DNA from: an uncultured bacterium | Lineage (GTDB): Bacteria > Babelota > Babeliae > Babelales > Vermiphilaceae | Reading direction: 5' to 3' | NCBI GenBank assembly: GCA_963713925.1 | Contig: OY970212.1 | Location: forward strand, 320,001-384,000 | DNA: 64,000 bases | Part shown: piece after piece, positions 1 through 64,000 of the stretch | How the letters are laid out: every line of letters begins with the position of its first letter | Position numbering within the stretch: the stretch's first letter is position 1 | The notes under the pieces: model-generated | Seen by the model: only the letters and a program-made list of their open reading frames with translations | What the model was told of the DNA's origin: nothing | Databases searched by the model: none | Program-made: the position numbers and the translations under genes

Positions 1-1
1 T

Positions 2-511
2 CAATGTCGTTATTGTGGTCCCCGTCGCTATCGCAATAGCAGTGGCTATTTTAGGATTTTCTTTTGCGAGCGCAACAACACTTTTTGCATATTCAGATGC
101 TTTTTTGACAATAGTAGAGTTAATAGCTGATTCATATTGCTTTTGTGCAAACTCTTTTACTTGAGTAAATTTGTTACCCACTTCAAGACCCGTGATGCGA
201 TCTTTTATTGCATCAAGCTTTGGTTGAGCATATTCAGAAGCATTTTTTGCTTGAGAAGAAACAAAAGTTGTTGTGACGTCCCACATGCGCGGCAACAAGT
301 TCTTTGTTGCTTCCTGCGTAATCGCTGGAGCTGCAGGTTGTTCTTGAGTTACTTCTTGAGCAACATTGTTTGCAACTGCAGCTATTTCAGCTGCCAAGCG
401 AGCAGATTCTGCTGCTTTTGCAACGATTGTTTGTCTCATATTGCCGCTGTTTTCAGATGCAAATGCAACTGAGCAGGCAGCGAACGATAAAAGGATTAAT
501 TGTTTTTTCAT
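2..511 (-). CDS. Secreted/membrane-anchored hypothetical protein, partial (runs off the window start)
   Basis: Manual translation from ATG 511: MKKQLILLSFAACSVAFASENS...ENPKIATAIAIATGTTITTL; open to the window edge; RBS GAGG; not in the ORF track. Confidence 0.8.
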   Translation of the reverse strand, partial: MKKQLILLSFAACSVAFASENSGNMRQTIVAKAAESARLAAEIAAVANNVAQEVTQEQPAAPAITQEATKNLLPRMWDVTTTFVSSQAKNASEYAQPKLDAIKDRITGLEVGNKFTQVKEFAQKQYESAINSTIVKKASEYAKSVVALAKENPKIATAIAIATGTTITTL

Positions 512-982
512 AATAAACCTCATTATTTAGATCATTAAAATGACAATGGGAGCATGGATCTTTTTCAAGAATCTCTCCCTCCATATAGCTCATTTGAATA
601 ACATGCGAGCGTTTCTTGTATTCGTTGTTGCTGCTCCTTTGCTACGGCATGGTTCACTCTTTGTTCAGCATATTTTTTAAATGTTCGTATGGCAGCCATT
701 TGGACTTCATAGGTATGACCAGAGGTATAAGCACAAATGATTGCGTGTGAGTAGCACATAGAATGAAGTAATCGGACAGAGTTTTCGAAGAAGGGCTCAT
801 TCTCTCTTTGGTATGTGTTATAGCAATTAATCATTGTTTGCACCAAAAGTGCGCATTGTTCGTCAAAACATTTCTTTTCTTGCAACACAAGTACGTTTTG
901 TTGTTCATCACAGCCCTTTGCAAATGCAACTGAGCATGCAGCCAACGATAAAAGGATTAATTGTTTTTTCATAATAAACCTC
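458..982. repeat. 64-bp direct repeat (458-521 and 919-982) covering RBS and signal peptide of two adjacent genes
   Basis: tgcaaatgcaactgagca[g/t]gcagc[g/c]aacgataaaaggattaattgttttttcataataaacctc occurs twice with 2 mismatches. Confidence 0.9.
565..972 (-). CDS. Secreted hypothetical protein
   Basis: Signal peptide MKKQLILLSLAACSVAFA; RBS GAGG. Confidence 0.8.
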   Translation of the reverse strand: MKKQLILLSLAACSVAFAKGCDEQQNVLVLQEKKCFDEQCALLVQTMINCYNTYQRENEPFFENSVRLLHSMCYSHAIICAYTSGHTYEVQMAAIRTFKKYAEQRVNHAVAKEQQQRIQETLACYSNELYGGRDS

Positions 983-993
983 GCTTTAGAGAA

Positions 994-1575
994 TTAAAAT
1001 AATAACGAAAAGATAGATCTCTTTTTTAAAGCTTCGAAAATATTTCGTGACGATTCTACCAAGGCTTTTTTATTATTAGTGTCGTACGCAACAAGATATT
1101 CCCTGAGTTCTTCTTGTAGTGCATCATTAGAATCGATTTCTTTTGTTACATCTCTTAAGTGTTCATAATTTAGCTTTATCCCGTACAGTCTTCGAATTGT
1201 TTGCAAAAATTTTGGATTTTGAGCTTTTTGTCCCGATGAATTGCATTGATCCCAATCCATGTCAAAAGCCTTATTGAGCTGATTTTTTATGGATTGCTTT
1301 TTTACAAATACGAAGCCTGCAGCTGCGGCAAGGGCGGTTCCCGATGCGGCAATGTATGGATGGTTGAGAACTTGATTCCAGCCACCTTTTGCGGCATTCC
1401 AACTAGCTGTTGCGACTGTGTTAACCATTGAGCGCACAGGGATTTGTTTGCAATATTCAACGGCAGATGATAGGAACTCTTGAGCATGAGCCTTGAGCTC
1501 TTTGATTCCTGCCTGGGCAGGTATATTGGTGAGTAATAAGGATGCACCTATTACGTTTAATACTATTCTTTTCAT
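994..1575 (-). CDS. Secreted, membrane-anchored hypothetical protein
   Basis: Signal peptide ending AQA; hydrophobic HPYIAASGTALAAAAGFVFV; RBS GGAGG. Confidence 0.8.
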   Translation of the reverse strand: MKRIVLNVIGASLLLTNIPAQAGIKELKAHAQEFLSSAVEYCKQIPVRSMVNTVATASWNAAKGGWNQVLNHPYIAASGTALAAAAGFVFVKKQSIKNQLNKAFDMDWDQCNSSGQKAQNPKFLQTIRRLYGIKLNYEHLRDVTKEIDSNDALQEELREYLVAYDTNNKKALVESSRNIFEALKKRSIFSLLF

Positions 1576-1833
1576 AATTAACCTCCAAATCAGTTAAAAG
1601 ATAGGTATAAAATACCTGAACTAGGGTCCCATACGGAGCATGAGCGCAGTATGGGTATAAAAACAGGCTATTTTATACTCTGTTTCTACTTCTTATGATA
1701 CCTGATTGAGCGCCTTGAGCAAGGGCTCAATTGACAAATAGAAAACATTGGTAGGGGGTGGCAGGTAAGGGCTTAGATTGAGGTGTTAACGGATCTCACG
1801 CGCAGTTCTACAAAACATCGGGTATAAATAAAA

Positions 1834-1860
1834 ATGGCCCGAGGAATTTCCTCGGGCCAT
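1834..1860 (-). terminator. Rho-independent terminator
   Basis: atggcccgagga-a-tttcctcgggccat hairpin followed by a T-run on the minus strand, downstream of 1883..2278. Confidence 0.75.
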
Positions 1861-1882
1861 CAAATTCTATAAAACAGAAATC

Positions 1883-2278
1883 TTACTCAAGATCTTCGTT
1901 TTCATCGTTGCCAAGAACTGCGGCTTTAATTGCGTCCTTGTAGTAGACTGCTGTTGCAGCCGCTGCAGCAACAGTAAGAGTTGTAGCAGCTGAGATGTAA
2001 GGATGAGCTTTGAAGGTTTTGTTCCAGAATGAAACCGGAGCGGTAACAAAAACAGCGTTTGCTCCTTTAACAGCAGCTGACTTGGTCGCTTTAGCAAAAG
2101 TTGCAATAGCCGATGCCGGGGTTACAACTGTGGTGTTCCAAACAGTTGAGCCAGCTGACTTAAGGGTAGCAGCTACACGAGCAAGGCGTGAAGGAGTTGC
2201 TACTTTAACTTCAGCAGCGTTGTTTTGAGCAACAACTAACATTGCAGCAAATACAAAAGCATTCATATAACGGTTCAT
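1883..2278 (-). CDS. Secreted Ala-rich protein with C-terminal TM helix
   Basis: Signal peptide; HPYISAATTLTVAAAAATAVYY; RBS AAGGA. Confidence 0.8.
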   Translation of the reverse strand: MNRYMNAFVFAAMLVVAQNNAAEVKVATPSRLARVAATLKSAGSTVWNTTVVTPASAIATFAKATKSAAVKGANAVFVTAPVSFWNKTFKAHPYISAATTLTVAAAAATAVYYKDAIKAAVLGNDENEDLE

Positions 2279-2306
2279 AAAATATCCTTATGAATATGAG
2301 TTTGGT

Positions 2307-2837
2307 TTAATTAACTTCGTTTACAGGTTTATTTTCAGCGACATCTTGAGAGTCTTCGTGCAACAACTTGTATGTTTGATACACACCGGCCGCAACAATA
2401 ACAATTGAGCTTGCGATTGCTATCGGTTTCAAATACGCGTCTTTCCATTGACCGAGTTTTTCAACAACATGATTTATTTTTTCAGAAGAAATCACGTTGG
2501 AGGTTGATTCAACAGCAGTGTTCTGTTCAGTGCTTACAACGGGTTCGATTTGTGTGGCTACCGTAACTTCAGCAATGGTATCGGTGATTACAGGAGTAAC
2601 AGTAGATGTTTGAACTTCTTTTTGCGTTTGCCCAAAAAATGGTGCAATACGATCTTTGGCGGATGTTAAAGCAGAAGCTAAGGTTTTTGTGATGCCGACA
2701 ACAAAAGCGCGCTCTTGTTGATTTGATGTTCTATTAACCGAATCAACAAATGGATTCAACTCCGGGTCAAAATCGGCGCCCTTAACATGTGTATTTGCAA
2801 TAATAGTCAATGTTGCTAGAAAAATTGTGGTTCTCAC
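2307..2837 (-). CDS. Secreted protein with C-terminal TM helix
   Basis: GTG start with AGGAG; signal peptide; KPIAIASSIVIVAAGVYQTY. Confidence 0.8.
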   Translation of the reverse strand: MRTTIFLATLTIIANTHVKGADFDPELNPFVDSVNRTSNQQERAFVVGITKTLASALTSAKDRIAPFFGQTQKEVQTSTVTPVITDTIAEVTVATQIEPVVSTEQNTAVESTSNVISSEKINHVVEKLGQWKDAYLKPIAIASSIVIVAAGVYQTYKLLHEDSQDVAENKPVNEVN

Positions 2838-2943
2838 AAAGCACTCCTAAAAAAGAAAAGATGTTGCAAACAGTAATCAGCTTAGTTTAAAATACCGTAT
2901 TTGTCAAAAAAAGAGCCTGGAAAGCGTCGTTTTTTATTCTTTG

Positions 2944-3047
2944 CACCTAAGCTCACTGCATTCCGCTGGGGACCCATTTTTTTACCCAAGCTCACGGCGC
3001 TGCACTTGGGGCCCAATTTGGGAGTCCCCCATTTTAAAATGGGGGTT
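2944..3047. repeat. Cluster of three GGGYCCC...GGGTA mini-hairpin repeats
   Basis: 2944-2975 (-), 2983-3014 (-), 3021-3047 (+); same ends as the other family members. Confidence 0.75.
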
Positions 3048-3049
3048 AC

Positions 3050-3598
3050 TTATTCGTCTTGGCACTCATCGTCACAATCATCACAATCTTCTTCATCACA
3101 TTCAGATTGTGTAGCAGCATTATACTCTTCTTCCGCCGATAGGGCTCGGGCAACTTCCATAAGCAGGATCATAGGGGCAAACTTTTCCGCTGCCGCTTTG
3201 TCTTCCACTGCTGATTGCAGGTCTTCAATAGCTGCAAATTGATCAGCGCCTGTTTTAAACCAGCTGCCGGTGTTGAGGAGCTTGTTGAGCGCTTCCAAAA
3301 GAAGAGTGCCTTCCTTTACGAACGCTTTTTCATTATTTGAAACCTGAGCATGCACCATACGAGCGCCATGCTTTGTCAGGTTGCCGATGAGTTCGGTTTT
3401 GGTTGCCTCATCTATGCCATTTATTGTTGCCACTTGGTACACGATACCATTGATCGATTCTTGAAATGTTTCATGGATGCCCTCATTGGCAAACATAATG
3501 GGTAAATCGGGAATAGTGGCTTTATTTTTGAATTCTGTAATAACAGTAATGCATCCTTCTTTGAATGCATCGATCATCATTTTGCTTACTGCGTCCAT
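3050..3598 (-). CDS. Hypothetical protein with acidic/Cys-rich C-terminal tail
   Basis: 182-aa ORF ending SECDEEDCDDCDDECQDE. Confidence 0.75.
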   Translation of the reverse strand: MDAVSKMMIDAFKEGCITVITEFKNKATIPDLPIMFANEGIHETFQESINGIVYQVATINGIDEATKTELIGNLTKHGARMVHAQVSNNEKAFVKEGTLLLEALNKLLNTGSWFKTGADQFAAIEDLQSAVEDKAAAEKFAPMILLMEVARALSAEEEYNAATQSECDEEDCDDCDDECQDE

Positions 3599-3679
3599 AA
3601 CATGCCTTTATATTAAAAAATTGAAATTATAAGTTTATAGCCAGTATAACAAAAATTCGATTTTTTAAAAGTTTGTCAG

Positions 3680-3722
3680 AAAAAAGAGATGAGCCTTTTG
3701 TATTGGCTCATCTCTTTTTTTT
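3680..3722. terminator. Bidirectional Rho-independent terminator
   Basis: aaaaaagagatgagcc-N9-ggctcatctctttttt. Confidence 0.8.
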
Positions 3723-3734
3723 AATTAAATCTTT

Positions 3735-4196
3735 TTATACATTCAACAATTCAACATCAAAAATAAGGGCAGCATGAGGTGGAATAATTCTTCCGGCTCC
3801 GTGGGCTCCGTATCCAAGGTTGGCAGGGATATAGAGACGCCTGATTTCGCCCACTTTCATACCCATAACACCCTCATCCCAGCCACGGATGACATGCCCT
3901 GTGCCAATGACAAAGGTAAACGGTTGCTTTCGATCGTGGCTGCTATCAAATTTGGTGCCCGGGGCTCCATTGGTATCAAGCCAGCCGGTGTAATGAACTG
4001 TTACCGGTTTGCCTTTGGTTGGGGTTGCTCCGGTGCCTTCTTTGATGATTTCATAAGTGAGGCCAGAAGCTGTTTTAATTTTTGTCATACATTTTTCCTG
4101 TGTTGTTTGAGATGGTTTTTTGCCTTGCTGATCACCGCCGCATCCTGTAATTATAAAAAGTGAGATACAAAGCGAAGTCAGTGCAATATGGTTCAT
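3735..4196 (-). CDS. FKBP-type peptidyl-prolyl cis-trans isomerase with lipoprotein signal (Mip-like)
   Basis: VTVHYTGWL, KFDSSHDR, VIRGWDEG, LIFDVELL; lipobox IITG-C. Confidence 0.93.
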   Translation of the reverse strand: MNHIALTSLCISLFIITGCGGDQQGKKPSQTTQEKCMTKIKTASGLTYEIIKEGTGATPTKGKPVTVHYTGWLDTNGAPGTKFDSSHDRKQPFTFVIGTGHVIRGWDEGVMGMKVGEIRRLYIPANLGYGAHGAGRIIPPHAALIFDVELLNV

Positions 4197-4303
4197 GACA
4201 ATTCCTTTTTTTATCCATACCGCTGTATGGGCATTTTTAAAATGTTTTTATATGGTATCATATTTTTGTATCCATAGCTAAAAACTGTTTTAATAGGCTC
4301 ATT

Positions 4304-5401
4304 TTGCCCATTTTCATGCCATACCCTATTGTCAAACTCACGCCGCCCCTGTTGTCTCCAGAGAATATCAAAGAAAAAATCATATGCATTCGAGGCCACC
4401 GAGAGCGCATGTTCAGAATTGAGCATGAATTCTCGTCTGGGAAACACGTTTTCCACAACTATGGTCATGGCGGGGCCGGGTTTACCTTTTTGCCGGCGGC
4501 TATTAACGAATCATTTCGGCAATTTGATAAGGCGATCGAAAACAAGTTAATAACCTTCGATATGCGTGCGACCGTTATTGGAGCCGGATGTTATGGATTG
4601 CTGTCGGCTATTATGCTCTCTCGCCGAGGTTTTTCAGTTACTATTGTAGCCAAAGAGACCAAAGAAATTCCTTCATACAAGGCTGCCGGGTTCTTTTTTC
4701 CTCGTGCACGAAAGCGATCAACGGCTGAGGAACAAGCCCTTTTTGAGCGTTACGGGCTTGAATCGTATCTAGAATATGCGAGTATTATAGCCGGTAAGCA
4801 TCCATTTTTAACAACGGGAGCACGGATCATCCCCGGTTATTTTGGACTTGATGTAAACCCGGGTTTTGAACCGTACATTGTCGCCGGATTAATGAGTGGG
4901 CCAAGAATGGTCACCGTAGATTTTTATAACCCCAAACAGGCAAGCCTCGATCATGGAATGATGCATACCATGCTCGAATATCAATGCTTATTTGTTTCCG
5001 TAACGGCATTAATGAATGAATTACAGACATTGAGGCTGAAGTATGATATTCCAATCATAGAAAAAGAGATCAGCTCATTTGATGAGGTAGAATCGCCAAT
5101 TATCTTCAATTGCGCTGGTTTTGGGGCAAAGCAGTTAACGGGAGACAAGAAGATGCTCCCGGTCCAAGGTCATTTAATAAGTCTGCAAGATCAGCCGGAT
5201 TGCGATGAACGTGATTATCTGATTAACATGAAAATGACGGTGACTGATGAATATGGCACTCGTGATGAACTGCTCTATTATGCTCCCAAGGGTGAAGGGA
5301 TTTTGGGGATAACATTCAAGCGAAATCAGGCTTCGCTTGAGACAAATCACCATGAGTTTGACAGGTTGCTGCGTAGAGCGCGGGACTTTTTTGGACAGTA
5401 A
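4304..5401 (+). CDS. FAD-dependent oxidoreductase, D-amino-acid oxidase family (permuted motif order)
   Basis: HNYGHGGAG, VIGAGCYG (GxGxxG), IFNCAGFGA, PVQGHL. Confidence 0.8.
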   Translation: MPIFMPYPIVKLTPPLLSPENIKEKIICIRGHRERMFRIEHEFSSGKHVFHNYGHGGAGFTFLPAAINESFRQFDKAIENKLITFDMRATVIGAGCYGLLSAIMLSRRGFSVTIVAKETKEIPSYKAAGFFFPRARKRSTAEEQALFERYGLESYLEYASIIAGKHPFLTTGARIIPGYFGLDVNPGFEPYIVAGLMSGPRMVTVDFYNPKQASLDHGMMHTMLEYQCLFVSVTALMNELQTLRLKYDIPIIEKEISSFDEVESPIIFNCAGFGAKQLTGDKKMLPVQGHLISLQDQPDCDERDYLINMKMTVTDEYGTRDELLYYAPKGEGILGITFKRNQASLETNHHEFDRLLRRARDFFGQ

Positions 5402-5440
5402 AAAATTTTACAAGCCGGAGCAAATCCTTTGATAGTTGAT

Positions 5441-5878
5441 TTAGATAAATCTATCTTGAGGAACTACATAAAATTCGCTTGTTTTATACCGCTGAATAAC
5501 GGATTCTATGGTGCTCTCGTTTTGCAACGACGGTGAGTAGTAGTACACTGTTTCATTGTCTGCTTGGATCTTTCTTCGCGCAAAGACGTCAATGGCGACA
5601 GGTTGTGGTTCACCGAGCAAGTATCTGTATTTCACGAGTTCAGCAATAGTATTGATAGTGGCTTTTTTATCGTATCGTTCAACTATGCATATCATCTCTT
5701 TTTCAGTTCGTTCTTCGTATGGATAGTCTTGGCCGATACCCCGACTCACCGTTTTAGGGCCAAGAAGGGTGATTATTTTTAAGGAATCGCCAGGTTCTTG
5801 AGGAAGCAGTTGTTCTTCCGCAGAGAACAGCATAGTTGTTGCGACAAGAAGCAATGATAAAAAGAATGTTGTTTTCAT
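5441..5878 (-). CDS. Secreted hypothetical protein, apparent paralog of 7179..7541
   Basis: Signal peptide MKTTFFLSLLLVATTMLFS; RBS GAGGA. Confidence 0.75.
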   Translation of the reverse strand: MKTTFFLSLLLVATTMLFSAEEQLLPQEPGDSLKIITLLGPKTVSRGIGQDYPYEERTEKEMICIVERYDKKATINTIAELVKYRYLLGEPQPVAIDVFARRKIQADNETVYYYSPSLQNESTIESVIQRYKTSEFYVVPQDRFI

Positions 5879-5970
5879 AATTTCCTCAATGAAGAGATGC
5901 TATTACTTTATGATATTACTTTATTTGTAATAAATTTCAAAGTGGAGTCGAATTATGGTATTTTTTATAC

Positions 5971-6540
5971 ATGTTTTTTATAAAGAGGTTTTTTATGTCA
6001 TTTCTACAGCACATTTCCGCACAGCCCCACACGTATGCAATAATCGAAACTCCTTTGGGAGATATGATAGCCATAGCAAACGAGAAAGCTCTTGCTCTCC
6101 TTACATTTGTTGACTCGGTATCATCAATACTCCGCGAACAGCTTGAGCGTTTAAAAAAATCGCAACACTTAGTTGAAGGATCAAATAAACCATTGCAATC
6201 AATCGAGGCTGAGCTTACGGGTCACTTTCGGGGAACGATCACTTCATTTGCAACACCAATTGAATTCTGCGGAACTGATTTTCAAAAGACGGTCTGGCAC
6301 AATCTTATGATGGTCAGACAGGGTGTTACGCAAACATACACGGATCTTGCTATTGCAACGGGTGATAAAAAAGCAGTTCGTGCCGTTGCGCAAGCAAATG
6401 CGAGAAATAAATATGTTATCATAGTTCCATGCCATCGTATTATTGCAAAAAATGGAAAGCTTGGTGGATACAGCTGTGGACTTGTGCGCAAACAATGGTT
6501 GCTTGCGCATGAAAGAACCATGAAAAAGGAATTGGTATGA
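5971..6540 (+). CDS. ogt: Methylated-DNA-protein-cysteine methyltransferase
   Basis: GTDFQKTVW, AVRAVA, IVPCHRII active-site motif, LGGY. Confidence 0.93.
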   Translation: MFFIKRFFMSFLQHISAQPHTYAIIETPLGDMIAIANEKALALLTFVDSVSSILREQLERLKKSQHLVEGSNKPLQSIEAELTGHFRGTITSFATPIEFCGTDFQKTVWHNLMMVRQGVTQTYTDLAIATGDKKAVRAVAQANARNKYVIIVPCHRIIAKNGKLGGYSCGLVRKQWLLAHERTMKKELV

Positions 6541-7097
6541 TTAAAAAGAGATGTTTTGGTGATGGGCCGGGCAAAGAGTTTTACGCGGAATATCATGACA
6601 ATCAATGGGGAGTTCCCGTGCATGATGATCGATTATTATTTGAAATGCTCATTTTAGAAGGTGCTCAGGCTGGATTGAGTTGGGAAACCATTCTCAAGCG
6701 CCGAGCAGGCTATAAAAAAGCATTTCACAATTTTGATATACAAAAGGTTGCCCACATAACTGATAAGCAGTTGGAAGCTCTGCTATCAGACACTGATATC
6801 ATTCGCAACAAACTCAAGATACACAGTGCGCGCACCAATGCACGAGTCGTGCTTGATATCATTAAAGAGTTCGGTTCATTAGACGATTATTTTTGGGCAT
6901 ATGTAAAAAATAAGCCGCTCGTCAATCGAATGAGCAGCTTGAAAGATTTACCAACGCACACACCAATTAGTGATGCTATTTCAAAAGATCTTAAAAAACG
7001 CGGGATGAGTTTTGTCGGTACGACCATTATCTATGCATTTATGCAGGCCGTTGGGATAACCGATGATCATTTGAAATGGTGTTTTAAAGCAAAATGA
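6537..7097 (+). CDS. tag: DNA-3-methyladenine glycosylase I
   Basis: YHDNQWGVP, LEGAQAGLSW, IIRNKLKI, DDHLKWC; ATGA overlap with ogt. Confidence 0.95.
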   Translation: MIKKRCFGDGPGKEFYAEYHDNQWGVPVHDDRLLFEMLILEGAQAGLSWETILKRRAGYKKAFHNFDIQKVAHITDKQLEALLSDTDIIRNKLKIHSARTNARVVLDIIKEFGSLDDYFWAYVKNKPLVNRMSSLKDLPTHTPISDAISKDLKKRGMSFVGTTIIYAFMQAVGITDDHLKWCFKAK

Positions 7098-7117
7098 ATT
7101 ATCCCATGTACACATGG

Positions 7118-7164
7118 GCATCAATGAAAAGAGCGCGCGGATTGTGCACTCTTTTCATTGATGC
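7118..7164. terminator. Long hairpin between convergent genes
   Basis: gcatcaatgaaaagag...ctcttttcattgatgc. Confidence 0.7.
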
Positions 7165-7178
7165 TATTGCTTGTCAAT

Positions 7179-7541
7179 TTACAGACCATCCTCTGTGCCG
7201 ATAGAAAATTCTTGGACTTGGGTCTTCCTGCATATCGAATAGAATTCCCCTCTGGGATATTTATGTAAAACGTCAGCTAACGTTTGCTGTGTGTCAACCA
7301 GACCTTCATATCTCCAGTGATCGTTTTGAAAAGTACGAACGCCGACAGAAACAGGATGATCCTTTGAAAGTCGTCTGGTTAGATCATCTATGGTTTGTGT
7401 TGAATGCAAGTACTCCGTTTGTTGAAAATCTTCAAGTGCAGAGATTTGGTTTACGGTAATTTTTAATATTTTTCCATTCTCGCAAGAGAAAGCAGTTTGC
7501 GTGATCAATGCGCATACGACAATGATAAGATATTTATTCAT
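7179..7541 (-). CDS. Secreted hypothetical protein
   Basis: Signal peptide MNKYLIIVVCALITQTAFS. Confidence 0.75.
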   Translation of the reverse strand: MNKYLIIVVCALITQTAFSCENGKILKITVNQISALEDFQQTEYLHSTQTIDDLTRRLSKDHPVSVGVRTFQNDHWRYEGLVDTQQTLADVLHKYPRGEFYSICRKTQVQEFSIGTEDGL

Positions 7542-7571
7542 AGCGATCTTTCGGGACAGTGACCAAGCAAT

Positions 7572-8471
7572 TTATTTTCTACAATTTTTATAGGCAAGAT
7601 ATGAACCTACAACAGCAAGTGCTGTTGAACTGGTTACCGCGAGTGGCTTCCAATATTCCTCTTTCCATTTGAAATTAGAAGTTTCTTTTGTTTTATCTTC
7701 TAATGAACTAAGTTGCTTTTCCATTTGTTGATTTTCTTTTTGAAGAATGCTCAAAGAAAGCCTTCCATGCCCTTCGTTAATCTTAGTTCGCACTTTTTTT
7801 AATTCTTCGAATGTCTTTTGAAGATTCGTATTATCAGGATCTTTTCGGAGATTATGTTGTAAGAGCTGTTCATCCCCTTCACTTTCTATAATCGTCTTTT
7901 GTAATTGCTCTTTATATTTTTTTTGGGCCTCGAGTTCTCGAATTTCGGCTGGCGTGAGGAGGTACTGAATTCCACGTGCAGCAAATGGAGCGAGTACCTG
8001 AGTTGCAACGGTAGGGACAAGTGCTTGTCCGAGTTGTAATGTCCCTAACCATACATTATGATCAAATGTTTTGGATTCTGCTTCAGCCTTCTTTTTATCA
8101 TTAAACATTTCCCTAGCCAAAGCTCGGTCATCAGCTTTATGAAACATGGTATTTTCGGCAAGATTTATTTCTGTCAGTAGCTTTTGAATCGCCAATTTTT
8201 GATATATCTTTGGATCGGCTTCTTCGGGAAGATTGGGATTATCGTGTGTTCTCGTATTTCGAGGTAGGGTGAAATGAGAGGAAGAGGCGCGGGGCGTTGT
8301 AGACTGCGGAGGGAAATGTGTTCGAGTCCTATCGTCTTGTACTTCTTCATCATCAATAATAATATCATCTGCATTTTGTGGATTGGTATCAGCAGCCTGA
8401 ATATTTGTTAATCCAAAAGAACTTATAATCAAAAGCAAAGAAAGAAAAGACAACCTTTTTTGCATACACAT
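7572..8471 (-). CDS. Secreted coiled-coil protein with internal and C-terminal hydrophobic helices
   Basis: Signal peptide; K/E/Q-rich helices; WKPLAVTSSTALAVVGSYLAY. Confidence 0.8.
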   Translation of the reverse strand: MCMQKRLSFLSLLLIISSFGLTNIQAADTNPQNADDIIIDDEEVQDDRTRTHFPPQSTTPRASSSHFTLPRNTRTHDNPNLPEEADPKIYQKLAIQKLLTEINLAENTMFHKADDRALAREMFNDKKKAEAESKTFDHNVWLGTLQLGQALVPTVATQVLAPFAARGIQYLLTPAEIRELEAQKKYKEQLQKTIIESEGDEQLLQHNLRKDPDNTNLQKTFEELKKVRTKINEGHGRLSLSILQKENQQMEKQLSSLEDKTKETSNFKWKEEYWKPLAVTSSTALAVVGSYLAYKNCRK

Positions 8472-8474
8472 TCC

Positions 8475-8924
8475 TTACAATATAAGCTTAAGTAATTTTT
8501 TCTCTTCTTTGTTCATTACTTTATACTCTGCTTCTGTTTCGTGATCATAACCGAGCACATGACAAATGCCATGCACAAGCAACACTTTCATGCGTTGTTC
8601 AAATGTGTGTCCCCAGCGCAATGCGTCGTGGAACACATAGTTGGGCGCGATGAGCAAATCTCCCAAGTTTTTATCTTCTTCAGATATTACTTTAATGCGT
8701 TGACCCGGCTTTAATTCTATATGAAACGGAAAAGAAAGTACATCCGTCGCTTTGTCTTTGTGCCGATAATCTTTGTTATACTGACGAATGGTAGAGTCTG
8801 AACACAGCCAAATGCCTAAATCAAAATCAGAATAATCAAGCGCATCAAGCACTATTTGCGCGTCGGTTCTCAATCGATTAACATCGATTTTTATTTTTCG
8901 TTGCGTATTACGAATGGTAATCAT
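8475..8924 (-). CDS. ybeY: rRNA maturation endoribonuclease YbeY
   Basis: YRHKDKATDVLSFP and HGICHVLGYDH. Confidence 0.95.
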   Translation of the reverse strand: MITIRNTQRKIKIDVNRLRTDAQIVLDALDYSDFDLGIWLCSDSTIRQYNKDYRHKDKATDVLSFPFHIELKPGQRIKVISEEDKNLGDLLIAPNYVFHDALRWGHTFEQRMKVLLVHGICHVLGYDHETEAEYKVMNKEEKKLLKLIL

Positions 8925-8952
8925 AAATTCCGATCATTCTTAACGTCGATCT

Positions 8953-11448
8953 TCAGTCGACGCTAACGGTCATGTGCCATCCATCAGCGCGCTCTTCAAG
9001 CATATCGATAGCTTCAGCATCCGCTTGATATACAATTGAAATAGCTTGTGAAACGCCCTTAATGGTTTGTTCGCACATGCGTATCTGCTCAATCAATTTT
9101 GGATTGAGTGAACCGATGGTGAGTGTTTGAAGCCCTGTTTTGAGCGACAGTTGCCGCTCCGTTTTTAACTTTCTGATTTGTTGAACAAGCGCAATAATCT
9201 TACTGCCATATTCATGCGCGTGCATAAAGTTTTCGCGTGATTGTAGTGCGCTAAACTTTGTTTGATGCAATGAAGGAACGCCGATCTCTTTTTTGTAAAT
9301 CAATTGATAGAGCGTTTCGGTTACATGCGGGATATAAGGTGCATACATTTGCAAGATGCGCAATGCAACATGATACAAAGTTGCTTTGGTTGCTTTGACA
9401 ATCTCAGGAGAATAAAGCTCTGGTTTAAACAATTGATCTTTGATCAGCTCAAGGTAGTTGTCGCAAAAATTGTGCCAGAAACAGTGTTCAACGCGATCAA
9501 GCGCGAGACCAAATTCATGTTGCTCAAAATACTTGCGATATTGCTGATAGCATTCGCTTGTTTGATGAATGATCCATTCATTGAGCAAGCCAAGCTGAAG
9601 CCGTTCATCAGTTGGCTTGTATGAGCTGAGATGTTCTTCAACAAAGCGGAATGCATTCCACAATTTGGTCACAAGCCGTTGGCCGATTTTCAATTGTGTG
9701 TCAGAAAAAGCAATATCAGTGCCCAAGGATCCGGTTGCTGTCCAATAGCGGATAACGTCAGCGCTGTAAGTGTTGAGTAAATTTTCTGGTTCAAGCGGAT
9801 TGTTGCCTTGCGATTTTGAGATTTTTTCCTTATTGCCGGCAAGTACGTGCCCGGAAATAACAATATCTTTCCATGGAATAATGCCATCGTGCATCCATGA
9901 TTTTACAATCGTGTAGAATGCCCATGTTCTGATAATGTCGTGCGCTTGCGGACGCATTGCCATCGGCAAGAATTCTTCAATCCCGGTTTCAAATGGATTT
10001 GTATTTTTATCATGCAAGGATGCGCAAATATAAGGAGTTATTGATGATGTATTCCAGGTATCCATCACATCAGTATCAGGACGTAGATCTGTGCTTCCGC
10101 AACCACATGACGGGGCCCCCGTGCCTTTAGCATGGGGTATATTTCCTGGAAAGCTTTGTTCTTGTGGATCAACTGGCAATGACTCTAGTGGAGCAATGAG
10201 CGGTTTGTCACACTTGTTGCAGTACCACACCGGAAATGGAATGCCAAAAAAGCGTTGGCGGGATAAGCACCAATCCCAAGAAATATTTTCAACCCAGTTT
10301 TGATATCTACTTTTCATGTAGGCTGGATACCAATTGATTTGATCGGCAAGCTCGATAAACGTCTTTTTATAATCCATAATATTCAAGAACCATTGAGACA
10401 TATTCATGTACTCAATTTCTTTCTTACAACGTTCATGGATATTGACTGAATGTATAATTGGCTTTTGCTCAATCAAAAGATTCTGTTCTTTGAGTTTGGC
10501 AATAATTGCTTCTCGAGCTGGATGAACCTTTAACCCACCAATGAAAGGTATATCAGCCTTGAATTTGCCATCAAAACCAATCGATTGCTTATATTCAAGT
10601 TTATGTTTTTTATACCATTCAATGTCAGTCTTGTCGCCGAAGGTACAACACATAACAAGGCCCGTGCCTTTGGTCGGTTCAACTTTTTCATCAGCAATAA
10701 CAGGTACCGTGAAATTAAATAATGGCACTTTTGCCCGCGTGCCGGCCAGATGCGTGTATCGTTTATCGTCAGGATGATAGAAGAGCGCAACGCACGAAGG
10801 AAGCAACTCTGGGCGCGTGGTGCCAATTAATAGATCATTACCATTTTCATCTGAGAATACGATAGTATTAAAAAATGAGGCAACCTGTGCGTCTTCGAGC
10901 TCGGCTTGGGCCACTGAGGTGCGGTCGGTGGTGCAGTAGAGGGCAGGCTCAAGTTTTTTATAGACCAATCCTTTATTGACGAGGCGAATAAACGATTCTT
11001 GAGATAGTTTGCGAACGTTGGGAGCTATAGTCGAATAGGAAAGATCCCAGTCAACAGAGAGTCCCATTTTTCGCCAAAGCTGAATAAACTGCTCTTCGGC
11101 AGCATGGCTTTCTTCCAAACATATTTTGATAAATTCTGATCGAGGAAGCTGATGGGCAACAATCTCACGTTTTTTTTCAACAAAGCGCTCAGTTGCAAGG
11201 CCGTTATCATCAAACCCAAAGGGGTAAAAGACAGACTTGCCATCCATCCGCGCAAATCGGGCACTGATATCCGTTTGGGTGTATGAAAAAATATGGCCGA
11301 TATGGAGCTTGCCGGAAACGGTCGGCGGAGGTGTGTCTATTGAATATAAAGGTCCGGGATTGTGTTTGGCCTTATAAGTTTCCTGCTCTGTCCACAGCTC
11401 GTGTGCCTTTTTTTCGTGTAATTTTGAATCGTACTGTTTTTCCATCAT
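8953..11448 (-). CDS. valS: Valine--tRNA ligase (archaeal/Rickettsia-type, no long C-terminal coiled coil)
   Basis: DTPPPTVSGKLHIGH, DWCLSRQRFFG, RPQAHDIIRTWAFYT, KISKSQGN. Confidence 0.97.
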   Translation of the reverse strand: MMEKQYDSKLHEKKAHELWTEQETYKAKHNPGPLYSIDTPPPTVSGKLHIGHIFSYTQTDISARFARMDGKSVFYPFGFDDNGLATERFVEKKREIVAHQLPRSEFIKICLEESHAAEEQFIQLWRKMGLSVDWDLSYSTIAPNVRKLSQESFIRLVNKGLVYKKLEPALYCTTDRTSVAQAELEDAQVASFFNTIVFSDENGNDLLIGTTRPELLPSCVALFYHPDDKRYTHLAGTRAKVPLFNFTVPVIADEKVEPTKGTGLVMCCTFGDKTDIEWYKKHKLEYKQSIGFDGKFKADIPFIGGLKVHPAREAIIAKLKEQNLLIEQKPIIHSVNIHERCKKEIEYMNMSQWFLNIMDYKKTFIELADQINWYPAYMKSRYQNWVENISWDWCLSRQRFFGIPFPVWYCNKCDKPLIAPLESLPVDPQEQSFPGNIPHAKGTGAPSCGCGSTDLRPDTDVMDTWNTSSITPYICASLHDKNTNPFETGIEEFLPMAMRPQAHDIIRTWAFYTIVKSWMHDGIIPWKDIVISGHVLAGNKEKISKSQGNNPLEPENLLNTYSADVIRYWTATGSLGTDIAFSDTQLKIGQRLVTKLWNAFRFVEEHLSSYKPTDERLQLGLLNEWIIHQTSECYQQYRKYFEQHEFGLALDRVEHCFWHNFCDNYLELIKDQLFKPELYSPEIVKATKATLYHVALRILQMYAPYIPHVTETLYQLIYKKEIGVPSLHQTKFSALQSRENFMHAHEYGSKIIALVQQIRKLKTERQLSLKTGLQTLTIGSLNPKLIEQIRMCEQTIKGVSQAISIVYQADAEAIDMLEERADGWHMTVSVD
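10112..10140 (+). repeat. Mini-hairpin repeat embedded in frame in valS
   Basis: ggggcccccgtgcctttagcatggggtat, nearly identical to the intergenic copy at ~43460-43487. Confidence 0.8.
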
Positions 11449-11511
11449 AGTCTTGCACCTGAAAAGATTTTTTTTCTAGTATACAGGAGCTGTATAGTTT
11501 GACTATGAGAA

Positions 11512-11868
11512 ATGAAAAACCTTTGTAGAGGTGGGGCTATGGATCTATCGTTCTTGAAAAATAAAGATTTCTATTTCTGGTCGCTTGTATATTTTTCGCC
11601 ACTATTCGTTTTTTTAGCGCATGTATATCATTTTTTCACCTTTTCTCCATTGCTTCTCGCGGCAGCTTGGTTTCTTACGCTGTTCTCGCTTTCTAGGCAA
11701 GATGAGAGTGGACCAATTTTTGGACTTGCCACTCTATCATTTGGTTTGACTCGAATACTGCAAAGTATTCCGTTTGGAAGAGCAATAGAGATATTGATTC
11801 TTGTGGCAGTGCTTCCGGTTATTGGCGTGATACTTGCTTTGCGTAGGTCGGAAAAAAAGACATTGTAG
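11512..11868 (+). CDS. Small integral membrane protein
   Basis: About 4 hydrophobic segments; likely start at ATG ~11539. Confidence 0.65.
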   Translation: MKNLCRGGAMDLSFLKNKDFYFWSLVYFSPLFVFLAHVYHFFTFSPLLLAAAWFLTLFSLSRQDESGPIFGLATLSFGLTRILQSIPFGRAIEILILVAVLPVIGVILALRRSEKKTL

Positions 11869-11883
11869 AAGCGAGTTGATTCT

Positions 11884-12264
11884 CTATAAGTTCCTTTTGA
11901 TTTGCACTTGCAGATTTGAGTAAGTTTTACCGGCTTCTAATTGCAAAAGCCTCTTGATTGAAACTACGTCAGTTTTTGCATTTGCATCTTTGCATTGCAC
12001 AATGGCATACGTGCCCATCGTATCTTCATCATGTTCTCCAACGGTAAACAGTTCCAAGCAAAAGCTTCCGCATTCTTGCGCTTCAAAGCGGGCTAAAGTT
12101 TGAGATTTAATGGTTACGTCGCGCGCTGGCAGCATCTGGGACGCTGCTAAAATACGGCATGAATTCGGTGTATCATTCATAAAAAAAATCTTCGCTTTAT
12201 CGGTGTCCGAGGCGAGAATGCCTTGCATACAAAGCAATGTGGCAATCATTATGCTTTTTTTCAT
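11884..12264 (-). CDS. Secreted hypothetical protein
   Basis: Signal peptide MKKSIMIATLLCMQGILA; RBS AAGGA. Confidence 0.75.
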   Translation of the reverse strand: MKKSIMIATLLCMQGILASDTDKAKIFFMNDTPNSCRILAASQMLPARDVTIKSQTLARFEAQECGSFCLELFTVGEHDEDTMGTYAIVQCKDANAKTDVVSIKRLLQLEAGKTYSNLQVQIKRNL

Positions 12265-12283
12265 AGAATTCCTTTTTATTTGT

Positions 12284-12348
12284 GGGGGTCCCCATCGCCT
12301 GTCACGCCATAACTCGGAGAGTGGCGGCGGAAGCCTCGAGATGGGGCG
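12284..12348 (+). repeat. Long variant of the mini-hairpin repeat
   Basis: ggggtccccatc-gcctgtcacgccataac...ggcggcggaagc-ctcgagatggggcg; core shared with 42455-42536 (-). Confidence 0.75.
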
Positions 12349-12350
12349 AT

Positions 12351-12575
12351 TTATATCACATGCAAGATATAATGCTGAACCACGAACAATGTGAGCGATC
12401 CAATTATGATAGCCGTCATGTACCCAAATAGTCCTTTTTTAGGAAATATGTGATTATCTAATATCTCTTCGATGCCCCAGCTCACGCAGATGAGACTGAG
12501 CGCGATTACGACTGCAACGAGCGCTTGATGATGATCAGCAAAGGTGCTTATTTTGGTAAACAGTTTTTCAAACAT
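12351..12575 (-). CDS. Small two-TM membrane protein
   Basis: Two hydrophobic helices; RBS GGAG. Confidence 0.7.
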   Translation of the reverse strand: MFEKLFTKISTFADHHQALVAVVIALSLICVSWGIEEILDNHIFPKKGLFGYMTAIIIGSLTLFVVQHYILHVI

Positions 12576-12783
12576 AGATAATTCTCCCTCTTTTTTTTAT
12601 ACCCCATAATCAGTGTGGGGAACCCCCAGTTAAATACCCCGTATTGCTCCCCTTTTGTATGAAGGTTACAACAGAGAGCATGTTAATTTAAAGTGTCCGA
12701 AAAAAGAGGCTTTTGACTATGGCGATATTTTCAGGTAGAATATATAATATTGATCGATTAATGAGATCTTTTTGGAGGTTTTT

Positions 12784-13362
12784 ATGAAACTATTGTATGG
12801 AATACTCATTTCTTTCGGGTTCTTTCAAATGTATGGCGCTGATAAAGGCACATCAATAAATGAATTGGTTATGTATCTGGAAAAGCTTGAAAAAAGAAAC
12901 GATATGGATGGCAATGAAAAAGTTCAACATGCGCTCGAGTTCTTCGGTGGCAACAAAGGCTCAAAGACCTTGTCTGACTTAGCCTATAAGGTAGCATCAT
13001 TGCAAAAAGATGAATATACGGGTAGGAAAAACCCGCTTATTGCCAATTTATTAGAACAAGATAGCCCATCAAGTGTGAATCAAGTGAAAAACCCTAAAAA
13101 ATCAACCGCTTCTGACAATAAAGAAAATCCGCCTTTAGACTTAAAAAGCATTAAAAAAATACTTGATATCAAATTAGGTAATAATGCGAGTCAAGATTTT
13201 GAAAGATATTTATACAATGGAAATCATTATATAGTCATGCCGGTTCAGGAAGCTATTCAAAAGACTGTAAAGCAACATAAAATGCCAATCACCGATTCCG
13301 AAGTTAAACGAGATGTTAGTCAAATGTTTGGTTTGAATTTCGAAGGGCTTTCCTTGAATTGA
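12784..13362 (+). CDS. Secreted hypothetical protein (tandem paralog 1)
   Basis: GGAGG then ATG 12784; MKLLYGILISFGFFQMYGADKG. Confidence 0.8.
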   Translation: MKLLYGILISFGFFQMYGADKGTSINELVMYLEKLEKRNDMDGNEKVQHALEFFGGNKGSKTLSDLAYKVASLQKDEYTGRKNPLIANLLEQDSPSSVNQVKNPKKSTASDNKENPPLDLKSIKKILDIKLGNNASQDFERYLYNGNHYIVMPVQEAIQKTVKQHKMPITDSEVKRDVSQMFGLNFEGLSLN

Positions 13363-13478
13363 TTACGCAATTATGATTCCACTCATCTTGCAGAACGGGC
13401 AGTGGACCAACTTTTGCAAAAGCAATATGTATAGAAAATATAATATTAAATAATTCCTTAGATATTTTGGGGGTTTTT

Positions 13479-14087
13479 ATGAAACCATTATACGCAATAC
13501 TCATTTCTTTCGGATTCTTTCAAATGCATGCTGCTGACAAAGGCTCATCTGTAGGCAGATCAGTTACTTATCCAGAATCTCTTGGACAAGACAAAACTAT
13601 TAGTCCTGAAATACGAGAGTCGCTCAACTTATTGTTCAGTTTGAGAAAAAGCTCGGAATCTTTGTCCGATTTAGTTGATAAAGTAGCTCAACAAATCCCA
13701 GCATTGCTAAAATTAGAAAAGGATGCAGATACAAATTCTATTGCAAATTTGAATGCCATTAAGCCAGTGGAAACATTTACCACATCAATCAAGCCTTATA
13801 TTGGAAGAGAAAAACCAAGAAAGGTTGTAAGTCAGAATCTTGATATCCTCTTAAACAACAAAAGTGCTGGAAAAACTTTTCAAGATTATTTATACGATAA
13901 GACGAAACCACGTATTGGCTTTAGAGAAGCTATCCGATTTACTATAGAAGATTATAAAGATGGCATTGACGAGCCGGAAATTATCTATTTACTTAACCAA
14001 TCCATTTCCCGTAATCTAAGTAAAGAAGGTTTTGAAGTAGGGTCATTTAAGTATAATCCCAATCGCACTGATTTGACGAAAAAATGA
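13479..14087 (+). CDS. Secreted hypothetical protein (tandem paralog 2)
   Basis: MKPLYAILISFGFFQMHAADKG; shares LSDLxxKVA, LDIxL and FxxYLY with paralog 1. Confidence 0.8.
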   Translation: MKPLYAILISFGFFQMHAADKGSSVGRSVTYPESLGQDKTISPEIRESLNLLFSLRKSSESLSDLVDKVAQQIPALLKLEKDADTNSIANLNAIKPVETFTTSIKPYIGREKPRKVVSQNLDILLNNKSAGKTFQDYLYDKTKPRIGFREAIRFTIEDYKDGIDEPEIIYLLNQSISRNLSKEGFEVGSFKYNPNRTDLTKK

Positions 14088-14783
14088 TCGCCCGGATCTT
14101 CGTGACGAGCAGTATTTGTTGTTATGCAATGTGCATGCGGCGCTTTCTGTATCGATGAAAGATTGGCGGATGCCGAGATCAAGCAACTGGTGTTCGACAC
14201 ATCCGAGTAGATCAAAAAAGAATTGATCGTTTCGCTTTATTATATTCCCGACGTACATGTCGGGAATTGTTTTTATAAACTCAGGACTCACTTCGTAACA
14301 ACAGATTCGCGCACAGGGTCCAATCCACATGCGCATGTCTTTATATTTGGAACCAAATGATTCGTGCATATGTCGACATGCGTTTGCTACGACGTTATTA
14401 ACCGCCCCTTTCCAACCGGCATGCACGGCGGCGATGGCCGATTGTATCGGATCATGGATGAGCACCGGCACGCAATCCGCAGTCAACACTCCAATTGCTA
14501 TGCTCTTGCATTGGGTAATTAAGTAATCGCCCGTAACCGAAAAAGATTGAAAAAGATTACGATCTTTTTCTTCAATAATGGCCCCATGGTTCGCGTGAAT
14601 TTGATGCAGAAAAAAAAGATCGCTCACACCGAGTTTCGATGCGAGCGATTGGATTTGATTTCTTGACTGTAGAGCCTGATCATACGATTCGACTAAAGCT
14701 TTGCCATCAACGGGCGTTGATGCATCGCCAAAGAAAAATCGAATATGTCCAAACCCATGGATCATACGAAACTCATCGTGCAT
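14043..14783 (-). CDS. pgeF: PgeF/YfiH family protein (peptidoglycan editing factor, purine nucleoside enzyme)
   Basis: HQIH, LTADCVPV, AVHAGWKG, IGPCARICCYEV. Confidence 0.9.
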   Translation of the reverse strand: MHDEFRMIHGFGHIRFFFGDASTPVDGKALVESYDQALQSRNQIQSLASKLGVSDLFFLHQIHANHGAIIEEKDRNLFQSFSVTGDYLITQCKSIAIGVLTADCVPVLIHDPIQSAIAAVHAGWKGAVNNVVANACRHMHESFGSKYKDMRMWIGPCARICCYEVSPEFIKTIPDMYVGNIIKRNDQFFFDLLGCVEHQLLDLGIRQSFIDTESAACTLHNNKYCSSRRSGRSFFRQISAIGIILK

Positions 14784-15231
14784 GCATACGAATGATGCCG
14801 ATAAGCTGAGTAAGATGAATCTTAAGTTCTTTGAGCTGTTTGACGAGAGGGTCAGTTTTTTCTGTGAGGTAATTGCAGGCAGTCACCTCACAGGACCAAG
14901 GCGCATTTTTTGCGTTGTATAAATTGCTATGTAAAAAATTTAATAATAAATCTAATTGTTCATTGTCACGTTCCAATTGTAGAGATAACTCGTTCAAATT
15001 GCCGAAATAATAAGGCAGTTGCGCGCGCAAATTCGGATTCATGTAGGGGGGGTGATCGAGCTTTGCCATAACCGCTGAAATTAATGCAAGCTTTTCACCG
15101 CATTCAATCAAGAAAGATTCTCCAAGCCCAACAACCCCTGCCGGATTTTTCCCGTAAAGATCGCTGTATGAATAATATTTTGCATCAATTGAAGGAAGCG
15201 CCATAAGCGCGAGAAGCATAAATCTTTTCAT
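14773..15231 (-). CDS. Secreted hypothetical protein
   Basis: Signal peptide MKRFMLLALMALPSIDA. Confidence 0.75.
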   Translation of the reverse strand: MKRFMLLALMALPSIDAKYYSYSDLYGKNPAGVVGLGESFLIECGEKLALISAVMAKLDHPPYMNPNLRAQLPYYFGNLNELSLQLERDNEQLDLLLNFLHSNLYNAKNAPWSCEVTACNYLTEKTDPLVKQLKELKIHLTQLIGIIRMHAR

Positions 15232-15252
15232 AGTTGTTACTTTCGATGTCTA

Positions 15253-16329
15253 TTAGTTGCGAAAATGGATTGTGATGTTTGGATTTGCATCATGAAGTTG
15301 TGCAAGCAATCTTTCATATTGCAAACGAAGCTCACGTTCTTTAAGCTCGTTTTGCTCTTGGAGATAGTAATTTTGTTGTCTGATTGCTTCCAATTTTGCT
15401 TGCTCTATGCGTTTGATTTCTCGTTCAAGTTCAAGCTGGCGCTCAAGCAATTCTTGATGTGCTTTGAAATATTTTTCTTGCGCGAACAAATCAGAAGTTT
15501 GCACCTGCGCGATAAGAGCCGCAAAATAGATATTCAAACGTTCATAGACTGGATAAATGTTGCCATACGCAGGAATCCATTCGCGTCTGATGTCGGCACC
15601 GGCGCTTTTAATTTGTGCATGAATTGATTTCATATCATCAAGATATGCATGCCAAATATATTTATAGTTGCGTGCGAGCAACGGGCTGATTTTGATAAGT
15701 TCCATGGAGATCGGGCTATTGTTGTAGGCGATTGAATATTCGTATTGGAATTTGTTGTATGTCTTATCAAGCACGCGGCCGAGCTCAAAATAGGCGGCAT
15801 GATCTTTTATAAAGCGTTGTGCATATAAAAGTGCCGGTTGTGTCATATGAAGTTCGGTCTTGAGTGCGTCCATTTGACCAATTTTATGGCGTGCTGAAAT
15901 ATCTTGATCTTTGCTCAATTTAGCAATTCGACTTGAAAGTTCGTGCTGAGTTTTGTCGAAGGCATCGATGACAGCATTAATGTGCTTCGAGATATTCGAA
16001 ATATCGGCTCCGCCAGCGGCATCAATGCTTCGTTGGAGGTTATATGCGACGGAAGCATAATCGGTATATGAGTGTGATGATAGATCGGTGATAAGCGATT
16101 TTAAAGTGTATGTATAATCAAGAAGATCATTTTTTACATTCGCGATAAGTTGTTCATCGGTTGGTGTTATAAGCCAGTTAACCAAATATGCTCCACCAAT
16201 CAAACTTGCAAGAGCGGCTGCTCCAACCCCGATAGTGGCCATGATATTATTGTCATCAAATGCTTTTACTTTCGGTTGCACGGATGTTAGTAACAAACCG
16301 GAAAGAACCATCATGTGTAAAGTCTTCAT
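15253..16329 (-). CDS. Secreted, membrane-anchored protein with C-terminal coiled coil
   Basis: Signal peptide; TM ATIGVGAAALASLIGGAYLVNWL; E/Q/R-rich C-terminus. Confidence 0.8.
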   Translation of the reverse strand: MKTLHMMVLSGLLLTSVQPKVKAFDDNNIMATIGVGAAALASLIGGAYLVNWLITPTDEQLIANVKNDLLDYTYTLKSLITDLSSHSYTDYASVAYNLQRSIDAAGGADISNISKHINAVIDAFDKTQHELSSRIAKLSKDQDISARHKIGQMDALKTELHMTQPALLYAQRFIKDHAAYFELGRVLDKTYNKFQYEYSIAYNNSPISMELIKISPLLARNYKYIWHAYLDDMKSIHAQIKSAGADIRREWIPAYGNIYPVYERLNIYFAALIAQVQTSDLFAQEKYFKAHQELLERQLELEREIKRIEQAKLEAIRQQNYYLQEQNELKERELRLQYERLLAQLHDANPNITIHFRN

Positions 16330-16471
16330 AAAAAATTCCTTATGTAATAAGACTCAAAATCATGTATATCATAGTATAATGCTATCTCTTACTACAAAAT
16401 CCATTTTTTATGATGTTACCATAATTTATCGGGGCTCCCAAGCTGACCATAGCGAGCGTGGGGTAGTTTTA

Positions 16472-17860
16472 TTATTCGAAAAAATATCTGCCTTGGTGTT
16501 GCCCAGGATAGAGCAAATCAGAAAACATGCTTGGCAAGCTCCATGATTGTGATCGTTTATAGCGTCTGATGATATCTGCATACAGCCAAGCACTTGGCTT
16601 TATAGTTCTTTCTTTTGTTTCTCGGTCAACGCCCACGAGGCCAAATTGCATCTTCCAGCCAAAATCCCATTCATAGTTATCAAGCAGTGACCAATAATAA
16701 TAGCCTCTGACATCAACCCCATCTTCTTTGGCGTGTAATAATGCATCGGTGTACGTTTGAATCCAGATTTGTCTGCGGTTATCGCCATGGTCGGCTATCC
16801 CGTTCTCGGTCACATAAATTGGCATGCCGGTTTCATGTAGATCCATAAGTGCATCATACAGCCCTTGCGGGTAGATGGCATATGGCATGTCGGTCATAAT
16901 TTCCCCCGGTTTGCAGGCAGGAACGAGCGGCTCGGTCAGGCTGAACTGTGATTTTAATACGGCGCGTGAATAATAGTTAAGCCCGATAAAATCATAACAG
17001 CGTTTGTGAGGAGCTTCATAGCGCTCGGTCAATCCCGGGATTTGAACGCCGACAAAGGTGCCCGTTTTTAAAAAATCTACGACTGAGGTATTTAGCAGAC
17101 GATTAAAAAGGAACCCGGGCATTGCTTCAAGAGGGTTCCATGCTGAATAGGGTTCAAAGACTAAATATTGATGGTTGAAGCCAATCAGGGCATTTTGCCC
17201 GCCGGGCATTGATTTCAGCTTTTGATAGACTTGCACATGGGCTTGCACCATATTTTTAAGCACCGTCCAGGCTTTGAGGATATTCGTTTTCCCCGGGGGG
17301 AAGACACCCCTGACATACCCTTGGAATGCAAAAATGGTTGGCTCATTGATGATCACCCACAAACGGCACAAATCTGAAAATTCAGAGAAGACGAGAGTAC
17401 AAAACTGTTCAAAATAGGCAAGGTTTTGCTCTTTGGCAAAGCCGCCTTTTCTTTCAAACCAGAGCGGGTGTACAAAATGATGAAGGGTAATCATCGGTTC
17501 GATGCCGGCCTGTTTCAAGGCCAAGAGCAGTTGGCGATAGTGCTCAAGCGCTTCATAGTTGATATTTCCCGGTTCAGGCTCGATAATGCACCATTCAATA
17601 GAGAAACGAAGCGATTGGATGCCCAATTTTTTCATAATGGCAATATCTTCAAGATACCGATCCCAAAATTGGCAGGCGTCGCCTGATTTGTCTTTTAATT
17701 TTTTTTCCCAGGAAGACCAGTTACTTTTTGGGCACACAGCACTGCCTGAGACTTGGTATTCAGAAAGCGCGGCACCCCAAAGAAAATCGGGCAAAGCCGA
17801 TGCAGATAGAGCTGCATGAATAAACAGAGCAATACAGAGAAAATGGCGCATATTCATCAA
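16472..17860 (-). CDS. Glycoside hydrolase family 1 (beta-glucosidase) with signal peptide
   Basis: FLWGAA, RFSIEW, TLHHF, INEP (acid/base), VTENG (nucleophile), WSLLDNYEW. Confidence 0.92.
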   Translation of the reverse strand: MMNMRHFLCIALFIHAALSASALPDFLWGAALSEYQVSGSAVCPKSNWSSWEKKLKDKSGDACQFWDRYLEDIAIMKKLGIQSLRFSIEWCIIEPEPGNINYEALEHYRQLLLALKQAGIEPMITLHHFVHPLWFERKGGFAKEQNLAYFEQFCTLVFSEFSDLCRLWVIINEPTIFAFQGYVRGVFPPGKTNILKAWTVLKNMVQAHVQVYQKLKSMPGGQNALIGFNHQYLVFEPYSAWNPLEAMPGFLFNRLLNTSVVDFLKTGTFVGVQIPGLTERYEAPHKRCYDFIGLNYYSRAVLKSQFSLTEPLVPACKPGEIMTDMPYAIYPQGLYDALMDLHETGMPIYVTENGIADHGDNRRQIWIQTYTDALLHAKEDGVDVRGYYYWSLLDNYEWDFGWKMQFGLVGVDRETKERTIKPSAWLYADIIRRYKRSQSWSLPSMFSDLLYPGQHQGRYFFE

Positions 17861-18141
17861 CGTTTCCCAAAAATATATTGATAATCGGGGGCTTTTTGCT
17901 CATGCCTGGATGAAACTCACGTGTATGTGGGATAAAAAATCCCTATGTGATTGTATTTTAACAATAAGTTGTTTCAAATTGAAATGATTTATTGTTAAGA
18001 ATTTCAAGTTTATTTACTTAAAGCATATTTGATGTAGAAAAATATGCAACTGGGGTCAATTTCAGCAGTTAATTTTGCTTGAAGAAATCAATAAAAAAAA
18101 GCATGCTGGGGCTAGTTTTTTGATTACATAAAGGATCAACT

Positions 18142-18459
18142 ATGAAATTACATTTTTTTGCAGTGCTTATTTTTGGGGGAGTTATCCAGGCTGCGGAAAA
18201 TGATGGACCGAAAATCACAATTCCAGATGGGCAAGTGAAGTTGTATAATCGTTGCGATGATAACAGCACGTTTACCATCAGTGGCAGGAAGAAGACTAAA
18301 TTCGTAAGAACAATAGAGACTAATACTGGTTCAGTGATCGTGAAGCTTGAATATCAATGCTATAGCCCATCTCAATATTTGATTCCGGCAACGGTCGGTG
18401 CGACTGTCGGATCGGCAATAACGCTTGCGGTAACGCAAAAAAATTGCGCCATTTTGTAA
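18142..18459 (+). CDS. Secreted protein with C-terminal hydrophobic helix and CaaX box (CAIL)
   Basis: Signal peptide ...GGVIQA; ends AVTQKNCAIL*. Confidence 0.75.
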   Translation: MKLHFFAVLIFGGVIQAAENDGPKITIPDGQVKLYNRCDDNSTFTISGRKKTKFVRTIETNTGSVIVKLEYQCYSPSQYLIPATVGATVGSAITLAVTQKNCAIL

Positions 18460-18484
18460 CAATAATTACTTGAAAGGAATTACT

Positions 18485-18946
18485 ATGAAAATATATATGC
18501 TTTTTACCGCCATCGTCTTCGGTGGAATAGTTCAAACAATGATTGGTGCAGATGCTCCTGCCGAAAAAGCTCAGAAATCGAGAAAAGAATCGGAAATTAC
18601 ATTTCATGCGCAAGCCGAGCAAAATGCGTGGAGTTTCACGAAAATGCAGTGGGAGAGTATTCTTAAGGTTTATGCTGTAGACAACGATGAATTTCCTCTC
18701 CATATTTTTACGGAGAAAGAGAAGCAAATGCTTGTGGTATACACGAAAAAGGGAGATGGACGTGTCATCCGTCGAGACATAAATTGCCTTGATCGCATTG
18801 CGAAAAAAACATATGTGCAATTGCCACAAATTCCATATGTTGAAGACCTCAGCCAAACACAATTGCTCTTAGGTGTGGCTGCTGTTAGCGCAACTGCCGG
18901 TTCGGTCGCAACTCTCGCTCTAACTAAAAAATGCACTATTTTATAG
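18485..18946 (+). CDS. Secreted protein with C-terminal hydrophobic helix and CaaX box (CTIL)
   Basis: AAGGA then ATG 18485; ends ALTKKCTIL*. Confidence 0.75.
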   Translation: MKIYMLFTAIVFGGIVQTMIGADAPAEKAQKSRKESEITFHAQAEQNAWSFTKMQWESILKVYAVDNDEFPLHIFTEKEKQMLVVYTKKGDGRVIRRDINCLDRIAKKTYVQLPQIPYVEDLSQTQLLLGVAAVSATAGSVATLALTKKCTIL

Positions 18947-19038
18947 GTAAAATGTAGGCAACCGCGTTTTTGGTTGTTAGTCAATCTGTAATTTTTGTAA
19001 TATACTGTCAGTATACTCTTTACCTTTATAGGGACTTA

Positions 19039-20466
19039 ATGACACGTTTTACCTCTTCCTCACCCAAAAAGAACAAAAAGTCAGACAACCGCCAAAAACC
19101 AGAAGGTCGTCCGGGCAAGAACACTGATACTAGATATCGATCACATGCCGATAGTGACGAAAAACCGAGAAATTCGAATCATCGATCATATAAATCAGAC
19201 AACTCGTCCCGATCAAGATCCGACGATAAGCCTTTTGCGCGAGGCGGCAAACCCCAATCAAAGCCGACTTCCGGCTCTCGTTCCGGCCAATCGCGTCAGG
19301 GTGGCAAACCAGGCGCAGGCTCTGCTCGGGGCAAACAGCAGCAGCGACGTATTGTCACATTTGATCCGTCACTATTTATAAAAAAAGCGGTAGCAACAAA
19401 ACCGGAACAACCGTATATTCCTAAAAATACCTTCAACGATTTTGCCATCGATGAACGAATCAAGAAAAATATTGCTCATCGAGGCTATACACTGCCGACC
19501 AGAGTACAAGACGAAGCGATACCATACATTTTGCAGGGGCGGGATATCGTTGCGAGCGCAAACACAGGCACCGGTAAAACAGCGGCATTCTTGATTCCCT
19601 TGGTTCATAACGTGCTCACGGGAAAAACCAATCGAGCACTTATAATTGTCCCCACACGAGAACTCGCTGTTCAAATTGAAGACGAGTTAAAACTTTTTAA
19701 ACTCAATACTCAATTAAAAGCAGCTGTCTGCATTGGGGGCGCAAACATTGAAACACAGATCAAAAAGCTAGCTTCCCAACCGGAGTTTGTCATCGGAACT
19801 CCTGGCAGATTGATGGATCTTGAAGATCGACGCGCGATCAGTTTTGGCTCATTTGATGCAATCGTTCTTGATGAAGTTGATCGTATGCTTGATATGGGCT
19901 TTATTAACGATGTCAAAAAAATTATCGCGGACCTACCTCGCAAACGTCACTCATTATTCTTTTCCGCGACAATGCCTCAAAGTGCGCAACCGATCATGGA
20001 TAGTTTTTTGAACAATCCGGTGAAGGTAGCAGTCAAAACACGCGAATCAGCCGAGAATGTTAATCAGGATGTCATACGAGTCGGCTCATCAAACAAAATT
20101 GAACTATTGCACGATTTATTAATTAAGCCCGAGTTTAAAAAAGTTATCATCTTTGCTCGCACCAAACGCGCAACGGATAAACTAGGCAAGCAGCTAACCG
20201 AGCGTGGCTTTCAAGTATCTGTGATTCATGGAGATCGCTCACAAGCGCAGCGTCAAAAAGCATTGGATTTGTTAAAAGCGGGCAAAGTGAAAATTTTGTT
20301 GGCAACTGATGTTGTTGCTCGCGGCATTGACATCGATGATGTCACCCACGTTATTAACTATGATTTGCCTCAAACCTATGAGGATTATATCCATAGAATC
20401 GGCCGAACCGGCCGCGCCGATAAGGCCGGAAATGCTATTACGTTTGTGGAAGAACTCAAGAAATAA
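19039..20466 (+). CDS. DEAD-box RNA helicase with basic disordered N-terminus
   Basis: ANTGTGKT, PTRELA, GTPGR, DEVD, SAT, ARGID, HRIGRTGR. Confidence 0.95.
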   Translation: MTRFTSSSPKKNKKSDNRQKPEGRPGKNTDTRYRSHADSDEKPRNSNHRSYKSDNSSRSRSDDKPFARGGKPQSKPTSGSRSGQSRQGGKPGAGSARGKQQQRRIVTFDPSLFIKKAVATKPEQPYIPKNTFNDFAIDERIKKNIAHRGYTLPTRVQDEAIPYILQGRDIVASANTGTGKTAAFLIPLVHNVLTGKTNRALIIVPTRELAVQIEDELKLFKLNTQLKAAVCIGGANIETQIKKLASQPEFVIGTPGRLMDLEDRRAISFGSFDAIVLDEVDRMLDMGFINDVKKIIADLPRKRHSLFFSATMPQSAQPIMDSFLNNPVKVAVKTRESAENVNQDVIRVGSSNKIELLHDLLIKPEFKKVIIFARTKRATDKLGKQLTERGFQVSVIHGDRSQAQRQKALDLLKAGKVKILLATDVVARGIDIDDVTHVINYDLPQTYEDYIHRIGRTGRADKAGNAITFVEELKK

Positions 20467-20547
20467 TATTACAGATCTCGCATTATCTCTATTTGGTCTG
20501 ATATTCTTTATCAGACCAATTTTTTTATGATAGTGGAGTGCATCTGT

Positions 20548-21063
20548 ATGCAGATATTTACGATTGGACATTCAACTCACACCATAGAAGATTTTATAGC
20601 GATTTTAAAACAGTATAACATCACTGAGCTTGTTGATATTCGAACCATTCCCAAATCGCGACATAACCCTCAATTTAATGGCCCTGAATTGGCCCATGCG
20701 CTCAGAAACCATCACATTGGTTATCGCCATGAAAAAAAATTAGGCGGATTGCGCCATGCACATTCAGATTCAATTAATACCGCATGGCACAACGCGTCAT
20801 TTCGAGGATTTGCCGATTATATGCAAACGCCAGAATTTCATGAAGGCATTGAAAAACTGATTGAAATTGCTGGCGACAAAACGGTTGCGATAATGTGTGC
20901 CGAGGCTGTCCCCTGGCGCTGCCATCGATCATTAATTGGAGATGCTCTTCTTGTCCGTCATATAGAAGTTTTTGATATTATGAGCATGACATCGGTGCAT
21001 TCACATACCATGACCCCCTGGGCTGTTGTGAAGGGAACTCAAGTCACCTATCCGGCAGAATGA
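20548..21063 (+). CDS. DUF488 family protein
   Basis: IFTIGHS, LVDIR..P.SRHNPQF, LGGLR, MCAEAVPWRCHR. Confidence 0.88.
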   Translation: MQIFTIGHSTHTIEDFIAILKQYNITELVDIRTIPKSRHNPQFNGPELAHALRNHHIGYRHEKKLGGLRHAHSDSINTAWHNASFRGFADYMQTPEFHEGIEKLIEIAGDKTVAIMCAEAVPWRCHRSLIGDALLVRHIEVFDIMSMTSVHSHTMTPWAVVKGTQVTYPAE

Positions 21064-21067
21064 TAAC

Positions 21068-21209
21068 AGCTTATACGAAAATTAAGCATTCTAACTAAAA
21101 AAGGGTTGGTTGTCATGCTGAACTTGTTTCAGCATCCAGGTTAAGTAGATCCTGAAATAAATTCAGGATGACATAGCAATAAGGAATTTCTGGGATTTTC
21201 GGATAAGCT
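21068..21209. repeat. Nested palindromic element: outer 15-bp inverted repeat around an inner double hairpin (21111-21173)
   Basis: agcttatacgaaaat / attttcggataagct; inner tgtcatgctgaacttgtttcagcatc...gatcctgaaataaattcaggatgaca. Confidence 0.75.
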
Positions 21210-21216
21210 CTAAATA

Positions 21217-21918
21217 TTATGCAAGGTTATACGATAATGAGCTGCCATCATGCCCGGATAATATAATATGCTCAACAATAAGCCGAGCATCCATTACGTT
21301 GATAATTCCTTTTTCTGCAGCAAGCTTTTTGATTTGTTCTGCAAGAAAAGTCACATCTTTGTCTGAGCTTTCATACAGTCTGCCAAGCGTGAGATGAGCA
21401 CTAAAGGGAAACGTTCGAGAAGGATATGATGTGAGTTCTGAAAACTCTGCATCCATGTCGGTAATGAGCGCATTGAGTTCCTGAGAAGGAGCCAATTTTA
21501 TGACGACATTGTAATAATTTTTAATTTTTTTACCATCCGTTTCAAATTCGAATTTGCCCTGCCAGCATTCAAGGTGGGCTTTTTGTAGGCTTGCATTCAA
21601 ATTAATTTGTTTGTAACGAGTGGCAAGTGCAGCCAGTTTTGAAATCAAACTTGGCTCTTTTTCTTGCATTTGCTCTACCGATTCTTTGCCATAACTGACA
21701 TATGCCAAAGATAAATGAGGTTGATAAGCACCGGCCACAAACCGATAGTCGCCTGTTCCATCTTTTGCTTCATCCAAAAGTTTTTTGAAATTTTCTTGTG
21801 CGTTTTCAACAATCGCATGAACTTCTTCAGAAAGATCTGCTAACAAAACAACACTTGGAGAAGTGACAATGCTTGAACATAATAAAATGAGAGCAATTAT
21901 TCTATTTTGCAGACGCAT
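21217..21918 (-). CDS. 2H-phosphoesterase (LigT-like) with signal peptide
   Basis: Two HxS/T motifs: PHLSL and AHLTL; N-terminal hydrophobic leader. Confidence 0.78.
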   Translation of the reverse strand: MRLQNRIIALILLCSSIVTSPSVVLLADLSEEVHAIVENAQENFKKLLDEAKDGTGDYRFVAGAYQPHLSLAYVSYGKESVEQMQEKEPSLISKLAALATRYKQINLNASLQKAHLECWQGKFEFETDGKKIKNYYNVVIKLAPSQELNALITDMDAEFSELTSYPSRTFPFSAHLTLGRLYESSDKDVTFLAEQIKKLAAEKGIINVMDARLIVEHIILSGHDGSSLSYNLA

Positions 21919-22108
21919 ATGGATTCCTTGAATTATGTAATGTCATATGATGCATACTACCCCGAAAAGAAAAATTGTTAAATAAGATGTCCCCTTTTCT
22001 CTCGATAATCGTCTAGCAAAGTTATTTGTCAAAGATTTTTGTTGATGATATGCTCCTACTCGTTTAAATCAGAACATGATGTATGAGTTATCTTTTAAAA
22101 GGAATGTT

Positions 22109-22789
22109 ATGAAGTATACGTTCGCAATAGCATTGAGTTTGATGTCATTTTCATCAGTATATGGGATGATGTCACGCCACATACAAGTAAGAAAAGACAC
22201 GCGTCAAAAGCAAACTCACAGAAACTTTTGTTCAAAGGTTGAGCAAAAAACAATGCTAAAAAATGGTTTGTTTCCATTTTACGATAGCTTCTTATCTGTA
22301 AAATATAAGATTGTTTGTAATCCGTTAAGTAATACTTATTTTGAACAAAAAACATCTGGTTCTTCTGTTACTTACTCATATCTCAGTCAATCAAAAGATC
22401 AGACACCAAATTCAAGTTTTACAAAAGTGAATCACCCAAGTAAAAATTTTATAGATCTCTCTAAATCGCTTAATCAAAGATTCAGAGAAATTATGTTTAC
22501 TGATGCTGCAATGTTTCTCCAACAATTGGGAGAAGCACGTTTTGGCAATGGTTTTTCTCGCGATAACATGACTGCATATGTGGAGTCTATGCCGATAGAA
22601 ATTCAAACACATTATAAACAATTATTAATAGATTTGGCTCATAAAAAACTAAAGGTGTGGAATGCAAGCATAAAAGTTGATACTGCTTTTGCAGATGTTG
22701 ATATTATAGAGAAAGGCGGTCATAATTCTCTATTTATAATTAAGGGGATTCGTACAGATATTTGTCTAGATACAAGTTGGAAATGGTAA
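22109..22789 (+). CDS. Secreted hypothetical protein with basic post-signal leader
   Basis: AAGGA then ATG 22109; MKYTFAIALSLMSFSSVYG|MMSRHIQVRK... Confidence 0.75.
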   Translation: MKYTFAIALSLMSFSSVYGMMSRHIQVRKDTRQKQTHRNFCSKVEQKTMLKNGLFPFYDSFLSVKYKIVCNPLSNTYFEQKTSGSSVTYSYLSQSKDQTPNSSFTKVNHPSKNFIDLSKSLNQRFREIMFTDAAMFLQQLGEARFGNGFSRDNMTAYVESMPIEIQTHYKQLLIDLAHKKLKVWNASIKVDTAFADVDIIEKGGHNSLFIIKGIRTDICLDTSWKW

Positions 22790-22989
22790 ACTGATTCGTG
22801 CTTTTGAAAAAAGTAAAAAGGTCGCCGGCACTATTAAGATAGCTCTTAAAGGGCAAGCTGTGACGACACATTTAGAGTCGGATCAAAAAGTGAAATGATC
22901 TGACGCATGCTCTTTCTAAAAGAATCAATTTGACACTAAATACAAATCAGGTCACAATCATCTCGAAACCTTGTTTTGGGACGTAAAAA

Positions 22990-23694
22990 ATGACCGAACG
23001 ACAACAACAATTTTATTCTTCAATTCCTGCTTCATGGCGAACACATTTAAAAGATGTCTGCGCTCGACCTGAGATTGATGGGCTTGTTGCGTTTTTGAAA
23101 GAACGCGAAGCGGCAGGTGCAACTATATATCCTGCCAAGCAAAATATTTTTGCTGCAATGCGCGCAATTCCGTTTGATGATGTGAGTGTTGTCATTGTCG
23201 GGCAAGATCCGTATCACGGTCCGGCCCAGGCGCATGGCTTGAGTTTCAGTGTGCCTCCCGGCGTCCCGCAGCCACCATCACTGCGCAATATTTTTAAAGA
23301 ATTGCATAATGATATCGGAATGCCGATACCAAAAAATGGCACATTGACTGGATGGGCACAACAGGGAGTTTTGTTGCTCAATGCAATTTTGACGGTCGAA
23401 GAGGAAAAGCCGGCTGCTCACGCGGGCAAAGGCTGGGAAATTTTTACCGATGCTATTATTGAAAAACTGTTGCAACGCGAACATCCCACTGTTTTAATGC
23501 TCTGGGGGTCATATGCACAAAAAAAGGTGCAAAACCTGCATGCGCATATCGACCCAAAACGTCATCTTATCTTAAAATCAGCCCATCCGTCACCGCTTTC
23601 GGTGACCGGATTTTTAGGCAATCACCATTTTTCAAAGGCAAATGCTTTTTTGAGACAGCATCACATTCCGGAGATTGACTGGTCGGCTGTGTAA
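22990..23694 (+). CDS. ung: Uracil-DNA glycosylase, family 1
   Basis: GQDPYH, PPSL.NI, GVLLLN, HPSPLS. Confidence 0.97.
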   Translation: MTERQQQFYSSIPASWRTHLKDVCARPEIDGLVAFLKEREAAGATIYPAKQNIFAAMRAIPFDDVSVVIVGQDPYHGPAQAHGLSFSVPPGVPQPPSLRNIFKELHNDIGMPIPKNGTLTGWAQQGVLLLNAILTVEEEKPAAHAGKGWEIFTDAIIEKLLQREHPTVLMLWGSYAQKKVQNLHAHIDPKRHLILKSAHPSPLSVTGFLGNHHFSKANAFLRQHHIPEIDWSAV

Positions 23695-23695
23695 A

Positions 23696-24622
23696 TTATT
23701 TTCTTTTTTGAACTTCTTCAATACTCGGTTGAGTGGTATCAAGCAGAGCTCTTCCTGCTTCTGCCAAGATTGTATCATGAGGTAAATGATACGCTTGATA
23801 AAAGGCATGCACCACTTTTTGATAGTTGTGGGCATCTTTGCTAAATACCGCGTCATTATGTCCGGCATCTTCGAGTTCATAGAGGTGAACTTTGGTATGA
23901 CCCGCTTCCTTTAATGTGCAATATAAATTGCGGGAACAAAGCACTGATATCAACGAGTCTTTTTTCGAATGAATCAAAATGATAGGAATATCTTGTCGAA
24001 TGAGTTTGATAGCATTGATAGGTTTGAATAGGTTCAAGCCCGATTGATATGCAGGGAAGGCAATTCTTCGTCCAAACGATCCAATTCCGATAGTATTAAG
24101 AAATCCAAATTTATGGGTTAGTAGGTTTTCGAGTGAGTCAAAAGGAGCCTCCAAAATGAGTGCCCTAATGCGAGCCGGTTGGCAAATACCGACATAGTTA
24201 ATAATGGTTGCGGCCCCCATCGAATGCCCGGCAAGAATAATGTCCCCTTCAATTGAATCAAGTTCATTACCTAATGTGTTCATTTCAATGTGTTGCCCGA
24301 AAGAAACCTTGCTTCGATCAAGCGATGTTTTACGAGAAAAATTACCGGTCTCATCTTTAGTCCATTGAGTTTGAGATGATGGAAAATCAAACTGATGTAC
24401 AGGATGATAAAACAAGAAAAAAGAACCATTGTTTCGCTTATATTCTGAGGATTGAGTTTGCCCATCAGGCAACGTCGCTTGGAAAGAGAGCGTATGATCT
24501 TTCACACAATAAGCTGCTTGCAAGCCGGTTCCTCCCAAACCATGACAATAAACAGTGGTTATCGGTTGTTGTGCTACCAGGCCTGAAAAGAGTAAAATAA
24601 GGCTAAAAACGAACTTAAACAT
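23696..24622 (-). CDS. Alpha/beta hydrolase with signal peptide
   Basis: HGLGG, GHSMG nucleophile elbow, HSKKD, AGHND. Confidence 0.85.
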   Translation of the reverse strand: MFKFVFSLILLFSGLVAQQPITTVYCHGLGGTGLQAAYCVKDHTLSFQATLPDGQTQSSEYKRNNGSFFLFYHPVHQFDFPSSQTQWTKDETGNFSRKTSLDRSKVSFGQHIEMNTLGNELDSIEGDIILAGHSMGAATIINYVGICQPARIRALILEAPFDSLENLLTHKFGFLNTIGIGSFGRRIAFPAYQSGLNLFKPINAIKLIRQDIPIILIHSKKDSLISVLCSRNLYCTLKEAGHTKVHLYELEDAGHNDAVFSKDAHNYQKVVHAFYQAYHLPHDTILAEAGRALLDTTQPSIEEVQKRK

Positions 24623-24807
24623 GTATTCTCCATACTTTTAGTGACAAATAACCCCATCTTTAACATTAACTCAATCTGACATTGTGTCAATGAGGGAGCT
24701 GTTTTAATTATTTCAATATGAATAAATCAGCTTGTTTCATTGCTCTTTAATAACCAAATTAAGTATATCTCAATACACTTGATCAATTTTTGTCGGGGAG
24801 TATTTGT

Positions 24808-25683
24808 ATGCGCATAAAAGTTATAATGACCTTTCTTATCATCACCAACATCGCCCAAAGCGCCGATTTTTCCGCCACCGCCCGCAAACATGTCGTGATC
24901 ATAGACCCAGATTTTTTTACCACTCCCAAAGATACAAAATCGATGCTCGCAAACTGGAAAGATGCGCCAAGCCTAGGGTTTAATGTAGGTCTCTGGAAAT
25001 TAATACAACTCGCCAACAATGGCACAGCAATACACGAACGCGGTGTACAAATTGCAAAAGAATCCCCCGGAGCGGCAATCACAATACGTAAACTCTTTGG
25101 AGAAGAACTCAAAGACACCTATGGCGAATTTAAAGAACCCGCACTCAAAGCACTTATTTCATTCACAGTGCAACCGACAAAAAAAAGACACGCATTCGAT
25201 TTACTTCGAGAAATCAAAAAGGCAGGGCACTATATTTTCTGCGTAACGATGCATGATGCGGAAGAACATTCAGCCTTTCGAGATTGTTTACGAAAGCAAG
25301 ATGAATGTCTCGTTGAAGTTATCGACGGAGTCATAACCTTGCCTAGCTATGACGCAAATCCTGCTCCCGGATCATCGTTTTCTACCCACGAAACACATAC
25401 TAATAAAAACATGTGGTTTATCTCTCATAGCATCGCAGAAGATAATTATGTGGAGATATTCGAAAAATTTATGGAAAAAATGGGCGAACGATCCACTCCG
25501 CTTGTTACTTTGCAAAGCAATAAGCCGACTGATTCAAGTTTGATAATATCCATCAATGACCGGATAGCAAAAATGACTAAAAAAAATGAAACGACTCACA
25601 TCTTTCAAGACGACATGGACCTCATCAGGCGTGATTTACGGTTGCTCGGCGTATTGCCCAAACTTCCCAAAGCTACCGTTTAA
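24808..25683 (+). CDS. Secreted hypothetical protein (possibly degenerate HAD-like fold)
   Basis: Signal peptide MRIKVIMTFLIITNIAQS; weak VVIIDPD; LLREIKKAGHYIF. Confidence 0.65.
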   Translation: MRIKVIMTFLIITNIAQSADFSATARKHVVIIDPDFFTTPKDTKSMLANWKDAPSLGFNVGLWKLIQLANNGTAIHERGVQIAKESPGAAITIRKLFGEELKDTYGEFKEPALKALISFTVQPTKKRHAFDLLREIKKAGHYIFCVTMHDAEEHSAFRDCLRKQDECLVEVIDGVITLPSYDANPAPGSSFSTHETHTNKNMWFISHSIAEDNYVEIFEKFMEKMGERSTPLVTLQSNKPTDSSLIISINDRIAKMTKKNETTHIFQDDMDLIRRDLRLLGVLPKLPKATV

Positions 25684-26935
25684 AATGAGCAACGAGCTCT
25701 GCTTGTGGTATTAATTCTTGAGCTCCGGTGACCATATTTTTGACCATAACAGTGCGAGAGTTTTGTTCATCTGCTCCGAGCAATAAAACATGGGATGCCG
25801 CACGTTTGTTGGCTTTTTTGAGCCTGCTTTTAACCGAGCCATCAAATAAAATATCAACCGCGATATTGTTCGCGCGCAATTCATCGGCAAGCAAGAGCGC
25901 CAACGTTTCTTGTTGTTTGTCAAAAGGAATAATGCAGCGAGATGCAGGTGCAGCTGGAAGTGGCAAGCGATCTTTAATTGATTCAAGCATGAGTAAAATG
26001 CGTTCAATACCAATGCCCGCACCAATTGATGGTTGATCTTCGCGTGCACCCAATTGCTTGACGAGCTGATCATACCGTCCGCCGCCGCAGAAAGTGCTTT
26101 GTGCGCCCAATTGACCGCTCACAAATTCAAAGACCGTTTTGCTGTAATAATCAAGACCGCGCACAAGCCGCGGTTCGATGATGTATGTCACTGAAAGGAG
26201 ATCGAGTTGCTGTTGCAATTCAGTCCATTCAGCCGAGCAGGGTGCGCATAATGAATCAATTATTTTAGGCGCTTGGGCGTATATTTTTTGGCACGATTCC
26301 TGTTTGCAGTCAAAGATGCGCATGATATTTTTTTCAACGCGAATGGTGCAGAGGTCGCAGATTTCGGTTTTATGTTTTAGAGTGACCCAGTCGTATAATT
26401 TTTTCTTATAGGCGGCACGATCTTCAGCACATCCTAAGAAATTGAGTGTCAGCGCATAATCAACCAGCTTTAAATGTTCATGAAACATACGGTCAAGCAT
26501 GACCAAAAGTTCAGCATCAGCACTGAGCGATTGAGCTCCGATGATTTCAAGACTCACTTGGTGAAATTGGCGGTAGCGCCCTTTTTGTGGCCGCTCATAG
26601 CGAAACATCGGCCCCCACGTGAACACCTTCCATGGGGTTTGCTCAACGTTGTTTTCAATAAAGGCACGCACCATTGAAGCCGTTGCTTCCGGACGCAAAC
26701 ACATTGAATCTTCAGGATTTTCGTTTTCTTGATGCGATTTGATGAGAAACATTTCTTTGCTGACCACATCAGTATGCTCACCAATTGAGCGAACAAAAAG
26801 AGAAGTATGCTCAATCAAGGGAGTGGCAATTTCAGTGTATTCATAGTTTTTGCACTGATTTTTGACGACATCAATCAAATAGTTAAAAAGGGAAAGATCG
26901 AGAAAATCTTGTGTGCCTTTGACACGGGTAATCAT
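25673..26935 (-). CDS. hisS: Histidine--tRNA ligase
   Basis: KGTQD, LRPEATA, FRYERPQKGRYRQFHQ, RGLDYY, GGGRYD. Confidence 0.97.
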   Translation of the reverse strand: MITRVKGTQDFLDLSLFNYLIDVVKNQCKNYEYTEIATPLIEHTSLFVRSIGEHTDVVSKEMFLIKSHQENENPEDSMCLRPEATASMVRAFIENNVEQTPWKVFTWGPMFRYERPQKGRYRQFHQVSLEIIGAQSLSADAELLVMLDRMFHEHLKLVDYALTLNFLGCAEDRAAYKKKLYDWVTLKHKTEICDLCTIRVEKNIMRIFDCKQESCQKIYAQAPKIIDSLCAPCSAEWTELQQQLDLLSVTYIIEPRLVRGLDYYSKTVFEFVSGQLGAQSTFCGGGRYDQLVKQLGAREDQPSIGAGIGIERILLMLESIKDRLPLPAAPASRCIIPFDKQQETLALLLADELRANNIAVDILFDGSVKSRLKKANKRAASHVLLLGADEQNSRTVMVKNMVTGAQELIPQAELVAHFKR

Positions 26936-27037
26936 AAAGACTCTTTTTTATATGACTGGAAAATATAATTTCCAGCCCATACTAAGGTTTTAATTCATCA
27001 TAATCATCTTAGCGAGAAATAGAAAAAGAGTAAGAAA

Positions 27038-27475
27038 TTATTTTCGTTTCTCCAATTTCCATTCATCAAATCTATCTGAAAGTAAAGAGCTGATATAGAA
27101 AGGAACGAAAAAAACTACTACTCCGCAGACAAAAACGCACGTTGCCGTATCATCGGCAGCTCGTTCTACGGTTTTTCCGAAACTATTATCCGTGAGACGC
27201 TTCATTTCTTGGTTATTGGCTGTAAGAGTTTTTTCCAAATTTTCGAGTTTTTTATGTAATTCATCACTTGTTTTTTGGCCTTCCATAGAAGACATTTGAG
27301 AAACTTTTTTACTTTCAGTTTCTATAAACCGTTTTTGAGTATTTTGGGCCCATTGCGCCGCGTACTTTGTTCCTGAGCGATTCATAGTGTGGCGCATAAG
27401 CATAGCATGCGATGAATTGGCTATTGTGAATCCGGAAAGAATGAGCACAAGGCTCATAAGGTTGTTGATCTTCAT
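27038..27475 (-). CDS. Secreted tail-anchored protein with presequence-like leader
   Basis: AAGGA then ATG 27475; signal peptide ..SSHA|MLMRH...KRF; coiled coil; C-terminal TM. Confidence 0.8.
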   Translation of the reverse strand: MKINNLMSLVLILSGFTIANSSHAMLMRHTMNRSGTKYAAQWAQNTQKRFIETESKKVSQMSSMEGQKTSDELHKKLENLEKTLTANNQEMKRLTDNSFGKTVERAADDTATCVFVCGVVVFFVPFYISSLLSDRFDEWKLEKRK

Positions 27476-27499
27476 AATTTGTCCTTTTAGCAAGACATT

Positions 27500-27531
27500 A
27501 AAGAAAGGAGCGCATAAAGCTCCTTTCTTTT
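27500..27531. terminator. Rho-independent terminator
   Basis: aaagaaaggagc-gcataaa-gctcctttcttt. Confidence 0.7.
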
Positions 27532-27542
27532 GATTTATTTTT

Positions 27543-27965
27543 TTACTTAATCCAATCGAATTTAACAGCGGCTATTCCAACGCCACCGACGATCACTAAG
27601 CCCCCCGCGTAGCCTATCATGTAACTTTTCACCAGCCGTTCAGCATCAGATTTAGTCTTTTCAAAGGAGTCAACTTTCTTGAGTAAGGATTCCATATTTG
27701 TGTTACTTTTTTTCAACTCATTAGCTATGTTGTCTAAAGATGTCGCCATCCTTTCAGCATCATTAGAGTAGATAAATCTGGAGTCCATTTTGCCTTCCGC
27801 ATCGCGAGCGTATCTAAATCGCTTTTGAGTCTTTTGAGCTAATTGAGCAACATACTTTGTTCCCGAGCGATTTATAGTGTGGCGCATAAGCATAGCATGC
27901 GCTGAATTGGCCATCGTGAATCCGGAAATAATGAGTGCAAGGCTCATAAGGTTATTGATCTTCAT
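27543..27965 (-). CDS. Secreted tail-anchored protein with presequence-like leader (paralog)
   Basis: AAGGA then ATG 27965; first ~50 aa shared with 27038..27475; C-terminal TM YMIGYAGGLVIVGGVGIAAV. Confidence 0.8.
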   Translation of the reverse strand: MKINNLMSLALIISGFTMANSAHAMLMRHTINRSGTKYVAQLAQKTQKRFRYARDAEGKMDSRFIYSNDAERMATSLDNIANELKKSNTNMESLLKKVDSFEKTKSDAERLVKSYMIGYAGGLVIVGGVGIAAVKFDWIK

Positions 27966-28179
27966 AATATTCCTTTCGTTATGTTGATAAAATCGTCGAA
28001 ACTCTAACATTTTAAAAATGAGTTGTCATCTGCTCTTGCAGCGCTCAGCTTGGCTTGGATTAGTGTTGACTTAAAGAAAACAAAACTGTTAGAGCTACAA
28101 GTACAGTGTTTCAGATAAAAAATCCAAACATGGGCCCCAAGCAAACAACGTGCCGCTTGGGTATTATTAGGAGAAAAAC

Positions 28180-29814
28180 ATGAAAAAATTATTAAGACGG
28201 TTGCTGGTGGCTGCACTTTTAGCCGTTTGCGGCATAGCGCAAGCCGGAAATTTTGCAACGGCACTTGGCAAGTGTGTGCCATTCAATCCTGATTGTGGGT
28301 GTGAGTGTGCGGCAACAAATAAAACTTTTTTTACCGTGCGCCCGCCGTATCAACTCAACTCTCCGGAATTTATAGCAAATTTTCACAGTGACAGGCTAGA
28401 GGCCGCAGGCAAGCCATGCCGCAATGGGACAGTGCAAGTGACCCTTTTTGGTGGACAGTCAACCAAAAAGAGTAATCTTGGACGTTATTTTGGTTTTGAT
28501 TGCAGTGAGCGTTTGTATATTAATGAATCAACGACTGCAAGCAATACCGACATATTGGCAGAACAATTGAATATTTACACGGTTGGAGGAGTGACTCCGG
28601 CGACATTGGTGCCGCCGTTTTCAAGCACGATCGATCTTGAGCCGAGCTATAGTTTTGGAGGGATTGGAATCACGTGGATGCAAGAGTTTGCGCAACGCGA
28701 AGACGGGCGCTCTTGGTGGGTTCTTGTTTCTACACCGCTTACCATTGTGTCAACTACAATGAATTTGTCAGAATGCATCACGCAAAATGGTGGAGGAGTG
28801 TCTCCGGAGACGCCAAATGCAGTTGCAAATGCGACTGAAGCATTTGCGCAATCAAGCTGGCGTTTTGGGCGCATTCAACAATGCACAAAAACAAAAACCG
28901 GACTTGGCGATGTGACGTTGCTTCTCGGATATGAAATTGTTCGACATGAAGCTGTGGGAGCTGACGGATATCTTGGTATTTTGATTCCCGCCGGAAACAA
29001 AGTGCGCGGTCGCCGTATCTTTGAACCGGTTGTCGGACATAACCATCACACCGGTTTGATTTTAGGTGGTTCGGCAGACATTTTGATGTGGGAATGTGAC
29101 AATAGCAGCCTTACATTGGTGCTTGATGGCCATAGCCAATATATGCTCGAAAACTGCGAAGTGCGTTCCTTTGATTTAAAAAACAAGCCATGGTCTCGCT
29201 ATATGCAGGTGTATGCAAATCAAGCGCAAGCGCAAGAGGCGTATGATCTGAGTTTGATAGTGCCCACGAACTTTGGGAGCTTAACTCTTGGCGAGCCGGG
29301 CATTAACATTTTCACGCAACCGCTGCGTGTGCACCCCGGGCTTATTTATGTAGACAACACCGCATTCGTTTATACGTGCAATTGCTGGCAAGCTGAGGTC
29401 GGCTACAACTTTTATGCGCGTCAACAAGAATGTGTTGAGTTAGCTCGCCCATGGCAGACTGGCGCAGCATTAAAATCGTTGTTGGGCGGTGGAGCAACTG
29501 ACGGAGTGCAGATTATTGGCAACGTGTTTAACAATAATAACGAAGTTCCCTTTATTAGTTTCCCAGCAGGACCTGCACCAATCCCGGGCGTTATTAATTA
29601 TGACACCAACCTCATTAAATCGGGCGATCTCGATTTAAATTCAGCAGCTCATCCGGGCATTATCAGTAACACATTCTATGGTTCAATTGCGCATAACAGA
29701 ACGGCGTGTGATCATCCGCATTGGTTTGCGCTTGGCGGCTCCTATGAATGGGCGACAACCAATACCGTTATGAATCGTTGGACTGTGTGGCTTAAGGGTG
29801 GAGTATCTTTCTAA
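28180..29814 (+). CDS. Putative Cys-rich outer-membrane beta-barrel protein
   Basis: Signal peptide; alternating aromatic strands; terminal ...WTVWLKGGVSF; motifs shared with 44308..45735. Confidence 0.7.
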   Translation: MKKLLRRLLVAALLAVCGIAQAGNFATALGKCVPFNPDCGCECAATNKTFFTVRPPYQLNSPEFIANFHSDRLEAAGKPCRNGTVQVTLFGGQSTKKSNLGRYFGFDCSERLYINESTTASNTDILAEQLNIYTVGGVTPATLVPPFSSTIDLEPSYSFGGIGITWMQEFAQREDGRSWWVLVSTPLTIVSTTMNLSECITQNGGGVSPETPNAVANATEAFAQSSWRFGRIQQCTKTKTGLGDVTLLLGYEIVRHEAVGADGYLGILIPAGNKVRGRRIFEPVVGHNHHTGLILGGSADILMWECDNSSLTLVLDGHSQYMLENCEVRSFDLKNKPWSRYMQVYANQAQAQEAYDLSLIVPTNFGSLTLGEPGINIFTQPLRVHPGLIYVDNTAFVYTCNCWQAEVGYNFYARQQECVELARPWQTGAALKSLLGGGATDGVQIIGNVFNNNNEVPFISFPAGPAPIPGVINYDTNLIKSGDLDLNSAAHPGIISNTFYGSIAHNRTACDHPHWFALGGSYEWATTNTVMNRWTVWLKGGVSF

Positions 29815-29873
29815 CCCCAAGCTCCGTTTCCTCGAAGAGTACACGACGAAGTTGCTCTTCGCTTGGGGACCCC
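29813..29873 (-). repeat. Mini-hairpin repeat, long-loop variant
   Basis: Minus strand ggggtccccaagc...gcttggggtt. Confidence 0.75.
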
Positions 29874-29901
29874 GGAATAACAAATTAGGAATAAGGAATT
29901 T

Positions 29902-30882
29902 ATGAAATTAAAAATAATGGCGATATCAATAATTTTGCTCTTCTGCGCGCATGCGAGCGGAAGTTCTGCAGCAATTGCTCAAACTCGTTCACAAGCGAAC
30001 GCGCTTGCGGGCCAAATAGAAAAATTGATAAAAGAAGATGCAATTGGAAATGCTGATGAAATCAACGCATTGGAAAAGCAACTGCAGGGCAATATTGATT
30101 CTTTGAAACAGTTAGGTCAGCAAAAAATAGCCGGTGAACTTTCGTTACGCCTGGCTCAGATTCAGAACAATAAAAAGGAGCTTCCCGGTCAAGACGATGC
30201 GCTTAAAAGAGCACTTGATGAAAATAAGCAATTGATTGAAACACTTCGAAAGGAGTTCGCTGAAGAACAAAAACAATTTCACGAGTGTAGATCTCTTCGT
30301 GAGAAGCAAAATGAAGACATTAAAAAGAAAGATGCGGAAATTGCTGCATTAAAAGAAGATCTTAAAAAAATGCCGACGGCAACATCAGGTGCGGCACAAT
30401 CGACTACTGAGCATGAGCTTGCTCAAGCGAATGAGAAAATCAAAGAACTTCAAAAGCAAGTGATGGAAAAAATAGACCTGCAAGCCGAACTCGATCAATT
30501 AAGAGCGCAATCGCAAGCAGACGTAGGCGCTACAATCAAAGAACGACTCAAGCTGGCGGAAACAAGAGCTAATGATGCCGAAAAAAGTGAGGCCGTGGCT
30601 AAACAAGAAATAACCCGTTTGCAATCAAATATGGCTGATCAAAATGCTGAGCTGGGTCAATTGAGAGAAGCGGTCGGCAAACGACGAAGCGACATGGTAA
30701 AAAAGTTGAAAGAATATGATGCAACGCTCAAAGAATATGATGATTTGATAAAAAAATACAATACCGAGCAAAAGCCCAAAATAAAAACCGCGTTCGAAGC
30801 AATCGCAAAAATAAATAAGCAAGAAGATCGAGAGGATGCCGTCGAGCAATTTTTATCTGAATTCCTCCCCGATTTGAAATAG
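29902..30882 (+). CDS. Secreted long coiled-coil protein
   Basis: Signal peptide; K/E/Q/A-rich heptads throughout. Confidence 0.8.
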   Translation: MKLKIMAISIILLFCAHASGSSAAIAQTRSQANALAGQIEKLIKEDAIGNADEINALEKQLQGNIDSLKQLGQQKIAGELSLRLAQIQNNKKELPGQDDALKRALDENKQLIETLRKEFAEEQKQFHECRSLREKQNEDIKKKDAEIAALKEDLKKMPTATSGAAQSTTEHELAQANEKIKELQKQVMEKIDLQAELDQLRAQSQADVGATIKERLKLAETRANDAEKSEAVAKQEITRLQSNMADQNAELGQLREAVGKRRSDMVKKLKEYDATLKEYDDLIKKYNTEQKPKIKTAFEAIAKINKQEDREDAVEQFLSEFLPDLK

Positions 30883-30908
30883 AGCGCTTTATTGAAAGGA
30901 TTTAAAAA

Positions 30909-31418
30909 ATGCAAAAGATATTACTACTGTTCTGTTTGCTTGGGACTATGAATGTGTATTCAGGTCTTTTTCAAGGAATGCGAGACAAACTCGGCGAATT
31001 AAGAGAATCGTTAGCTAGCTTTCGAACAGAACTAGAGAGCGCCGAATTGCCGAAACCTACTTCAAAAAATGAACCGGCAAGTCAACTGCAAGACAATCGC
31101 GTCGCTCAGCTTGAAAAAGAGCTTGATACCATGAAAAATATTAACAAAGATCTCCTTTCAAAGTTTCCAAAGCCGGGGCAAGAAGATCCTTTGGCTAAGA
31201 AAGTAACTGAGCTGAATAATGAAATTGACAAGCTCACAAAACAGATTGCAAAAGGAGAAGATAAAAATGAAAGAGCGACAAAACTGGTCAATGAATATAC
31301 GAAGGTGATGCAGCGACAACAAGACGAACTGGAAGAAAAAAATAAGGAAATAAGATCCTGCAAAGCGCGGCTTTTGAAAGCAGAAGCAACACTAAATCCT
31401 CCGATAAAATCAAAATAA
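30909..31418 (+). CDS. Secreted coiled-coil protein
   Basis: Signal peptide; K/E-rich heptads. Confidence 0.8.
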   Translation: MQKILLLFCLLGTMNVYSGLFQGMRDKLGELRESLASFRTELESAELPKPTSKNEPASQLQDNRVAQLEKELDTMKNINKDLLSKFPKPGQEDPLAKKVTELNNEIDKLTKQIAKGEDKNERATKLVNEYTKVMQRQQDELEEKNKEIRSCKARLLKAEATLNPPIKSK

Positions 31419-31469
31419 TCATCATCCTATCAAAAAGATTAAAATTCTATATACTCTCGACTTATTGAA

Positions 31470-31508
31470 CCCTGAGTGTGATTTATTGATCACACTCAGG
31501 ATCCTTTT
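31470..31508 (+). terminator. Rho-independent terminator-like hairpin
   Basis: cctgagtgtgat-ttattg-atcacactcagg followed by atcctttt. Confidence 0.6.
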
Positions 31509-31586
31509 GATTTTGGGTCCCATGCCTTAGCATGGGCAAAATTGGCCCCGCACCGCAGTGCGGGTAAAGTAGTTTGGAGCAGTATT

Positions 31587-33185
31587 GTGTCTTTTTTAAA
31601 GAAGCTTTTCCTCGGGCTTTTGGTTTTTAATGCCGCAGCCTTTGAGTTTGATGAAATAAATTTTGATAATTTCGATCAAGCAGTTGAACCGGATATTTTT
31701 GCAACGGCAACGCGTGCGAAATTCACCCCGGCTGATATCATTGCTCTGTTGGAACAATTTGGCGCGATTGATTTGCTCAAAGAAGATTTTTTTCTAAGAT
31801 CAAGTCCTTTAAATAGAAGAAGTCTTCTTGATTATCCATTATTTATGTTTCCCTGGGATAAGCAGGGCTGTACCACGCATGGCTATCAGATCTTTTATAA
31901 TCAAACATCGGCAATGGTTTTTTCTGGTAATTGCACCAAAATCAGTTCTTATTTAGCGATTTTTCAAGGAGGTTTTGCTGAAAAATTGCAAGAAATTTTA
32001 AACCTGATCAAAGAAACTGCTCCCGATTTTGACCCTGAAGTTGCGATCGAATTGCTGACCTTGTTTGAGCATTTCACTGTCCAAGAACGTCGTTTGGGAT
32101 GCATGTTTAATTTTGAATACAATATTGATGATTGGAGATTGTGGTTTTATTTTCCTTTCTATTGGAATGTGCGTAATCACTTTGTAACGCCAGAAGTTCA
32201 AAATGCACTCGAGCATATTAGTGAACCTCTCTATGGCACGCCATGCCAAATACAGCAAGATGCATTCACTCAAGCGCATTTAATTGATGACAGGATTGGG
32301 TTTGGCGATTTTCGATTTGAGTTTGATTATCCGGTTTGCTGCTTTCCTTGGCTTGATTCTCGATTAGGCTTTTTTACAACCATACCGACGGCACTTCCAA
32401 TCGGCGGTGAAATACTCGGGACGAATTTGCATCCGCCCTGTCGTCGACAAACATTAAATTTTTCCGATCTGTTTGATAATGTGTTGGCAGGTCAAGATAT
32501 TTCAGAATCGGAAGTGGCGACTTTTTTTACCTCCGCGCTTGATAACTTATCGGCGATCTTGCTTGATTCTCGATTAGGTAATAATGGGCATATTGGCTTG
32601 GGTGTTACTTTTAAAACGTTCACCTGTTTGGGCGATTTAATCAAACGGCCATGGGCACAAGAAATTCAATGGAGAGGGCGATTTTCTGCCGAATGGCTCA
32701 CGCCGCGTCAAGAGCGTCGCTTTTTCATTCCAAATAATAATGCAGCGGCATTTCGAAATTTTGATTTTAACAATGAGGACCAAGCCTCAAAAAATTTAGA
32801 CTTCTTGATGAATACATTGACCGATCGATTGTTCCCTCAGTTTCAAGATGTGACAGTCTATCCGGGCCTTATATTGCGTTCGACATCTCGCGCAATATAT
32901 TATGGTGAAAAATGGAGTTTCTTCTTGGGCACAGATATGTGGATACAAACAGGAGATACCATTATTCAATCAAATAGAGCGGCACGACAAATACGCACCG
33001 ACGTTAAAAAATCTCAGACACAGCTTGGGTATCAAAGTAAACTCATGGCAGGAATCTCTCGTCAGCATGTGGCTCCTGAGACTGGCAGAACATGGACATT
33101 CTCCTTAAATGCTGATTCCACCTATTATAGTTCGGGCATAGGACAAGATTTTATGATAACATGTAATATGGACGTCAATTTTTAA
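31587..33185 (+). CDS. Putative outer-membrane beta-barrel protein
   Basis: GGAG then GTG 31587; signal peptide; aromatic-rich; ends MDVNF. Confidence 0.65.
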   Translation: MSFLKKLFLGLLVFNAAAFEFDEINFDNFDQAVEPDIFATATRAKFTPADIIALLEQFGAIDLLKEDFFLRSSPLNRRSLLDYPLFMFPWDKQGCTTHGYQIFYNQTSAMVFSGNCTKISSYLAIFQGGFAEKLQEILNLIKETAPDFDPEVAIELLTLFEHFTVQERRLGCMFNFEYNIDDWRLWFYFPFYWNVRNHFVTPEVQNALEHISEPLYGTPCQIQQDAFTQAHLIDDRIGFGDFRFEFDYPVCCFPWLDSRLGFFTTIPTALPIGGEILGTNLHPPCRRQTLNFSDLFDNVLAGQDISESEVATFFTSALDNLSAILLDSRLGNNGHIGLGVTFKTFTCLGDLIKRPWAQEIQWRGRFSAEWLTPRQERRFFIPNNNAAAFRNFDFNNEDQASKNLDFLMNTLTDRLFPQFQDVTVYPGLILRSTSRAIYYGEKWSFFLGTDMWIQTGDTIIQSNRAARQIRTDVKKSQTQLGYQSKLMAGISRQHVAPETGRTWTFSLNADSTYYSSGIGQDFMITCNMDVNF

Positions 33186-33194
33186 GAGGATATC

Positions 33195-33866
33195 GTGAAA
33201 AAATCTCTACTATTACTTTCGTTGTTTATGTTTTCAGTGCGAGCAGATGCTGATCTTGATCGTTATTTGAGATCAACGTCCAGCAGAGCGACGCTCGAAT
33301 CTCCGGTGCTTGCGTTGATCGATGGATTGGCAATGGGTATTGATGGTCAGAAAATCGGTTTTATGTTGCGAGTCAGAAGAGATTTGCAAAAAATACAAGG
33401 TGTGCGATCGCATGAAGATCATTCGATTTCTCACGAAGGAATTTTTGAGTTTGATGGAAAGCTTTATTCTATTCATGGGCTTGCAACTATGGAACATCTT
33501 GCTTTAGAAAATCATGATTCAGAAATGGTCGCAAGACTTCATACTATTCTTGGTGATGCGCGCAGCTATTTCTTGGCAAAAGTGAAACAGTTCATGTCGG
33601 TTGCTCGCGGTTCAAAACGTCAGATGTTGTTACTTATTGAAGAATGGTGTGCAAAGAATAAGCGAGCAAAAAGTATTTTGCTTCGCTGGGGCGGGACAAA
33701 AGACGGCGATGAAGATCGTCAATTCCATGCGGATGCAACTTCATTTATACACTTTGATGAATTTTGCACTGATCTGATATTCTTTATAGAAGATTTGATT
33801 CGCAGCTGTCCGAAGGCATTTGCACAATTTAAGCAAATGATTGAGAAGCAACAAGAAAATAAGTGA
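33195..33866 (+). CDS. Secreted hypothetical protein
   Basis: GAGGA then GTG; signal peptide ...SVRA. Confidence 0.75.
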   Translation: MKKSLLLLSLFMFSVRADADLDRYLRSTSSRATLESPVLALIDGLAMGIDGQKIGFMLRVRRDLQKIQGVRSHEDHSISHEGIFEFDGKLYSIHGLATMEHLALENHDSEMVARLHTILGDARSYFLAKVKQFMSVARGSKRQMLLLIEEWCAKNKRAKSILLRWGGTKDGDEDRQFHADATSFIHFDEFCTDLIFFIEDLIRSCPKAFAQFKQMIEKQQENK

Positions 33867-33920
33867 AGCTCGCGCGGCCTAAAGGCCGTGGCTTTCTTAT
33901 TTAATAAAATAGTCTCAAAT

Positions 33921-34307
33921 CGTTCGTGGTGAGCGTAGTGCAACGAAGTCGAACCATACGAACAAGAAAATAGATATGCAAAATTTTTATGTATATATTC
34001 TTCAATGCAGTGATAACTCATATTACACTGGCCATACCGATAATATCGAGCTACGAATTCAAGAACATCAAAGCGGTCGGTATCAAGGTTATACCGCGAC
34101 ACGCCTGCCGGTACAACTAGTTTTAGTTGAAACAATGGCTTCTCGTGCGGATGCTTTGGAAGCAGAAATGCAAATTAAGAAATGGTCACGCAAGAAAAAA
34201 GAGATTCTTATTAAATATGGATGGCAGGGAATGAAAAGCTTTGCAAAACAATACAAGTAAGAAAGTTCGTATGGTTCGACTTCGTTGCACTACGCTCACC
34301 ACGAACG
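33921..34307. mobile_element. Putative GIY-YIG-encoding element bounded by perfect 43-bp inverted repeats
   Basis: 33921-33963 cgttcgtggtgagcgtagtgcaacgaagtcgaaccatacgaac is the exact reverse complement of 34265-34307. Confidence 0.75.
33976..34260 (+). CDS. Small GIY-YIG nuclease (UPF0213/YhbQ-like)
   Basis: FYVYIL.C.D.SYYTG.T....R..EH..G; ALEAEMQIKKWSRKKK. Confidence 0.92.
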   Translation: MQNFYVYILQCSDNSYYTGHTDNIELRIQEHQSGRYQGYTATRLPVQLVLVETMASRADALEAEMQIKKWSRKKKEILIKYGWQGMKSFAKQYK

Positions 34308-34340
34308 CCTATACATCACACAAAAAAAATTGATTACATT

Positions 34341-36515
34341 ATGAATGAATTACAATTGAGTGGTACTGTTGAGCGACATCTTTTTCAAAACTCTGAAAAC
34401 GGTTACGCAGTTTCTGTGATAAGTGTTTCTGATCGACAAACCATTGTTGTCAAAGGTCACATGGCGCATGTGCAACCAGGTGAACAAGTACTGGTCACTG
34501 GCGCATGGGTGCAGCATCCCAAATTTGGCAAGCAGTTTGAGGCTGCAACATGTGTCACGCAAGTTCCCACAAGCCTTGTGGGGCTCAAAAAATATTTGGG
34601 CTCAGGTCTCATTAAGGGAATTGGTCCATCATACGCACAACGATTAATTGATGCATTCGGTTCACAAGTGCTCGAAGTCATAGATAAGCATCCGGAAAAA
34701 TTGACGCTTGTTGAAGGAATTGGTCAAAAGCGAGCGCAAGAGATTACCACTGCTTGGCAATCGCAAAAAGATATCGCTTCCATTATGGTCTTTTTACAAG
34801 AGAAGGGCGTTTCCCCTGCGTATGCGGTTAAGATTTATAAAAAATATGGACAAGCTTCTATTGCGATGGTGCAAGAAAATCCGTATCGCTTGGCGGAGGA
34901 TATTTGGGGAATAGGTTTTAAGCTTGCAGATCAAATTGCGCAAGCGATTGGTATTGCTTCCGATTCATTAAAACGGGTGATGGCTGCTTATTTGCATCAA
35001 TTATCAGTAGAAGCCTCAAGCGGGCATTTATATTCGTTCATTGAGCCTCTCAAACAAAAGACGGCACAATTGCTCGAGTTTGATCTGCAAGAACAAGCGC
35101 AGAAGCTCAAGAATGCGTTACATCAATTGCATGATGAAGGTAAGATTAAACTGATCAGCAGTGGTGATGAACATTACATTGGGTTGGCGTTACATTATTT
35201 TACCGAAAAAAATGTTGCCGATCGTATCAAACTTCTTTTAAGCCAGTCTCCTACCGTCAGCTACGATACGAACGTGATATACAACAAACTGCGCGCTCCA
35301 GATGCGAACAAAAAAATTCATCTCAATGAAGATCAACAGCATGGCATTGTCACGGCATTATCGCATCAAATATCGATCATCACGGGCGGACCGGGGACCG
35401 GTAAAACGACATTAATTAAAGAGTTGCTTGATATTATTGATGAACACAGGGCTGTGTACCGGCTTGCTGCTCCCACCGGACGCGCAGCAAAACGAATCAC
35501 TGAGGGCACGCAGCGCAATGCGGCGACAATACATCGATTGCTCGAGTTTGATTTTTTAACGCATCGATTTTTGAAAAATGAACAAAATGCGCTCAAGGTT
35601 GATTTTCTTATCATCGATGAATCATCAATGCTTGACGTGTTTCTCATGCATAGTGTACTGAAGGCAATTCCGTTTGGTGCGCGTGTTGTTTTTATCGGTG
35701 ACATTGATCAGCTCCCGTCAGTCGGGGCCGGCAATGTGTTGCATGATATGATTGTCAGCGGCGTTGTGCCGACGGTGCGTCTCAAAACAATATTCCGACA
35801 AGCCCAAGACAGTATGATTGTAGTCAACGCTCACCGCGTAAATAGCGGTCAATTCCCGCTCGGCTATCAAGAAGGTGCGCGCAGAGATTTTATTTTCATC
35901 AAAGAAGAGAACCCCGAACAAGCGATGACACACATTCGGGAGCTTCTGCTCAAGCGGCTTGGCCTTCATGGCATGCGTGCCGAGGATGCAACGATCTTGG
36001 TGCCTATGAACAAAACAATTGTCGGCGCACAAACGATGAATGCACAGCTGCAGGAGTTACTCAATCATAATCAAGAACGTGTGGAACATCATGGCACGAC
36101 CTTTAAAATGGGTGATCGAGTCATGCAGATTCGCAACAATTACGATAAAATCGTGTTTAATGGCGATGTTGGCATCATAGAAGAAATAACGTCTGAAAAA
36201 AAGTTGCGCGTGAATTATTCCGATCGGATCGTTGAATACGAATTCAATGAGCTCGATGAGTTAACGCTCGCCTATGCAATGACGATTCATAAAAGCCAGG
36301 GATCGGAATATCCGGCGGTGATCATTCCGATTTTTATGCAACATTTTACTCTTTTGCAACGAAATTTGGTGTACACTGCAATTACGCGCGCTAAGCGTTT
36401 GTGTGTTCTGATCGGGCAAACGAAGGCAATTGCGATGGCCATTAACAATGACAAAGGAACGGTTCGATTAACATTGCTGAAACAATTTTTAACTTCGGAT
36501 CTTGCGTGTCGATGA
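34341..36515 (+). CDS. recD2: ATP-dependent RecD2-like DNA helicase
   Basis: HPKFGKQF, HhH IKGIG, TGGPGTGKTT, APTGRAA, DESSM, GDIDQL, TIHKSQGSE, YTAITRAK. Confidence 0.95.
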   Translation: MNELQLSGTVERHLFQNSENGYAVSVISVSDRQTIVVKGHMAHVQPGEQVLVTGAWVQHPKFGKQFEAATCVTQVPTSLVGLKKYLGSGLIKGIGPSYAQRLIDAFGSQVLEVIDKHPEKLTLVEGIGQKRAQEITTAWQSQKDIASIMVFLQEKGVSPAYAVKIYKKYGQASIAMVQENPYRLAEDIWGIGFKLADQIAQAIGIASDSLKRVMAAYLHQLSVEASSGHLYSFIEPLKQKTAQLLEFDLQEQAQKLKNALHQLHDEGKIKLISSGDEHYIGLALHYFTEKNVADRIKLLLSQSPTVSYDTNVIYNKLRAPDANKKIHLNEDQQHGIVTALSHQISIITGGPGTGKTTLIKELLDIIDEHRAVYRLAAPTGRAAKRITEGTQRNAATIHRLLEFDFLTHRFLKNEQNALKVDFLIIDESSMLDVFLMHSVLKAIPFGARVVFIGDIDQLPSVGAGNVLHDMIVSGVVPTVRLKTIFRQAQDSMIVVNAHRVNSGQFPLGYQEGARRDFIFIKEENPEQAMTHIRELLLKRLGLHGMRAEDATILVPMNKTIVGAQTMNAQLQELLNHNQERVEHHGTTFKMGDRVMQIRNNYDKIVFNGDVGIIEEITSEKKLRVNYSDRIVEYEFNELDELTLAYAMTIHKSQGSEYPAVIIPIFMQHFTLLQRNLVYTAITRAKRLCVLIGQTKAIAMAINNDKGTVRLTLLKQFLTSDLACR

Positions 36516-36554
36516 TGAAATCAGACCTATTGCGAAATTAAAAAAAATTGTTCT

Positions 36555-36747
36555 CCGTTCGTGGCGAGCAGAACGGGTTCCCGATCGTAGCGTAAGTGTA
36601 GATTGGGGTTAAAACGTAGTGCAGTCGAACCATACGAACAAAAAAATAAATGTGCATGTATATAGCGGGAAATGAAAAATTTTGTAAAAAAGATACAAAA
36701 AAAGTTCGTATGGTTCGACTCCGTTGCACTCCGCTCACCACGAACGG
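36555..36747. mobile_element. Internally deleted, non-autonomous copy of the GIY-YIG element
   Basis: Same arms (right arm 36704-36746, 2 mismatches) plus decayed 5' and 3' ends of the nuclease gene; left arm interrupted by a mini-hairpin repeat. Confidence 0.75.
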
Positions 36748-36812
36748 TTGGAAACTAGTTTATTAGGATTTTCAAAAATTCAACGGACTCTAAATATCGA
36801 GAATGTATAATT

Positions 36813-37547
36813 ATGAATTATAATAGTTTCGCAGTGGGCATATTGAATCGAATGTATCTGATGACGTCGGTATTTCTTTTTGGCGCCGTTTTTGCTCGTG
36901 TAAAAATTCCGATGTACACACAAGTCGATTCGATCGAATCGAATCAGCGTCGTGACCCTATTATCATTATGATTGATCCGTACGGCGATGTGCGCTCAAG
37001 TGGTCGCGTGATCGGAAACAAATTTGAATCTGAATTAACCTATGCATGTGCGCAGAAACTGAAACAAGATCTGGAACAAGAATATGATCATGTCACTGTT
37101 GTTATCAGCCGAACGGTTGGAGAACAATCGTATGAGCTCGCACGCGCGCAGTATGCAAACAGATTACAGGTGCACGGATTTCTTTCTATTCAGTTTTTTC
37201 ATGAAACAAACCCTATTGCGCGATGGTTTATGTATCGATATTGCCAACAAGCACTTCCCGAATTTCAGGCGCAAAAGCACAGCATTTTATCAGTTGATCA
37301 AGCCTATCTGCTCAATAAGAATATCACTGATGCATGGGCACAGCGGGTTGATAAGCTTTTAGAACGAAATGAACTCAAGCGATTTGAGCCGCAAGGTCTG
37401 ATCTCCGTGCCATGCACCCCACTCAAAGGAGTCCTGCCCCCGGCATTATTGTGTGAAGTTGGATTGAAGTCGCCTGATGATTGGACTGTCGCCTGCGCTC
37501 AGATGAAAGAGATAATCAAAGCATTAATCGATCTGTGTGCGGAGTAG
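36813..37547 (+). CDS. N-acetylmuramoyl-L-alanine amidase (Amidase_3)-like protein, degenerate active site
   Basis: IMIDPYGD, ESELT, R...AN, FLSIQF, PALLCEVG; both Zn-binding His positions appear substituted. Confidence 0.75.
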   Translation: MNYNSFAVGILNRMYLMTSVFLFGAVFARVKIPMYTQVDSIESNQRRDPIIIMIDPYGDVRSSGRVIGNKFESELTYACAQKLKQDLEQEYDHVTVVISRTVGEQSYELARAQYANRLQVHGFLSIQFFHETNPIARWFMYRYCQQALPEFQAQKHSILSVDQAYLLNKNITDAWAQRVDKLLERNELKRFEPQGLISVPCTPLKGVLPPALLCEVGLKSPDDWTVACAQMKEIIKALIDLCAE

Positions 37548-37549
37548 TC

Positions 37550-38113
37550 ATGAAAGGATTTATCATTGGCGCGATACTTGGTTCAATTGCGTTTGGAATA
37601 GTGATCGCTCTTTTTCAACTTGGAGTTTTGCAAATCAATCTTACTCGAGCAAGTCATGTGTTGCCGACTGAGTATCGACGTTCTGAAAAGCAAACAATTA
37701 AGCTGTACATTAAAAAAAACGGATCGTGGTTGAGCGAAAATCTGCATACCGTGTTGAGTGATGATAGGGCGCAAAAAATACACCGAGTAGTGACCCAATG
37801 GCTTCTCTTTGCCTTTGACGAAGGAATGATTGCAAAGCCCGCTCGTGTGCAAACGGTATTTTGGGATGAGAAAAATAATACCTTTTTATTAAGCTTTGAC
37901 CGTTCATTTTTTTCCAAAGAATCATGCCTGCACGATAATCTGATGCTCATTGAGGGATTGCTCAAAACGCTCAAGGATAACAATATGTGTGATGGTTGTA
38001 CTGGGGCCCCCGCACGAAGTGTGGAGTATTTTATTTCTTTTTATATTAACTATCAACCATGGGAAGATCGAAATCTGGATTTTTCCGAGCCATGGCCGGT
38101 ATCGCAATCCTAA
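37550..38113 (+). CDS. Membrane-anchored GerMN-like protein
   Basis: N-terminal TM; lies directly after the amidase gene; VFWD...LSF, LIEGLLKTL, LDFSEPWP. Confidence 0.6.
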   Translation: MKGFIIGAILGSIAFGIVIALFQLGVLQINLTRASHVLPTEYRRSEKQTIKLYIKKNGSWLSENLHTVLSDDRAQKIHRVVTQWLLFAFDEGMIAKPARVQTVFWDEKNNTFLLSFDRSFFSKESCLHDNLMLIEGLLKTLKDNNMCDGCTGAPARSVEYFISFYINYQPWEDRNLDFSEPWPVSQS

Positions 38114-38350
38114 CCATTCTGATTAGAGATCTCATACATGCAGCAATTCGCTTTGATTAATCTTCGAATGTTTGAAGTAACTAAAAAATAGCCACCCGCC
38201 ACTCAAAATTTTCTATTTTTCAATTGATGATAATTTGCATTTGCAAAAAATAAGTTTTTATATTAATTTTACAATAATTACAATTCCTACCAAAAAAACG
38301 GAGATCTGTTTTGCAGCGAGCATTGTATTTCATAAGCAAGGATCTCAAAA

Positions 38351-39250
38351 ATGAAAAAATTGTTAGTTGCGGCAGTAGCCGTATTTCAATTGTCGGCAGT
38401 GCCGACAAACATTTATCAATCAATCCGTTCACAAGCTTTTTGCGAACTCAACAATGATCTTTACCTCAAAAAGGATTACGAGGATCTCTATAAAAACTTC
38501 GGTCTCTTTATAGAAAGCATGGACGCCGATTCCGATTTTTCTGAACAAATTTCAAAGACTGAGCACGAATTTTTGGAGAATATAGAAGTAAAAAACCGTT
38601 ATTGTGCAGCTCCACCGAGTTATCGTGATCCAAGAAGGCACGCCACCAAGCGTCATGACAAAGTCTATTTCCAATTCATCAGCGAGTATTACGATTTCGT
38701 TAAAGAGAAGCATGCTGATTTGCTGATAAAACATCCGGAATTTAAATGTTTCTTGGATGGAATGAAAAGACTTGATACGGTATCTAAGCTGCTTTTTGAG
38801 CAATCCCTTGATCAACTTGAACATGACATTCCAAACATCAAACAAAAGATGTATGAAGGTCACGATCAGTTGACCGTGATCTCAAAAATAGTTCGATATG
38901 AAAAATCGGAAAAGTGGGGAACGACGCCACATTTTGACAAATCGACGCTTACATTGATATGGGATTCAAATGATGAAGACCATGATTGCCTCCTTGTTTG
39001 TAAGGACTCAAACAATTACTCAATGCAAAGTCTTGTCAAACCAGAAAGATTGTATGCGCATCAAGAAGACGCAACTTCAGTTTTGCTTATTACGGGACTT
39101 GCGCTTCCAACTATCGGCATTGATATTAAACCGACATTGCATGGAGTTGCACCTATCAAGTCTGACTATAGATATGCAGTTATTTCCTTCTTATTGGCAC
39201 CGAATCTCGACATGAGTCAAATGAAAACTGATTACGTTGAACAAAAATAA
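38351..39250 (+). CDS. 2OG-Fe(II) oxygenase (IPNS-like) with signal peptide
   Basis: PHFDKS (HxD), LHGV, RYAVISF. Confidence 0.75.
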   Translation: MKKLLVAAVAVFQLSAVPTNIYQSIRSQAFCELNNDLYLKKDYEDLYKNFGLFIESMDADSDFSEQISKTEHEFLENIEVKNRYCAAPPSYRDPRRHATKRHDKVYFQFISEYYDFVKEKHADLLIKHPEFKCFLDGMKRLDTVSKLLFEQSLDQLEHDIPNIKQKMYEGHDQLTVISKIVRYEKSEKWGTTPHFDKSTLTLIWDSNDEDHDCLLVCKDSNNYSMQSLVKPERLYAHQEDATSVLLITGLALPTIGIDIKPTLHGVAPIKSDYRYAVISFLLAPNLDMSQMKTDYVEQK

Positions 39251-39253
39251 TAA

Positions 39254-39754
39254 ATGGTGCATACTCCTTTTTGTCTCACTGTAGGAGTCAAAAAGATGCT
39301 TTTCCCCTCTGCAAAAATCATTTTACGCGATCCGAATGATGCAAATAAAATTCTTCTTATCAAGAGGAATATCAATGGGAAAATTGCGTATGAGCCTGCG
39401 GGAGGAAAGTTGGAAGTCGACTTCAAAAACAAACGTGCGGAAAGTCTTGAAGAATGCGCTTTGCGAGAGGCAAAAGAAGAGCTTGGTGTTTGTGCAAAAA
39501 TAGACAAGTATATAGGAAGTTATCACTTTTTCTGGACAATTGATCCCGATAAATTTTCCTCATGTGCGGTATTTATCGGGACCATTATTTCTCGTGACAA
39601 CGATTTCAAAGCAAATGCTGATACTTGCGAACTTTCAATCGAGCCTGCATGGGTCGACGTCAGCGACATCGTTAGCTCAAAGATTGAGTTCGAGCCATCA
39701 TATGTTGGGCTTAAAGAGACCATTCTTAATTATTTTACTCAGCAAGAGCTTTGA
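39254..39754 (+). CDS. Nudix hydrolase
   Basis: GGKLE...ESLEECALREAKEELG Nudix box with insertion. Confidence 0.88.
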   Translation: MVHTPFCLTVGVKKMLFPSAKIILRDPNDANKILLIKRNINGKIAYEPAGGKLEVDFKNKRAESLEECALREAKEELGVCAKIDKYIGSYHFFWTIDPDKFSSCAVFIGTIISRDNDFKANADTCELSIEPAWVDVSDIVSSKIEFEPSYVGLKETILNYFTQQEL

Positions 39755-39928
39755 AATTTTTTTAAAAAAATTTTTTAATTCATCATCGATAATGTCTGGA
39801 TATTTGATAAGCATTATCGAGCTGAGAAGATTTTTCTTTAGATCCGGTCAAGTGTTTTTTATACATGAAATTGTCGCACAAGGTGTGCAACAATTTCATG
39901 TATTACCAATTTTTAACACTGGAATATT

Positions 39929-41089
39929 TTACTTCTGATTTCTCAAAAAAGATGGAGTATCAAGATCAGAATCATACTGATTCATTGTTTTATCACTCCA
40001 ATCTTTCTGATGAGGAACGCTGTAATCAGGCAAAGGACGTTGTTGCATTGCTTCATGTCCCGAGGCTGCAGGCTCGGCTCGTGTTGCTCCACCTTTTGCT
40101 CTGATTGATGTTGCATGTTGCAATTGTTGTTCACTGTCAAATCCGGTTGCAATCAGAGTCACTGCCACTTCATTTTCCATTGATTCATCAACAACCGCTC
40201 CGATGATAATATGCGCATTCGGGTGAGCTTGATCATGCATAATAGAAGCGATTTCGCTGATTTCATGCAATGCCAAATCCATGCCGCCTGTGATGTTTAA
40301 TAATATTCCCTGAGCTCCCGCGATGCTCATATTTTCCAGCAATGGAGAGTTGATTGCTTGCATTGCAACTCTTTGAGCGCGATCAGCTCCGGTTGCGCGT
40401 GAAGTTCCCATGACTGCGATGCCGCGCGATTGCATGATCGTTTTGACATCGGCAAAATCAACGTTGATGTGGCCCGGTTTGGTGATAATATCTGAAATTC
40501 CTTTGACTGATTGTCCAAGCACTTCATTGATACGCGCGAAGGCTTCAATCATTGATACTTTTTGATCAACTGATTCAAGGAGTTTTTGATTTGGAATGAT
40601 AATGAGCGTATCAACATCTTTTATAAGCAGTTCTATTGCTTGATTTGCAATGGTGGCACGTCGTTTGCCTTCAAATGCAAATGGCTTTGTCACGACGGCG
40701 ATGGTCAAAATGCCGCGCTCTTTGAGTGTGTGAGCAATAACAGGAAGTGCTCCCGATCCGGTGCCGCCGCCCATGCCCCCGGTTAAAAATACGATATCGG
40801 CATCGCCGGCAACATCAAGCACTTTATCAATATCTTCTTCAGCTGCGCGTTTTCCCACTTCCGGGTTAGCGCCCGCGCCAAGACCTTTACTCGCCTTGAT
40901 TCCCAATTGTATTTTGTGATCAGCTTTGGAATTTTCAAGCGCTTGCACATCGGTGTTTGCAACAACGTAATCAATTCCTGAATATCCGGATTCGATAATA
41001 CTGTTAACGGTATTTCCGCCGGCTCCGCCCACTCCAATGACTTTAATGCGTGCAACCGGACGTTCAAGTTCTTGCAATAATTCGATCAT
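39929..41089 (-). CDS. ftsZ: Cell division protein FtsZ
   Basis: GVGGAGGN, NTD, GMGGGTGSG, NVDFAD, C-terminal DTPSFLR. Confidence 0.98.
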   Translation of the reverse strand: MIELLQELERPVARIKVIGVGGAGGNTVNSIIESGYSGIDYVVANTDVQALENSKADHKIQLGIKASKGLGAGANPEVGKRAAEEDIDKVLDVAGDADIVFLTGGMGGGTGSGALPVIAHTLKERGILTIAVVTKPFAFEGKRRATIANQAIELLIKDVDTLIIIPNQKLLESVDQKVSMIEAFARINEVLGQSVKGISDIITKPGHINVDFADVKTIMQSRGIAVMGTSRATGADRAQRVAMQAINSPLLENMSIAGAQGILLNITGGMDLALHEISEIASIMHDQAHPNAHIIIGAVVDESMENEVAVTLIATGFDSEQQLQHATSIRAKGGATRAEPAASGHEAMQQRPLPDYSVPHQKDWSDKTMNQYDSDLDTPSFLRNQK

Positions 41090-41176
41090 ATAAGCTCCTT
41101 TATACCCACACTACACTTTGTGTTTACCCAAATTTCGCTTTCGTTCTCTTTGGGGCCGTTTCATGTGGAACCTTGT

Positions 41177-42409
41177 TTAAAAAAAATCATTTATCCATGA
41201 TTTCATTCGTGAAAATATTCTTTTTACTAATGGGCCGGATAAAGCATTCATTGTTTCATGTGTTTGTTTCTTAATCATATGAACGAGCAAGCCGTAACCG
41301 GTTGCGTATTGAGGGTTTTGCAGCAGAGCATGTTCTGCCGTTTCTATCCGAGGAATTCCAACACGCACGGGACAGCGGAATATTTGCGTAGCGAGCGTGG
41401 TGATTCCCGGAAGCAAGGCCCCGCCGCCGGTTAATACGAGCCCCGAATGTAGGCAATGCTGCAGATTATGTTTTATGATGTCATTATGTATGAGATGCAA
41501 CAGTTCCGTTGCTCGCGATTGCAATATTTCTATGATATCCGAGCGGTATGCTTGTTGGGTGCCGCGTCCGTGAGCAAGAGAGATTTCGATAAGCTCATCC
41601 CGTTCAAGCAATGAAAGCATTGCCATCCCATATTCTCGCTTAATTCGTTCTGCGTCGACTATAGTGGTGCGCAAGCAGGTGGCCAGATCATAAGTAAAAT
41701 GGTTTCCAGCAATCGGCAGCACCATAGTATGCACGATAGAGCCATTTTTGTAGAGCGCCAAGTCTGAGGTACCGCCACCGATATCAAGCATCGCAACTCC
41801 AAGATCTCGCTCGTCTTCAGATAACACAGCATCGGCTGAAGCGAGTTGTTCAAGGATGATATCTGTCACTTGCACTCCTGAAGCGGTCACGCAACTGAGG
41901 ACATTTTGAACGGAAGTAACTCCGCCAACAATAATATGCGCTTGCACTTCCAACCGTACGCCATGCATACCGATAGGATCTTGCACGCTTTGTTCGTCAT
42001 CAATAATGTAGTATTGCGGAATCACGTGTAAAATTTGTTCGCCTTGTGCCAATGAAATAGCTTTTGCTGCTGCTAGAGCTTGGGCAATGTCATATTCACT
42101 GATTTCTCGGTGTTTGACCGGAACAACGCCATGAGAATTTAACGAGTGGATATGGCTACCCGACACGCCGACACTTGCCGATTCAATAGTGAGTCCTGCC
42201 ATGAGTTCAGCTTCTTTAACGGCACTTTTTATAGATTGAATTGTTTTGGCCACATCAACGACAACCCCCTTTTTTAAACCTTCCGAAGGGGATCTTCCAA
42301 TGCCGATAATTTCTATATGATTATCTATCAATTGGCACACAAGAACGGAAATTTTAGTGGTTCCGACATCTATTGAGACATACAAAGGCCCGGTGATTAT
42401 ATTAGCCAT
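41177..42409 (-). CDS. ftsA: Cell division protein FtsA
   Basis: DVGTTKI, DIGGGTSD, LTGGG, C-terminal amphipathic SWINDFF; AGGAG then ATG 42409. Confidence 0.95.
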   Translation of the reverse strand: MANIITGPLYVSIDVGTTKISVLVCQLIDNHIEIIGIGRSPSEGLKKGVVVDVAKTIQSIKSAVKEAELMAGLTIESASVGVSGSHIHSLNSHGVVPVKHREISEYDIAQALAAAKAISLAQGEQILHVIPQYYIIDDEQSVQDPIGMHGVRLEVQAHIIVGGVTSVQNVLSCVTASGVQVTDIILEQLASADAVLSEDERDLGVAMLDIGGGTSDLALYKNGSIVHTMVLPIAGNHFTYDLATCLRTTIVDAERIKREYGMAMLSLLERDELIEISLAHGRGTQQAYRSDIIEILQSRATELLHLIHNDIIKHNLQHCLHSGLVLTGGGALLPGITTLATQIFRCPVRVGIPRIETAEHALLQNPQYATGYGLLVHMIKKQTHETMNALSGPLVKRIFSRMKSWINDFF

Positions 42410-43271
42410 AGATGTCTCCTTTAGACCCATGCTCGCTTGGGGCACAAATACTTTCACCCAAACTTTGCTTTGCTTCCGCCGTCGCCTGTTGGCTATGGCG
42501 TGACAGGCCGCATGGGATACGGCTATCGGGGCCCCCATGTGCAACAGGGGTTAAATTTTTTAATTCATAGAGAATGACCTGGTTATCAAACCTCACATCA
42601 GCGATCCATTGGTTTTTTTTAGTGCGTGATGATCGGACCTGTTGATTTTTTTCAAGGAAGATGTTGTTAATGGCGTGTAAAAGGTCTTGAGTGAGAAGAA
42701 TGTCTGCGCAGGTAAGAATTGAGTTGTTATTGTTTATTTGATCATGAAGGAAAAATGCATGATCTCCTTTATATTCAACGGTATATCGTTCTCTTATCTG
42801 TTCGTACGCATGATTGATAAAAGAAAGAAGCGGTTGTGTATCGGCAATAGAATCGGGTGAAAGGGCGGTGTAAATGCAGGGCAGGGCTGTTCTTCTTGTC
42901 ACACAATAATGTTCAGCCGGAACAAGAAGCCCCTGGCTCGTTATGCAGTGAGTATTGCCAAGGCAGGCAACCGGTTTTTGTGCACTATAGGTTATGTGAT
43001 AAATCCCGGGAGCCATCATTCTTATTGCGCATGTATGTAAAAAGGGAAATTCATTTTTAATAGCCGATATACTATCGTCACTGTTGAGTAAGGGTGCAGC
43101 TCTTTTTATAAAAGCATTGATGGTAGAGCGTGTTTCATACGCGAGGGTGTAATCGTGCTCTATGCGGAGTTGCTCGGCCCCGATTGGTTTTCTTAAAAAA
43201 TGAAACGCATACAGGCCGGTAGCAATGCAGCATGCAACACTGAAACAGAATATACTTTTTTGTATTCCCAT
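42402..43271 (-). CDS. ftsQ: Divergent FtsQ/DivIB with repeat-derived C-terminal extension
   Basis: N-terminal TM, POTRA-like segment, ADVRFDNQV; position upstream of ftsA-ftsZ. Confidence 0.65.
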   Translation of the reverse strand: MGIQKSIFCFSVACCIATGLYAFHFLRKPIGAEQLRIEHDYTLAYETRSTINAFIKRAAPLLNSDDSISAIKNEFPFLHTCAIRMMAPGIYHITYSAQKPVACLGNTHCITSQGLLVPAEHYCVTRRTALPCIYTALSPDSIADTQPLLSFINHAYEQIRERYTVEYKGDHAFFLHDQINNNNSILTCADILLTQDLLHAINNIFLEKNQQVRSSRTKKNQWIADVRFDNQVILYELKNLTPVAHGGPDSRIPCGLSRHSQQATAEAKQSLGESICAPSEHGSKGDIYG

Positions 43272-43407
43272 GAGTTCCCCAACCCTCTTTCTGTTCTTTT
43301 TTCTACTTTTTTTATGATCAAAAAGTCAATATAATTGAAAAAGACATAGAAATATTTTTACTTTTACCCCCAATGTGAAACATTTTAGTTTCCTCGTTTT
43401 GTTTTCG

Positions 43408-43500
43408 GAGTCCCCGTGCGGATTCGGGGTCCCCATACTTGGGTATGGGGTGAAAATTCGGGGCCCCCGTGCCTTGGCATGGGGTATGGGCTTGGGGTAT
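43408..43500 (+). repeat. Stacked mini-hairpin repeats upstream of rlmB
   Basis: ggggtccccatacttgggtatggggtg and ggggcccccgtgccttggcatggggtat, plus partial copies. Confidence 0.75.
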
Positions 43501-43514
43501 ATTTTGGAGTTAAT

Positions 43515-44258
43515 ATGGCGCAGCAACCTCGTGTTGACGGAGAAATTGTGTATGGGATCAATCCCATCGTTGAACTTTTGCAGGCGAAGCGACGCAAGCT
43601 TATTAGTCTGTATACGACAAAGCCAACTCCGAAATCATGGTCAAAAATTGAACAGTTAATTTCGGGGCGCTCAGTGCAAGTCAAATTTGTCTCAAAAGAT
43701 CAGCTCGCTTCCTTGGCAGGCACAACAGATCATCAAGGGGTTGTCGGTATTGCCCAAAAGATGACATTCCGTTCAAAACCTTTTACTCCTGAGACTGCGC
43801 CACTATTGGTGCTTCTTGATGGGATTCAAGATCCTCGCAATATCGGAGCTATTTTACGCTCGGTCTATTGCTCCGGGTTTTCGGGCGTCATTATTCCTCA
43901 AAAAAACAGTGCTCCGCTCAATGCAGTCGCGCTCAAATCTTCAGCCGGGCTGGCCGAGCATCTGCAGATTTATACACCGGCAAGTTCAGCTGTTGCTGTG
44001 CAAGAGTTAAAAAAAGCGGGATATCAGATCTATTTGGCTGCTTTTAACGGCGAAAATGCGGCAACACTCGAATATAAAAAACCATTATGCTTAGTCATCG
44101 GCAGCGAAGGGTCGGGCATCGACCAATCACTATTAAAAGCAGGCACGCAGGTGACGCTTCCCCAAGTGAATGCGCAAGTCTCTTACAATGCCTCCGTTGC
44201 GGCCGGTATTTTGCTCTTCTTGATTGCAATGCAACAGAGGTCTATTGCTATCCCCTGA
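43515..44258 (+). CDS. rlmB: 23S rRNA Gm2251 methyltransferase (SpoU/TrmH family)
   Basis: YGINPI, HQGV, DPRNIGAILRS, IGSEG, SYNASVA; GGAG then ATG 43515. Confidence 0.9.
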   Translation: MAQQPRVDGEIVYGINPIVELLQAKRRKLISLYTTKPTPKSWSKIEQLISGRSVQVKFVSKDQLASLAGTTDHQGVVGIAQKMTFRSKPFTPETAPLLVLLDGIQDPRNIGAILRSVYCSGFSGVIIPQKNSAPLNAVALKSSAGLAEHLQIYTPASSAVAVQELKKAGYQIYLAAFNGENAATLEYKKPLCLVIGSEGSGIDQSLLKAGTQVTLPQVNAQVSYNASVAAGILLFLIAMQQRSIAIP

Positions 44259-44307
44259 CCTATGAATCCGAATTTTCGTCGAAAGAGATGGCAAGACGAC
44301 GCTCTGC

Positions 44308-45735
44308 TTAAAAGCGAGCATCAACATTTACCCAAACGGAAACAATGCTTGCAGAGTTTTTATTTGCAGCGCCTTCGTATGATACATTAACACCAAAATC
44401 GAAACAGTCGCCATGATAGCCGATAGAACCAAATACCCCATTGGTACATGATGCCGCCTGTGCACCACTACACACGTTTATATTTTTTGCAGTTTCGAGT
44501 GTGTATGTCGGGTCACGTGGCATTTGGAATTCATTTGGATAGACACCTTCAGAAATGGTTGCTGCGCTTGAGCTCGTAACTGTGACAGGCATAGCGTTAG
44601 CAAGTTGCGCAATGCCGACAAGATCAGCAATACCGACAGCAGGGAGGCTGATGCAAGGGTCAACTTTTTCTGCTTGACGATACCAGAAATTATAGCCAAC
44701 TTCGAAAATGGCGTTGCGATGTTCAACGTGTACTGCCAAAAGGAGATCAACCGCATTGCGAGGAGTAACATCCGTTTTAAACGTAAGAACATTAATAGCG
44801 GGGAATGGAGTTGCGACTGCCGTTGGTGTTGTGAATAACAGGTAGCGTGACCATTGACCATTTGGTGTTAAATCAAATGATCGTAATTCTCGCGCCCTAC
44901 AACCATAACGCCATTTGAACTCGCCATAGAATGAAAAATAGTCACATCCGCAGAAGCCAAACGATTTCTCAGCATTACATCCAAGTCCAACTTGTGTATG
45001 CCTTGACCCGACAAGTGGCTCGAATAAATAGCGCGCTTGTGAGCCGCGTCCGGTCGGCACTCCGACTAATGCATAGATATCAGCAAAAAATGATTCCCCA
45101 CATGACCAGAAATTCTTGAGCAATTTTATTTGCAGATCATCAACACCACCTTTTGAGACCGTGCCACAAATTCTACCATAGTTCAAATCTGCATTTGCGA
45201 AAGCTTGTGTTACGGTAGCAAATCCGGGTGCTTGTCCAATATCGCCGGAAATAATGCCTTGCTCGCAAATATGTATATTATTTTTACGTTGTATTGCAGC
45301 AGTGTTTATGGTTATCGCAAAATCTGCAGGCAACATCCATGCCAAATAGAGCAGAGCGCCATAGGTCTTTTGTATCGGGTGAAAGGAGAGTGTTGAAGAA
45401 TAAAAGGTCCCCGGAGCAGAAATGACTTGGAACCATAATGGATCAATGTTACCTGAACCATTTTCTTGTACATTCATTGAGCATGCGTGATTGATGTTAA
45501 AATATTTTTTGATTGAGCTCCCGACCGTTTGAGTGTAAATAGGCTTGACTGAAAATAAAAACTGCTCATCCATGTGCGCATATTCATTAAAGACAAGTGC
45601 ATTTTCATAGATAGGGTTATAAGCCATTTGCCGTGGTACAAAGATAGTATGTGCATAGCAATCTGCCCGTAGGAGTTGAGCGTGGTTCACGAGTGCAATG
45701 AGCGCAAGTGTATATTTTGAAATAAAGATTTTCAT
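44308..45735 (-). CDS. Putative Cys-rich outer-membrane beta-barrel protein, paralog of 28180..29814
   Basis: FEPLVG, RSFDL, WSRY, EVGYNF shared; ends VWVNVDARF. Confidence 0.7.
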   Translation of the reverse strand: MKIFISKYTLALIALVNHAQLLRADCYAHTIFVPRQMAYNPIYENALVFNEYAHMDEQFLFSVKPIYTQTVGSSIKKYFNINHACSMNVQENGSGNIDPLWFQVISAPGTFYSSTLSFHPIQKTYGALLYLAWMLPADFAITINTAAIQRKNNIHICEQGIISGDIGQAPGFATVTQAFANADLNYGRICGTVSKGGVDDLQIKLLKNFWSCGESFFADIYALVGVPTGRGSQARYLFEPLVGSRHTQVGLGCNAEKSFGFCGCDYFSFYGEFKWRYGCRARELRSFDLTPNGQWSRYLLFTTPTAVATPFPAINVLTFKTDVTPRNAVDLLLAVHVEHRNAIFEVGYNFWYRQAEKVDPCISLPAVGIADLVGIAQLANAMPVTVTSSSAATISEGVYPNEFQMPRDPTYTLETAKNINVCSGAQAASCTNGVFGSIGYHGDCFDFGVNVSYEGAANKNSASIVSVWVNVDARF

Positions 45736-45747
45736 GATAATTTTCCT

Positions 45748-46977
45748 TTACAAGAGCGGTCCGTATTTTTGTTGGAGTAGTGTCACGAAAGGAGTTGCGG
45801 GTGGTGGGGTAGGTGCAGGAGTTGCATAAAATGTTGCATAAGCATTAGCATCGTTAGAATCGAGCCACGTCGCTATAAAGCCTTGAGTATTCGCACTCAA
45901 TCCAACCGGGCCTCCGATAGTTGTTGATGTGAGAGATAAAATAGAACATACTGGTGCCCAATTGAATCCATTGTTATTGGAAAGAGTCCACACTGGCGAT
46001 CCGGGGCTACCCTGACTAGCGCCAACAACCCAAGTTGACATAAATCCGGCATGATTTGCTGCAACCCATGGACCGGCATCAGGGTTAGCTGGTGATGATG
46101 TAAGTAATGAAAATACCCCCCAATTGGAAGGAATAGTAGCTGTGGCGAAAATCGTTACGCCCGAGCCTTCATTGGCTCGCGCAGCAGTCATAAAATATCC
46201 ATTTTGTTCTGCGACAATAGGAACGCTTTCAAAAAAACCTACCGCGACTATGGGATACGCGGTTGTGGAGGAAAAGGGATTGATTGATCCAAAATAGGCT
46301 GAAACGGTTGCTAGCGTTTGTGTGATCCAGCTTAACATGCAGCTATTTCCAGCCAGGGCTACGCACACGAATCCCCTTGTTGTTTGTGAGTTCCAATTTT
46401 GATTATAGACAGAGCCATCATTGGTCACTTGGGCAGGCGTGCTCCACGCACTGGTTCCCGTTGAAAAAGCCACGTAAGCGTTGTCATCAGCCCCGATCAT
46501 GGCGGCAACAAAACCTGCGGAACTTCCACCGACAAAAACATCGGAGTTGGAATTGAGTGCCAATGTGTTGGGATTTATTTGGAGTTTACCGCTCCACGTT
46601 GTGCCACTATCAGCAGAAAAACTTGACCAGCCATTATTTGAACTATCTATCCATGTTACTATAAAACCGACGCTGTTACCCGCCACAAAAACGTCTGACG
46701 AGGAAGCAACTTCTCCTTGCGCGGGCCCAACTAAACCACCATGCCACGTAATTCCATCAGGCGAAAAACTATAATTTGCATTGTTGGAAGAATCTGCCCA
46801 CACGGCCATAAATCCCGCTGGGGTGGCAGCAGAAAATATATTACTTGTTATGTTGCCGGAGTTACTTATGTTAACAGGAACAGCCCAGGGCGTAGTTGGA
46901 GCGCATGCCGCATCTAAAAGTGATGAAAAAAAACAGAAAGCAACCAACAAATTCGATAGGTATTCACTATGTACCAT
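45748..46977 (-). CDS. Secreted beta-propeller-like protein with Asp-box (BNR)-like repeats
   Basis: Repeated GF.A.W.D and SxDG.TW / SADSGTTW / SNNNGFNW. Confidence 0.7.
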   Translation of the reverse strand: MVHSEYLSNLLVAFCFFSSLLDAACAPTTPWAVPVNISNSGNITSNIFSAATPAGFMAVWADSSNNANYSFSPDGITWHGGLVGPAQGEVASSSDVFVAGNSVGFIVTWIDSSNNGWSSFSADSGTTWSGKLQINPNTLALNSNSDVFVGGSSAGFVAAMIGADDNAYVAFSTGTSAWSTPAQVTNDGSVYNQNWNSQTTRGFVCVALAGNSCMLSWITQTLATVSAYFGSINPFSSTTAYPIVAVGFFESVPIVAEQNGYFMTAARANEGSGVTIFATATIPSNWGVFSLLTSSPANPDAGPWVAANHAGFMSTWVVGASQGSPGSPVWTLSNNNGFNWAPVCSILSLTSTTIGGPVGLSANTQGFIATWLDSNDANAYATFYATPAPTPPPATPFVTLLQQKYGPLL

Positions 46978-47140
46978 TATACAACCTTCTTTGCCAATGT
47001 AGTTACGTAAATAAAAGCATTACAGGGTTGATATACCAAACAGAGAGTAATGTGTGCAAGAAAACTAACTCTTTTTTGTAGACCGGGCTTTTCTTTGAAA
47101 CTTCTTGTCCAACTTTTCAATTGTCTTATCGCTCAAGAAG

Positions 47141-47545
47141 ATTTTGCGCCTTGTCTATTGTTCCGGGTTTTCGGGCGCCATTATCCCTCAAAAAAACAGC
47201 GCTCGGCTCAACGCAGTCGCACTCAAATCTTCAGCCGGACTGGCCGAGCATCTGCAGATATATACACCGGCGAGTTCAGCCGTTGCTGTGCAAGAGTTAA
47301 AAAAAGCGGGATATCAGATCTATTTGGCAGCTTTTAATGGCGAAAATGCGGCAACCATCGAATACCGAAAACCATTATGCTTAGTCATCGGCAGCGAAGG
47401 GTCGGGCATCGATCAATCATTATTAAAAGCAGGGACACAGGTGACGCTTCCGCAAGTGAATACGCAGGTCTCTTATAACGCTTCCGTTGCGGCCGGTATT
47501 TTGCTTTTCTTGATTGCAATGCAACAGAAGTCTATCGGTAGTTGA
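47141..47545 (+). pseudogene. rlmB: 5'-truncated duplicate of the rlmB 3' half
   Basis: 47141-47535 closely matches 43851-44245; lacks the N-terminal domain and DPRN motif. Confidence 0.85.
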
Positions 47546-48273
47546 TTGATTTTTATGTTAGACGAGAATAGATATAAGTCACGTATTTTTCTAAGAAAAC
47601 GTATAGCAGATAACAAGTTTGCTTTAAAAATACCTCCTTTATAAAATTGAAAACGTAGATCGTCTAAAATAGATATCATCTCATTAAGATATGGAGACCA
47701 ATTTTCTGGTAATGTATTAATCGTATTAATGTTTGCCGTAATTAGTATCGCCAGAGTCCGAAGAGCCTCAAAAGATTCACCCATGTAGAAATTGGGACCA
47801 TTTTTGCGGACAAAATCCAAAATCTTTTCGGGAAGAGATTGCCACAGCTTAGATGCTAATTCAGTAAAATATTTTGAGGTCGGAAAATCTGACCTCAGAT
47901 GGTCATCTGTTGTGCTCTCAGCAAAAATTTGTTCAAGGCTGATATTATTATTTTTGAGCCATTCTTGAGCCCCCGGGGTTCCCAGCGCATATGCGATGGC
48001 TGATTTTGAGGTATTCCATTGTTTACTGGTGTTTTCAAGTAATGCATTTATTGTTGTAGGATCATCAAGAAGTTGTCGCCAATATGTATTGACCAAACGT
48101 TTATCTTTTAACTTTGGGATGAACTCATCAAAGGTATTGCCTTCTTTACTGAGCAGAATGATCTGCAGTTGAAGGTCTGGGGGCAGGGTTTCTTGAAGAT
48201 AATTTTGGTTAATGTCTGCGGATTGAACACACGATATTAAAAAAAATGCGTTGATTACAATTATTTTCTTCAT
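47473..48273 (-). CDS. Secreted protein with F-box-like motif
   Basis: Signal peptide ..CVQS; LPPDLQLQII...RLVNTYWRQLL; 3' end overlaps the rlmB duplicate. Confidence 0.65.
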   Translation of the reverse strand: MKKIIVINAFFLISCVQSADINQNYLQETLPPDLQLQIILLSKEGNTFDEFIPKLKDKRLVNTYWRQLLDDPTTINALLENTSKQWNTSKSAIAYALGTPGAQEWLKNNNISLEQIFAESTTDDHLRSDFPTSKYFTELASKLWQSLPEKILDFVRKNGPNFYMGESFEALRTLAILITANINTINTLPENWSPYLNEMISILDDLRFQFYKGGIFKANLLSAIRFLRKIRDLYLFSSNIKINQLPIDFCCIAIKKSKIPAATEAL

Positions 48274-48423
48274 AATTTCATCCAAAAAAAAATTATAATT
48301 CTAATATTAATTATATTAAAAGAAGTTTGTCTACGTAAATGGTTTTTAAAAACGGTTCATTCTTGACGAATTCATAATGATCGAAATAGTATCGGAAGCA
48401 GAAGAAAAATTCGAACTAACCCA

Positions 48424-48504
48424 GGGCCCCAAATCAAGCGTAAGCAAGTTTGGGGTATAATCCGGGGGTCCCCCGTGCGTAACGTAAGTGTAGCAATGGG
48501 GGTT
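48424..48504 (+). repeat. Two tandem mini-hairpin repeats upstream of dps
   Basis: gggccccaaa...tttggggta and gggggtccccc...atgggggtt. Confidence 0.75.
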
Positions 48505-48519
48505 TTTATAGGAGTTTTT

Positions 48520-49209
48520 ATGAAATATAAGTCGAGCCACTCATTGCGTTATTTGTTTTTAGTTTTCTGCTATCTAGACGCATTCGTACTCCAAGCGGGT
48601 AGTCTCATTTCAATAAAAGAAGTTGCTGCTCAAGAAAGTCCTCTTGAACAACAAGCGGACAATGCTATAGTATCAAAAAAGCAGCAATCTCAAACCGCTT
48701 TCGCACCTTCACGTGAGAGCAATCAAAAAGGATATTCTATGGAACCAAATATCGGCATAACAAAAGCAGATCAAAAAAAGATTGGCGCCTCGCTCAATAC
48801 TCTCCTTTCGGATAACTTCGCATTGTATGTGAAGCTTCTCAATTATCATTGGAACATGAAAACAAAACATTTTCATGATCTACATGCATTCTTCAAAGAA
48901 TTGTACGAAAGCCAATTTGATATCATCGATGATATTGCAGAACGCGCTCAAACGATGGGCTCCGTGGCATATGGTTCGATGGCTGAATTTCTTAAGCATA
49001 CGCAATTGAAGGAAGCTTCTGGAAAACAACTCACCGATCAACAGATGCTCAAAGATCTTCTTGCAGATTATGAAACGGTTATCAGATCGACACGTGATAC
49101 AGCAAATAAAATGCTTGATAACAACGACATTGGCACTAACAACTTTTTAATCGACATTTTAGAACGCCAAGAAAAAAAAGCGTGGATGATTCGTTCAAGC
49201 ATTGAGTAA
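48520..49209 (+). CDS. dps: Dps family ferritin-like protein; core starts at ATG 48739, with an in-frame signal-like extension from 48520
   Basis: NYHWN, HDLHAFFKELY, DDIAER, EKKAWM. Confidence 0.9.
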   Translation: MKYKSSHSLRYLFLVFCYLDAFVLQAGSLISIKEVAAQESPLEQQADNAIVSKKQQSQTAFAPSRESNQKGYSMEPNIGITKADQKKIGASLNTLLSDNFALYVKLLNYHWNMKTKHFHDLHAFFKELYESQFDIIDDIAERAQTMGSVAYGSMAEFLKHTQLKEASGKQLTDQQMLKDLLADYETVIRSTRDTANKMLDNNDIGTNNFLIDILERQEKKAWMIRSSIE

Positions 49210-49305
49210 AGCGCCCGAATTGAAAAGATGCTTCGTCGTAATACTTCGAAGTAACTGTAAATTGGGTAAAAAAATATACGCAAATATCTGAATACATTTC
49301 ACTGT

Positions 49306-49340
49306 ATAGGACGCATAAAAGTATGCGTCCTATTTTTTTC
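49306..49340 (+). terminator. Rho-independent terminator
   Basis: ataggacgcata-aaag-tatgcgtcctat-tttttt. Confidence 0.75.
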
Positions 49341-49443
49341 TTGAATCTCGTTTTTTCTCTGTGTTAAAACAGAGAAGCCCCTATTTAGTTGGGTCCCAAA
49401 ATCAGGATGAAATAAGATTTCGGGTATAATGAGGAGAAAAAGA

Positions 49444-52400
49444 ATGAAGCATTTAATACTTCGATATGTGTTATCTTCACTATTAGTCGTATGTGGATTT
49501 ACGCATGCTCAAGACGAGCAAGAAAATTTTGAAAAAATGAAATCATCTTCTGAATCGCAATCTTCGGAGCCTTTAACCGAAGAAATAGATCAACAGGCCC
49601 CGGAATCTCTCATTGATTGTCTCAATACTTTGCACGCATGTTTGCTTGCGTGTGTTGAACTTGATTATCAACCCGAATCGCTTGAGCAAATTGTGCAATG
49701 GCTGAATGATGAAAATCATGATGAAATTACGCTTGCTGAGCTCGTTGAATTACTTGTTGAAGAACTTGAGGCGACCACACTCGATGATGATCCAATTGCG
49801 GAACTTGCAAAAAAGTACATTCCTCAATTGGAACAAAATGTCGATATGTTGCGTAGTCGCTCTCTTTCTTGCGGAGACCAGAATGCGCATGAAATCGATT
49901 TAGGTGTGAGTCGTCGCGCACGCATGGGTGCAGCATTGCGCTCAAGCACATTTGTCAGACCGACATCATTGACGACAAATGGCAATCTCTATATGGTCCA
50001 TTCAAACACAGCTTCTAACGTTGGCTTTATATATAAAAATAACGTTGTCTTTATGAATGACCTGGGCACCAACAGTGTTGGGCTTGGAGCTGCCGCGGGT
50101 GAGGATATAACGACAGCTTCAGATTGCACCGCAATTGGCGCAAATGCGCTATCGCTCAACACAACAGGCAGCGACAACACCGCCGTTGGATACAATACAC
50201 TTGCGCTCTGCGTAGCCGGGGGCACAAACGTTGCCGTTGGATCGCAAGCTCTTTCAAAAACAACGGCAAGCAGTACAACTGCTGTTGGATATCAGGCAGG
50301 AACAAATCTTACCACAGGAACACAAAACACTATGCTCGGATATCAAGCGCTCATGTCGGCTACCGGTGCTACCGACAACACTGCGCTCGGATACCAAACA
50401 ATGGTCAATTCGACCGGCGGAGGAAGCAATGTCGCCGTTGGATCATTCTCATTACAAAATTACACTAGCAATTTTACGGTAGCCGTTGGACACCAAGCAG
50501 GACAAGCACTCATTTCAGGAAATGAAAACACCGTGATCGGTTATCAGGCAATGGTCAATAGTGCAGCGGGCGCGGGAAATGTTGTTGTCGGCTATCAAGC
50601 AATGAAGAATGGTGGATCGAGCAACAATGTCGCCGTCGGAGCACAGTCATTGGAAAGTTGTACCGCAGGAAATACAACTGCTGTCGGATTTTTGGCGGGA
50701 CAGCAACTTACGTCAGGATCTCAAAACACCATGCTTGGTTATGACGCATTATCCTCAAGTTTAACAGACTCCTCAAATGTCGCTGTCGGGTATGAAGCGA
50801 TGACGAATGCAATCGGCGGCTCAAACAATGTCGCTGTCGGTGTAAGCGCGTTAAGTAACATCACTGTGGGCAATACTACGGCCGTCGGATATCAAGCGGG
50901 AACTGCACTTACATCAGGAAACCAAAATACGGCAGTCGGATATCAAGCTCTTTCTTCTGCAACGACATCTTCACAAAATACTGCAGTCGGATCACAAGCG
51001 ATGGGTAACTCGACAGGAGGAAGCCAATGTGTCGCGGTTGGTCAGAATGCTTTAATTAACAATGCCTCAGGGGGAGACTTCAACGTTGCCGTCGGAGCAA
51101 ACACGCTTTCAAGTAATACTTCAGGCAATGTCAACATTGCTATTGGGGTAAATGCTTTGGACAGTAACATAGCCGGAAGCGCAAACCTTATGATAGGTGA
51201 TAATGCTGGAGCATCCTTAATTGGCGGTGGTAATAATATCGGCATTGGTCGCTTTTCTCTCAATAGTAGTGCAACTGGTTCTACTAACGTTGCAATAGGC
51301 GAAGACGCTTTGCGGGCATATATGGGAAGCTCGAGTGTCGCAATTGGCTATCAAGCAGGACAAACACTTATAACGGGATCTCAAAACACTATACTTGGCT
51401 TTCAGGCAATGCTCTCAAGCGTGACTGGTGCGTTTAATACCGCTATCGGCTATCAAGCGATGGAATCCGCAACAATAGGTCAAAACAATGTTGCTGTTGG
51501 AGATGTAGCAATGATCGCAGCCTCCGGAAATAATAATATAGCTGTGGGAGCTAGCACGCTCGTGAGTGCTACCGGAAGTGATAATATAGGTGTGGGCTTT
51601 CAAGCACTGGAGAATGTTTCTGGAAATCAAAATATCGCTATCGGTTCATCGGCCGCCGCGGGCCTTTCCACCGGAACAAAAAACACGTGTGTAGGCTACC
51701 AAGCCCTCGGATCGGCAGTTGTAAGTAACTTCTCTCAAAATACAGCCGTTGGATGGGAATCCATGTCGAATCTCACCAACGGGTCACGAAACTGCGGCTT
51801 CGGGGATCAATCGTTGCAAAATACAACCGGGACACAAAATTGCGCTTTTGGTTCTCTTTCGGGGGAAAATCTATCTTCAGGAAGCAGTAATATTTTTATC
51901 GGAGCAGGCGCAGGACAAAATATTACTACCACTTCAAATAATATTGACATAGGAAATAATGGGACTTTAGGCGATTCCGGCATCATTAGAATTGGAACAT
52001 CAGGAACCGGAGCGGGACAACAAAATCAATGCTTTATTGCGGGAATCAGCGGATCAACTTCTTCGGGCGGTGTGGCCGTGCTCGTCAATGCAAGCGGACA
52101 ACTTGGAACAACCACTTCCTCGTTACGATATAAAGAAAACATTGCCGATATTACCAATGCGACTGAAAAAATGGCTGCTTTGCATCCCGTGCAATTTAAT
52201 TATAAAGTCGATCCGATAAAACATCTTGAATTCGGACTTATTGCCGAAGAAGTTGCACCGGTCATTCCAAATATTGTTGTCTATAATGATCAAGGGCAGA
52301 TCGAAACCGTGCAATATCACCAGCTTCCAGCACTCATCATCAAAGCATGGCAGGAGCTACAAGCGGTCGTCCAATCGCAACAAGCAGCAATCGCGACACT

Positions 52401-52488
52401 TCAACAACAGGTTTCCGATCAGACAACTCAGTTGTCACAACAACAAACTCAAATAGATGGCTTGTCTCAAAAATTGGCACAGGTTTAG
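49444..52488 (+). CDS. Secreted tail-fibre/adhesin-like repeat protein with C-terminal intramolecular chaperone (peptidase S74-like)
   Basis: Signal peptide; many N.AVG.QA[LMG] repeats; TTSSLRYKENI, GLIAEEV, YxxL, terminal coiled coil. Confidence 0.85.
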   Translation: MKHLILRYVLSSLLVVCGFTHAQDEQENFEKMKSSSESQSSEPLTEEIDQQAPESLIDCLNTLHACLLACVELDYQPESLEQIVQWLNDENHDEITLAELVELLVEELEATTLDDDPIAELAKKYIPQLEQNVDMLRSRSLSCGDQNAHEIDLGVSRRARMGAALRSSTFVRPTSLTTNGNLYMVHSNTASNVGFIYKNNVVFMNDLGTNSVGLGAAAGEDITTASDCTAIGANALSLNTTGSDNTAVGYNTLALCVAGGTNVAVGSQALSKTTASSTTAVGYQAGTNLTTGTQNTMLGYQALMSATGATDNTALGYQTMVNSTGGGSNVAVGSFSLQNYTSNFTVAVGHQAGQALISGNENTVIGYQAMVNSAAGAGNVVVGYQAMKNGGSSNNVAVGAQSLESCTAGNTTAVGFLAGQQLTSGSQNTMLGYDALSSSLTDSSNVAVGYEAMTNAIGGSNNVAVGVSALSNITVGNTTAVGYQAGTALTSGNQNTAVGYQALSSATTSSQNTAVGSQAMGNSTGGSQCVAVGQNALINNASGGDFNVAVGANTLSSNTSGNVNIAIGVNALDSNIAGSANLMIGDNAGASLIGGGNNIGIGRFSLNSSATGSTNVAIGEDALRAYMGSSSVAIGYQAGQTLITGSQNTILGFQAMLSSVTGAFNTAIGYQAMESATIGQNNVAVGDVAMIAASGNNNIAVGASTLVSATGSDNIGVGFQALENVSGNQNIAIGSSAAAGLSTGTKNTCVGYQALGSAVVSNFSQNTAVGWESMSNLTNGSRNCGFGDQSLQNTTGTQNCAFGSLSGENLSSGSSNIFIGAGAGQNITTTSNNIDIGNNGTLGDSGIIRIGTSGTGAGQQNQCFIAGISGSTSSGGVAVLVNASGQLGTTTSSLRYKENIADITNATEKMAALHPVQFNYKVDPIKHLEFGLIAEEVAPVIPNIVVYNDQGQIETVQYHQLPALIIKAWQELQAVVQSQQAAIATLQQQVSDQTTQLSQQQTQIDGLSQKLAQV

Positions 52489-52525
52489 GCAAATATCAAA
52501 GTGAATATTGATCAAGAATAAGACA

Positions 52526-52560
52526 AAAAGGGGTTGACTCTATAGAGTCGACCCCTTTAT
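52526..52560. terminator. Terminator between convergent genes
   Basis: aaaaggggttgactc-tata-gagtcgaccccttt. Confidence 0.75.
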
Positions 52561-52563
52561 TCT

Positions 52564-53004
52564 TCAAAGTCCCGGAATGGTATCGTTATACCGTCCACTC
52601 AGGATCGCTCGCTCGTAGATACGTGTACGGTTGTAAGAATCAATATATGCTTCACGTGCAACATCTGCCATTGTTTTCCAATAATTAGGATCATATGGAA
52701 TGTCGTTTGGAATGTAGTTGTATGGTGGGGTAGCAGTCGTAAGCTGATCGGCAGCCGGGCGCGCTGCTGGCATCGTCACATGAGCCACAGGCACTTCAGG
52801 GTTGATTGTGTTTTTGTTTTCCGCGAGAAGTTTCTCCCCGCAAAATCTAATATGCATACCAAAACCTTGTTTCATCATGGTTCTGCCACAATGCGGACAC
52901 TGTTTTTTTTCTTTTTTGGTTTTATTTTGAGCAGGGTGTGCTGCATACGAATCAACTATCGTTAAGGTAATACAATTAAGGATAATACATAAAAAGATCT
53001 TCAA
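52564..53004 (-). CDS. Secreted protein with C2HC zinc-finger-like motif
   Basis: AGGAG then TTG 53004; signal ..SYA; KTKKEKKQCPHCG...HIRFC. Confidence 0.7.
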   Translation of the reverse strand: MKIFLCIILNCITLTIVDSYAAHPAQNKTKKEKKQCPHCGRTMMKQGFGMHIRFCGEKLLAENKNTINPEVPVAHVTMPAARPAADQLTTATPPYNYIPNDIPYDPNYWKTMADVAREAYIDSYNRTRIYERAILSGRYNDTIPGL

Positions 53005-53059
53005 ATGAACTCCTCTCTCATATGAGTTTTGGGTCAATAATACACGGTTGAGAATTTGT

Positions 53060-53317
53060 TTATTTCTTAGTCGTAATACGCTTTATGTTATTGTCAAATA
53101 ATATCATTTTCCCGGTTTCGGCAAACTGTTGTAAGAGACATTGATGTTTCGATTTGCGGAATCTACGTATTAGTTGGCCGCAATATAAGCAGGGTTCTTT
53201 TTGAAAGCGATTTGATAGACGTGTTGCATCGTTCTCTTGATCAGTAAAACTACTGATATTCATATCCATTGAAACAAGACGGATGGTGAAAAAGAATAAA
53301 AAGAATAGTCTTTTCAT
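53060..53317 (-). CDS. Small secreted protein with Zn-knuckle-like motif
   Basis: Signal-like MKRLFFLFFFTIRLVS; CLYCG...KHQC. Confidence 0.6.
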   Translation of the reverse strand: MKRLFFLFFFTIRLVSMDMNISSFTDQENDATRLSNRFQKEPCLYCGQLIRRFRKSKHQCLLQQFAETGKMILFDNNIKRITTKK

Positions 53318-53338
53318 ATAAAAACTCTATTTAAAGAT

Positions 53339-53737
53339 TTATTCAGATGTATCGGAATCGGATGGGTAAACTTCTTCACGGCGTATTTTCGTTCCTGACC
53401 ATTCTGATAAGTCTTGCGCGACATCTTTTCGCACTACCCTCTTGGAACAAGCCCCTCCGCGCTCCAAACAACAGGAAGAAATTGCCGACCCATGCATAGG
53501 CCCTTCTTGAAAGACGGTCTTAACAGCCGGGGGCGTTGATACGACAACTTTTGCAACATCGGACCACGGTTGTATGTCATGCCATGAAAACGCGCGCTCG
53601 ACCTTGAACTCATCATAACGCTCAACCTGAGAACAACCGGCAAAGAAATTGGAATGAGATCGATTAGCTTTTTTTTCCGATCCGTTCGCAAAAAAAACTC
53701 CAAGAAGATGCATCGTCAAAAAAATCGTTCTTTTCAT
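53339..53737 (-). CDS. Secreted hypothetical protein
   Basis: GAGGA then ATG 53737; signal ..FANG. Confidence 0.65.
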   Translation of the reverse strand: MKRTIFLTMHLLGVFFANGSEKKANRSHSNFFAGCSQVERYDEFKVERAFSWHDIQPWSDVAKVVVSTPPAVKTVFQEGPMHGSAISSCCLERGGACSKRVVRKDVAQDLSEWSGTKIRREEVYPSDSDTSE

Positions 53738-53897
53738 ATAATTCCTCACATTTATTACGATCACGGTATTTTAAATTAAACGAACAATTTCACAGTAAAT
53801 CATACTCTTTTTGCCATTTTTCACAACAACTGTTTTTTACAAATAGCAACATTTGCTACTATTTTAATATACCCCTTAACAATGCAAGGATTGTACT

Positions 53898-54605
53898 ATG
53901 TCTTTGTTTTATAGAATAAGCGAAAAACGACTCTATTTTCTAAGCACAACATTCACAATATTCATGTCCATTTGGATGCCACAAAGTGAAATACGTGCTC
54001 AAACCTCCAATTTTTGTAGCATTTCAGAGCCGGCCAATGTCAATATTGTCCGAACCCAGGTGTATGATTATTTCAATTCGGGTGCATATATCAAGGATAT
54101 TAGGTGTATCGCTGACCAGGCGAGAGCTTATTTGGATACGATTTCCAAGGTTACCCCGGATATGGTTGTTGTGTTTGATATTGATGAGACCATTATTTCA
54201 AATTGGGCCCACAATAAGCAGCATCAATTTATTTATCATAAAGACCTATTAAAGGCCTGGGAAGAATCGGCAGCCGCTCCTGCCATTGAGCCCATGAGAG
54301 AACTTTTTCATTACGTCCTCAAGCGTGGATTTACCATTGTTATCATAACCGGCCGAGGCCCACATACAAGAGGTTATACGCTCAAAAATCTTGAGAGCGA
54401 CGGATACTATGGATGGAAAGCACTCATATTCCGGCCGCATGGTTATCATGGTCCAAATGCTTTCTACAAAGCTGAAGTTCGTCGCCTGATTGAGCGGCGG
54501 GGGTATACCATTGTGGCAAATCTTGGGGACCAAGAGAGCGATCTGGCAGGCGGCCATGCGCGCAAGACATTTAAGTTGCCTAATCCTATGTACTACTTAC
54601 CATAA
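53898..54605 (+). CDS. HAD-superfamily class IIIB acid phosphatase (plant acid-phosphatase-like), exported
   Basis: VFDIDETII, ITGR, GDQESDL, TFKLPNPMYY. Confidence 0.88.
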   Translation: MSLFYRISEKRLYFLSTTFTIFMSIWMPQSEIRAQTSNFCSISEPANVNIVRTQVYDYFNSGAYIKDIRCIADQARAYLDTISKVTPDMVVVFDIDETIISNWAHNKQHQFIYHKDLLKAWEESAAAPAIEPMRELFHYVLKRGFTIVIITGRGPHTRGYTLKNLESDGYYGWKALIFRPHGYHGPNAFYKAEVRRLIERRGYTIVANLGDQESDLAGGHARKTFKLPNPMYYLP

Positions 54606-54614
54606 TGGAACACT

Positions 54615-54815
54615 TGGCCCACTATACAGGAGCAGGTCAAAAGAGCCCCGCTCCCCGCGGGAAGGGGCAAGAGTAGTTTTGCCACCACTCTTGCATCTCG
54701 GGCAATTAAGACCAAGGTCTTAATGATCCCTTCAGCCGCGCCGAGTCGGCCATACAAAATTTCTTACGAAATTTCTTCATGGCTTCCACGTCGCTCATTG
54801 GGATTTCTTTTCTTT
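54615..54815 (-). other. Structured non-coding element, copy A (ncRNA or repeat candidate)
   Basis: Series of hairpins colinear with copy B on the opposite strand. Confidence 0.5.
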
Positions 54816-54868
54816 ACCAATGCGACATTATTATCCAAGCCAAATTATAATGCAACACAAATAGCTAC

Positions 54869-55082
54869 GATGAAATAAAAAAATCTATGCAGCTTCATTC
54901 GGACCATTAAGAGATTTGTGAAACAAATCACGTGTGGTCGAACCTGAAGCGATTACAGCGGCTTCTTAAGGCAGCAGGCCTTAAGTGCCTGGATTCCAAA
55001 GGAGGTGGCAGCACCTCCTTTGGCGCTGGTCCCCGCGGAGGGGACAAAAGTTCTTTGGTGCCCGCCCCTGCATAAGGGGCTT
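54869..55082 (+). other. Structured non-coding element, copy B (ncRNA or repeat candidate)
   Basis: Hairpins ttaaggc..gccttaa, ccaaaggaggtg..cacctcctttgg, gtcccc..ggggac. Confidence 0.5.
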
Positions 55083-55220
55083 AAAACTTCTTTTGCCTAT
55101 TTGCCAATTTCATGTTACCCTTTATACCAGTATTGTTATTATTTAATAAACCCCTTTGATCCTCTTGCTTCAGGCGAAACTCAGTTCTTGAGTCACTCAA
55201 AGAAAGCACACAGTATCCAA

Positions 55221-57059
55221 ATGTCAAAAGAATTTATACGTCCTTCTCAGTTTGCGCATGTTGACGCAACTGGCCTCATCAACCATGAACAATTTGATCT
55301 GAATGATGAGCAGCTGAAAGAACTTGATGCGCTCTATTCAGGCATGTTTGCAAGCTTGAATCCGGGCAAATTGACTGTCGGTAAGGTAGTACGCGTTGAT
55401 TCAGACGGTGTACTTGTCGACATCAACTTTAAATCAAATGGTCTTATCCCTCGCTACGAATTTACTGAGCATGAATTGAAAAAATTGCAGCCGGGCGATG
55501 AGATTGAAGTGATCCTTGATGAGCTTGAAAGCGTTGACGGTGCGGTTGTTCTTTCTTATGAAAAAGCAAAAGCATTGCGCGCATGGGATCATATCACCAA
55601 GCTCTTTGAAGAAGGCAAACCAGTTGAAGGTGTCGTTACCCATAAAGTTAAAGGCGGTCTTAACGTCGATGTGGGCATTCCTGCATTCTTGCCAGGTTCA
55701 CAAATCGATCTTCAACGCGTTATGGATTTTGATCAATATGTTGGTCAAACCATCACTGCAAACATTTTGAAATTAAATCAAAAGCGTGGAAACATTATCA
55801 TTTCCCGTCGTAAATATCTTGCAGATCAACGCAGTGAAACACGTAAACAAATCCTTGATACACTCAAAGAAGGTCAAGTGATCCAAGGTCAAGTTAAAAA
55901 CATTACGAACTATGGTGTGTTTATTGACATCGGCGGTGTTGACGGATTGCTCCATATCACCGATATGACTTGGGGACGCATTTCACATCCAAGCGAACTT
56001 GTGAAAGTCGGACAAACACTCACCGTTAAAGTGTTATCGTTTGACAAATCAAATGAGAAAATTTCCCTTGGCTTGAAACAGCTTTCTGATAACCCATGGC
56101 AAAAAGTTGCTGAAACCTTAACGGTCGGCAGCAAAGTCAAAGGTAAAATTTCAAGCATCACCGATTATGGTCTTTTTGTTGAAGTGCAAAAAGGTGTTGA
56201 AGGATTGGTGCACATTTCTGAAATTTCATGGACTGATCGCATCAATGATTTGACTCACAAATACAAAGTTGGTCAAGAAATTGAAGCGCTTGTTGTTTCT
56301 ATTGATCCTGCAAACCGACGCATGTCATTGAGCATTAAGCAACTTGAGAAGAATCCTTGGGAAACAATTGATACACAGTTTGCAGTTGGTCAAAAGATCA
56401 AAGGCACTGTGAGCAACGTTACTGATTTCGGTATTTTCGTGCAACTATTGCCGGGAATCGACGGATTGGTGCATATTTCAGACCTTTCATGGACTGAGCA
56501 TATCAATCATCCGAGCGATATGTTCAAAAAAGGTCAAGAAGTTGAAGCTGTTATTCTTGGCATCGATAAAGAAAACAAGAAGATCTCATTGGGCATTAAG
56601 CAGTTGGCTCAAGATCCATGGGATGCTATTGAACAAGAATATAAAGTCGGCTCAATCATTGATGGCGAAGTTTCAAAGATTACCAACTTCGGTGCGTTTG
56701 TAAAACTGAAAAACGGCGTTGAAGGATTGGTTCATATTTCTGAGCTTTCCGATCAGACCGTTGAAAAAGTTGAAGATGTGCTCAAGGTTGGTCAAATCGC
56801 GCAATTCAGAGTCATCAATGTTAACAAAGCGGATCGCAAGATTGGCCTCAGCCTTAAGTTAAATCCTTCAGCAAGTGATGTGAAGAAAGAAACACGTCAA
56901 TTCAAAAAATCTGAAGAAAAACCTTACAAAGCTCCTGCTGCAGGTAAAAAAGAAAAACCTGTAAAAGAAGAAACAAAGGTTAAGAGCATGTTGCAACTTG
57001 AGCTTGAACGTCACGCTGCTCGCCAAAAAAACTCTTCAGATGATGAATCAGGAGAATAA
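55221..57059 (+). CDS. rpsA: 30S ribosomal protein S1
   Basis: Six S1 repeats (FLPGSQID, DGLLHITD, GLVHISE, ISLGLKQ). Confidence 0.97.
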   Translation: MSKEFIRPSQFAHVDATGLINHEQFDLNDEQLKELDALYSGMFASLNPGKLTVGKVVRVDSDGVLVDINFKSNGLIPRYEFTEHELKKLQPGDEIEVILDELESVDGAVVLSYEKAKALRAWDHITKLFEEGKPVEGVVTHKVKGGLNVDVGIPAFLPGSQIDLQRVMDFDQYVGQTITANILKLNQKRGNIIISRRKYLADQRSETRKQILDTLKEGQVIQGQVKNITNYGVFIDIGGVDGLLHITDMTWGRISHPSELVKVGQTLTVKVLSFDKSNEKISLGLKQLSDNPWQKVAETLTVGSKVKGKISSITDYGLFVEVQKGVEGLVHISEISWTDRINDLTHKYKVGQEIEALVVSIDPANRRMSLSIKQLEKNPWETIDTQFAVGQKIKGTVSNVTDFGIFVQLLPGIDGLVHISDLSWTEHINHPSDMFKKGQEVEAVILGIDKENKKISLGIKQLAQDPWDAIEQEYKVGSIIDGEVSKITNFGAFVKLKNGVEGLVHISELSDQTVEKVEDVLKVGQIAQFRVINVNKADRKIGLSLKLNPSASDVKKETRQFKKSEEKPYKAPAAGKKEKPVKEETKVKSMLQLELERHAARQKNSSDDESGE

Positions 57060-57061
57060 GC

Positions 57062-57487
57062 ATGGCACGCGAAATGACATTTGCTATGATCAAGCCTGAT
57101 GCTGTCTCAAAAGGACATATTGGGCAAATCGTTGACGCAATCGAAAAAGCGGGTTTCAACATCGTTCATATGAAAAAGATTCATATGAGCAAAGACATGG
57201 CACATAAGCTTTATGAAGAACATAAAGAACGTCCCTTCTTTGGCGAAATGGTTTCGTTTATCACATCAGGTCCTGTTGTTTTGATGGCTCTTGAAAAAGA
57301 AGATGCTATTAAAGGCTGGCGCGAGCTGATGGGAGCAACAAACCCAACGCAAGCAGAACCGGGAACATTGCGTAAACGCTTTGGAGCATCCATTGGAAAC
57401 AATGCGGTGCACGGCTCAGACAAGCCTGAATCGGCAGCTCGAGAGCTCGGCATATTTTTTGCCCATGAGCTTGAGGCAATGAGCTAA
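57062..57487 (+). CDS. ndk: Nucleoside diphosphate kinase
   Basis: IKPDAV, HKERPFF, GATNP, NAVHGSD. Confidence 0.97.
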   Translation: MAREMTFAMIKPDAVSKGHIGQIVDAIEKAGFNIVHMKKIHMSKDMAHKLYEEHKERPFFGEMVSFITSGPVVLMALEKEDAIKGWRELMGATNPTQAEPGTLRKRFGASIGNNAVHGSDKPESAARELGIFFAHELEAMS

Positions 57488-57505
57488 GACAATTTTGTTA
57501 TTAGG

Positions 57506-57545
57506 GAGAGCGAATGTCACAGAGGTGGCATTCGCTCTTTTTTTA
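57506..57545 (+). terminator. Rho-independent terminator after rpsA-ndk
   Basis: gagagcgaatgtcac-agag-gtggcattcgctct-tttttt. Confidence 0.8.
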
Positions 57546-57581
57546 TCTCCACATAAAGGTGCGGGAGTTTTGGAGGATTAC

Positions 57582-58076
57582 ATGAACTATTCTTTTACGA
57601 AATATATCGTTATATTACCCATCTTTTTTTTGAATGTGCTTGATGCAAGTTTTATCAGAGAGCATCGTTCTCCCACTGTTGTAATAAAAAACAGTTCTCA
57701 AGGGGAATATGAGGTAGATATATATAATATGAGTACGAAACCTTTTATGTCCGTTCATATTTATGCGGCGCATACAAATAAGACCATTGCGGAGATAACC
57801 GGCTATTTTGGAGTTGGAGCTCGTAATTATTTGGCATATGCTATAAACAAGCTTCCGGATATACAACGTCATGCGACAGGTAAGAATTTTATAAAAACAG
57901 AAGTATTTATTCGTAATCTTAAATGTCGTGCCAACAAAGCGATAATCACAGAAGCATTCGAACCAAAAAAACCAAACATATGTGAGGATGGTTTTATCGC
58001 ATACACTCTCGACAAAAATGATTTCCCATTCATTCCTCCGGTCTTTCGAATTGAATCACTTGATAACATAAAATAA
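57582..58076 (+). CDS. Secreted hypothetical protein
   Basis: GGAGGA then ATG 57582; signal ..VLDA. Confidence 0.7.
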   Translation: MNYSFTKYIVILPIFFLNVLDASFIREHRSPTVVIKNSSQGEYEVDIYNMSTKPFMSVHIYAAHTNKTIAEITGYFGVGARNYLAYAINKLPDIQRHATGKNFIKTEVFIRNLKCRANKAIITEAFEPKKPNICEDGFIAYTLDKNDFPFIPPVFRIESLDNIK

Positions 58077-58090
58077 AAGAAAGTTGTTAC

Positions 58091-58810
58091 ATGAAAAACA
58101 TATTGTTCATCACATTGGTGAGCTTTTTTACAATCATTGTATATGCTGCGGATAATTCACGTGTTGTCATAAAAGGCGGAAAATCAACAGGGCGCTTTGC
58201 TAATGCTCAATCAACACAACCTTCTCGTTCACCAGGATTGAGAAACGACTTGGATTCTCAGCCTCGTCCACCAGTATCAGTAAGCAACTTGGATTCTCGG
58301 CCTAGTGTGCCAGTATCCGGAAACAACTTGGATTCACAGCAGCCGGATAATTTTTCCGGGCCATATGATTCGTTTTGGTATACACATTGTTTGCAAGTCA
58401 TGAAGAGAAAGCAGAGCGGCGCAGATCACGATGATTCTCAAGTTGAATGCGATCTTATGCTAGAGCATTCCTCTGGACATCGCTTTGCTCTTTTATCAAC
58501 AGAAATAATCAAAGTTTCTATAATGAATGACTCGGGGTACACGAGTTTGCCGCTTTTGAGAGAGCTCGAGCGTTCAGAATTGGCAAAAAAACATGAAGAT
58601 ATTGTTCCCGCTTTGTTTTCGCGCGCTCTTGATGCGATTTCTTCCAATTATTTCATTGCAGAAAAAAAGTGCGAAGAGAGCTTTAAACGATTTGGTTGTC
58701 GCATGCAACACGAGCATCCATTTCAGTTGAATGCAAAATATGCTCTTTTTTATGTTGATCACAAGCTAAAACTTGGTCGTCTTATACAAAATGGTATCAT
58801 TATACAATGA
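58091..58810 (+). CDS. Secreted hypothetical protein with 13-aa tandem repeat
   Basis: Signal ..VYA; (N/D)LDS(Q/R) three times at a 39-bp period (58248, 58287, 58326). Confidence 0.75.
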   Translation: MKNILFITLVSFFTIIVYAADNSRVVIKGGKSTGRFANAQSTQPSRSPGLRNDLDSQPRPPVSVSNLDSRPSVPVSGNNLDSQQPDNFSGPYDSFWYTHCLQVMKRKQSGADHDDSQVECDLMLEHSSGHRFALLSTEIIKVSIMNDSGYTSLPLLRELERSELAKKHEDIVPALFSRALDAISSNYFIAEKKCEESFKRFGCRMQHEHPFQLNAKYALFYVDHKLKLGRLIQNGIIIQ

Positions 58811-59286
58811 TTAAAAAAATGCTCATCTTAACAATTGCTTTTTTGACGCAGCACATTCATTCATCCAGCTGGATTGAAACGTTGCTTCCTGATGGCTCAC
58901 GATTGAAAAATGAATACACCAAAGAACAACAGCGATTGCGCGATTACAAACCAAAACGATTGGATGAAGTCGAAACGAAACCCACCGTTTTACAATGTTT
59001 TAATCAGTGGCTTGGAATTCAATATGAACACAGAGAATACAAAGACATTCCATTGGATGAGATCATCAAAGTTGTTTCATTATGCCTACCAAACACGCGC
59101 GGCTATCTTAGAGCAAAAGAAGTAGGTTATGTTGAAAAAATACTACGAGTGCCACAACCAAGAGAGCCTTGGCGTCCACGATCCATCGCGATTAAAGAGA
59201 TTGATATACATCTCAATCCGCATATAGAAGGCACAAACGTTCTTGTATCTTCACAAGGATCTGGGCTTACTAAAAGCAATGGATAA
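58807..59286 (+). CDS. Secreted hypothetical protein
   Basis: Signal ..HIHS; ATGA overlap with the previous gene. Confidence 0.7.
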   Translation: MIKKMLILTIAFLTQHIHSSSWIETLLPDGSRLKNEYTKEQQRLRDYKPKRLDEVETKPTVLQCFNQWLGIQYEHREYKDIPLDEIIKVVSLCLPNTRGYLRAKEVGYVEKILRVPQPREPWRPRSIAIKEIDIHLNPHIEGTNVLVSSQGSGLTKSNG

Positions 59287-59297
59287 AAAAAGATGCG

Positions 59298-59954
59298 TTA
59301 ATCACGTTTTGATAGGAGTCGCTCATAGGCGGCTCCTATATTTTTTGAACTGAAAATGGCCTTTGCAACCCCGAACGATTCAACGCCCACCGCTGATAAC
59401 CGTGCACTATTTTGTTCATTTATGCCGCCATCAACTCCAATTTCGAACTTCAGTGTATGCTTCGAGCGATAAGCGACTAGCTCTTCAATCCTATTGAAAG
59501 TTTCGGGTAAAAATGACTGCCCCGATCGCCCTGGTTCGACAGACATCACAAGTATATGGTCAATGCCTCCCGCATAGGGGAACAGATGTTCTAGGGGTGT
59601 TTTTGGGCTTATCGCGAGCGACGCTCTTAATTTTTTTTCTTTTATAACTTTTATAATATTTTCGATGCTTTCTTTGGTTTCAATGTGAAAAGAAATGATG
59701 GAATGTGTCGGCACTGTTATTTTTTCTATATACCACTGTGGGTTTGTCACCATTAAATGAACCCACTGTTGCGGAGCTTTGCTTTTTTTTGCGATTGCGT
59801 TAATAAAATCAGGCCCCCAGGTCAGATTTGGCACAAAATGGCCATCCATCACATCGAGATGATATCCGGGAACATATGGATCAAGTAGGCCAATCACTTG
59901 TTCCAAATTTAAAAGATCTGCGCTGATAAGAGAGGGATATATCTTCGGTACCAT
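59298..59954 (-). CDS. rpe: Ribulose-phosphate 3-epimerase
   Basis: PSLISAD, HLDVMDGHFVPN, HLMV, MSVEPG, VDGGI. Confidence 0.96.
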   Translation of the reverse strand: MVPKIYPSLISADLLNLEQVIGLLDPYVPGYHLDVMDGHFVPNLTWGPDFINAIAKKSKAPQQWVHLMVTNPQWYIEKITVPTHSIISFHIETKESIENIIKVIKEKKLRASLAISPKTPLEHLFPYAGGIDHILVMSVEPGRSGQSFLPETFNRIEELVAYRSKHTLKFEIGVDGGINEQNSARLSAVGVESFGVAKAIFSSKNIGAAYERLLSKRD

Positions 59955-60183
59955 TCTTAAACTCCTATTTCATCCCGAATTTTCAAGCAATCTCCGAACT
60001 CGGGAGGTTATTTTTTCGATCAGTATAGCCTTAGAGAATTGGTTTGGCCACTCCGTTTCGAGCGGCTTACAGCGACCTTGTTGCCTATCGGTAAAACGGC
60101 TATACTGATGGAATACCCCCGATGTAACTTTGTTGGGGGGGGCCGAAAACATCGGTTTCAACCGTCAATTATATGGAGACGTT

Positions 60184-60660
60184 ATGCAATTCAACCCTGT
60201 CGTAAACAAGGTTGCCATGCTTATTTTGATGCAACCGGATTTGGACAAAGCGATAGCTTTTTATCAAGAATTGGGCATACCCCTTAAATTTCGTATGAAA
60301 GATACCTGGGCTGAATTTGAGCTCGATGGTATTAAAATAGGTCTTTGCCAAACCCATCACGAGGCTCAAGATAATCGAACCGGCATTGTGTTGCAGGTAG
60401 AAGACCTACCGAATTTGTATGAGCATATGAAGGGAAAAATAGCCTTTTTAAGCGAGCCGGTAAGTGCGGCGCATGGCATTATGACCAGCATTAAAGACCC
60501 GGGTGGCAACATCTTGGATATTTATCAACCGACTCCCGAACGCTTAAAAGAAGCCCTTGATAAAGCCGCTCGAGAAGCAGAGCAAACCGCCCAGGCTGAT
60601 CAATGCTGTAAGCCTCAAGGTTGCTGTAAAAATGATGACCAAAAAGTTGGTTGTTGTTAA
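60184..60660 (+). CDS. VOC/glyoxalase family protein with Cys-pair tail
   Basis: AIAFYQ.LG, WAEF, DPGGN; ends CCKPQGCC...GCC. Confidence 0.82.
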   Translation: MQFNPVVNKVAMLILMQPDLDKAIAFYQELGIPLKFRMKDTWAEFELDGIKIGLCQTHHEAQDNRTGIVLQVEDLPNLYEHMKGKIAFLSEPVSAAHGIMTSIKDPGGNILDIYQPTPERLKEALDKAAREAEQTAQADQCCKPQGCCKNDDQKVGCC

Positions 60661-60906
60661 AAATTTTTAAAGTGGGAAAAAAGAGCAATAATAAGCTGTT
60701 TTTCTGATATCAGCTACCATAAAATTAGAAAAAATGTTGAGTGTGTTGCTATCAGATAAAATAAGTTGAATTTGTTAGATTTTTTCCTATAATATTGGTA
60801 ATAGTTAATGTGAAGCCCCTTTTATTTTCGGGGCCCCCAATGAAAGCATTATGCAGCGCCATACTGAGAAGTGAGGCGTCATCGGGGTATCTATAAGGAG
60901 TTTATT

Positions 60907-61194
60907 ATGTTCGAGAAATTTCGTCCTCTTGGCGACCGTGTGTTGATTCAAAGAATAGAAGAACAAGAAAGAACAGCTTCCGGGCTTTATATCCCTGATG
61001 CCGCAAAAGAAAAGGCGCAAACCGGCCGTGTAGTTGCCGTAGGAAATGGGAAAACCACCAATGATGGCAGAGTCATTCCAATGGCTGTTAAAGCTGGAGA
61101 CACCGTCTATTTTGGTAAATATGCCGGCACCGAAACAGGCAAAGATCATTTGGTTCTTCGTGAAGATGAAATTTTAGGTATTGTAGAAAAATAA
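60907..61194 (+). CDS. groES: Co-chaperonin GroES
   Basis: [40 protein letters not shown]. Confidence 0.97.
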
Positions 61195-61211
61195 AAAACA
61201 AAGGGGACGCC

Positions 61212-61583
61212 ATGAAAAGAATAGTATTGAGCCTTGCACTCATAGCATCAACAGCTCTTTTTGGTAGCGAAAGCGGTAAAAAAGTGTCTGTGTTTGGGTG
61301 CCAAACCTTTATGAGTAAGTGCAAAAATCAAGCGATTGCGGGGATTAGTTCGAGATTTGCACCAATCAAGCAAAAAATGGCTGAGGCTCAGCACCATGAA
61401 GAAGCTCTCTTCAAGTTCAAGGCGAATGCGCTTCGTTCCATGTTTGCAAACAACAATGTCGCGCAAAAAGTGGCGCAAGCACAACATCATGAAGACTTGC
61501 TTATGAAACATCAGGCTACGGCAGTTCGTTCTTTTGCCGTTACATTTGTGGATCGTTACAAAGGCATTACACAGGTGCACTAA
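61212..61583 (+). CDS. Secreted protein with internal duplicated helix
   Basis: Signal ..LFG; QKMAEAQHHEEAL..RS and QKVAQAQHHEDLL..RS. Confidence 0.75.
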   Translation: MKRIVLSLALIASTALFGSESGKKVSVFGCQTFMSKCKNQAIAGISSRFAPIKQKMAEAQHHEEALFKFKANALRSMFANNNVAQKVAQAQHHEDLLMKHQATAVRSFAVTFVDRYKGITQVH

Positions 61584-61592
61584 GGCTAGAAT

Positions 61593-61937
61593 ATGAAAAA
61601 ATTGATAATTTCATTGATAGGGTTAACAATTCTTTCAATAATGTCTGCAGAAAAACCTGCTGAAGATATTTATATCTGGAACGAAAATGACATAGAGGCG
61701 CTTTGCAGAAAATTTGCAGCTAATCCAAATTCATTACCTTCTAATGAATTTGAAGCTCTCATTCAGTCACGATGCAAAGAATGTCGTGGGCTTTTGGGGC
61801 GTGCGCGTACAGCCTCTGATGCATGCAGCGCAATACTTGCTTCGGAAAAAGCAGTGAGATGCTTCAGAAAAGACCTAGAGCCTTTGACAGAAGAATCTGA
61901 ACTTAAGTTCGATCCAAATGGAATTTTTCTAAATTAA
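61593..61937 (+). CDS. Secreted Cys-containing hypothetical protein
   Basis: Signal [19 protein letters not shown]. Confidence 0.72.
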
Positions 61938-61952
61938 TCAGGAGTAAAAAAC

Positions 61953-63593
61953 ATGGCATCAAAAATAATTATCTTCGGTGCGCAAGCACGCGAAAAGGTG
62001 CGCAAAGGCGTCGATACATTGGCTGACGCAGTGAAAGTCACTCTCGGGCCCCGTGGACGTAACGTTATTTTCGAACGTTCATATGGTGCTCCAGCGATCA
62101 CCAAAGATGGTGTGACCGTTGCAAAAGAAATCGAGCTTGAAGATAAGCTTGAAAACATGGGCGCACAGATGGTTCGCGAAGTTGCCAGCAAAACAGCCGA
62201 TGTTGCTGGCGATGGAACAACCACTGCAACCGTGCTTGCACAAGCAATTTTCCGCGAAGGAAACAAATATGTGACCGCGGGTGCAAACCCAATGTCATTA
62301 AAGCGCGGTATTGAAAAAGCTGTTGCAGCCGTTGTTGAAGATATTAAAAAAATGGCAAAGCCAGTCAACAATAAAAAAGAAATTGAACAAGTTGCCACCA
62401 TTTCTGCCAATTCAGACGTTGCAATCGGTGAATTGATTGCTCACGCAATGGAAAAAGTTGGTCGCGATGGCGTGATCACCGTTGAAGAAGCAAAAGGAAT
62501 GTTCGACGAGCTCGACATTGTGGAAGGTATGCAATTTGATCGCGGTTACTTGTCACCTTATTTTGTGACAAACCAAGAGAAAATGGAAACCGTTCTTGAA
62601 AATCCTGTGATTCTCATCCACGAGAAGAAAATCAGCAGCATGAAGTCGATGTTGCCAGTGCTTGAACAAGTTGCAAAAACTGGTCGCTCACTCCTCATCA
62701 TCGCTGAAGATGTTGAGGGCGAAGCGCTTGCAACGCTCGTTGTCAACCGTTTGCGTGGCACACTCAACGTTGCAGCAGTGAAAGCTCCCGGCTTTGGAGA
62801 CCGTCGCAAAGCGATGCTTGAAGATATTGCCACTTTGACCGGCGGTAAGATGATTGCTGAAGAAGTCGGCCTCAAGCTTGAAAGCATCAGTGTGCATGAT
62901 CTTGGTGTCGCAAAACGTGTTGTCTTGACCAAAGATAACTGCACCATCATTGAAGGCCAAGGCAGCCAAGACGCAATCAAGGGACGCGTTGCTCAAATTC
63001 GCATGCAAATTGAAAACACATCATCAGACTACGATCGTGAGAAGCTCCAAGAGCGTCTTGCCAAGATCGCAGGCGGTGTTGCAGTGATCAAAGTTGGTGC
63101 GGCAACTGAAGTTGAAATGAAAGAAAAGAAAGATCGCATTGATGATGCATTGAGCGCAACCAGAGCTGCTGTTGAAGAAGGTATTGTTGCCGGCGGTGGC
63201 GTTACATTGCTTCGCGCGCAAACAGCTGTCGAAAAACTTGCTCTGACCGGTGATGAAAAATTGGGCGCACAAATCGTATGGCGCGCACTTGAAGAACCAT
63301 TGCGCATCATTTCTTCAAATGCTGGTTTTGAAGCATCAGTGATTGTTAACAAAGTGAAATCAGAAACTGGTTCAATGGGCTTTGATGCAAAGAACGGTGA
63401 ATATGTCGATATGGTCAAAGAAGGTATTATTGACCCGGCAAAAGTAGCTCGCTCTGCAATTCAAAATGCTGCTTCAATTGCAGGATTGTTGCTTACCACA
63501 GAAGCAACCATCTGCGAAATTCCACAAGAAAAGAAAGAAGCTGCTCCTGTGAACCCAGGAATGGGTGGCATGGGCGGAATGGGAATGTACTGA
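61953..63593 (+). CDS. groEL: Chaperonin GroEL
   Basis: [31 protein letters not shown] tail. Confidence 0.98.
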
Positions 63594-63670
63594 TACCCAA
63601 GCTCCGCAAATGCTCCGCTTGGGTGCCCGTAAACCTACGAAGTAAACCTTACGTAGCATTTTAAAAACTG

Positions 63671-63715
63671 AAAGAGACCGATTATCAAATGAGATAATCG
63701 GTCTCTTTTATTTTT
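63671..63715 (+). terminator. Rho-independent terminator after groEL
   Basis: aaagagaccgattatc-aaatga-gataatcggtctcttttattttt. Confidence 0.8.
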
Positions 63716-64000
63716 CTAGTGTGTTTGTCTTATTTGGTATTGTTTGTTTCTATTTTTGCAATAGCCGCGTCGACAACTGACTCAGGATAGTGAATCTACG
63801 CCGCACACTGCCGTAGCTCGATCAGGTCCAAATCAAACACAGTGTTGATTTGGGTGATGATAGTGAAGGCGGAATCTTCGAGGTGGGGTTGTTATGTTCA
63901 AGAGTCGCTTATTTGGCTCGTCTAGGATTTTTTTGTGGCTAAAGCCATCGCTTTATTGTGTGTCGCGTCTATTTTTCGAAATATTTCCATGATGGCGGCA

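Follow-up and report, generated by a model that had tools for sequence, protein, structure and literature searches.

A family of short polar hairpins, very probably mobile, in a Candidatus Babeliales genome

Short polar hairpins that recur across a genome have been described in several bacterial systems. According to PMC3733652 and PMC6006769, the REP, REPIN and BIME repeats that occur with RAYT are polar hairpins of 20-40 nt in hundreds of copies, with a 4-nt unpaired tag at the 5' foot and a short unpaired tail, mostly intergenic but partly in genes, and with species-specific variants. In the Ssn system of NTS/SRM sequences (cd10448), SsnA is described as cutting single-stranded DNA a few nucleotides upstream of a polar hairpin (PMC11893778), and the family reported here shares with that account a directional hairpin whose conserved bases lie directly beside the stem, a genome that carries a small stand-alone GIY-YIG gene between inverted repeats, and a symbiont host. 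The Rickettsia palindromic elements, as presented in PMC3733652, likewise form in-frame insertions in housekeeping proteins of an intracellular bacterium (here in valS), and MITEs are also gene-less and make short duplications on insertion.

In this study, a window of 64,000 nucleotides from a Ca. Babeliales genome (G000, with about 200 hairpin copies) was analyzed. All 24 stretches of the original prediction, which had proposed a family of more than 20 hairpins, were found in place and on the expected strands. The copies in the window, with the repeat that hosts one of them, are as follows.

1624..1657, + strand: long class with a GNA internal loop.
2944..2975, - strand: decayed, second unit of a head-to-tail pair.
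2983..3014, - strand: first unit of the head-to-tail pair with 2944..2975.
3021..3047, + strand: short, with a mutated head; head-to-head with 2983-3014.
10112..10140, + strand: short, in frame and antisense in valS (8953-11448, - strand), adding 10-11 residues.
12284..12348, + strand: loop contains a repeat of the R3 family.
12600..12627, - strand: short, head mutated.
16431..16465, + strand: long, head mutated.
28132..28163, + strand: long, ending 18 nt upstream of the 28180 start.
29813..29873, - strand: enlarged loop, adjoining the stop of 28180-29814.
31515..31538, + strand: short, first in a head-to-tail pair.
31544..31566, + strand: short, second of the pair with 31515..31538; a start lies 22 nt downstream.
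36556..36639, + strand: copy of a second repeat (R2) hosting hairpin 36575-36610, with an inverted R2 partner at 36704-36746.
36575..36610, + strand: long, within R2; about 41 nt extra relative to empty R2 copies, with a 3-nt duplication.
38003..38029, + strand: short, tail decayed.
41125..41157, - strand: long, in the ftsA-ftsZ spacer.
42424..42443, - strand: doubtful, strongly decayed, before ftsA.
42455..42536, - strand: R3 repeat in the loop.
42529..42552, + strand: extra short copy absent from the original prediction, with a palindromic head common with 42455-42536.
43407..43500, + strand: nest of an outer copy around two head-to-tail inner copies (43426-43451 and 43460-43485), before an rlmB-like gene.
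48424..48457, + strand: long, first of a head-to-tail pair.
48464..48504, + strand: G5/C5 copy; the start of a dps-like gene lies 17 nt downstream.
49391..49426, + strand: long, before the 49444 start.
60114..60144, - strand: decayed.
60830..60890, + strand: enlarged loop, before groES.
63594..63628, - strand: long, head mutated, adjoining the groEL stop.

Both canonical ends were seen at 13 of the 24 predicted sites, the GGYCCC head at 17 and the GGGT tail at 20; the remaining sites look like decayed copies. The stack proposed at 43408-43500 is indeed composite, although it consists of two copies nested in a third. A profile built on sequence alone found 17 of the window sites, with 42529-42552 as its sole addition, and a match at 26610-26639 in hisS was excluded as it reads as ordinary coding sequence. 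The strict pattern matched 11 times in the window against 0.19 expected (maximum 1 in 100 shuffles). Moreover, the genome held 211 copies (276 under a lenient rule), a number that overstates independent jumps because many copies are carried passively inside larger repeats, versus 8-18 in six simulated Markov genomes and 18 when the genome was reversed, and the motif is thus enriched over a composition-matched null. In a test without a pairing filter, GGGT lay 14-45 nt downstream of GGGTCCC at 96 of 150 sites, and stem positions 4-7 were paired in 81-86% behind GGGTCCC, versus 47-51% after shuffling (maximum 65% in 1000). The GGGACCC control had GGGT downstream at 27 of 150 sites only, with no pairing excess.

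The gene-less hairpins are 23-35 nt long and share the layout G(n)-Y-C(n), short stem, variable loop, G(n)-T and A/T tail. The unpaired tetranucleotide at the 5' foot was GGGC in 91 and GGGT in 83 of 186 copies, and the 4-nt head had no base complementary to the tail in 170 of 186. The loops, predicted to be variable, do vary in their letters but are not free: a GNA...GNA internal loop recurred in 47 of 98 long copies (0 on the opposite strand), and G..A loops were present in 27 of 54 short copies versus 4 when reversed. The stem covaries and folds on one strand only, whatever the direction in which genes are transcribed; among its 68 non-Watson-Crick pairs (174 copies), G.T exceeded A.C by 48 to 3, and by 11 to 1 in antisense copies. 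The fold probably acts at the DNA level rather than the RNA level.

Among relatives the distribution was patchy, with 14 hairpin-rich genomes out of 80 in the bacterial family, 9 of them from a single genus. Stem and loop letters vary between lineages and the loops are lineage-specific, whereas stem pairing and the ends are conserved, the fixed asymmetric ends being seen across at least four families. The orthologous groES, rlmB and rplS leaders examined contained no copy. A flag on the rpsP leader of G207 was treated as a false positive, since no hairpin could be seen in the leader and 0 copies occurred in 400 kb. Pattern scans of metagenome and viral sequences gave a stem of at least 7 in 38 of 216 loci. 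None of these had more than one hairpin and most resemble chance matches, L191 being the one that looks genuine, and no enzyme gene flanked by copies was seen at these loci.

The family is very probably a mobile element, as the REP-like label of the original prediction had implied; this agrees with the filled and empty sites, with insertions that keep the reading frame, with the patchy occurrence of the family and with folding on a single strand, and the hairpin is likely to be selfish DNA. Filled sites differed from empty ones by inserts measuring either 30-33 or 39-43 nt, and a duplication of 4-8 nt, usually not a perfect one, frequently accompanied them. The pairs without flank mismatch gave 33, 33, 41, 41, 41 and 42 nt, the insert comprising the core and roughly 7-9 nt more. 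The comparison was confined to pairs within known repeats that had at most one mismatch; many of the 87 candidate empty sites (191 examined) were tandem neighbours or two-mismatch chance matches. Exact 8-nt duplications were present at G000:168169 and 880850, and the duplication measured 4 nt in G140 and 6-8 nt at the array edges of G244; overall, duplications span 3-8 nt, are often imperfect or absent and have no fixed length. Flank-to-flank identity reached 6/8 or more in 23 of 146 non-tandem copies, versus 6.9 after shuffling (maximum 14 in 500), while the other 123 had no recognisable duplication, and in G009 flank duplications did not exceed the shuffled level.

Copies within genes, tandem copies and copies inside another repeat had all been proposed and were all present. 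Called genes contained 27 of 174 copies, and the valS insertion was missing from 11 of 11 orthologues. For 8 of 23 genes a protein alignment spanned the insertion point, ambiguously in several cases; these alignments gave +10 residues for valS, +10 and +15 for two others, and both +15 and -25 for one gene. Furthermore, 29 of 159 copies lay beside or inside other repeat motifs versus 14.4 expected (maximum 28 in 1000): the R2 copy at 33921..33963 is empty while its paralogue at G000:141.6 kb holds a hairpin, and the same R2 edge is abutted by copies in G000, G231 and G256. Near neighbours in G000 were head-to-tail in 20 of 24 cases, and in G244 up to 6 units, each 28-36 nt long, form arrays that frequently lie within a TA-flanked repeat of about 200 bp. 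At orthologous sites in genus g10, one site was empty in 3 relatives, with a junction confounded by a second insertion; in three DNA runs over 31000-50500, which gave short contigs, no strain-level empty site and no joint skipping a copy was seen, a result that weighs neither for nor against mobility. Two further ideas were dropped: a 5' flank that is a reverse-complement copy of target or stem gave no per-copy signal, and insert sizes of whole helical turns do not fit the 28-36 nt units of G244.

It is improbable that the hairpins instead serve the host as RNA signals, selected at many genes to stabilise 5' ends, control translation or terminate transcription. The predicted position just 5' of ribosome-binding sites is real in G000, where 21 of 152 intergenic copies stop 17-22 nt short of a start on their own strand (2.6 in the null, maximum 10 in 2000), and copies between co-directional genes were sense in 60 and antisense in 38 cases; an array also precedes ftsA in G244. 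However, the start proximity is missing from two other carriers, G244 (1 of 74, null 1.5) and G009 (1 of 32, null 0.8), a copy upstream of ftsZ was found in 0 of 79 relatives, the strand-specific fold is kept in antisense and in-gene copies, and Rfam gave no match within the window. As to termination, U-tails are mostly lacking as predicted (at least 5 T among the first 8 nt past the stem in only 22 of 174 copies), only 17 of 174 copies lie between convergent genes, and none of the 7 listed entries at 41-50 kb coincided with the 12 terminator-like sites there; the hairpins are not terminators. Copies next to ribosome-binding sites are likely to be insertions tolerated in leaders that are rich in A and contain G, with a few perhaps kept as mRNA stabilisers. 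The tail was also rejected as a -10 box, since this geometry leaves no space for a Shine-Dalgarno sequence in the transcript and promoter-like sites were at chance level (22 vs 20.5). Regarding the genes so placed, neither product labelled OMP (28180, 31587) had a Pfam or NCBIfam match, and the only domain matched in the 49444 product, labelled an adhesin, was a C-terminal Peptidase_S74.

The preferred reading, to which a probability of roughly 55% is given, is that the hairpin moves as a folded single DNA strand, is cut in trans by a borrowed nuclease and inserts at microhomologies. A unit of hairpin plus short spacer would be freed from single-stranded DNA at a fork or repair gap and would recombine into a target resembling the spacer through short A/T-rich microhomologies; good homology would yield exact duplications, and hybrid duplications would arise elsewhere, while re-insertion or slippage would build head-to-tail arrays. 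The cutter may, tentatively, be a small UPF0213-type GIY-YIG nuclease, for which the window holds a weak candidate.

33921..33963, + strand: empty R2 copy, left flank of the GIY-YIG gene.
33976..34260, + strand: stand-alone GIY-YIG nuclease gene, 94 aa, UPF0213-like; candidate trans-acting enzyme.
34265..34307, - strand: inverted R2 copy, right flank of the GIY-YIG gene.

The best solved relatives of this nuclease are UPF0213 proteins, and the flanking R2 repeat carries nearly the same GNA/GNA apical module as the hairpin. UPF0213 genes occurred in 11 of 14 rich genomes versus 28 of 66 others, with a p of 0.019 that is overstated because 9 of the 14 belong to one genus. The original prediction held that an enzyme reads the ends and the fold rather than the loop. 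This is half supported: conservation extends to the ends and to the pairing of the stem, but G.A motifs persist in the loops and the searches identified no enzyme. A RAYT, GIY-YIG or other nuclease gene flanked by copies did not emerge in G000, where none of the 19 listed genes with copies on both sides resembles a nuclease or transposase; among 30 UPF0213 loci, one (in G256) is a cassette ending in a hairpin copy at each side, outside R2. No small GIY-YIG gene was found in G244 (92% complete, one contig), which has the youngest-looking arrays and shares 559 of 1321 G000 proteins, and G006 (61%) and G257 (98%) gave no match to the small GIY-YIG query. GIY-YIG enzymes cut DNA and are not known to rejoin it, so that insertion must depend on host repair. 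A more specific version is doubtful: hairpin and 7-9 nt spacer would leave as a single-stranded circle of 30-43 nt and re-enter by crossover at A/T-rich microhomology, a hyperparasite on UPF0213 GIY-YIG cassettes and other hairpin repeats that forms head-to-tail arrays and here settles upstream of ribosome-binding sites.

Other routes of spread were weighed against the borrowed nuclease. Spread with no dedicated enzyme, by host replication and repair (template switching, slippage, gene conversion between hairpin repeats) and by hitch-hiking in MITEs or other repeats, is unlikely but would suit G244, which lacks small GIY-YIG and Y1 genes and yet has arrays of up to 6 units, as well as the sloppy, variable junctions and the many G009 copies that keep a decayed inverted partner with a common, cruciform-prone G4-T-C4 head (shared-head partners are clear in 4 of 26 G009 copies and in 0 of 75 T-centred G000 copies). 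Such a route hardly explains, without an end-reading protein, the fixed asymmetric ends, the narrow insert size and the single copies in unrelated genes. Somewhat less likely still is an HUH (Y1) transposase of RAYT/TIRYT type, guided by the GGGY tetranucleotide at the foot, whose gene has since been lost from most carriers. The REP layout given in PMC6006769 has four unpaired nucleotides as a tag on the 5' side of a short hairpin, where GGGC or GGGT stands in 174 of 186 copies; one-strand folding is consistent with this, and TIRYT ends are reported to start GGGGWSAS (PMC3733652). That motif occurred in 0 of 186 copies, however, and G000 has only a Y1 fragment. Y1 was found in 0 of 5 and 1 of 5 genomes tested, the one being ordinary IS200 copies with their own ends. 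A RAYT model exceeded its cut-off in 1 of 80 genomes and had no flanking copies there, with the limit that incomplete genomes cannot show absence; leading- and lagging-strand copies numbered 99 and 75, without lagging-strand bias. Young copies have a duplication, whereas HUH insertion is not known to leave one. A bacterial SINE-like element, in which a reverse transcriptase would copy a small A-tailed hairpin RNA into nicks and leave variable duplications beginning with A, would match the polarity, the A-rich tail and duplications often beginning AA, yet is very improbable: RVT_1 was found in 0 of 5 carrier genomes (three at least 95% complete), which led to its rejection as mobiliser, there was no sign of a promoter, and the sense bias is too weak. 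IS110 was also rejected, its three identical G000 copies lying at a different repeat and 0 of 5 other carriers having it. In the genomes tested, none of RAYT, IS200 TnpA, reverse transcriptase and IS110 tracks the hairpin family.

In conclusion, the kind of object is familiar: the hairpin behaves like REP-, RPE- and Ssn-type repeats and fails their sequence tests. Unlike in REP, its tag is GGGY instead of GTAG or CGTC (GTAG/GTGG or CGTC within 6 nt of the stem in 3 of 186 copies, 0 on the other strand), the G-run of the tag equals the C-run of the stem in length, neighbours are mostly head-to-tail with inverted doublets not predominant, short duplications occur, and no RAYT cassette was found in the genomes searched. 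For CGTC repeats, PMC3733652 describes head-to-tail dimers as negligible. The SRM motif, as published, was matched by 0 of 156 hairpin copies, and the window nuclease differs from Ssn in being UPF0213-like and flanked by R2, a hairpin-ended cassette occurring once in 30 loci. TIRYT ends carry GGGGWSAS within long inverted repeats that surround a Y1 gene; the motif was missing from all 186 copies, and such a gene from the genomes searched. Rickettsia palindromic elements are mostly longer. As far as they are described, they also belong to another phylum, whereas the present hairpin has no CGTC tag and shows tandem arrays and mutual nesting. Relative to MITEs, it has no terminal inverted repeats (170 of 186 copies), no fixed duplication length and a size below the 70-300 bp range given in PMC3733652. 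That source leaves open how CGTC repeats spread without RAYT, and PMC11893778 suggests GIY-YIG nucleases, with mobility not shown there. The present family provides numerous filled/empty pairs, young arrays whose boundary duplications are exact, and a synthetic substrate of 33 nt, so that the step from cut to insertion can be studied directly. It also shows that a reduced intracellular genome can accommodate about 200 insertions, including in-frame ones in essential enzymes. If the single-stranded circle were true, the hairpin would be among the smallest mobile elements known, UPF0213 nucleases would gain a substrate, and GGGY would form a third tag class beside GTAG and CGTC.

The polar mini-hairpin repeat family R1 is real; its copies fold on one strand, insert according to a size rule with partial duplication, form arrays and nest. 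The window corresponds to G000:320001-384000, taken from a single-contig genome of 1.32 Mb with 40.8% GC. Each of the 24 hairpin entries listed in the original prediction was recovered at its place, and both canonical ends were kept in 13. Moreover, the motif exceeded its composition null both in the window (11 matches vs 0.19 expected by chance) and throughout G000 (211 copies vs 8-18). When no pairing filter was applied, covarying stems were detected behind GGGTCCC sites (96/150; paired 81-86% vs 47-51% when shuffled) but not behind GGGACCC sites in the same test (27/150), which indicated that the element is polar.

The R1 elements follow this order: G(n)-Y-C(n), four further paired positions, a loop, G(n), T and 3-5 A/T. 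The lengths of all three runs are linked, since head and stem runs were (3,3) in 109 and (4,4) in 53 of 198 copies; in addition, a C at the fourth stem base was accompanied by a G at the fourth head base in 57/63 copies, against 5/104 when the stem base was A. Among 186 classified copies, 54 were short, 98 long and 4 intermediate, and the other 30 carried another repeat or an extra R1 in the loop. The strand asymmetry of the fold was evident in the 68 non-Watson-Crick stem pairs, where G.T outnumbered A.C by 48 to 3, and again in antisense copies (11 vs 1). Furthermore, 47 of the 98 long copies contained GNA...GNA internal loops, with none on the opposite strand, and G..A loops occurred in 27 of the 54 short copies against 4 in the reversed orientation. 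DNA hairpins are stabilised by sheared G.A pairs. G.A loops suit RNA too, and the reading of the fold at the DNA level thus rests on its independence from transcription.

Filled and empty sites were compared, and a second repeat family, R2 (77 right-arm matches), was found both empty and filled by R1. The R2 to the left of the small GIY-YIG gene in the window is empty, and an R1 insert of 33 nt occupies the equivalent site beside the paralogous gene (G000:141.6 kb). In pairs with no flank mismatches the inserts measured 33, 33, 41, 41, 41 and 42 nt, corresponding to the core plus about 7-9 nt, and two of these pairs had exact 8-nt duplications. An R1 lying within another R1 in the related genome G140 is accompanied by a 4-nt duplication, and exact repeats of 6-8 nt bound R1 arrays in G244. 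Over all non-tandem G000 copies the duplication signal is real but weak (flank identity of at least 6 of 8 in 23/146 vs 6.9 shuffled), and none was found in G009. In valS, an R1 copy contributes 10-11 residues that are missing in 11/11 orthologues.

The tandem, intragenic and intra-repeat placement that had been described was also borne out. Neighbours no more than 60 nt apart were head-to-tail in 20/24 cases, 27/174 copies lay within genes called by a simple caller of our own, and R1 adjoined motifs of other repeats at about double the expected frequency (29/159 vs 14.4). Compound R1 nests are duplicated as wholes, and 16 strict copies genome-wide carry another repeat's motif in the loop. A third family, R3, lies within R1 loops at 12284-12348 and 42455-42536 of the window. 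At six G244 loci (L454, L456, L457, L463, L464 and L467), a TA-flanked repeat of about 200 bp with terminal inverted repeats contains R1 arrays that reach 6 units.

The suggested closeness to gene starts held in G000, where 21/152 intergenic copies ended 17-22 nt before a same-strand start against a null of 2.6, a count that may be somewhat biased by the choice of starts on RBS score; it did not extend to G244 (1/74) or G009 (1/32), which had no excess. Beyond the tail the sequence is rich first in A and then in G (G 0.52 at position 10 and 0.42 at position 11) even far from starts, and therefore the leaders fit a preferred site. R1 was absent from the groES, rlmB and rplS leaders of the relatives examined and from the region upstream of ftsZ in all 79 relatives (0/79). 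An R1 array precedes ftsA in G244, and its G000 counterpart is a doubtful copy. The names murC, prmC, rpsP and rplS were assigned by reading protein sequences. A role for R1 as terminators was ruled out. Of the copies throughout G000 that face an oncoming gene, 14/71 stop no more than 8 nt from the end of that gene's reading frame, marked by the stop codon, for example at window positions 63594 (after groEL) and 29813. An rlmB-like gene in the window is partly duplicated (43851-44245 and 47141-47535; 395 bp, 91% DNA identity).

Across 261 genomes of the order, scanned with summed G3 and G4 patterns and termed rich at 10 or more matches, R1 was abundant in 14/80 genomes of the family, namely G000, G006, G011, G231, G244 and 9/11 members of genus g10. 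G120 and G140, from two other families, were also rich, and G129 and G034 had few copies; sister genomes (G020, G250) can be without R1. The loops vary by lineage and the ends are constant. Many G009 copies are accompanied by an inverted and decayed partner with which they have the G4-T-C4 head in common (clear in 4/26), which suggests that the head G-run originated as an arm of a partner hairpin. At G057 L119-L121, a distinct 43-nt multi-copy repeat shares the GGGYCCC head and GGGT tail and folds differently.

Nineteen G000 genes have an R1 copy on either side, and none of them was nuclease-like when judged by eye. In the genomes examined, the occurrence of R1 was not tracked by that of Y1/RAYT, reverse transcriptase or IS110. 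Four small GIY-YIG genes are present in G000, every one with a flanking repeat of its own, and the protein encoded in the window is UPF0213-like. This small nuclease is a candidate for the R1 cutter, a proposal we hold tentatively and at clearly less than even odds. In its favor, R2 and long R1 have an apical module in common, the R2 edge that R1 adjoins is the same in three genera, a single G256 cassette is bounded by R1 at both ends, and the gene occurs in 11/14 R1-rich genomes vs 28/66 others. However, 9 of those 14 genomes belong to one genus, R1 flanks the gene at 1/30 loci, and R1-rich G244 lacks a small GIY-YIG gene.

The 94-aa UPF0213-like gene is flanked by an inverted R2 pair (window 33921-34307), a layout repeated at most of 30 homologous loci and for which the literature search returned no matching paper. 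On a contig of sequencing run X1, two R2-like arms are joined across the GIY-YIG gene; the joint is probably a gene-less R2 pair from another genome position. Just upstream of the cassette is a GC-rich hairpin (window 33874-33892), which we take to resemble an IS200/IS605 end. Elsewhere in G000 are a broken IS200-like Y1 gene with a left-end hairpin (735828-736052) and three IS110 copies encoding identical 313-aa proteins (1121048-1122449, 678410-679758 and 1276151-1277552), each starting with a hairpin repeat, in two of them with a further repeat nested inside.

We propose that the hairpin and its spacer would be released from single-stranded DNA, that the released unit may re-enter at microhomology through host repair, and that the cutting enzyme would be borrowed in trans. 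No account of R1 or of Babelota palindromic repeats was found in the literature searched, which was that outside subscription journals. Compared with REP, RPE and SRM elements, R1 fails the sequence tests for these elements but works like them (PMC11893778, PMC3733652, PMC6006769).

Follow-up and report, generated by a model that had tools for sequence, protein, structure and literature searches.

Two-part leaders combining a signal peptide with a predicted mitochondrial presequence in a Dependentiae genome

Bipartite leaders in which a signal peptide is followed by a basic, acid-poor transit segment are familiar from complex plastids and apicoplasts, and the EPEC effectors EspF and Map have an N-terminal mitochondrial signal and are imported. 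The Anaplasma effector Ats-1 likewise has an N-terminal mitochondrial signal, is imported, and is cleaved in the matrix or inner membrane (PMC2824752). In the rust effectors CTP1-3 of Melampsora and in LOCALIZER-type effectors, a secretion signal is followed by an organelle-targeting peptide that is exposed when the signal is removed; these proteins form modular polymorphic families and are cut after import (10.1101/019521, PMC5353544). The Candidatus Liberibacter protein Las5315 has a bacterial Sec signal peptide directly before a predicted organelle-targeting peptide (PMC4933711). Presequences processed by MPP and Icp55 start with Met, are basic, acid-free and variable in length and sequence, and follow rules that place Arg at -2 or -3 (R-2, R-3) and an aromatic residue at +1, with R-x-[FYL]-[SA] as the motif of two-step MPP/Icp55 processing (PMC3673636).

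Dependentiae are obligate intracellular parasites of protists in which T2SS is the sole secretion system detected (PMC4378268, PMC4776705). Signal peptides are present on up to 44% of their proteins, and the Dependentiae relative Chromulinavorax is wrapped by an expanding, intact host mitochondrion, remodels it and sheds vesicles (PMC6561590). The 64-kb window that we analyzed (the whole stretch of DNA presented here) sits inside a single 1.32-Mb contig of a genome that we label G000, and contains two adjacent genes, A and B, whose leaders resemble the two-part designs above.

Genes A and B are tandem open reading frames on the minus strand, each with an AAGGA motif resembling a ribosome-binding site 5-6 nt upstream (27482..27486 for A and 27971..27975 for B). 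Gene A (27038..27475) codes for 145 amino acids from its ATG and gene B (27543..27965) for 140. In each, residues 1-24 look like a signal peptide, ending S-H-A in A (27404..27475) and A-H-A in B (27894..27965), and residues 25-50, from Met to KRF, form a presequence-like segment (27326..27403 in A, 27816..27893 in B) with 5 basic residues in A, 6 in B, and no Asp or Glu in either, so that the net charges are +5 and +6. This is the arrangement that the original prediction had read from the sequence, and our reading agrees with it, with the signal peptides called by a heuristic scan. An internal start codon at Met25 was considered and rejected because, by eye, there is no ribosome-site-like motif ahead of Met25 in A or B. 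Between the stop codon of B and the ribosome site of A there is a 12-pair terminator-like hairpin (27500..27530, not assigned to a strand; 1 found, 1.0 expected by chance). A promoter scan was at chance level, searches of the window gave no Rfam match, and two soil contig sets cover only flanks.

Both proteins continue into a coiled coil (about residues 69-112 in B, 27630..27761, as judged by sequence comparison and a structural model) and a C-terminal hydrophobic helix (residues 114-132 in A, 27080..27136; residues 116-134 in B, 27564..27620, rich in Gly, Ala and Val), which in A is followed by a basic tail. The coiled coil and helix that had been predicted are present, but the helices are only marginally hydrophobic: on a Hessa-type scale, their best 19-mers score +0.4 (A) and +1.8 (B), compared to -0.5 to -5.7 for 28 housekeeping stomatin anchors. 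A single-sequence AlphaFold model of the mature gene B product consists of two long helices and has low confidence (pLDDT 61.8). No Pfam family exceeded the cut-off for A or B, and this includes the DUF1640/CCDC90-like combination of a coiled coil and an anchor, a look-alike. The ESM Atlas gave no usable match for B or for another G000 protein, G000:61376.

The leaders of A and B are much more similar to each other than the rest of the two genes. Ungapped DNA identity in successive 30-nt blocks from the ATG is 27, 27, 29, 24 and 24, and then 9, 7, 11, 13 and 10; 131 of the 150 nucleotides in the 50-codon leader are identical, as against 12 of 30 in the 30 nt upstream. The homology thus runs from the start codon to KRF, and the claims that DNA similarity halts there and that the leader was duplicated as a module both stand. 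The divergence claimed for the sequence after KRF is not quite complete, because a faint similarity persists between the coiled coils (score 36, shuffle mean 25.5, p = 0.04). Synonymous divergence across the leader has not reached saturation (pS 0.34), whereas the remainder can hardly be aligned, so copying or homogenization affected the leader as a unit. Within residues 25-50, pS is 0.49 and pN is 0.06, which points to purifying selection on the peptide.

One further copy of this particular leader was found. A search of 1.84 billion proteins had four matches at E <= 0.001, which were A, B, P0141 and P0142, and in a 90% library A, B and P0141 stood alone among 1470 candidates. P0141 is a protein of 133 amino acids from another organism, on a 1.8-kb contig; it retains Met+1 and the pattern RSGTKY..Q.AQ.TQKRF, its junction reads K-R-F-F-N, and its coiled coil is homologous to that of B (score 103, p = 0.001). 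P0142 is a 985-amino-acid repeat protein, which we judged to be a chance match and discarded as a homolog. Searches of 30 relatives for homologs of A and B gave none that was convincing (the best had an E-value of 1.5e-4, with stops). A second tandem pair in G000 (G000:598888/599286) follows the pattern of A and B: the two have residues 1-35 in common, with pN 0.00, and diverge after that.

To look for leaders of the same kind, we scanned G000 for open reading frames with a signal peptide (called heuristically), a Met after it, and a motif resembling a ribosome-binding site. A Met directly after the signal peptide is only modestly enriched (72 cases compared to 56 in shuffles, among 547 signal-like N-termini). 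The scan found 71 such reading frames, of which 24 have an acidic start and 18 a basic, acid-poor start. We refer to the 18 as the leader class; they were picked by charge alone over the first 20 residues, and are not fully independent because they include paralogous pairs. A third member lies in the window on the plus strand (22109..22789): it is a soluble protein of 226 amino acids without a Pfam match, in which a signal peptide and a Met are followed by a basic segment (residues 20-40, 22166..22228) that ends in R-N-F-C-S. For the motif and leader tests, the cleavage site of one protein, G000:1132631, was set by hand to the first Met. By eye, the M48 protein G000:262990 and G000:1303680 also match the design, and both are outside the 18.

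The processing motif is enriched in the leader class. Six of the 18 members have R-x-[FYL]-[SA] within their first 50 residues (shuffle mean 1.70, p = 0.0044), as against none of the other 53 proteins, and the enrichment persists when the acid-poor segment alone is shuffled (1.47 expected, p = 0.0022). A control motif with Lys in place of Arg (K.[FYL][SA]) is at chance level, with 1 case in 18 and 1.51 in shuffles. If the motif is loosened, in a version defined post hoc, 13 of 18 have it (shuffle 4.37). Arg is found at positions 2-6 in 14 of 18 class members compared to 7 of 53 others, and 14 of 18 have Leu, Met, Ile or Phe at position 2. Amphipathicity is modest: the hydrophobic moment falls at percentile 0.83 of shuffles in A and 0.82 in B, with a mean of 0.64 for the class and 0.56 for other signal+Met proteins. 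A and B themselves lack the canonical R-3 motif; A has K-R-F-I-E-T, which fits only the looser R-2 rule with a bulky +1 residue, and B has K-R-F-R-Y-A.

The N-terminal hydrophobic segments of the leader class look like signal peptides. In length and hydrophobicity they match ordinary G000 signal peptides (Mann-Whitney p 0.26-0.56), and all 18 have an n-region charge of at least +1, a heuristic result that is partly built into the selection. A different reading, which we consider distinctly improbable, is that the hydrophobic segment remains on the protein as a reversed signal anchor, with the basic stretch serving as a positive-inside spacer, so that the cargo stays in the bacterial cytoplasm, where the Lon-AAA+, J-domain and stomatin proteins would find partners. 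Housekeeping QmcA does have an N-terminal anchor ahead of its SPFH domain, about seven class members have later hydrophobic helices, and ATPase and J-domain cargo needs ATP and Hsp70, both of which are missing from the periplasm. Positive charge directly after the signal peptide also hinders Sec export in Gram-negative bacteria and favors retention. However, the class segments are short and score +1.6 to +8.7, like signal peptides and unlike the anchors, and the acid-free stretch can be as long as 47 residues, with a fixed Arg-x-aromatic site at its end that is well away from the membrane. About 10 of the 18 members have no later membrane helix. Among 26 lipobox candidates, five have a charge of +2 or more, and one OmpA-family lipoprotein has a net charge of +5 in its first 18 mature residues, which suggests from sequence that basic mature N-termini may be exportable in this organism.

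The leader can also be examined in a family that was chosen by homology and not by charge. We took the ten best matches to the leader-bearing stomatin of G000, counting the query itself. In a tree with 28 housekeeping QmcA proteins from Babelota, an outgroup of 10 rows and no eukaryotic SLP-2, they form one separate clade (support 100/98). All ten have a signal peptide, a Met+1 after a peptidase-type site (a further point against a reversed anchor), and a leader of about 18-47 residues; the leader of P0003, which was entered in this length count as 18, is 24 residues. The ten leaders have 4 Asp or Glu in about 297 residues, compared to 15.8% in the cores. In nine of them R-x-[FYL] is located 21 residues ahead of the first conserved SPFH motif, and the tenth has R-K-M there. 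When the leaders are aligned, only Met+1 and the junction Arg are conserved, in a clade whose members are 50-60% identical.

Across the phylum, stomatin matches were found in 112 of 151 genomes. Among the 31 stomatins listed, 28 (including the housekeeping copy of G000) have an N-terminal membrane anchor and three have a leader, namely those of G000, G070 (family f11) and G079 (family f16), the last of which sits apart on a long branch; a leader of this type is carried by the long-branch stomatin L054. The core of the leader stomatins, an SPFH/Band 7 domain, is about 50% identical to QmcA-type proteins (PDB 8z5g is QmcA/YbbK). From the sequences, then, the apparent event is that a clade of 10 stomatin paralogs, beside housekeeping Babelota QmcA, swapped the membrane anchor for such leaders. 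Mitochondrial SLP-2/STOML2 similarly has a presequence-like leader in place of the N-terminal anchor. We rejected a host origin for the leader-bearing stomatin because its closest matches are bacterial QmcA types, in a comparison without eukaryotic SLP-2. Since these stomatins derive from bacterial QmcA-type proteins, a bacterial role for them is also possible.

Pfam domains exceeded the cut-off in 4 of the 17 class proteins scanned: Band_7, Peptidase_M48, AAA with Lon_lid (in a protein that has no protease domain), and DnaJ. In eukaryotes, SLP-2, OMA1, LONP1 and J-proteins reside in the mitochondrial inner membrane or matrix, and by their sequences the recognizable cargoes are putative homologs of mitochondrial proteostasis proteins. 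G000 also encodes leaderless housekeeping forms of Lon (two), DnaJ and QmcA. About seven class members are small proteins that, like A and B, have weak later hydrophobic helices rich in Gly and Ala, and no Pfam family exceeded the cut-off for six small hydrophobic members. The M48 family is present in 11 other genomes of 200; of nine relatives whose N-terminus is visible, six pass the charge filter and another carries R-A-F-S, and where there is a junction-like motif it mostly has Lys (KKLFS, KKIFS) and not Arg. The family of G000:195948 is present in 14 other genomes of 200, where its members are signal-bearing and none passes the leader scan. The relative of G000:105896 in G064 has an acidic start. 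For the Lon-AAA+ member there is no close leader-bearing relative among 18 matches, and P0136 has a signal peptide without a Met-led basic segment. Because the leader is absent from signal-bearing homologs elsewhere, it has the behavior of a module added between the signal peptide and the cargo.

We also sampled 14 relatives, at 100-200 kb per genome with 400 kb more from G009 (2.4 Mb in total). Class members relative to signal+Met reading frames number 7 of 23 in the first 200 kb of G009, 2 of 29 in G094 and 2 of 12 in G100; there is one member each in the samples of G146, G064, G136, G017 and G149, and none in those of G057, G028, G058, G042, G014 and G140. The class is thus abundant in G000 and patchy in the phylum. 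Several of the G009 members look presequence-like by eye. The motif enrichment seen in G000 is not replicated in these samples. With the motif fixed, none of three class members in the new 400 kb of G009 (200-600 kb) carries it, and the pooled samples outside G000, in which some prepilin-like false positives (G100, G149) were kept, have the canonical motif in 3 of 19 members (1.31 expected, p = 0.13) and the loose one in 6 of 19 (3.29 expected, p = 0.07).

This lack of replication favors the view that the segment is a compositional look-alike amplified by local duplication; a related possibility is that it addresses another host compartment, such as the plastid, nucleus or hydrogenosome. Putative hosts of the phylum include algae (PMC12172432), and rust CTP1 reaches both chloroplasts and mitochondria (10.1101/019521). 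We nevertheless consider these explanations very improbable. Purifying selection on the A/B peptide, and conservation of the Met and Arg across a clade that is 50-60% identical, exclude mere chance at least for these families. Early Arg residues, a start of M-L, M-M, M-F or M-I and an end in R-x-[FY]-S are traits of mitochondrial and not plastid signals, the motif being that of PMC3673636.

Searches of G000, which is 95.75% complete, found genes for SPase I, GspC, two secretins, two Omp85 proteins and ATP/ADP translocases. There was no match to TatC, nor to FHIPEP or VirB4, the markers used for T3SS and T4SS. The basic residues come after the signal peptide and not within it, which, like the missing TatC, does not suit a Tat substrate. 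T2SS substrates are folded proteins and not membrane proteins. This limit, together with the growth of Babela in a vacuole, leaves delivery to the host cytosol unexplained.

The gap in the delivery route favors another explanation, in which the basic segment serves as a further signal, for export or for entry. It might be a propeptide or a cationic membrane-crossing peptide for T2SS, vesicle sorting or crossing of the vacuole, which a protease of the bacterium or of the host removes at the Arg-aromatic site. Such a signal would address the step from periplasm to cytosol that a mitochondrial reading leaves unexplained, in bacteria where T2SS is the only system found and where Babela grows in a vacuole (PMC4378268). 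Cationic amphipathic peptides that serve other functions are physico-chemically similar to targeting peptides (PMC7463930), and a conserved Arg-x-aromatic site would suit any Arg-directed protease. Against this, most secreted proteins of G000, and signal-bearing homologs of the cargo elsewhere, have no such segment, so it is not needed for export. Nor does the explanation account for the fixed Met+1, the Ser or Ala after the aromatic residue, or the preference for Arg over Lys. We therefore regard a second export or entry signal as unlikely.

The reading that we prefer, and think fairly probable, is that the A/B leader is an instance of a modular tag with two parts, carried by about 18-20 G000 proteins, which would act as a two-step address, for Sec export and then for predicted import into host mitochondria. 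For the second step, which the original prediction had also proposed, the evidence is mixed: the genome-wide class with its R-3 motif enrichment, the Met+1 and Arg of the stomatins and the proteostasis cargo speak for it, whereas the R-2-like junctions of A and B, the modest amphipathicity and the failure of the motif to replicate outside G000 speak against it. Under this reading, the proteins would first be exported by Sec, and cleavage after residue 24, presumably by the SPase I encoded in the genome, would regenerate an N-terminal Met. The mature protein would then leave through T2SS or in outer-membrane vesicles and reach the host cytosol, which is the weakest step. Import through TOM/TIM23 would be followed by an MPP cut near the junction Arg and, in members with R-x-[FYL]-[SA], by Icp55 trimming. 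The final products of A and B would be small proteins of the inner membrane, with their coiled coil in the matrix and a weak C-terminal anchor. The soluble members, including the stomatin/SLP-2-like SPFH protein, the protease-less Lon AAA+ protein and the J-domain protein, would act in the matrix or on the inner membrane, and an OMA1/HtpX-family M48 peptidase may also be among the cargo acting on the mitochondrion. Together they would probably adjust the proteostasis and shape of the mitochondrion in ways that favor a parasite that imports ATP.

More broadly, we would give even chances to the proposal that some Dependentiae lineages run an injection-free mitochondrial effector pathway, in which a Sec signal hides a presequence with its own Met and MPP/Icp55 site, and in which the module has been copied onto new genes and retargets homologs of stomatin/SLP-2, OMA1-like M48, Lon AAA+ and J-proteins. 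If this is true, a bacterium supplies the mitochondria of its host with bacterial versions of mitochondrial maintenance proteins, and Sec with T2SS or vesicles can carry proteins across five or six membranes. An address that can be read from sequence would also provide a genome-wide list of candidate effectors for a phylum in which the remodeling of mitochondria is known. Dependentiae are widespread as parasites inside protists and one isolate rebuilds the host mitochondrion (PMC6561590), and the leader would bear on how this is done. It would further be a present-day case of the gain of a presequence by leader duplication, and of a bacterial QmcA converging on the design of SLP-2.

In our literature search, which covered few subscription journals, we found no description of such leaders in Dependentiae. 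Signal peptides combined with organelle transit peptides are already known, from rusts and as a prediction for Las5315, as are cleavable mitochondrial signals on bacterial effectors, from Ats-1. The order seen in CTP1, with a transit-like segment directly after the signal peptide, is present in the leader class, where targeting itself is a prediction. Rust effectors differ in being secreted through a eukaryotic ER and bound mainly for the chloroplast stroma, whereas G000 is a diderm with Sec and T2SS, and its leaders have a predicted mitochondrial R-2/R-3-type site and a regenerated Met+1 (10.1101/019521, PMC5353544). Las5315 is a single chloroplast-associated protein with no Met+1 convention described (PMC4933711), in contrast to about 18-20 proteins in G000, a clade that spans families, and a mitochondrial processing motif. 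Ats-1, EspF and Map are delivered by T4SS or T3SS and have the presequence at the native N-terminus, whereas the presequence-like segment in G000 lies behind a Sec signal and markers of those systems were not found there. Unlike the G000 leaders, those of complex plastids and apicoplasts are host-encoded, ER-routed and plastid-bound, and have Phe and not Met at +1. The G000 segments share the Met start, basic and acid-free composition, variability, Arg at -2/-3 and aromatic +1 of MPP/Icp55-processed presequences (PMC3673636). They differ from eukaryotic presequences in being encoded by a bacterium, rich in Gln (12.7%) and in Lys besides Arg, and only modestly amphipathic, with a function that is predicted. 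What is new, as far as sequences can tell, is a leader whose putative design regenerates a Met, which about 18-20 proteins of a single bacterial genome carry and which is conserved across families in a stomatin clade; the set of cargoes is new as well.

A third gene of the leader class, in which a predicted signal peptide is followed by Met and a basic, acid-poor segment, lies in the window on the plus strand at 22109-22789; it encodes a soluble orphan protein of 226 amino acids, with a leader ending in R-N-F-C-S. Two tandem minus-strand genes share a leader, B (27543-27965) and A (27038-27475); in the gap separating gene B from the ribosome site of gene A, a 12-pair hairpin flanked on both sides by T/A runs is located at 27500-27530. 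The hairpin could attenuate gene A relative to gene B; one site of this type is expected by chance. Nearby, orphans bearing signal peptides are clustered in a plus-strand run (28180-33866), made up of two coiled-coil proteins and two large proteins (544 and 547 amino acids) whose last residue is aromatic, as in beta-barrels. A Pfam search of the proteins in this run gave no informative match.

Elsewhere on the same contig of this genome (G000:C1), we found a split leader-bearing paralogue of G000:105896 at 1303680-1305208 (L023, L179). A stop ends its leader ORF after 50 residues and homology resumes in a different frame; either the gene is broken or the sequence was misassembled here. In the leader-class member L018 (G000:C1:1031113-1031946), which starts basic, there is a weakly hydrophobic stretch as well as a long coiled coil, and the Arg motif is absent; as a guess, its topology could be outer-membrane or mitofilin-like. 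In the related genome G009, leader-type N-termini are present on a PLD-like domain protein (L064:4242-5108) and an ankyrin protein (L059:12865-13635).

The two members of a paralogous pair, G000:C1:195948 and 198464 (L159, L174), bear the basic leader and have long tails rich in Gly, Ser and Cys; 195948 gave no Pfam match. Their conserved helical domain occurs in secreted proteins of 14 other genomes; in G172:C77 (L160/L176) at least four secreted paralogues of the 195948 domain form a tandem array.

Among approximately 250 ORFs from G000 and relatives with a heuristically called signal peptide directly before Met, Pro and Thr are frequent at -1 (21 and 17 cases, respectively). Both are unusual for SPase I; an example from the leader-bearing stomatin clade is L-Y-P followed by M. 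Outside the leader class, many secreted proteins of G000 and the sampled relatives have an apparent M-D/M-E or A/S-D/E start past the signal peptide; position 2 is Asp or Glu in 85 of the approximately 250 ORFs. These acidic starts, which resemble eukaryotic N-termini of the N-acetylation type, may mimic the N-termini of host cytosolic proteins.

Follow-up and report, generated by a model that had tools for sequence, protein, structure and literature searches.

The window analysed here, a 64,000-nt stretch from the genome of an uncultured Vermiphilaceae bacterium (1.32 Mb, one contig), carries a 387-base cassette in which a stand-alone GIY-YIG nuclease gene lies between two inverted copies of a dispersed repeat (the arms), inserted between two conserved genes. 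In the reading favoured here (probability about 0.6), the cassette's own GIY-YIG enzyme likely recognises the arm, cuts, and drives the spread of the cassette and its derivatives. Genome comparisons show a discrete, inserted unit that occurs in multiple copies at unrelated sites, has given rise to a multiplied derivative, and is bounded by a co-varying motif of fixed orientation. The layout of such a cassette is already known from the Ssn nucleases; what is new is the comparative evidence that the whole gene-bearing unit multiplies.

The features of the region are collected in Table 1. The arms are, as an initial sequence-only reading had described, perfect 43-nt inverted repeats, with the ORF 12 nt from the left arm and its stop codon 4 nt from the right arm, giving an interior of 301 nt. 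Exact identity of this kind is rare: among the 38 own-genome arm copies of 43 nt, only 2 of 703 pairs are identical, one of them the window pair (median, 7 mismatches). The same reading had noticed no target-site duplication, and indeed none adjoins the arms, the best shared 4–5-mers being A/T-rich and lying 1–19 nt off. The unit has no adjacent duplication and its protein no DDE domain (Pfam), the features by which a classical DDE insertion sequence or a MITE would be recognised. An ORF beginning at an in-frame ATG within the nuclease gene (34221) adds 40 codons to recD2 through the right arm (34221–34340); relatives indicate that the true recD2 start is 34341 and that the longer ORF is mere read-through of the arm.

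Table 1. Features of the cassette region and of the nearby gene-less derivative (positions within the window).
Feature	Position	Strand	Description
Upstream neighbour gene	33195..33866	+	Conserved, 223 aa, no Pfam family; recD2 directly 3' of it in relatives
Terminator-like stem, candidate	33873..33890	+	Just 5' of the cassette; consensus match alone (1 found vs 0.8 expected)
Left arm	33921..33963	+	43-nt dispersed-repeat copy; CGTTCG tag outward, TGGT/ACCA stem, GAGC...TCGA core
GIY-YIG nuclease gene	33976..34260	+	Stand-alone, 94 aa; PF01541 match
Right arm	34265..34307	-	Exact reverse complement of left arm
recD2 helicase gene	34341..36515	+	TIGR01448; downstream neighbour of the cassette
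Gene-less derivative of cassette, internally deleted	36556..36746	+	84-nt arm, 64-nt spacer, 43-nt arm
Derivative, 84-nt arm	36556..36639		With inserted second hairpin
Derivative, spacer	36640..36703		
Derivative, 43-nt arm	36704..36746		

The arm is widely dispersed. That it might be found nowhere else had been named as a point that would count against mobility, but the genome holds 80 full copies with fixed ends and a variable middle (33–93 nt in total), as well as half-matches, and a degenerate arm pattern matched 90 times, its reversed control once. None of the 80 copies lies within the cores of ORFs of at least 150 aa, although such cores make up 71% of the genome, and copies are over-represented between convergent genes (24/80, compared with 166 of 973 gaps). 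Pairing within 350 nt involves 55 of the 80 copies; the 28 pairs comprise 11 with tags outward, as in the cassette, and 17 with tags inward. Outer flanks of 15–45 nt are common to groups of arm copies (the left flank of the window cassette recurs in 5), so in this genome the unit does not end exactly where its arms do. Ten clustered tail flanks are explained by another tag-outward doublet family, which has a conserved spacer of a different kind.

Hairpins of two additional families, CCCATGC..GCATGGG (~34 loci) and CCCCGAT..ATTGGGG (25 strand hits), occur either free or inserted in the loop of the arm repeat. Example sites in the window are 36580–36612, 10118–10136, 31519–31536 and 43466–43483, with others across the genome; no partner enzyme for either family was identified. 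In the window, a repeat finder also listed a 300-nt direct repeat (91%) at 43851–44150 and 47141–47440 and a tandem coding repeat region at 50173–51407.

A second complete cassette is present at genome positions 141562–141981, with the same 301-nt interior and a protein 81% identical to that of the window. The dN/dS value between the two genes is 0.25, which shows, at the level of sequence, that the nuclease gene is under purifying selection. A candidate 5-nt target duplication at this cassette was rejected because its right-hand flank recurs beside other arm copies. The doublet downstream of recD2 is a cassette that has lost its gene: its spacer consists of both ends of the cassette interior joined together. 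One and the same internal deletion, retaining the first 10–14 and last 45–50 nt of the interior, is common to this doublet and to those at three other loci, which implies that the gene-less derivative multiplied after it arose. Further cassette remnants lie at genome positions 315959, 1111422, 1126422 and 1204673. A read joint that skips 33976–34258 in one sequencing run was considered as a possible excision and rejected, as the 7 letters between the joined ends are those of the deletion derivative at genome positions 315959–316110.

Comparison with relatives, a check proposed in the initial reading, shows that the site between the two neighbouring genes lacks the nuclease gene there. The 223-aa upstream gene was matched in 50 of 61 genomes searched, and the best 29 loci from other genomes were inspected: in all 29 it is followed by recD2 with no GIY-YIG match between them, i.e., the nuclease gene is not syntenic. 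The first match to recD2 begins −18 to 154 nt from the stop of the 223-aa gene in 28 of these loci, and in the remaining one the upstream gene is duplicated. A metagenome scan for close relatives of the 223-aa gene confirmed none. Where relatives do carry homologues of the cassette protein, the neighbours differ, few being common, and the gene occupies a different site in most genomes. At one of the 29 inspected loci, from another genus (L041, G017), the same gap ahead of recD2 contains an independent arm doublet with tags inward, which suggests a reused site.

The gene was found in 21 of 60 relatives, and its presence goes together with that of the repeat: 15 of the 21 gene-bearing relatives have at least 10 repeats, compared with 10 of the 39 others (Fisher p 0.0009, 60 relatives). 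Viewed from the side of the repeat, the gene was found in 15/25 repeat-rich and 6/35 repeat-poor relatives. There are counter-cases of both kinds, namely the 10 of 25 repeat-rich relatives in which no such gene was found, and the 6 of 21 gene-bearing relatives with fewer than 10 repeats.

Multiplication of the gene-bearing unit is most evident in a Qipengyuania genome (G062, locus L074) that carries six arm-gene-arm units at unrelated sites. Four of the six are 81–84% alike over the cassette, and their left flanks are only 29–44% alike; two carry breaks, and three have ~40 nt beyond one arm in common (59–67%). Homology among the G062 cassettes stops at the arms, and in congeners the DNA matches to the cassette extend from one arm to the other. 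The motif is absent at all 13 orthologous Qipengyuania loci inspected; the sites being variable, an exact empty junction could not be fixed. One of the G062 cassettes has an Ssn-type gene immediately upstream, on the same strand (L203:1902-2601; G062:C3 near 286.5-287.2 kb).

Other sites have been occupied for long periods, and some are inherited vertically. Of 15 cassettes in Qipengyuania genomes other than G062, one set of 2 and one of 5 have common flanks, and in 19 of 26 sphingomonad-type loci the cassette lies ahead of the same SpoU gene. In these sphingomonad-type loci (L078, L096, L102, L113 and 14 more), the cassette precedes a SpoU/TrmJ-type methyltransferase gene and, in nearly all, follows nrdR. 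In 18 of 19 loci the nuclease ORF continues across the right arm into the SpoU gene, producing what look like GIY-YIG-SpoU fusions (Pfam checked on 4). Even the most similar paralogous cassettes are only 81–87% alike, with no near-identical copies, which implies that movement is slow or old.

That cassettes have stayed long at fixed sites in sphingomonads and in some Qipengyuania, that recent copies are lacking and that the gene is under purifying selection would also fit a domesticated ssDNA restriction function, in which the enzyme cuts the hairpin and is kept for a role in the host while the cassette is moved passively by recombination between repeats. A role of this type has been demonstrated in vivo for Neisseria SsnA, which limits recombination of incoming ssDNA (Chenal 2025, PMC11893778). 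However, six copies, some of them decaying, are more than a host function requires, the gene was found in no more than 21 of 60 relatives and in 26 of the 81 genomes of Qipengyuania, and deletion derivatives multiplied after gene loss. Domestication is therefore considered an unlikely explanation.

The window protein has a single Pfam match, to the GIY-YIG domain (PF01541, E 1.5e-17), and no NCBIfam family. Residues Y7, Y17, G19, R27, H31 and E64 are invariant in 22 homologues. Its predicted structure (pLDDT 90) has the GIY-YIG fold and matches the UPF0213 structures 1ZG2 and 1YWL, and Slx1 more weakly. Identity to Ssn references is 37–38%, and pairwise E-values are 6e-10 for the Neisseria homologue (the first residues of which are missing from the stretch compared), 2e-14 for another Ssn reference and 5e-25 for B. 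subtilis YazA; the first of these lies above the 1e-10 cut-off stated in the text of Chenal et al. 2025 (PMC11893778). In a tree of 55 proteins (98 columns), with a Neisseria homologue surrounded by nine NTS matches as Ssn anchor instead of N. meningitidis SsnA, the 11 Ssn-type proteins make up one long-branched clade (100/100) that excludes the window protein. In the best tree the group of the window protein is apart from YhbQ/YazA, though not firmly (93/93; AU p 0.29 for a tree uniting the two), and the AU test leaves room both for Ssn nested in this group and for Ssn as its sister (p 0.07 for the group as a single clade).

A GTDB scan with an alignment of 22 sequences confirmed at least 580 of 603 candidate stretches as homologues. 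The best 80 of these, a few of which overlap the relatives' loci, come from nine named phyla and from records without an assigned phylum; no homologue of the cassette protein was confirmed in viral contigs. The flanks of the homologues yielded a motif consisting of a CG(T/C)TC(G/A) tag, a 4-nt stem, GAG(C/T), a loop (from 2 to more than 60 nt), TCGA and the complementary 4 nt. The proposal that homologues generally carry co-varying inverted arms was borne out, in that the tag-outward motif lies within ~250 nt of 54 of the best 80 of at least 580 homologues. Within this same set of 80, it is found on both sides in 30, and the opposite orientation occurs 9 times upstream and 15 times downstream. 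For the relatives' loci the corresponding figures are 14/21 with the tag-outward motif and 8/21 on both sides. These counts are lower bounds because the strict pattern misses visible variants. In each of eight named phyla, genes of this one protein group lie between copies of this one motif.

The arm had been described as an imperfect hairpin. It can be drawn in this form, and its stem co-varies across species, but its folding energy is no better than that of shuffles (−5.6 kcal/mol as DNA, z −0.52; 60 of 200 shuffles equally good). The hairpin claim therefore cannot rest on energy, and it is the cross-species co-variation that argues for structure. Among 124 motif hits unselected for pairing, 89 have a perfect Watson–Crick stem, drawn from 11 stem sequences (shuffles: mean 18, max 33), and in 29 of 41 loci both arms have the same stem type (shuffled mean 8; one duplicate row dropped). 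These association and co-variation statistics are overstated, because the pattern was built from gene flanks, kin are not independent and the shuffles ignore relatedness. Even so, 11 compensatory stem types would be difficult to obtain without selection for pairing within a single strand. Two homologues (L135, Ignavibacteria; L143, Bacteroidota) carry a GTCA-type tag, as in SRMs, on a GAGY...(T/A)CGA core and branch beside the Ssn clade (96/84); theirs may be an intermediate form linking the two types of repeat, though long-branch attraction is possible.

Co-variation cannot tell DNA from RNA, and the arm might instead be an RNA-level element (a terminator or stability hairpin), with an ordinary YhbQ/YazA-like repair nuclease lying between two copies by chance. 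The avoidance of coding cores and the preference for gaps between convergent genes fit such a role, as do the best structure and sequence matches of the protein, to UPF0213 (1ZG2, 1YWL) and to YazA ahead of the Ssn references. However, an Rfam search with the arm returned no match at E<=1, the motif is absent from all six YhbQ/YazA-type loci, which lie in housekeeping operons whereas the cassette gene is at differing sites, and the multi-copy arm-to-arm units would be left unexplained. Of the alternatives weighed, this is the least credible, and very improbable.

The genome of the window encodes other candidate enzymes. An Ssn-clade gene at 104371 (L004, G000:C1:104228-104820) is flanked by its own perfect-stem, GTCA-tagged hairpin, present in 38 copies, a doublet of which lies at window ~21112–21172. 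Two nuclease types thus occur with two separate repeat families in one genome. A third small GIY-YIG type, Slx1-like (G000:C1:1102670-1102921, L001; L033, L035), has a different GC-rich hairpin-like sequence upstream and may represent a third nuclease-repeat pairing.

These enzymes raise the question of whether the arms are mobilised in trans, by a RAYT, an IS200-type Y1 transposase or the Ssn-clade protein, the GIY-YIG gene being merely captured. A hydrolytic nuclease cannot itself join strands, 10 of 25 repeat-rich genomes lack the gene, and the genome has a Y1 remnant as well as the Ssn-clade gene, all of which would be expected of a passenger. That remnant, the only Y1 match in the genome, is however a 30-residue fragment with no arm in the surrounding 1.1 kb, and in the relatives Y1 transposase genes (counted by hand) show no link with the repeat (7/25 repeat-rich, 11/35 repeat-poor). 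The Ssn-clade gene has a different repeat of its own, and the association of one protein group with one motif in eight named phyla is not expected of a captured gene. Mobilisation in trans is accordingly judged improbable.

If the cassette is spread by its own enzyme, as favoured here, the likely first step is recognition of the arm as a single-stranded hairpin, the ssDNA specificity being suggested by analogy with Ssn. By analogy with SsnA, the cut would likely fall 5' of the outward-facing tag, just outside it; with both tags outward, this would place a single cut on each strand, the two lying at opposite outer edges of the cassette. GIY-YIG enzymes are hydrolytic and cannot join strands themselves, and no joining enzyme is encoded in the cassette, so the move may be finished by host repair. 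Re-insertion is the least certain step; in it, host repair of a cut beside an arm might proceed by template switching or recombination onto another arm-bearing copy. Copying by repair would explain the absence of a target duplication, the homogenised arm pairs (identity within pairs can reach 51–65 nt in relatives), the flanks common to arm copies and the nested insertions.

A broader proposal is tentative and is put at somewhat under even odds: that cassettes of this kind form a class of autonomous ~390-bp insertion elements with a stand-alone GIY-YIG nuclease as sole enzyme, which would cut beside the terminal hairpins and leave host repair to copy the unit to new sites, generating an apparently undescribed REP-like family and REPIN-like derivatives in at least eight phyla. 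Where many REP-like repeats come from, and by what route they spread, has been asked for a long time. Material for experiments is available in a genome of a cultured genus with six arm-bounded copies, in a multiplied deletion derivative and in a genome with two nuclease types and two repeat families. Should the enzyme cut its own arm, site-specific ssDNA nucleases would extend beyond cd10448, with a recognition motif variable in stem and loop, and a function would be provided for many proteins annotated only as 'GIY-YIG nuclease family protein'.

Among known proteins, the UPF0213/YhbQ/YazA type (1ZG2, 1YWL) gives the best sequence and fold matches and has the same domain size; its genes differ in having no flanking motif. 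A literature search, with subscription journals outside its scope, found no description of the arm motif or of the protein group. The CGTC-tagged REP families are not known to have a dedicated transposase. As described in the available text, these families resemble the arm in being tagged palindromic repeats, mostly intergenic and often dimers, and differ in their 8–9-bp stems and 4–5-nt loops, compared with the 4-bp stem, non-canonical core and expandable loop of the arm motif (Di Nocera et al. 2013, PMC3733652).

The sequence-only reading had called the unit REPtron-like, an apt description in so far as a REP-like dispersed repeat has its own enzyme gene and forms a unit with it. As in RAYT/REPIN systems, an enzyme gene lies between inverted repeats, dispersed doublets have conserved spacers, and there is one repeat family per enzyme type per genome. 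The analogy fails at the enzyme, which is of GIY-YIG and not HUH/Y1 type (PF01797 is absent), and at copy number: RAYTs are described, in the text available, as single-copy genes that cannot transpose (Bertels and Rainey 2011, PMC3337134), whereas the arm-bounded cassette gene is present in 2 copies in the genome of the window and 6 in G062. In addition, one of the doublet families here has plainly arisen from the gene cassette by deletion.

The closest system is that of Ssn, and the idea of a small GIY-YIG nuclease cutting its own flanking hairpins, put forward in the initial reading, is not new, having been published in 2025. The main text of Chenal et al. (PMC11893778) describes small GIY-YIG nucleases flanked by hairpins and cutting ssDNA in a hairpin-specific manner; SsnA cuts the strand that carries its oriented hairpin, a few bases upstream of it, and leaves the reverse strand uncut. 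Ssn is defined there as essentially cd10448, with 42% of homologues flanked on both sides; cd10456, UPF0213 and YhbQ were not found in the main text or the supplements searched, and Fig. 5a of that paper might show repeats beside other clades. Shared with Ssn, as far as that text goes, are a single-domain GIY-YIG gene of ~94 aa, oriented tagged hairpin repeats on both sides, their dispersal through the genome, and conservation of the residues matching the mutated Tyr, Tyr and Glu. The differences lie in the position of the window protein outside the Ssn clade and in the repeat: the Ssn repeat is given as a CGTCA tag on a long perfect stem, whereas the arm has a CG(T/C)TC(G/A) tag, a variable 4-bp stem and a fixed GAGY...TCGA core, and this arm motif is absent from the 11 Ssn-type loci. 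Conversely, none of the 80 arm copies lies near an SRM match, and the SRM pattern occurs beside 1 of the best 80 of at least 580 GTDB homologues and 0 of 21 relative loci, a weak test, as the pattern recovers 4/4 plasmid-collection Ssn references but 1/7 Ssn-type loci of this genome and its relatives, and misses the 38-copy hairpin family described above. With its protein outside the Ssn clade and its repeat failing the SRM pattern, the cassette is a variant distinct from the published Ssn/SRM system. Chenal et al. note that the NTS-ssnA-NTS arrangement resembles an insertion sequence, propose an IS-like origin and draw the comparison with IS and RAYT in their discussion (PMC11893778). The mobility of a repeat-gene-repeat unit, left as a hypothesis in that paper, is here given comparative evidence, in the form of multi-copy units of a GIY-YIG cassette that extend from arm to arm.

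Follow-up and report, generated by a model that had tools for sequence, protein, structure and literature searches.

Described systems nearest to the locus

In the Ssn system, sequence-specific single-strand cutting beside a hairpin has been reported for four cd10448 proteins, and the layout has been likened to insertion sequence and REP systems (PMC11893778, Chenal et al. 2025). The main text of that paper puts forward the past or present mobility of hairpin-nuclease-hairpin units as a hypothesis only, and deleted derivatives, MITEs, IS5 ends and UPF0213 (cd10456) are not mentioned there. The locus analysed here lies in a 64,000-nucleotide stretch (hereafter the window, G000:C1:320001-384000) of a single-contig genome (G000; 1.32 Mb, 40.8% G+C, 95.75% complete), which to judge by named homologs and pattern matches is probably that of a Babeliales/Dependentiae bacterium, and comprises an intact element, E1, and a gene-less element, E2, on either side of recD2. 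It shares with Ssn and its NTS/SRM hairpin repeats (SsnA, cd10448; PMC11893778) a single-domain GIY-YIG gene of ~94 aa, oriented hairpin repeats on both sides of the gene and a genome-wide dispersal of the repeat. In contrast to Ssn, the E1 protein falls outside the SRM-flanked clade and has UPF0213 proteins as its nearest solved relatives, and the published degenerate SRM pattern has 0 matches at E1 and E2; another hairpin flanks the gene.

REPIN/RAYT systems, as described by Bertels and Rainey (2011; PMC3337134) and Di Nocera et al. (2013; PMC3733652), also consist of doublets in which two inverted copies of a short imperfect palindrome fold into one long hairpin; these doublets are mostly intergenic, occur in both orientations and have variable spacers. 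However, the enzyme linked to the present repeat is a GIY-YIG protein rather than a Y1 HUH transposase, and the spacer of E2 is a remnant of the enzyme's own gene. No RAYT (Y1) gene flanked by the repeat arm was found in the genome, where the only Y1 match is 30 codons long (genome 735855) and lies ~9 kb from the nearest arm cluster. The E2 system would work like the Ssn/REPIN type yet fails membership of both. With IS-derived MITEs (PMC3184786) and IS5 elements such as L081, E2 shares a non-coding, multi-copy character, a length of ~270 bp and a transposase-element terminal repeat at its end. It differs from them in that its interior is a hairpin-nuclease cassette rather than IS5 sequence, only one IS5 end is recognisable and its modules are mosaic. 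Of the features that define a MITE, E2 shows the shared terminal repeat, the lack of coding capacity and the dispersed copies, and matching repeats at both ends are missing, with no target duplication readable.

UPF0213/YhbQ/YazA proteins are the best structural-database matches of the E1 protein. However, YhbQ, YazA and a YazA-like protein are encoded in host-gene surroundings, their genes lack a flanking arm motif, and the arm-flanked proteins form a separate and much more similar group. We assume that cd10456 is the UPF0213 label. A literature search, mostly of papers available without subscription, found no paper on a UPF0213-like clade with these repeats or on deleted derivatives of it.

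The gene-less element E2 and its sibling copies

E1 (33921-34307) consists of a 43-nt hairpin unit as its left arm (33921-33963, forward strand), a 94-aa single-domain, UPF0213-like GIY-YIG nuclease gene (33976-34260, forward strand; PF01541, E 1.5e-17) and a right arm (34265-34307, reverse strand) that forms a perfect inverted repeat with the left one. PF01541 is the only domain of the protein, in which Y7, Y17, R27, H31 and E64 are present; its nearest solved structures are the UPF0213 proteins 1zg2 (E 6.7e-17) and 1ywl, and it is 36-47% identical to YhbQ, YazA and the YazA-like protein. On the gene-5' side of E1 lies a remnant of the right-end linker that also flanks E2 (33902-33920, forward strand), with the IS5 terminal repeat missing. 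A GC palindrome, which we take to resemble IS200/IS605 end hairpins, occupies 33871-33891, where the outer terminal repeat of E1 would be expected, and a similar one abuts the 1274.9-kb copy. A second intact element is present at ~141.5 kb, and its gene (genome 141650) encodes a protein with 81% amino acid identity to that of E1. The dN/dS between the two intact genes is 0.25, and both are under purifying selection.

In a 60-protein tree, a 21-member Ssn-like clade defined by a 100/99 branch took 13 of 13 SRM-flanked and none of the arm-flanked proteins, all 29 of which lay outside it, so that the arm and SRM labels never crossed this branch; 18 rows of the tree carry neither label, its bootstrap had not settled, and Ssn-like proteins stand in for SsnA. 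Judged by sequence, the E1 nuclease is UPF0213-like and lies outside the SRM-flanked (Ssn-like) clade. The genome also encodes an Ssn-like gene (G000:C1 104371, L067) with its own hairpin repeat, which has 38 matches, including copies at 21112 and 21172 of the window. Another small GIY-YIG gene of yet another clade (G000:C1 1102667-1102918, L068) was seen just after a tRNA-like sequence, together with yet another repeat. The locus offers a testable enzyme-substrate pair from a different GIY-YIG clade, and with two clades and their separate hairpins in one genome, a cross-specificity assay is easy to design. The nuclease could widen the set of single-strand-specific nucleases.

The arm-to-arm core of E2 (36556-36746) is made up of two inverted hairpin arms around a 64-nt spacer, and the unit as a whole extends past both arms, to ~36521 and 36792. 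The earlier note had confined it to 36555-36747, which leaves out the IS5 end. From left to right, E2 begins with a flank bearing a second terminal motif (36521-36555, forward strand), which is common to the ~1253.0-kb copy and several single-arm loci; the flank is identical to that of the copy at genome 1252.9 kb at 27 of 44 positions, and the exact pattern of the motif is absent from all 201 genomes scanned, this genome included. The left arm (36556-36639, forward strand) carries a loop variant common to the sibling copies and is split by a nested 41-nt hairpin of a second repeat family (36575-36615, forward strand) with a short AACG direct repeat on either side. This second family has 41 pattern matches in the genome versus 0-1 in shuffles, and no associated enzyme was identified for it. 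Its members were seen both free-standing and nested in arm loops, with window sites at 36575-36615, 31515 and 3014. The left arm is followed by the gene leader with the first four bases of the GIY-YIG gene (36640-36655, forward strand), in which the former start is now GTG, and by a remnant of gene nt 240-285 with the trailer (36656-36703, forward strand), as defined by alignments to E1 and the siblings. The right arm (36704-36746, reverse strand) is identical to the E1 right arm at 41 of 43 positions, and the last module (36747-36792, reverse strand) is an IS5-family end composed of a linker and a 19-nt terminal repeat (36774-36792) that also occurs on L081 and L076. E2 is predicted to fold into one long hairpin (-39.5 kcal/mol, z -6.1), whereas single arms fold no better than shuffles. 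A search of Rfam with a cut-off of E 1 gave no match, terminator-like sites were absent, and promoter-like matches were near chance level.

The earlier note had described E2 as an internally deleted copy of E1, with two differences in the right arm and a ~65-bp spacer that joins the start and the end of the gene after the loss of about 240 bp of coding sequence. The arm count is exact (2 of 43 positions differ from 34265-34307), the spacer measures 64 nt (36640-36703), and gene nt ~5-239, about 235 bp, are gone. Since plain MAFFT misplaced the left arm, E1 and E2 were compared by long-gap alignments. Both ends of the spacer align to the gene: its gapped global alignment to the E1 interior scored 57.3, whereas dinucleotide shuffles averaged 32.2 (z 5.4) and none of 1000 scored as high; the reverse orientation gave z 1.5. 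Against the second intact copy, the spacer gave z 4.8. One piece had been misassigned, as 'tgtatata' does not come from the gene start; in E2 it is the decayed beginning of the 3' piece at gene nt 240, and the siblings keep ATATGGATAG. The gene-end spacer and the shared junction bear out a non-autonomous, internally deleted derivative, but descent from E1 itself failed, with the 3' remnant matching E1 at 35/47 and the siblings at 41/47, 42/48 and 37/48 positions, so that two of the three siblings are closer to it than E1 is. E2 is a real gene-less miniature of a hairpin-flanked nuclease element. An assembly artefact is unlikely, because the genome is a single contig in which E2 has many differences from E1 and from each sibling. 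Over the E2 stretch, read run X1 yielded short, low-depth pieces only; the contigs of X1-X3 are sparse, and their differences and one joint derive from other repeat copies.

As to whether the unit had been copied, a genome-wide search found the E2 junction again at ~1113.4 kb, ~1253.0 kb and ~1274.8 kb, which makes four independent loci with E2. A fifth junction copy at ~1111.4 kb was left out of this count, as it belongs to a local tandem duplication. A profile of the four spacers gave E<0.01 for the five junction copies, for both intact genes and for nothing else. Divergence at the junction is greatest in the ~1274.8-kb copy, which is therefore assigned to the family also by the left-arm loop and right flank that it shares. 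Each deleted copy has substitutions of its own. Other deletion types occur at ~1204.6, ~316.0 and ~905.2 kb (z 12.0, 4.5 and 3.9 against the second intact copy), and a 5' fragment of the GIY-YIG gene lies at ~1126.4 kb. Several deletion types together with one recurring junction indicate that deletion was repeated and that one of its products was copied. The recurrence of one internal deletion at four loci provides direct evidence from the genome that a hairpin-nuclease-hairpin unit was copied. The IS5 end is a caution that an ordinary transposase can do the copying, so that the existence of several derivatives is in itself no proof that the nuclease is a transposase.

The copies are mosaic. 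The right flank of E2 is nearest to two siblings (43/47 and 42/47) and its left flank to the third, whose right flank matches at 34/50, and in each comparison the likeness on the right ends immediately after the terminal TA. Moreover, the core is flipped relative to the linker, which is found on the gene-5' side in the two intact copies but on the gene-3' side in the deleted ones. The incongruent modules and the flipped core point to recombination through the arms. The upstream gene and the arm-leader junction had no match in metagenome scans, and neither these scans nor the X1-X3 contigs yielded a nucleotide-level empty site or a close strain. A second doublet family, with a conserved ~45-50-nt spacer and mostly beside IS5 ends, was observed at G000:C1 634.8, 777.2, 880.9, 900.2, 1163.9, 1197.1, 1271.7 and 1293.2 kb; its spacer is not clearly gene-derived (1/8 significant).

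IS5 ends and the spread of the arm-bounded units

The arm is a dispersed repeat, with 92 units (one counted twice) in 54 clusters of the genome and none in 3 shuffles. Fifty of the 54 clusters lie outside called ORFs, as crudely called, and 18 contain an inward pair. An IS5-like terminal was found within 140 nt of 26/54 arm clusters versus 11/2000 random windows; this loose pattern allowed 3 mismatches, a few matches among the 26 are doubtful, and the background windows are mostly coding. In 4/4 deleted copies, the IS5 terminal repeat lies 45-46 nt outside the right arm, and identity ends after the terminal TA. IS5-family elements prefer TA as their target. We assigned the terminal motif to the IS5 family because it bounds transposases in other genomes, namely a 249-aa transposase with DDE_Tnp_1 and DUF4096 (L081) and a frameshifted transposase (L076); exact matches to it occur in 18 of 151 genomes of the order. 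Past the terminal repeat, similarity to IS5 right ends continues in the right flank of the 1253-kb copy (z 4.5). The E2 linker in the same comparison gave z 1.2 (p 0.12), 1/8 linkers was significant against IS5 right ends, and left-type linkers gave z 1.4-1.8 against IS5 left ends.

On the other side, an IS5 left terminal repeat was recognisable in 0/4 deleted copies, two of which have a truncated left linker and two, including E2, a different terminal. As there is no recognisable left IS5 repeat, a target duplication is unreadable at E2. Some other cassettes in the genome carry IS5 terminals at both ends, and the intact paralog at ~141.5-142.06 kb is flanked by an IS5 terminal repeat on either side, of which one has decayed. 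Searches of the genome with DDE_Tnp_4, DDE_Tnp_1, DUF4096 and DDE_Tnp_1_2 gave no match for a transposase, and the L081 transposase had no tblastn match below E 0.5. The IS5 terminal repeat was also seen beside or around arm or SRM hairpins at L080, L084, L085, L086, L089, L091, L095 and L096, and the pairing of IS5 ends with hairpins thus recurs in several other genomes. Three identical 313-aa ORFs (G000:C1 678.4, 1121.1 and 1276.2 kb), presumably IS110-type transposases by their motifs, each lie in a cassette with an SRM-type hairpin and its own short terminal repeat. This ORF was considered as the mover of the arm cassettes and rejected, as it lies in SRM cassettes and not in arm cassettes.

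The E2 core at four loci, each with an IS5 terminal repeat, was likely copied as IS5-ended cargo by a transposase that has since been lost, a reading to which we give a probability of about 0.55 and which is favoured because every copy ends at the IS5 terminal repeat. In this sequence of events, an arm-GIY-YIG-arm unit would first have come to sit inside IS5 ends, as the intact paralog at ~141.5-142.06 kb suggests. One copy then lost ~235 bp of its gene, as the shared junction records, and the deleted version was copied into new intergenic gaps. The boundary of the copies suggests that the agent of this step was most likely an IS5 transposase acting in trans. Recombination between arms would subsequently have flipped the core against its flanks and swapped the left flanks, giving the observed mosaic, and nested hairpins would have entered the arm loops. 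By analogy with Ssn, we infer that the E1 nuclease cuts in an Ssn-like manner: it would most likely bind the arm as a single-stranded hairpin and cut beside it, and would thereby seed and maintain the arm family.

The main alternative, though less likely, is that the GIY-YIG nuclease itself copies arm-bounded cores as RAYTs do for REPINs, by nicking beside single-stranded arms; host repair would then insert the core at a new site or let it replace a resident arm pair, and the IS5 ends would be older landing pads or passengers. The main support comes from other genomes, as G049, G112, G122 and G153 have abundant inward doublets that are sharp-edged, with conserved asymmetric arm pairs, and only 2 weak IS5-end matches in 32 loci. 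With no convincing IS5 ends at these doublets, the arms have spread in those genomes without IS5. In G153, 3/3 doublet spacers tend towards the inner-end sequence of the gene-bearing element (z 2.0, 1.9 and 3.6 after trimming), a signal that fell once the arm bases were trimmed. In contrast, the spacers in G112 show gene similarity in 0/6 cases and those in G049 are AT-rich with no clear gene remnant, which speaks against this alternative. About half of the arm clusters in the present genome lack an IS5 end, and the further deletion types at ~1204.6, ~316.0 and ~905.2 kb and the purifying selection on the two intact genes also speak for it. However, in the four deleted copies the shared sequence reaches ~46 nt past the arm and ends precisely at the IS5 terminus, which would not be expected if movement were bounded by the arms alone, and no report of strand transfer by Ssn was found in PMC11893778, where mobility is a hypothesis.

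The distribution of the nuclease bears on both readings, and its link to the arms forms part of the preferred one. Within the order, close homologs have a patchy distribution and often several copies; one is present in 7 of the 9 other genomes with at least 5 arm matches. Around 29 close homolog loci, an arm-type motif was found upstream in 17, downstream in 21 and on both sides in 13, versus 1/58 recD2 flanks, although the arm pattern was drawn up after viewing homolog flanks and hence favours these counts. The exact arm pattern occurs in 16 other genomes, several of them without a close homolog, and in the species collection a nuclease gene lies within 600 nt of just 2/80 arm-pattern loci. 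About 16 inward doublets were observed in G049 (L263-L282), their arm pairs asymmetric and their spacers AT-rich, and four GIY-YIG genes there are flanked by at least 3 different arm variants. Tentatively, the arm-flanked UPF0213-like proteins might constitute a second widespread family of hairpin-specific single-strand nucleases outside Ssn that mobilises its own arm-bounded DNA; in that case, a GIY-YIG 'transposase' of 94 residues would have E2 and its siblings as its REPIN-like non-autonomous elements, joined here with IS5 ends as a two-enzyme chimera.

Passive spread by ectopic recombination or gene conversion between existing arm-bearing cassettes, with no dedicated enzyme, is unlikely. 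The mosaic modules and flipped cores agree with it, as does the one copy that arose by local tandem duplication, but it requires cassettes placed earlier by something else and leaves the match between protein clade and hairpin type across genomes unexplained.

The position of recD2 between E1 and E2

The gene order is E1, recD2 (34341-36515, forward strand; TIGR01448, 829 bits), E2 and an amidase-like gene. The earlier note had suggested that E1 and E2 bracket recD2 and could act as a composite unit; they would then be the ends of a unit that moved, or can move, recD2. The two outer ends do share a 62-nt inverted match of 90% (33902-33963 and 36704-36765), which arises because E1 and E2 both carry an arm and a linker. 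This proposal is now very improbable and largely refuted. Of 31 genomes, 30 contain a single intact recD2 match and G006 a split one, and among 29 relatives the neighbours of recD2 are mostly kept (upstream gene 25/29, amidase 19/29), an ancestral gene order that argues against the composite reading. As a single-copy, syntenic gene that is neither displaced nor duplicated, recD2 was rejected as the cargo of a composite transposon. Moreover, E1 and E2 are not near-identical complete ends, as the E2 remnant matches E1 at only 35/47 positions, E2 is nearer to distant siblings than to E1 in 2 of 3 comparisons, and the left outer end has no terminal repeat. The pairing is also expected by chance, with 1 pair of arm clusters one gene apart observed and 2.35 expected at random. 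recD2 is a host gene, not cargo, and for recD2 the finding is ordinary; under the preferred reading of IS5-ended cargo, E1 and E2 would be separate insertions on either side of it.

The least credible explanation, a chance likeness of an AT-rich spacer or an assembly artefact at a locus that low-depth reads did not confirm, is at odds with z 5.4 against dinucleotide shuffles and with diverged copies that share the junction at four loci, each with its own substitutions.

No complete copy of the E1/E2 arm was found at the recD2 loci of the 29 relatives. A related arm pair in a different arrangement occupies the gap of E1 in L007, and an Ssn-like gene follows the amidase in L014; both are read as independent insertions. 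In the closest relative (L002), the recD2 stop runs directly into a start codon, and the two overlap at 3660-3680 ahead of the amidase match. In the window, the recD2 stop likewise overlaps an ATG (36512-36523) a few bases ahead of the left terminal of E2, and the E2 cassette may have landed just behind the former amidase start. Elsewhere on the contig, two paralogous ORFs of ~520 aa (G000:C1 4592-6172 and 74454-76001) were seen to have a near-identical N-terminal part and different C-termini, and are polymorphic-toxin-like.
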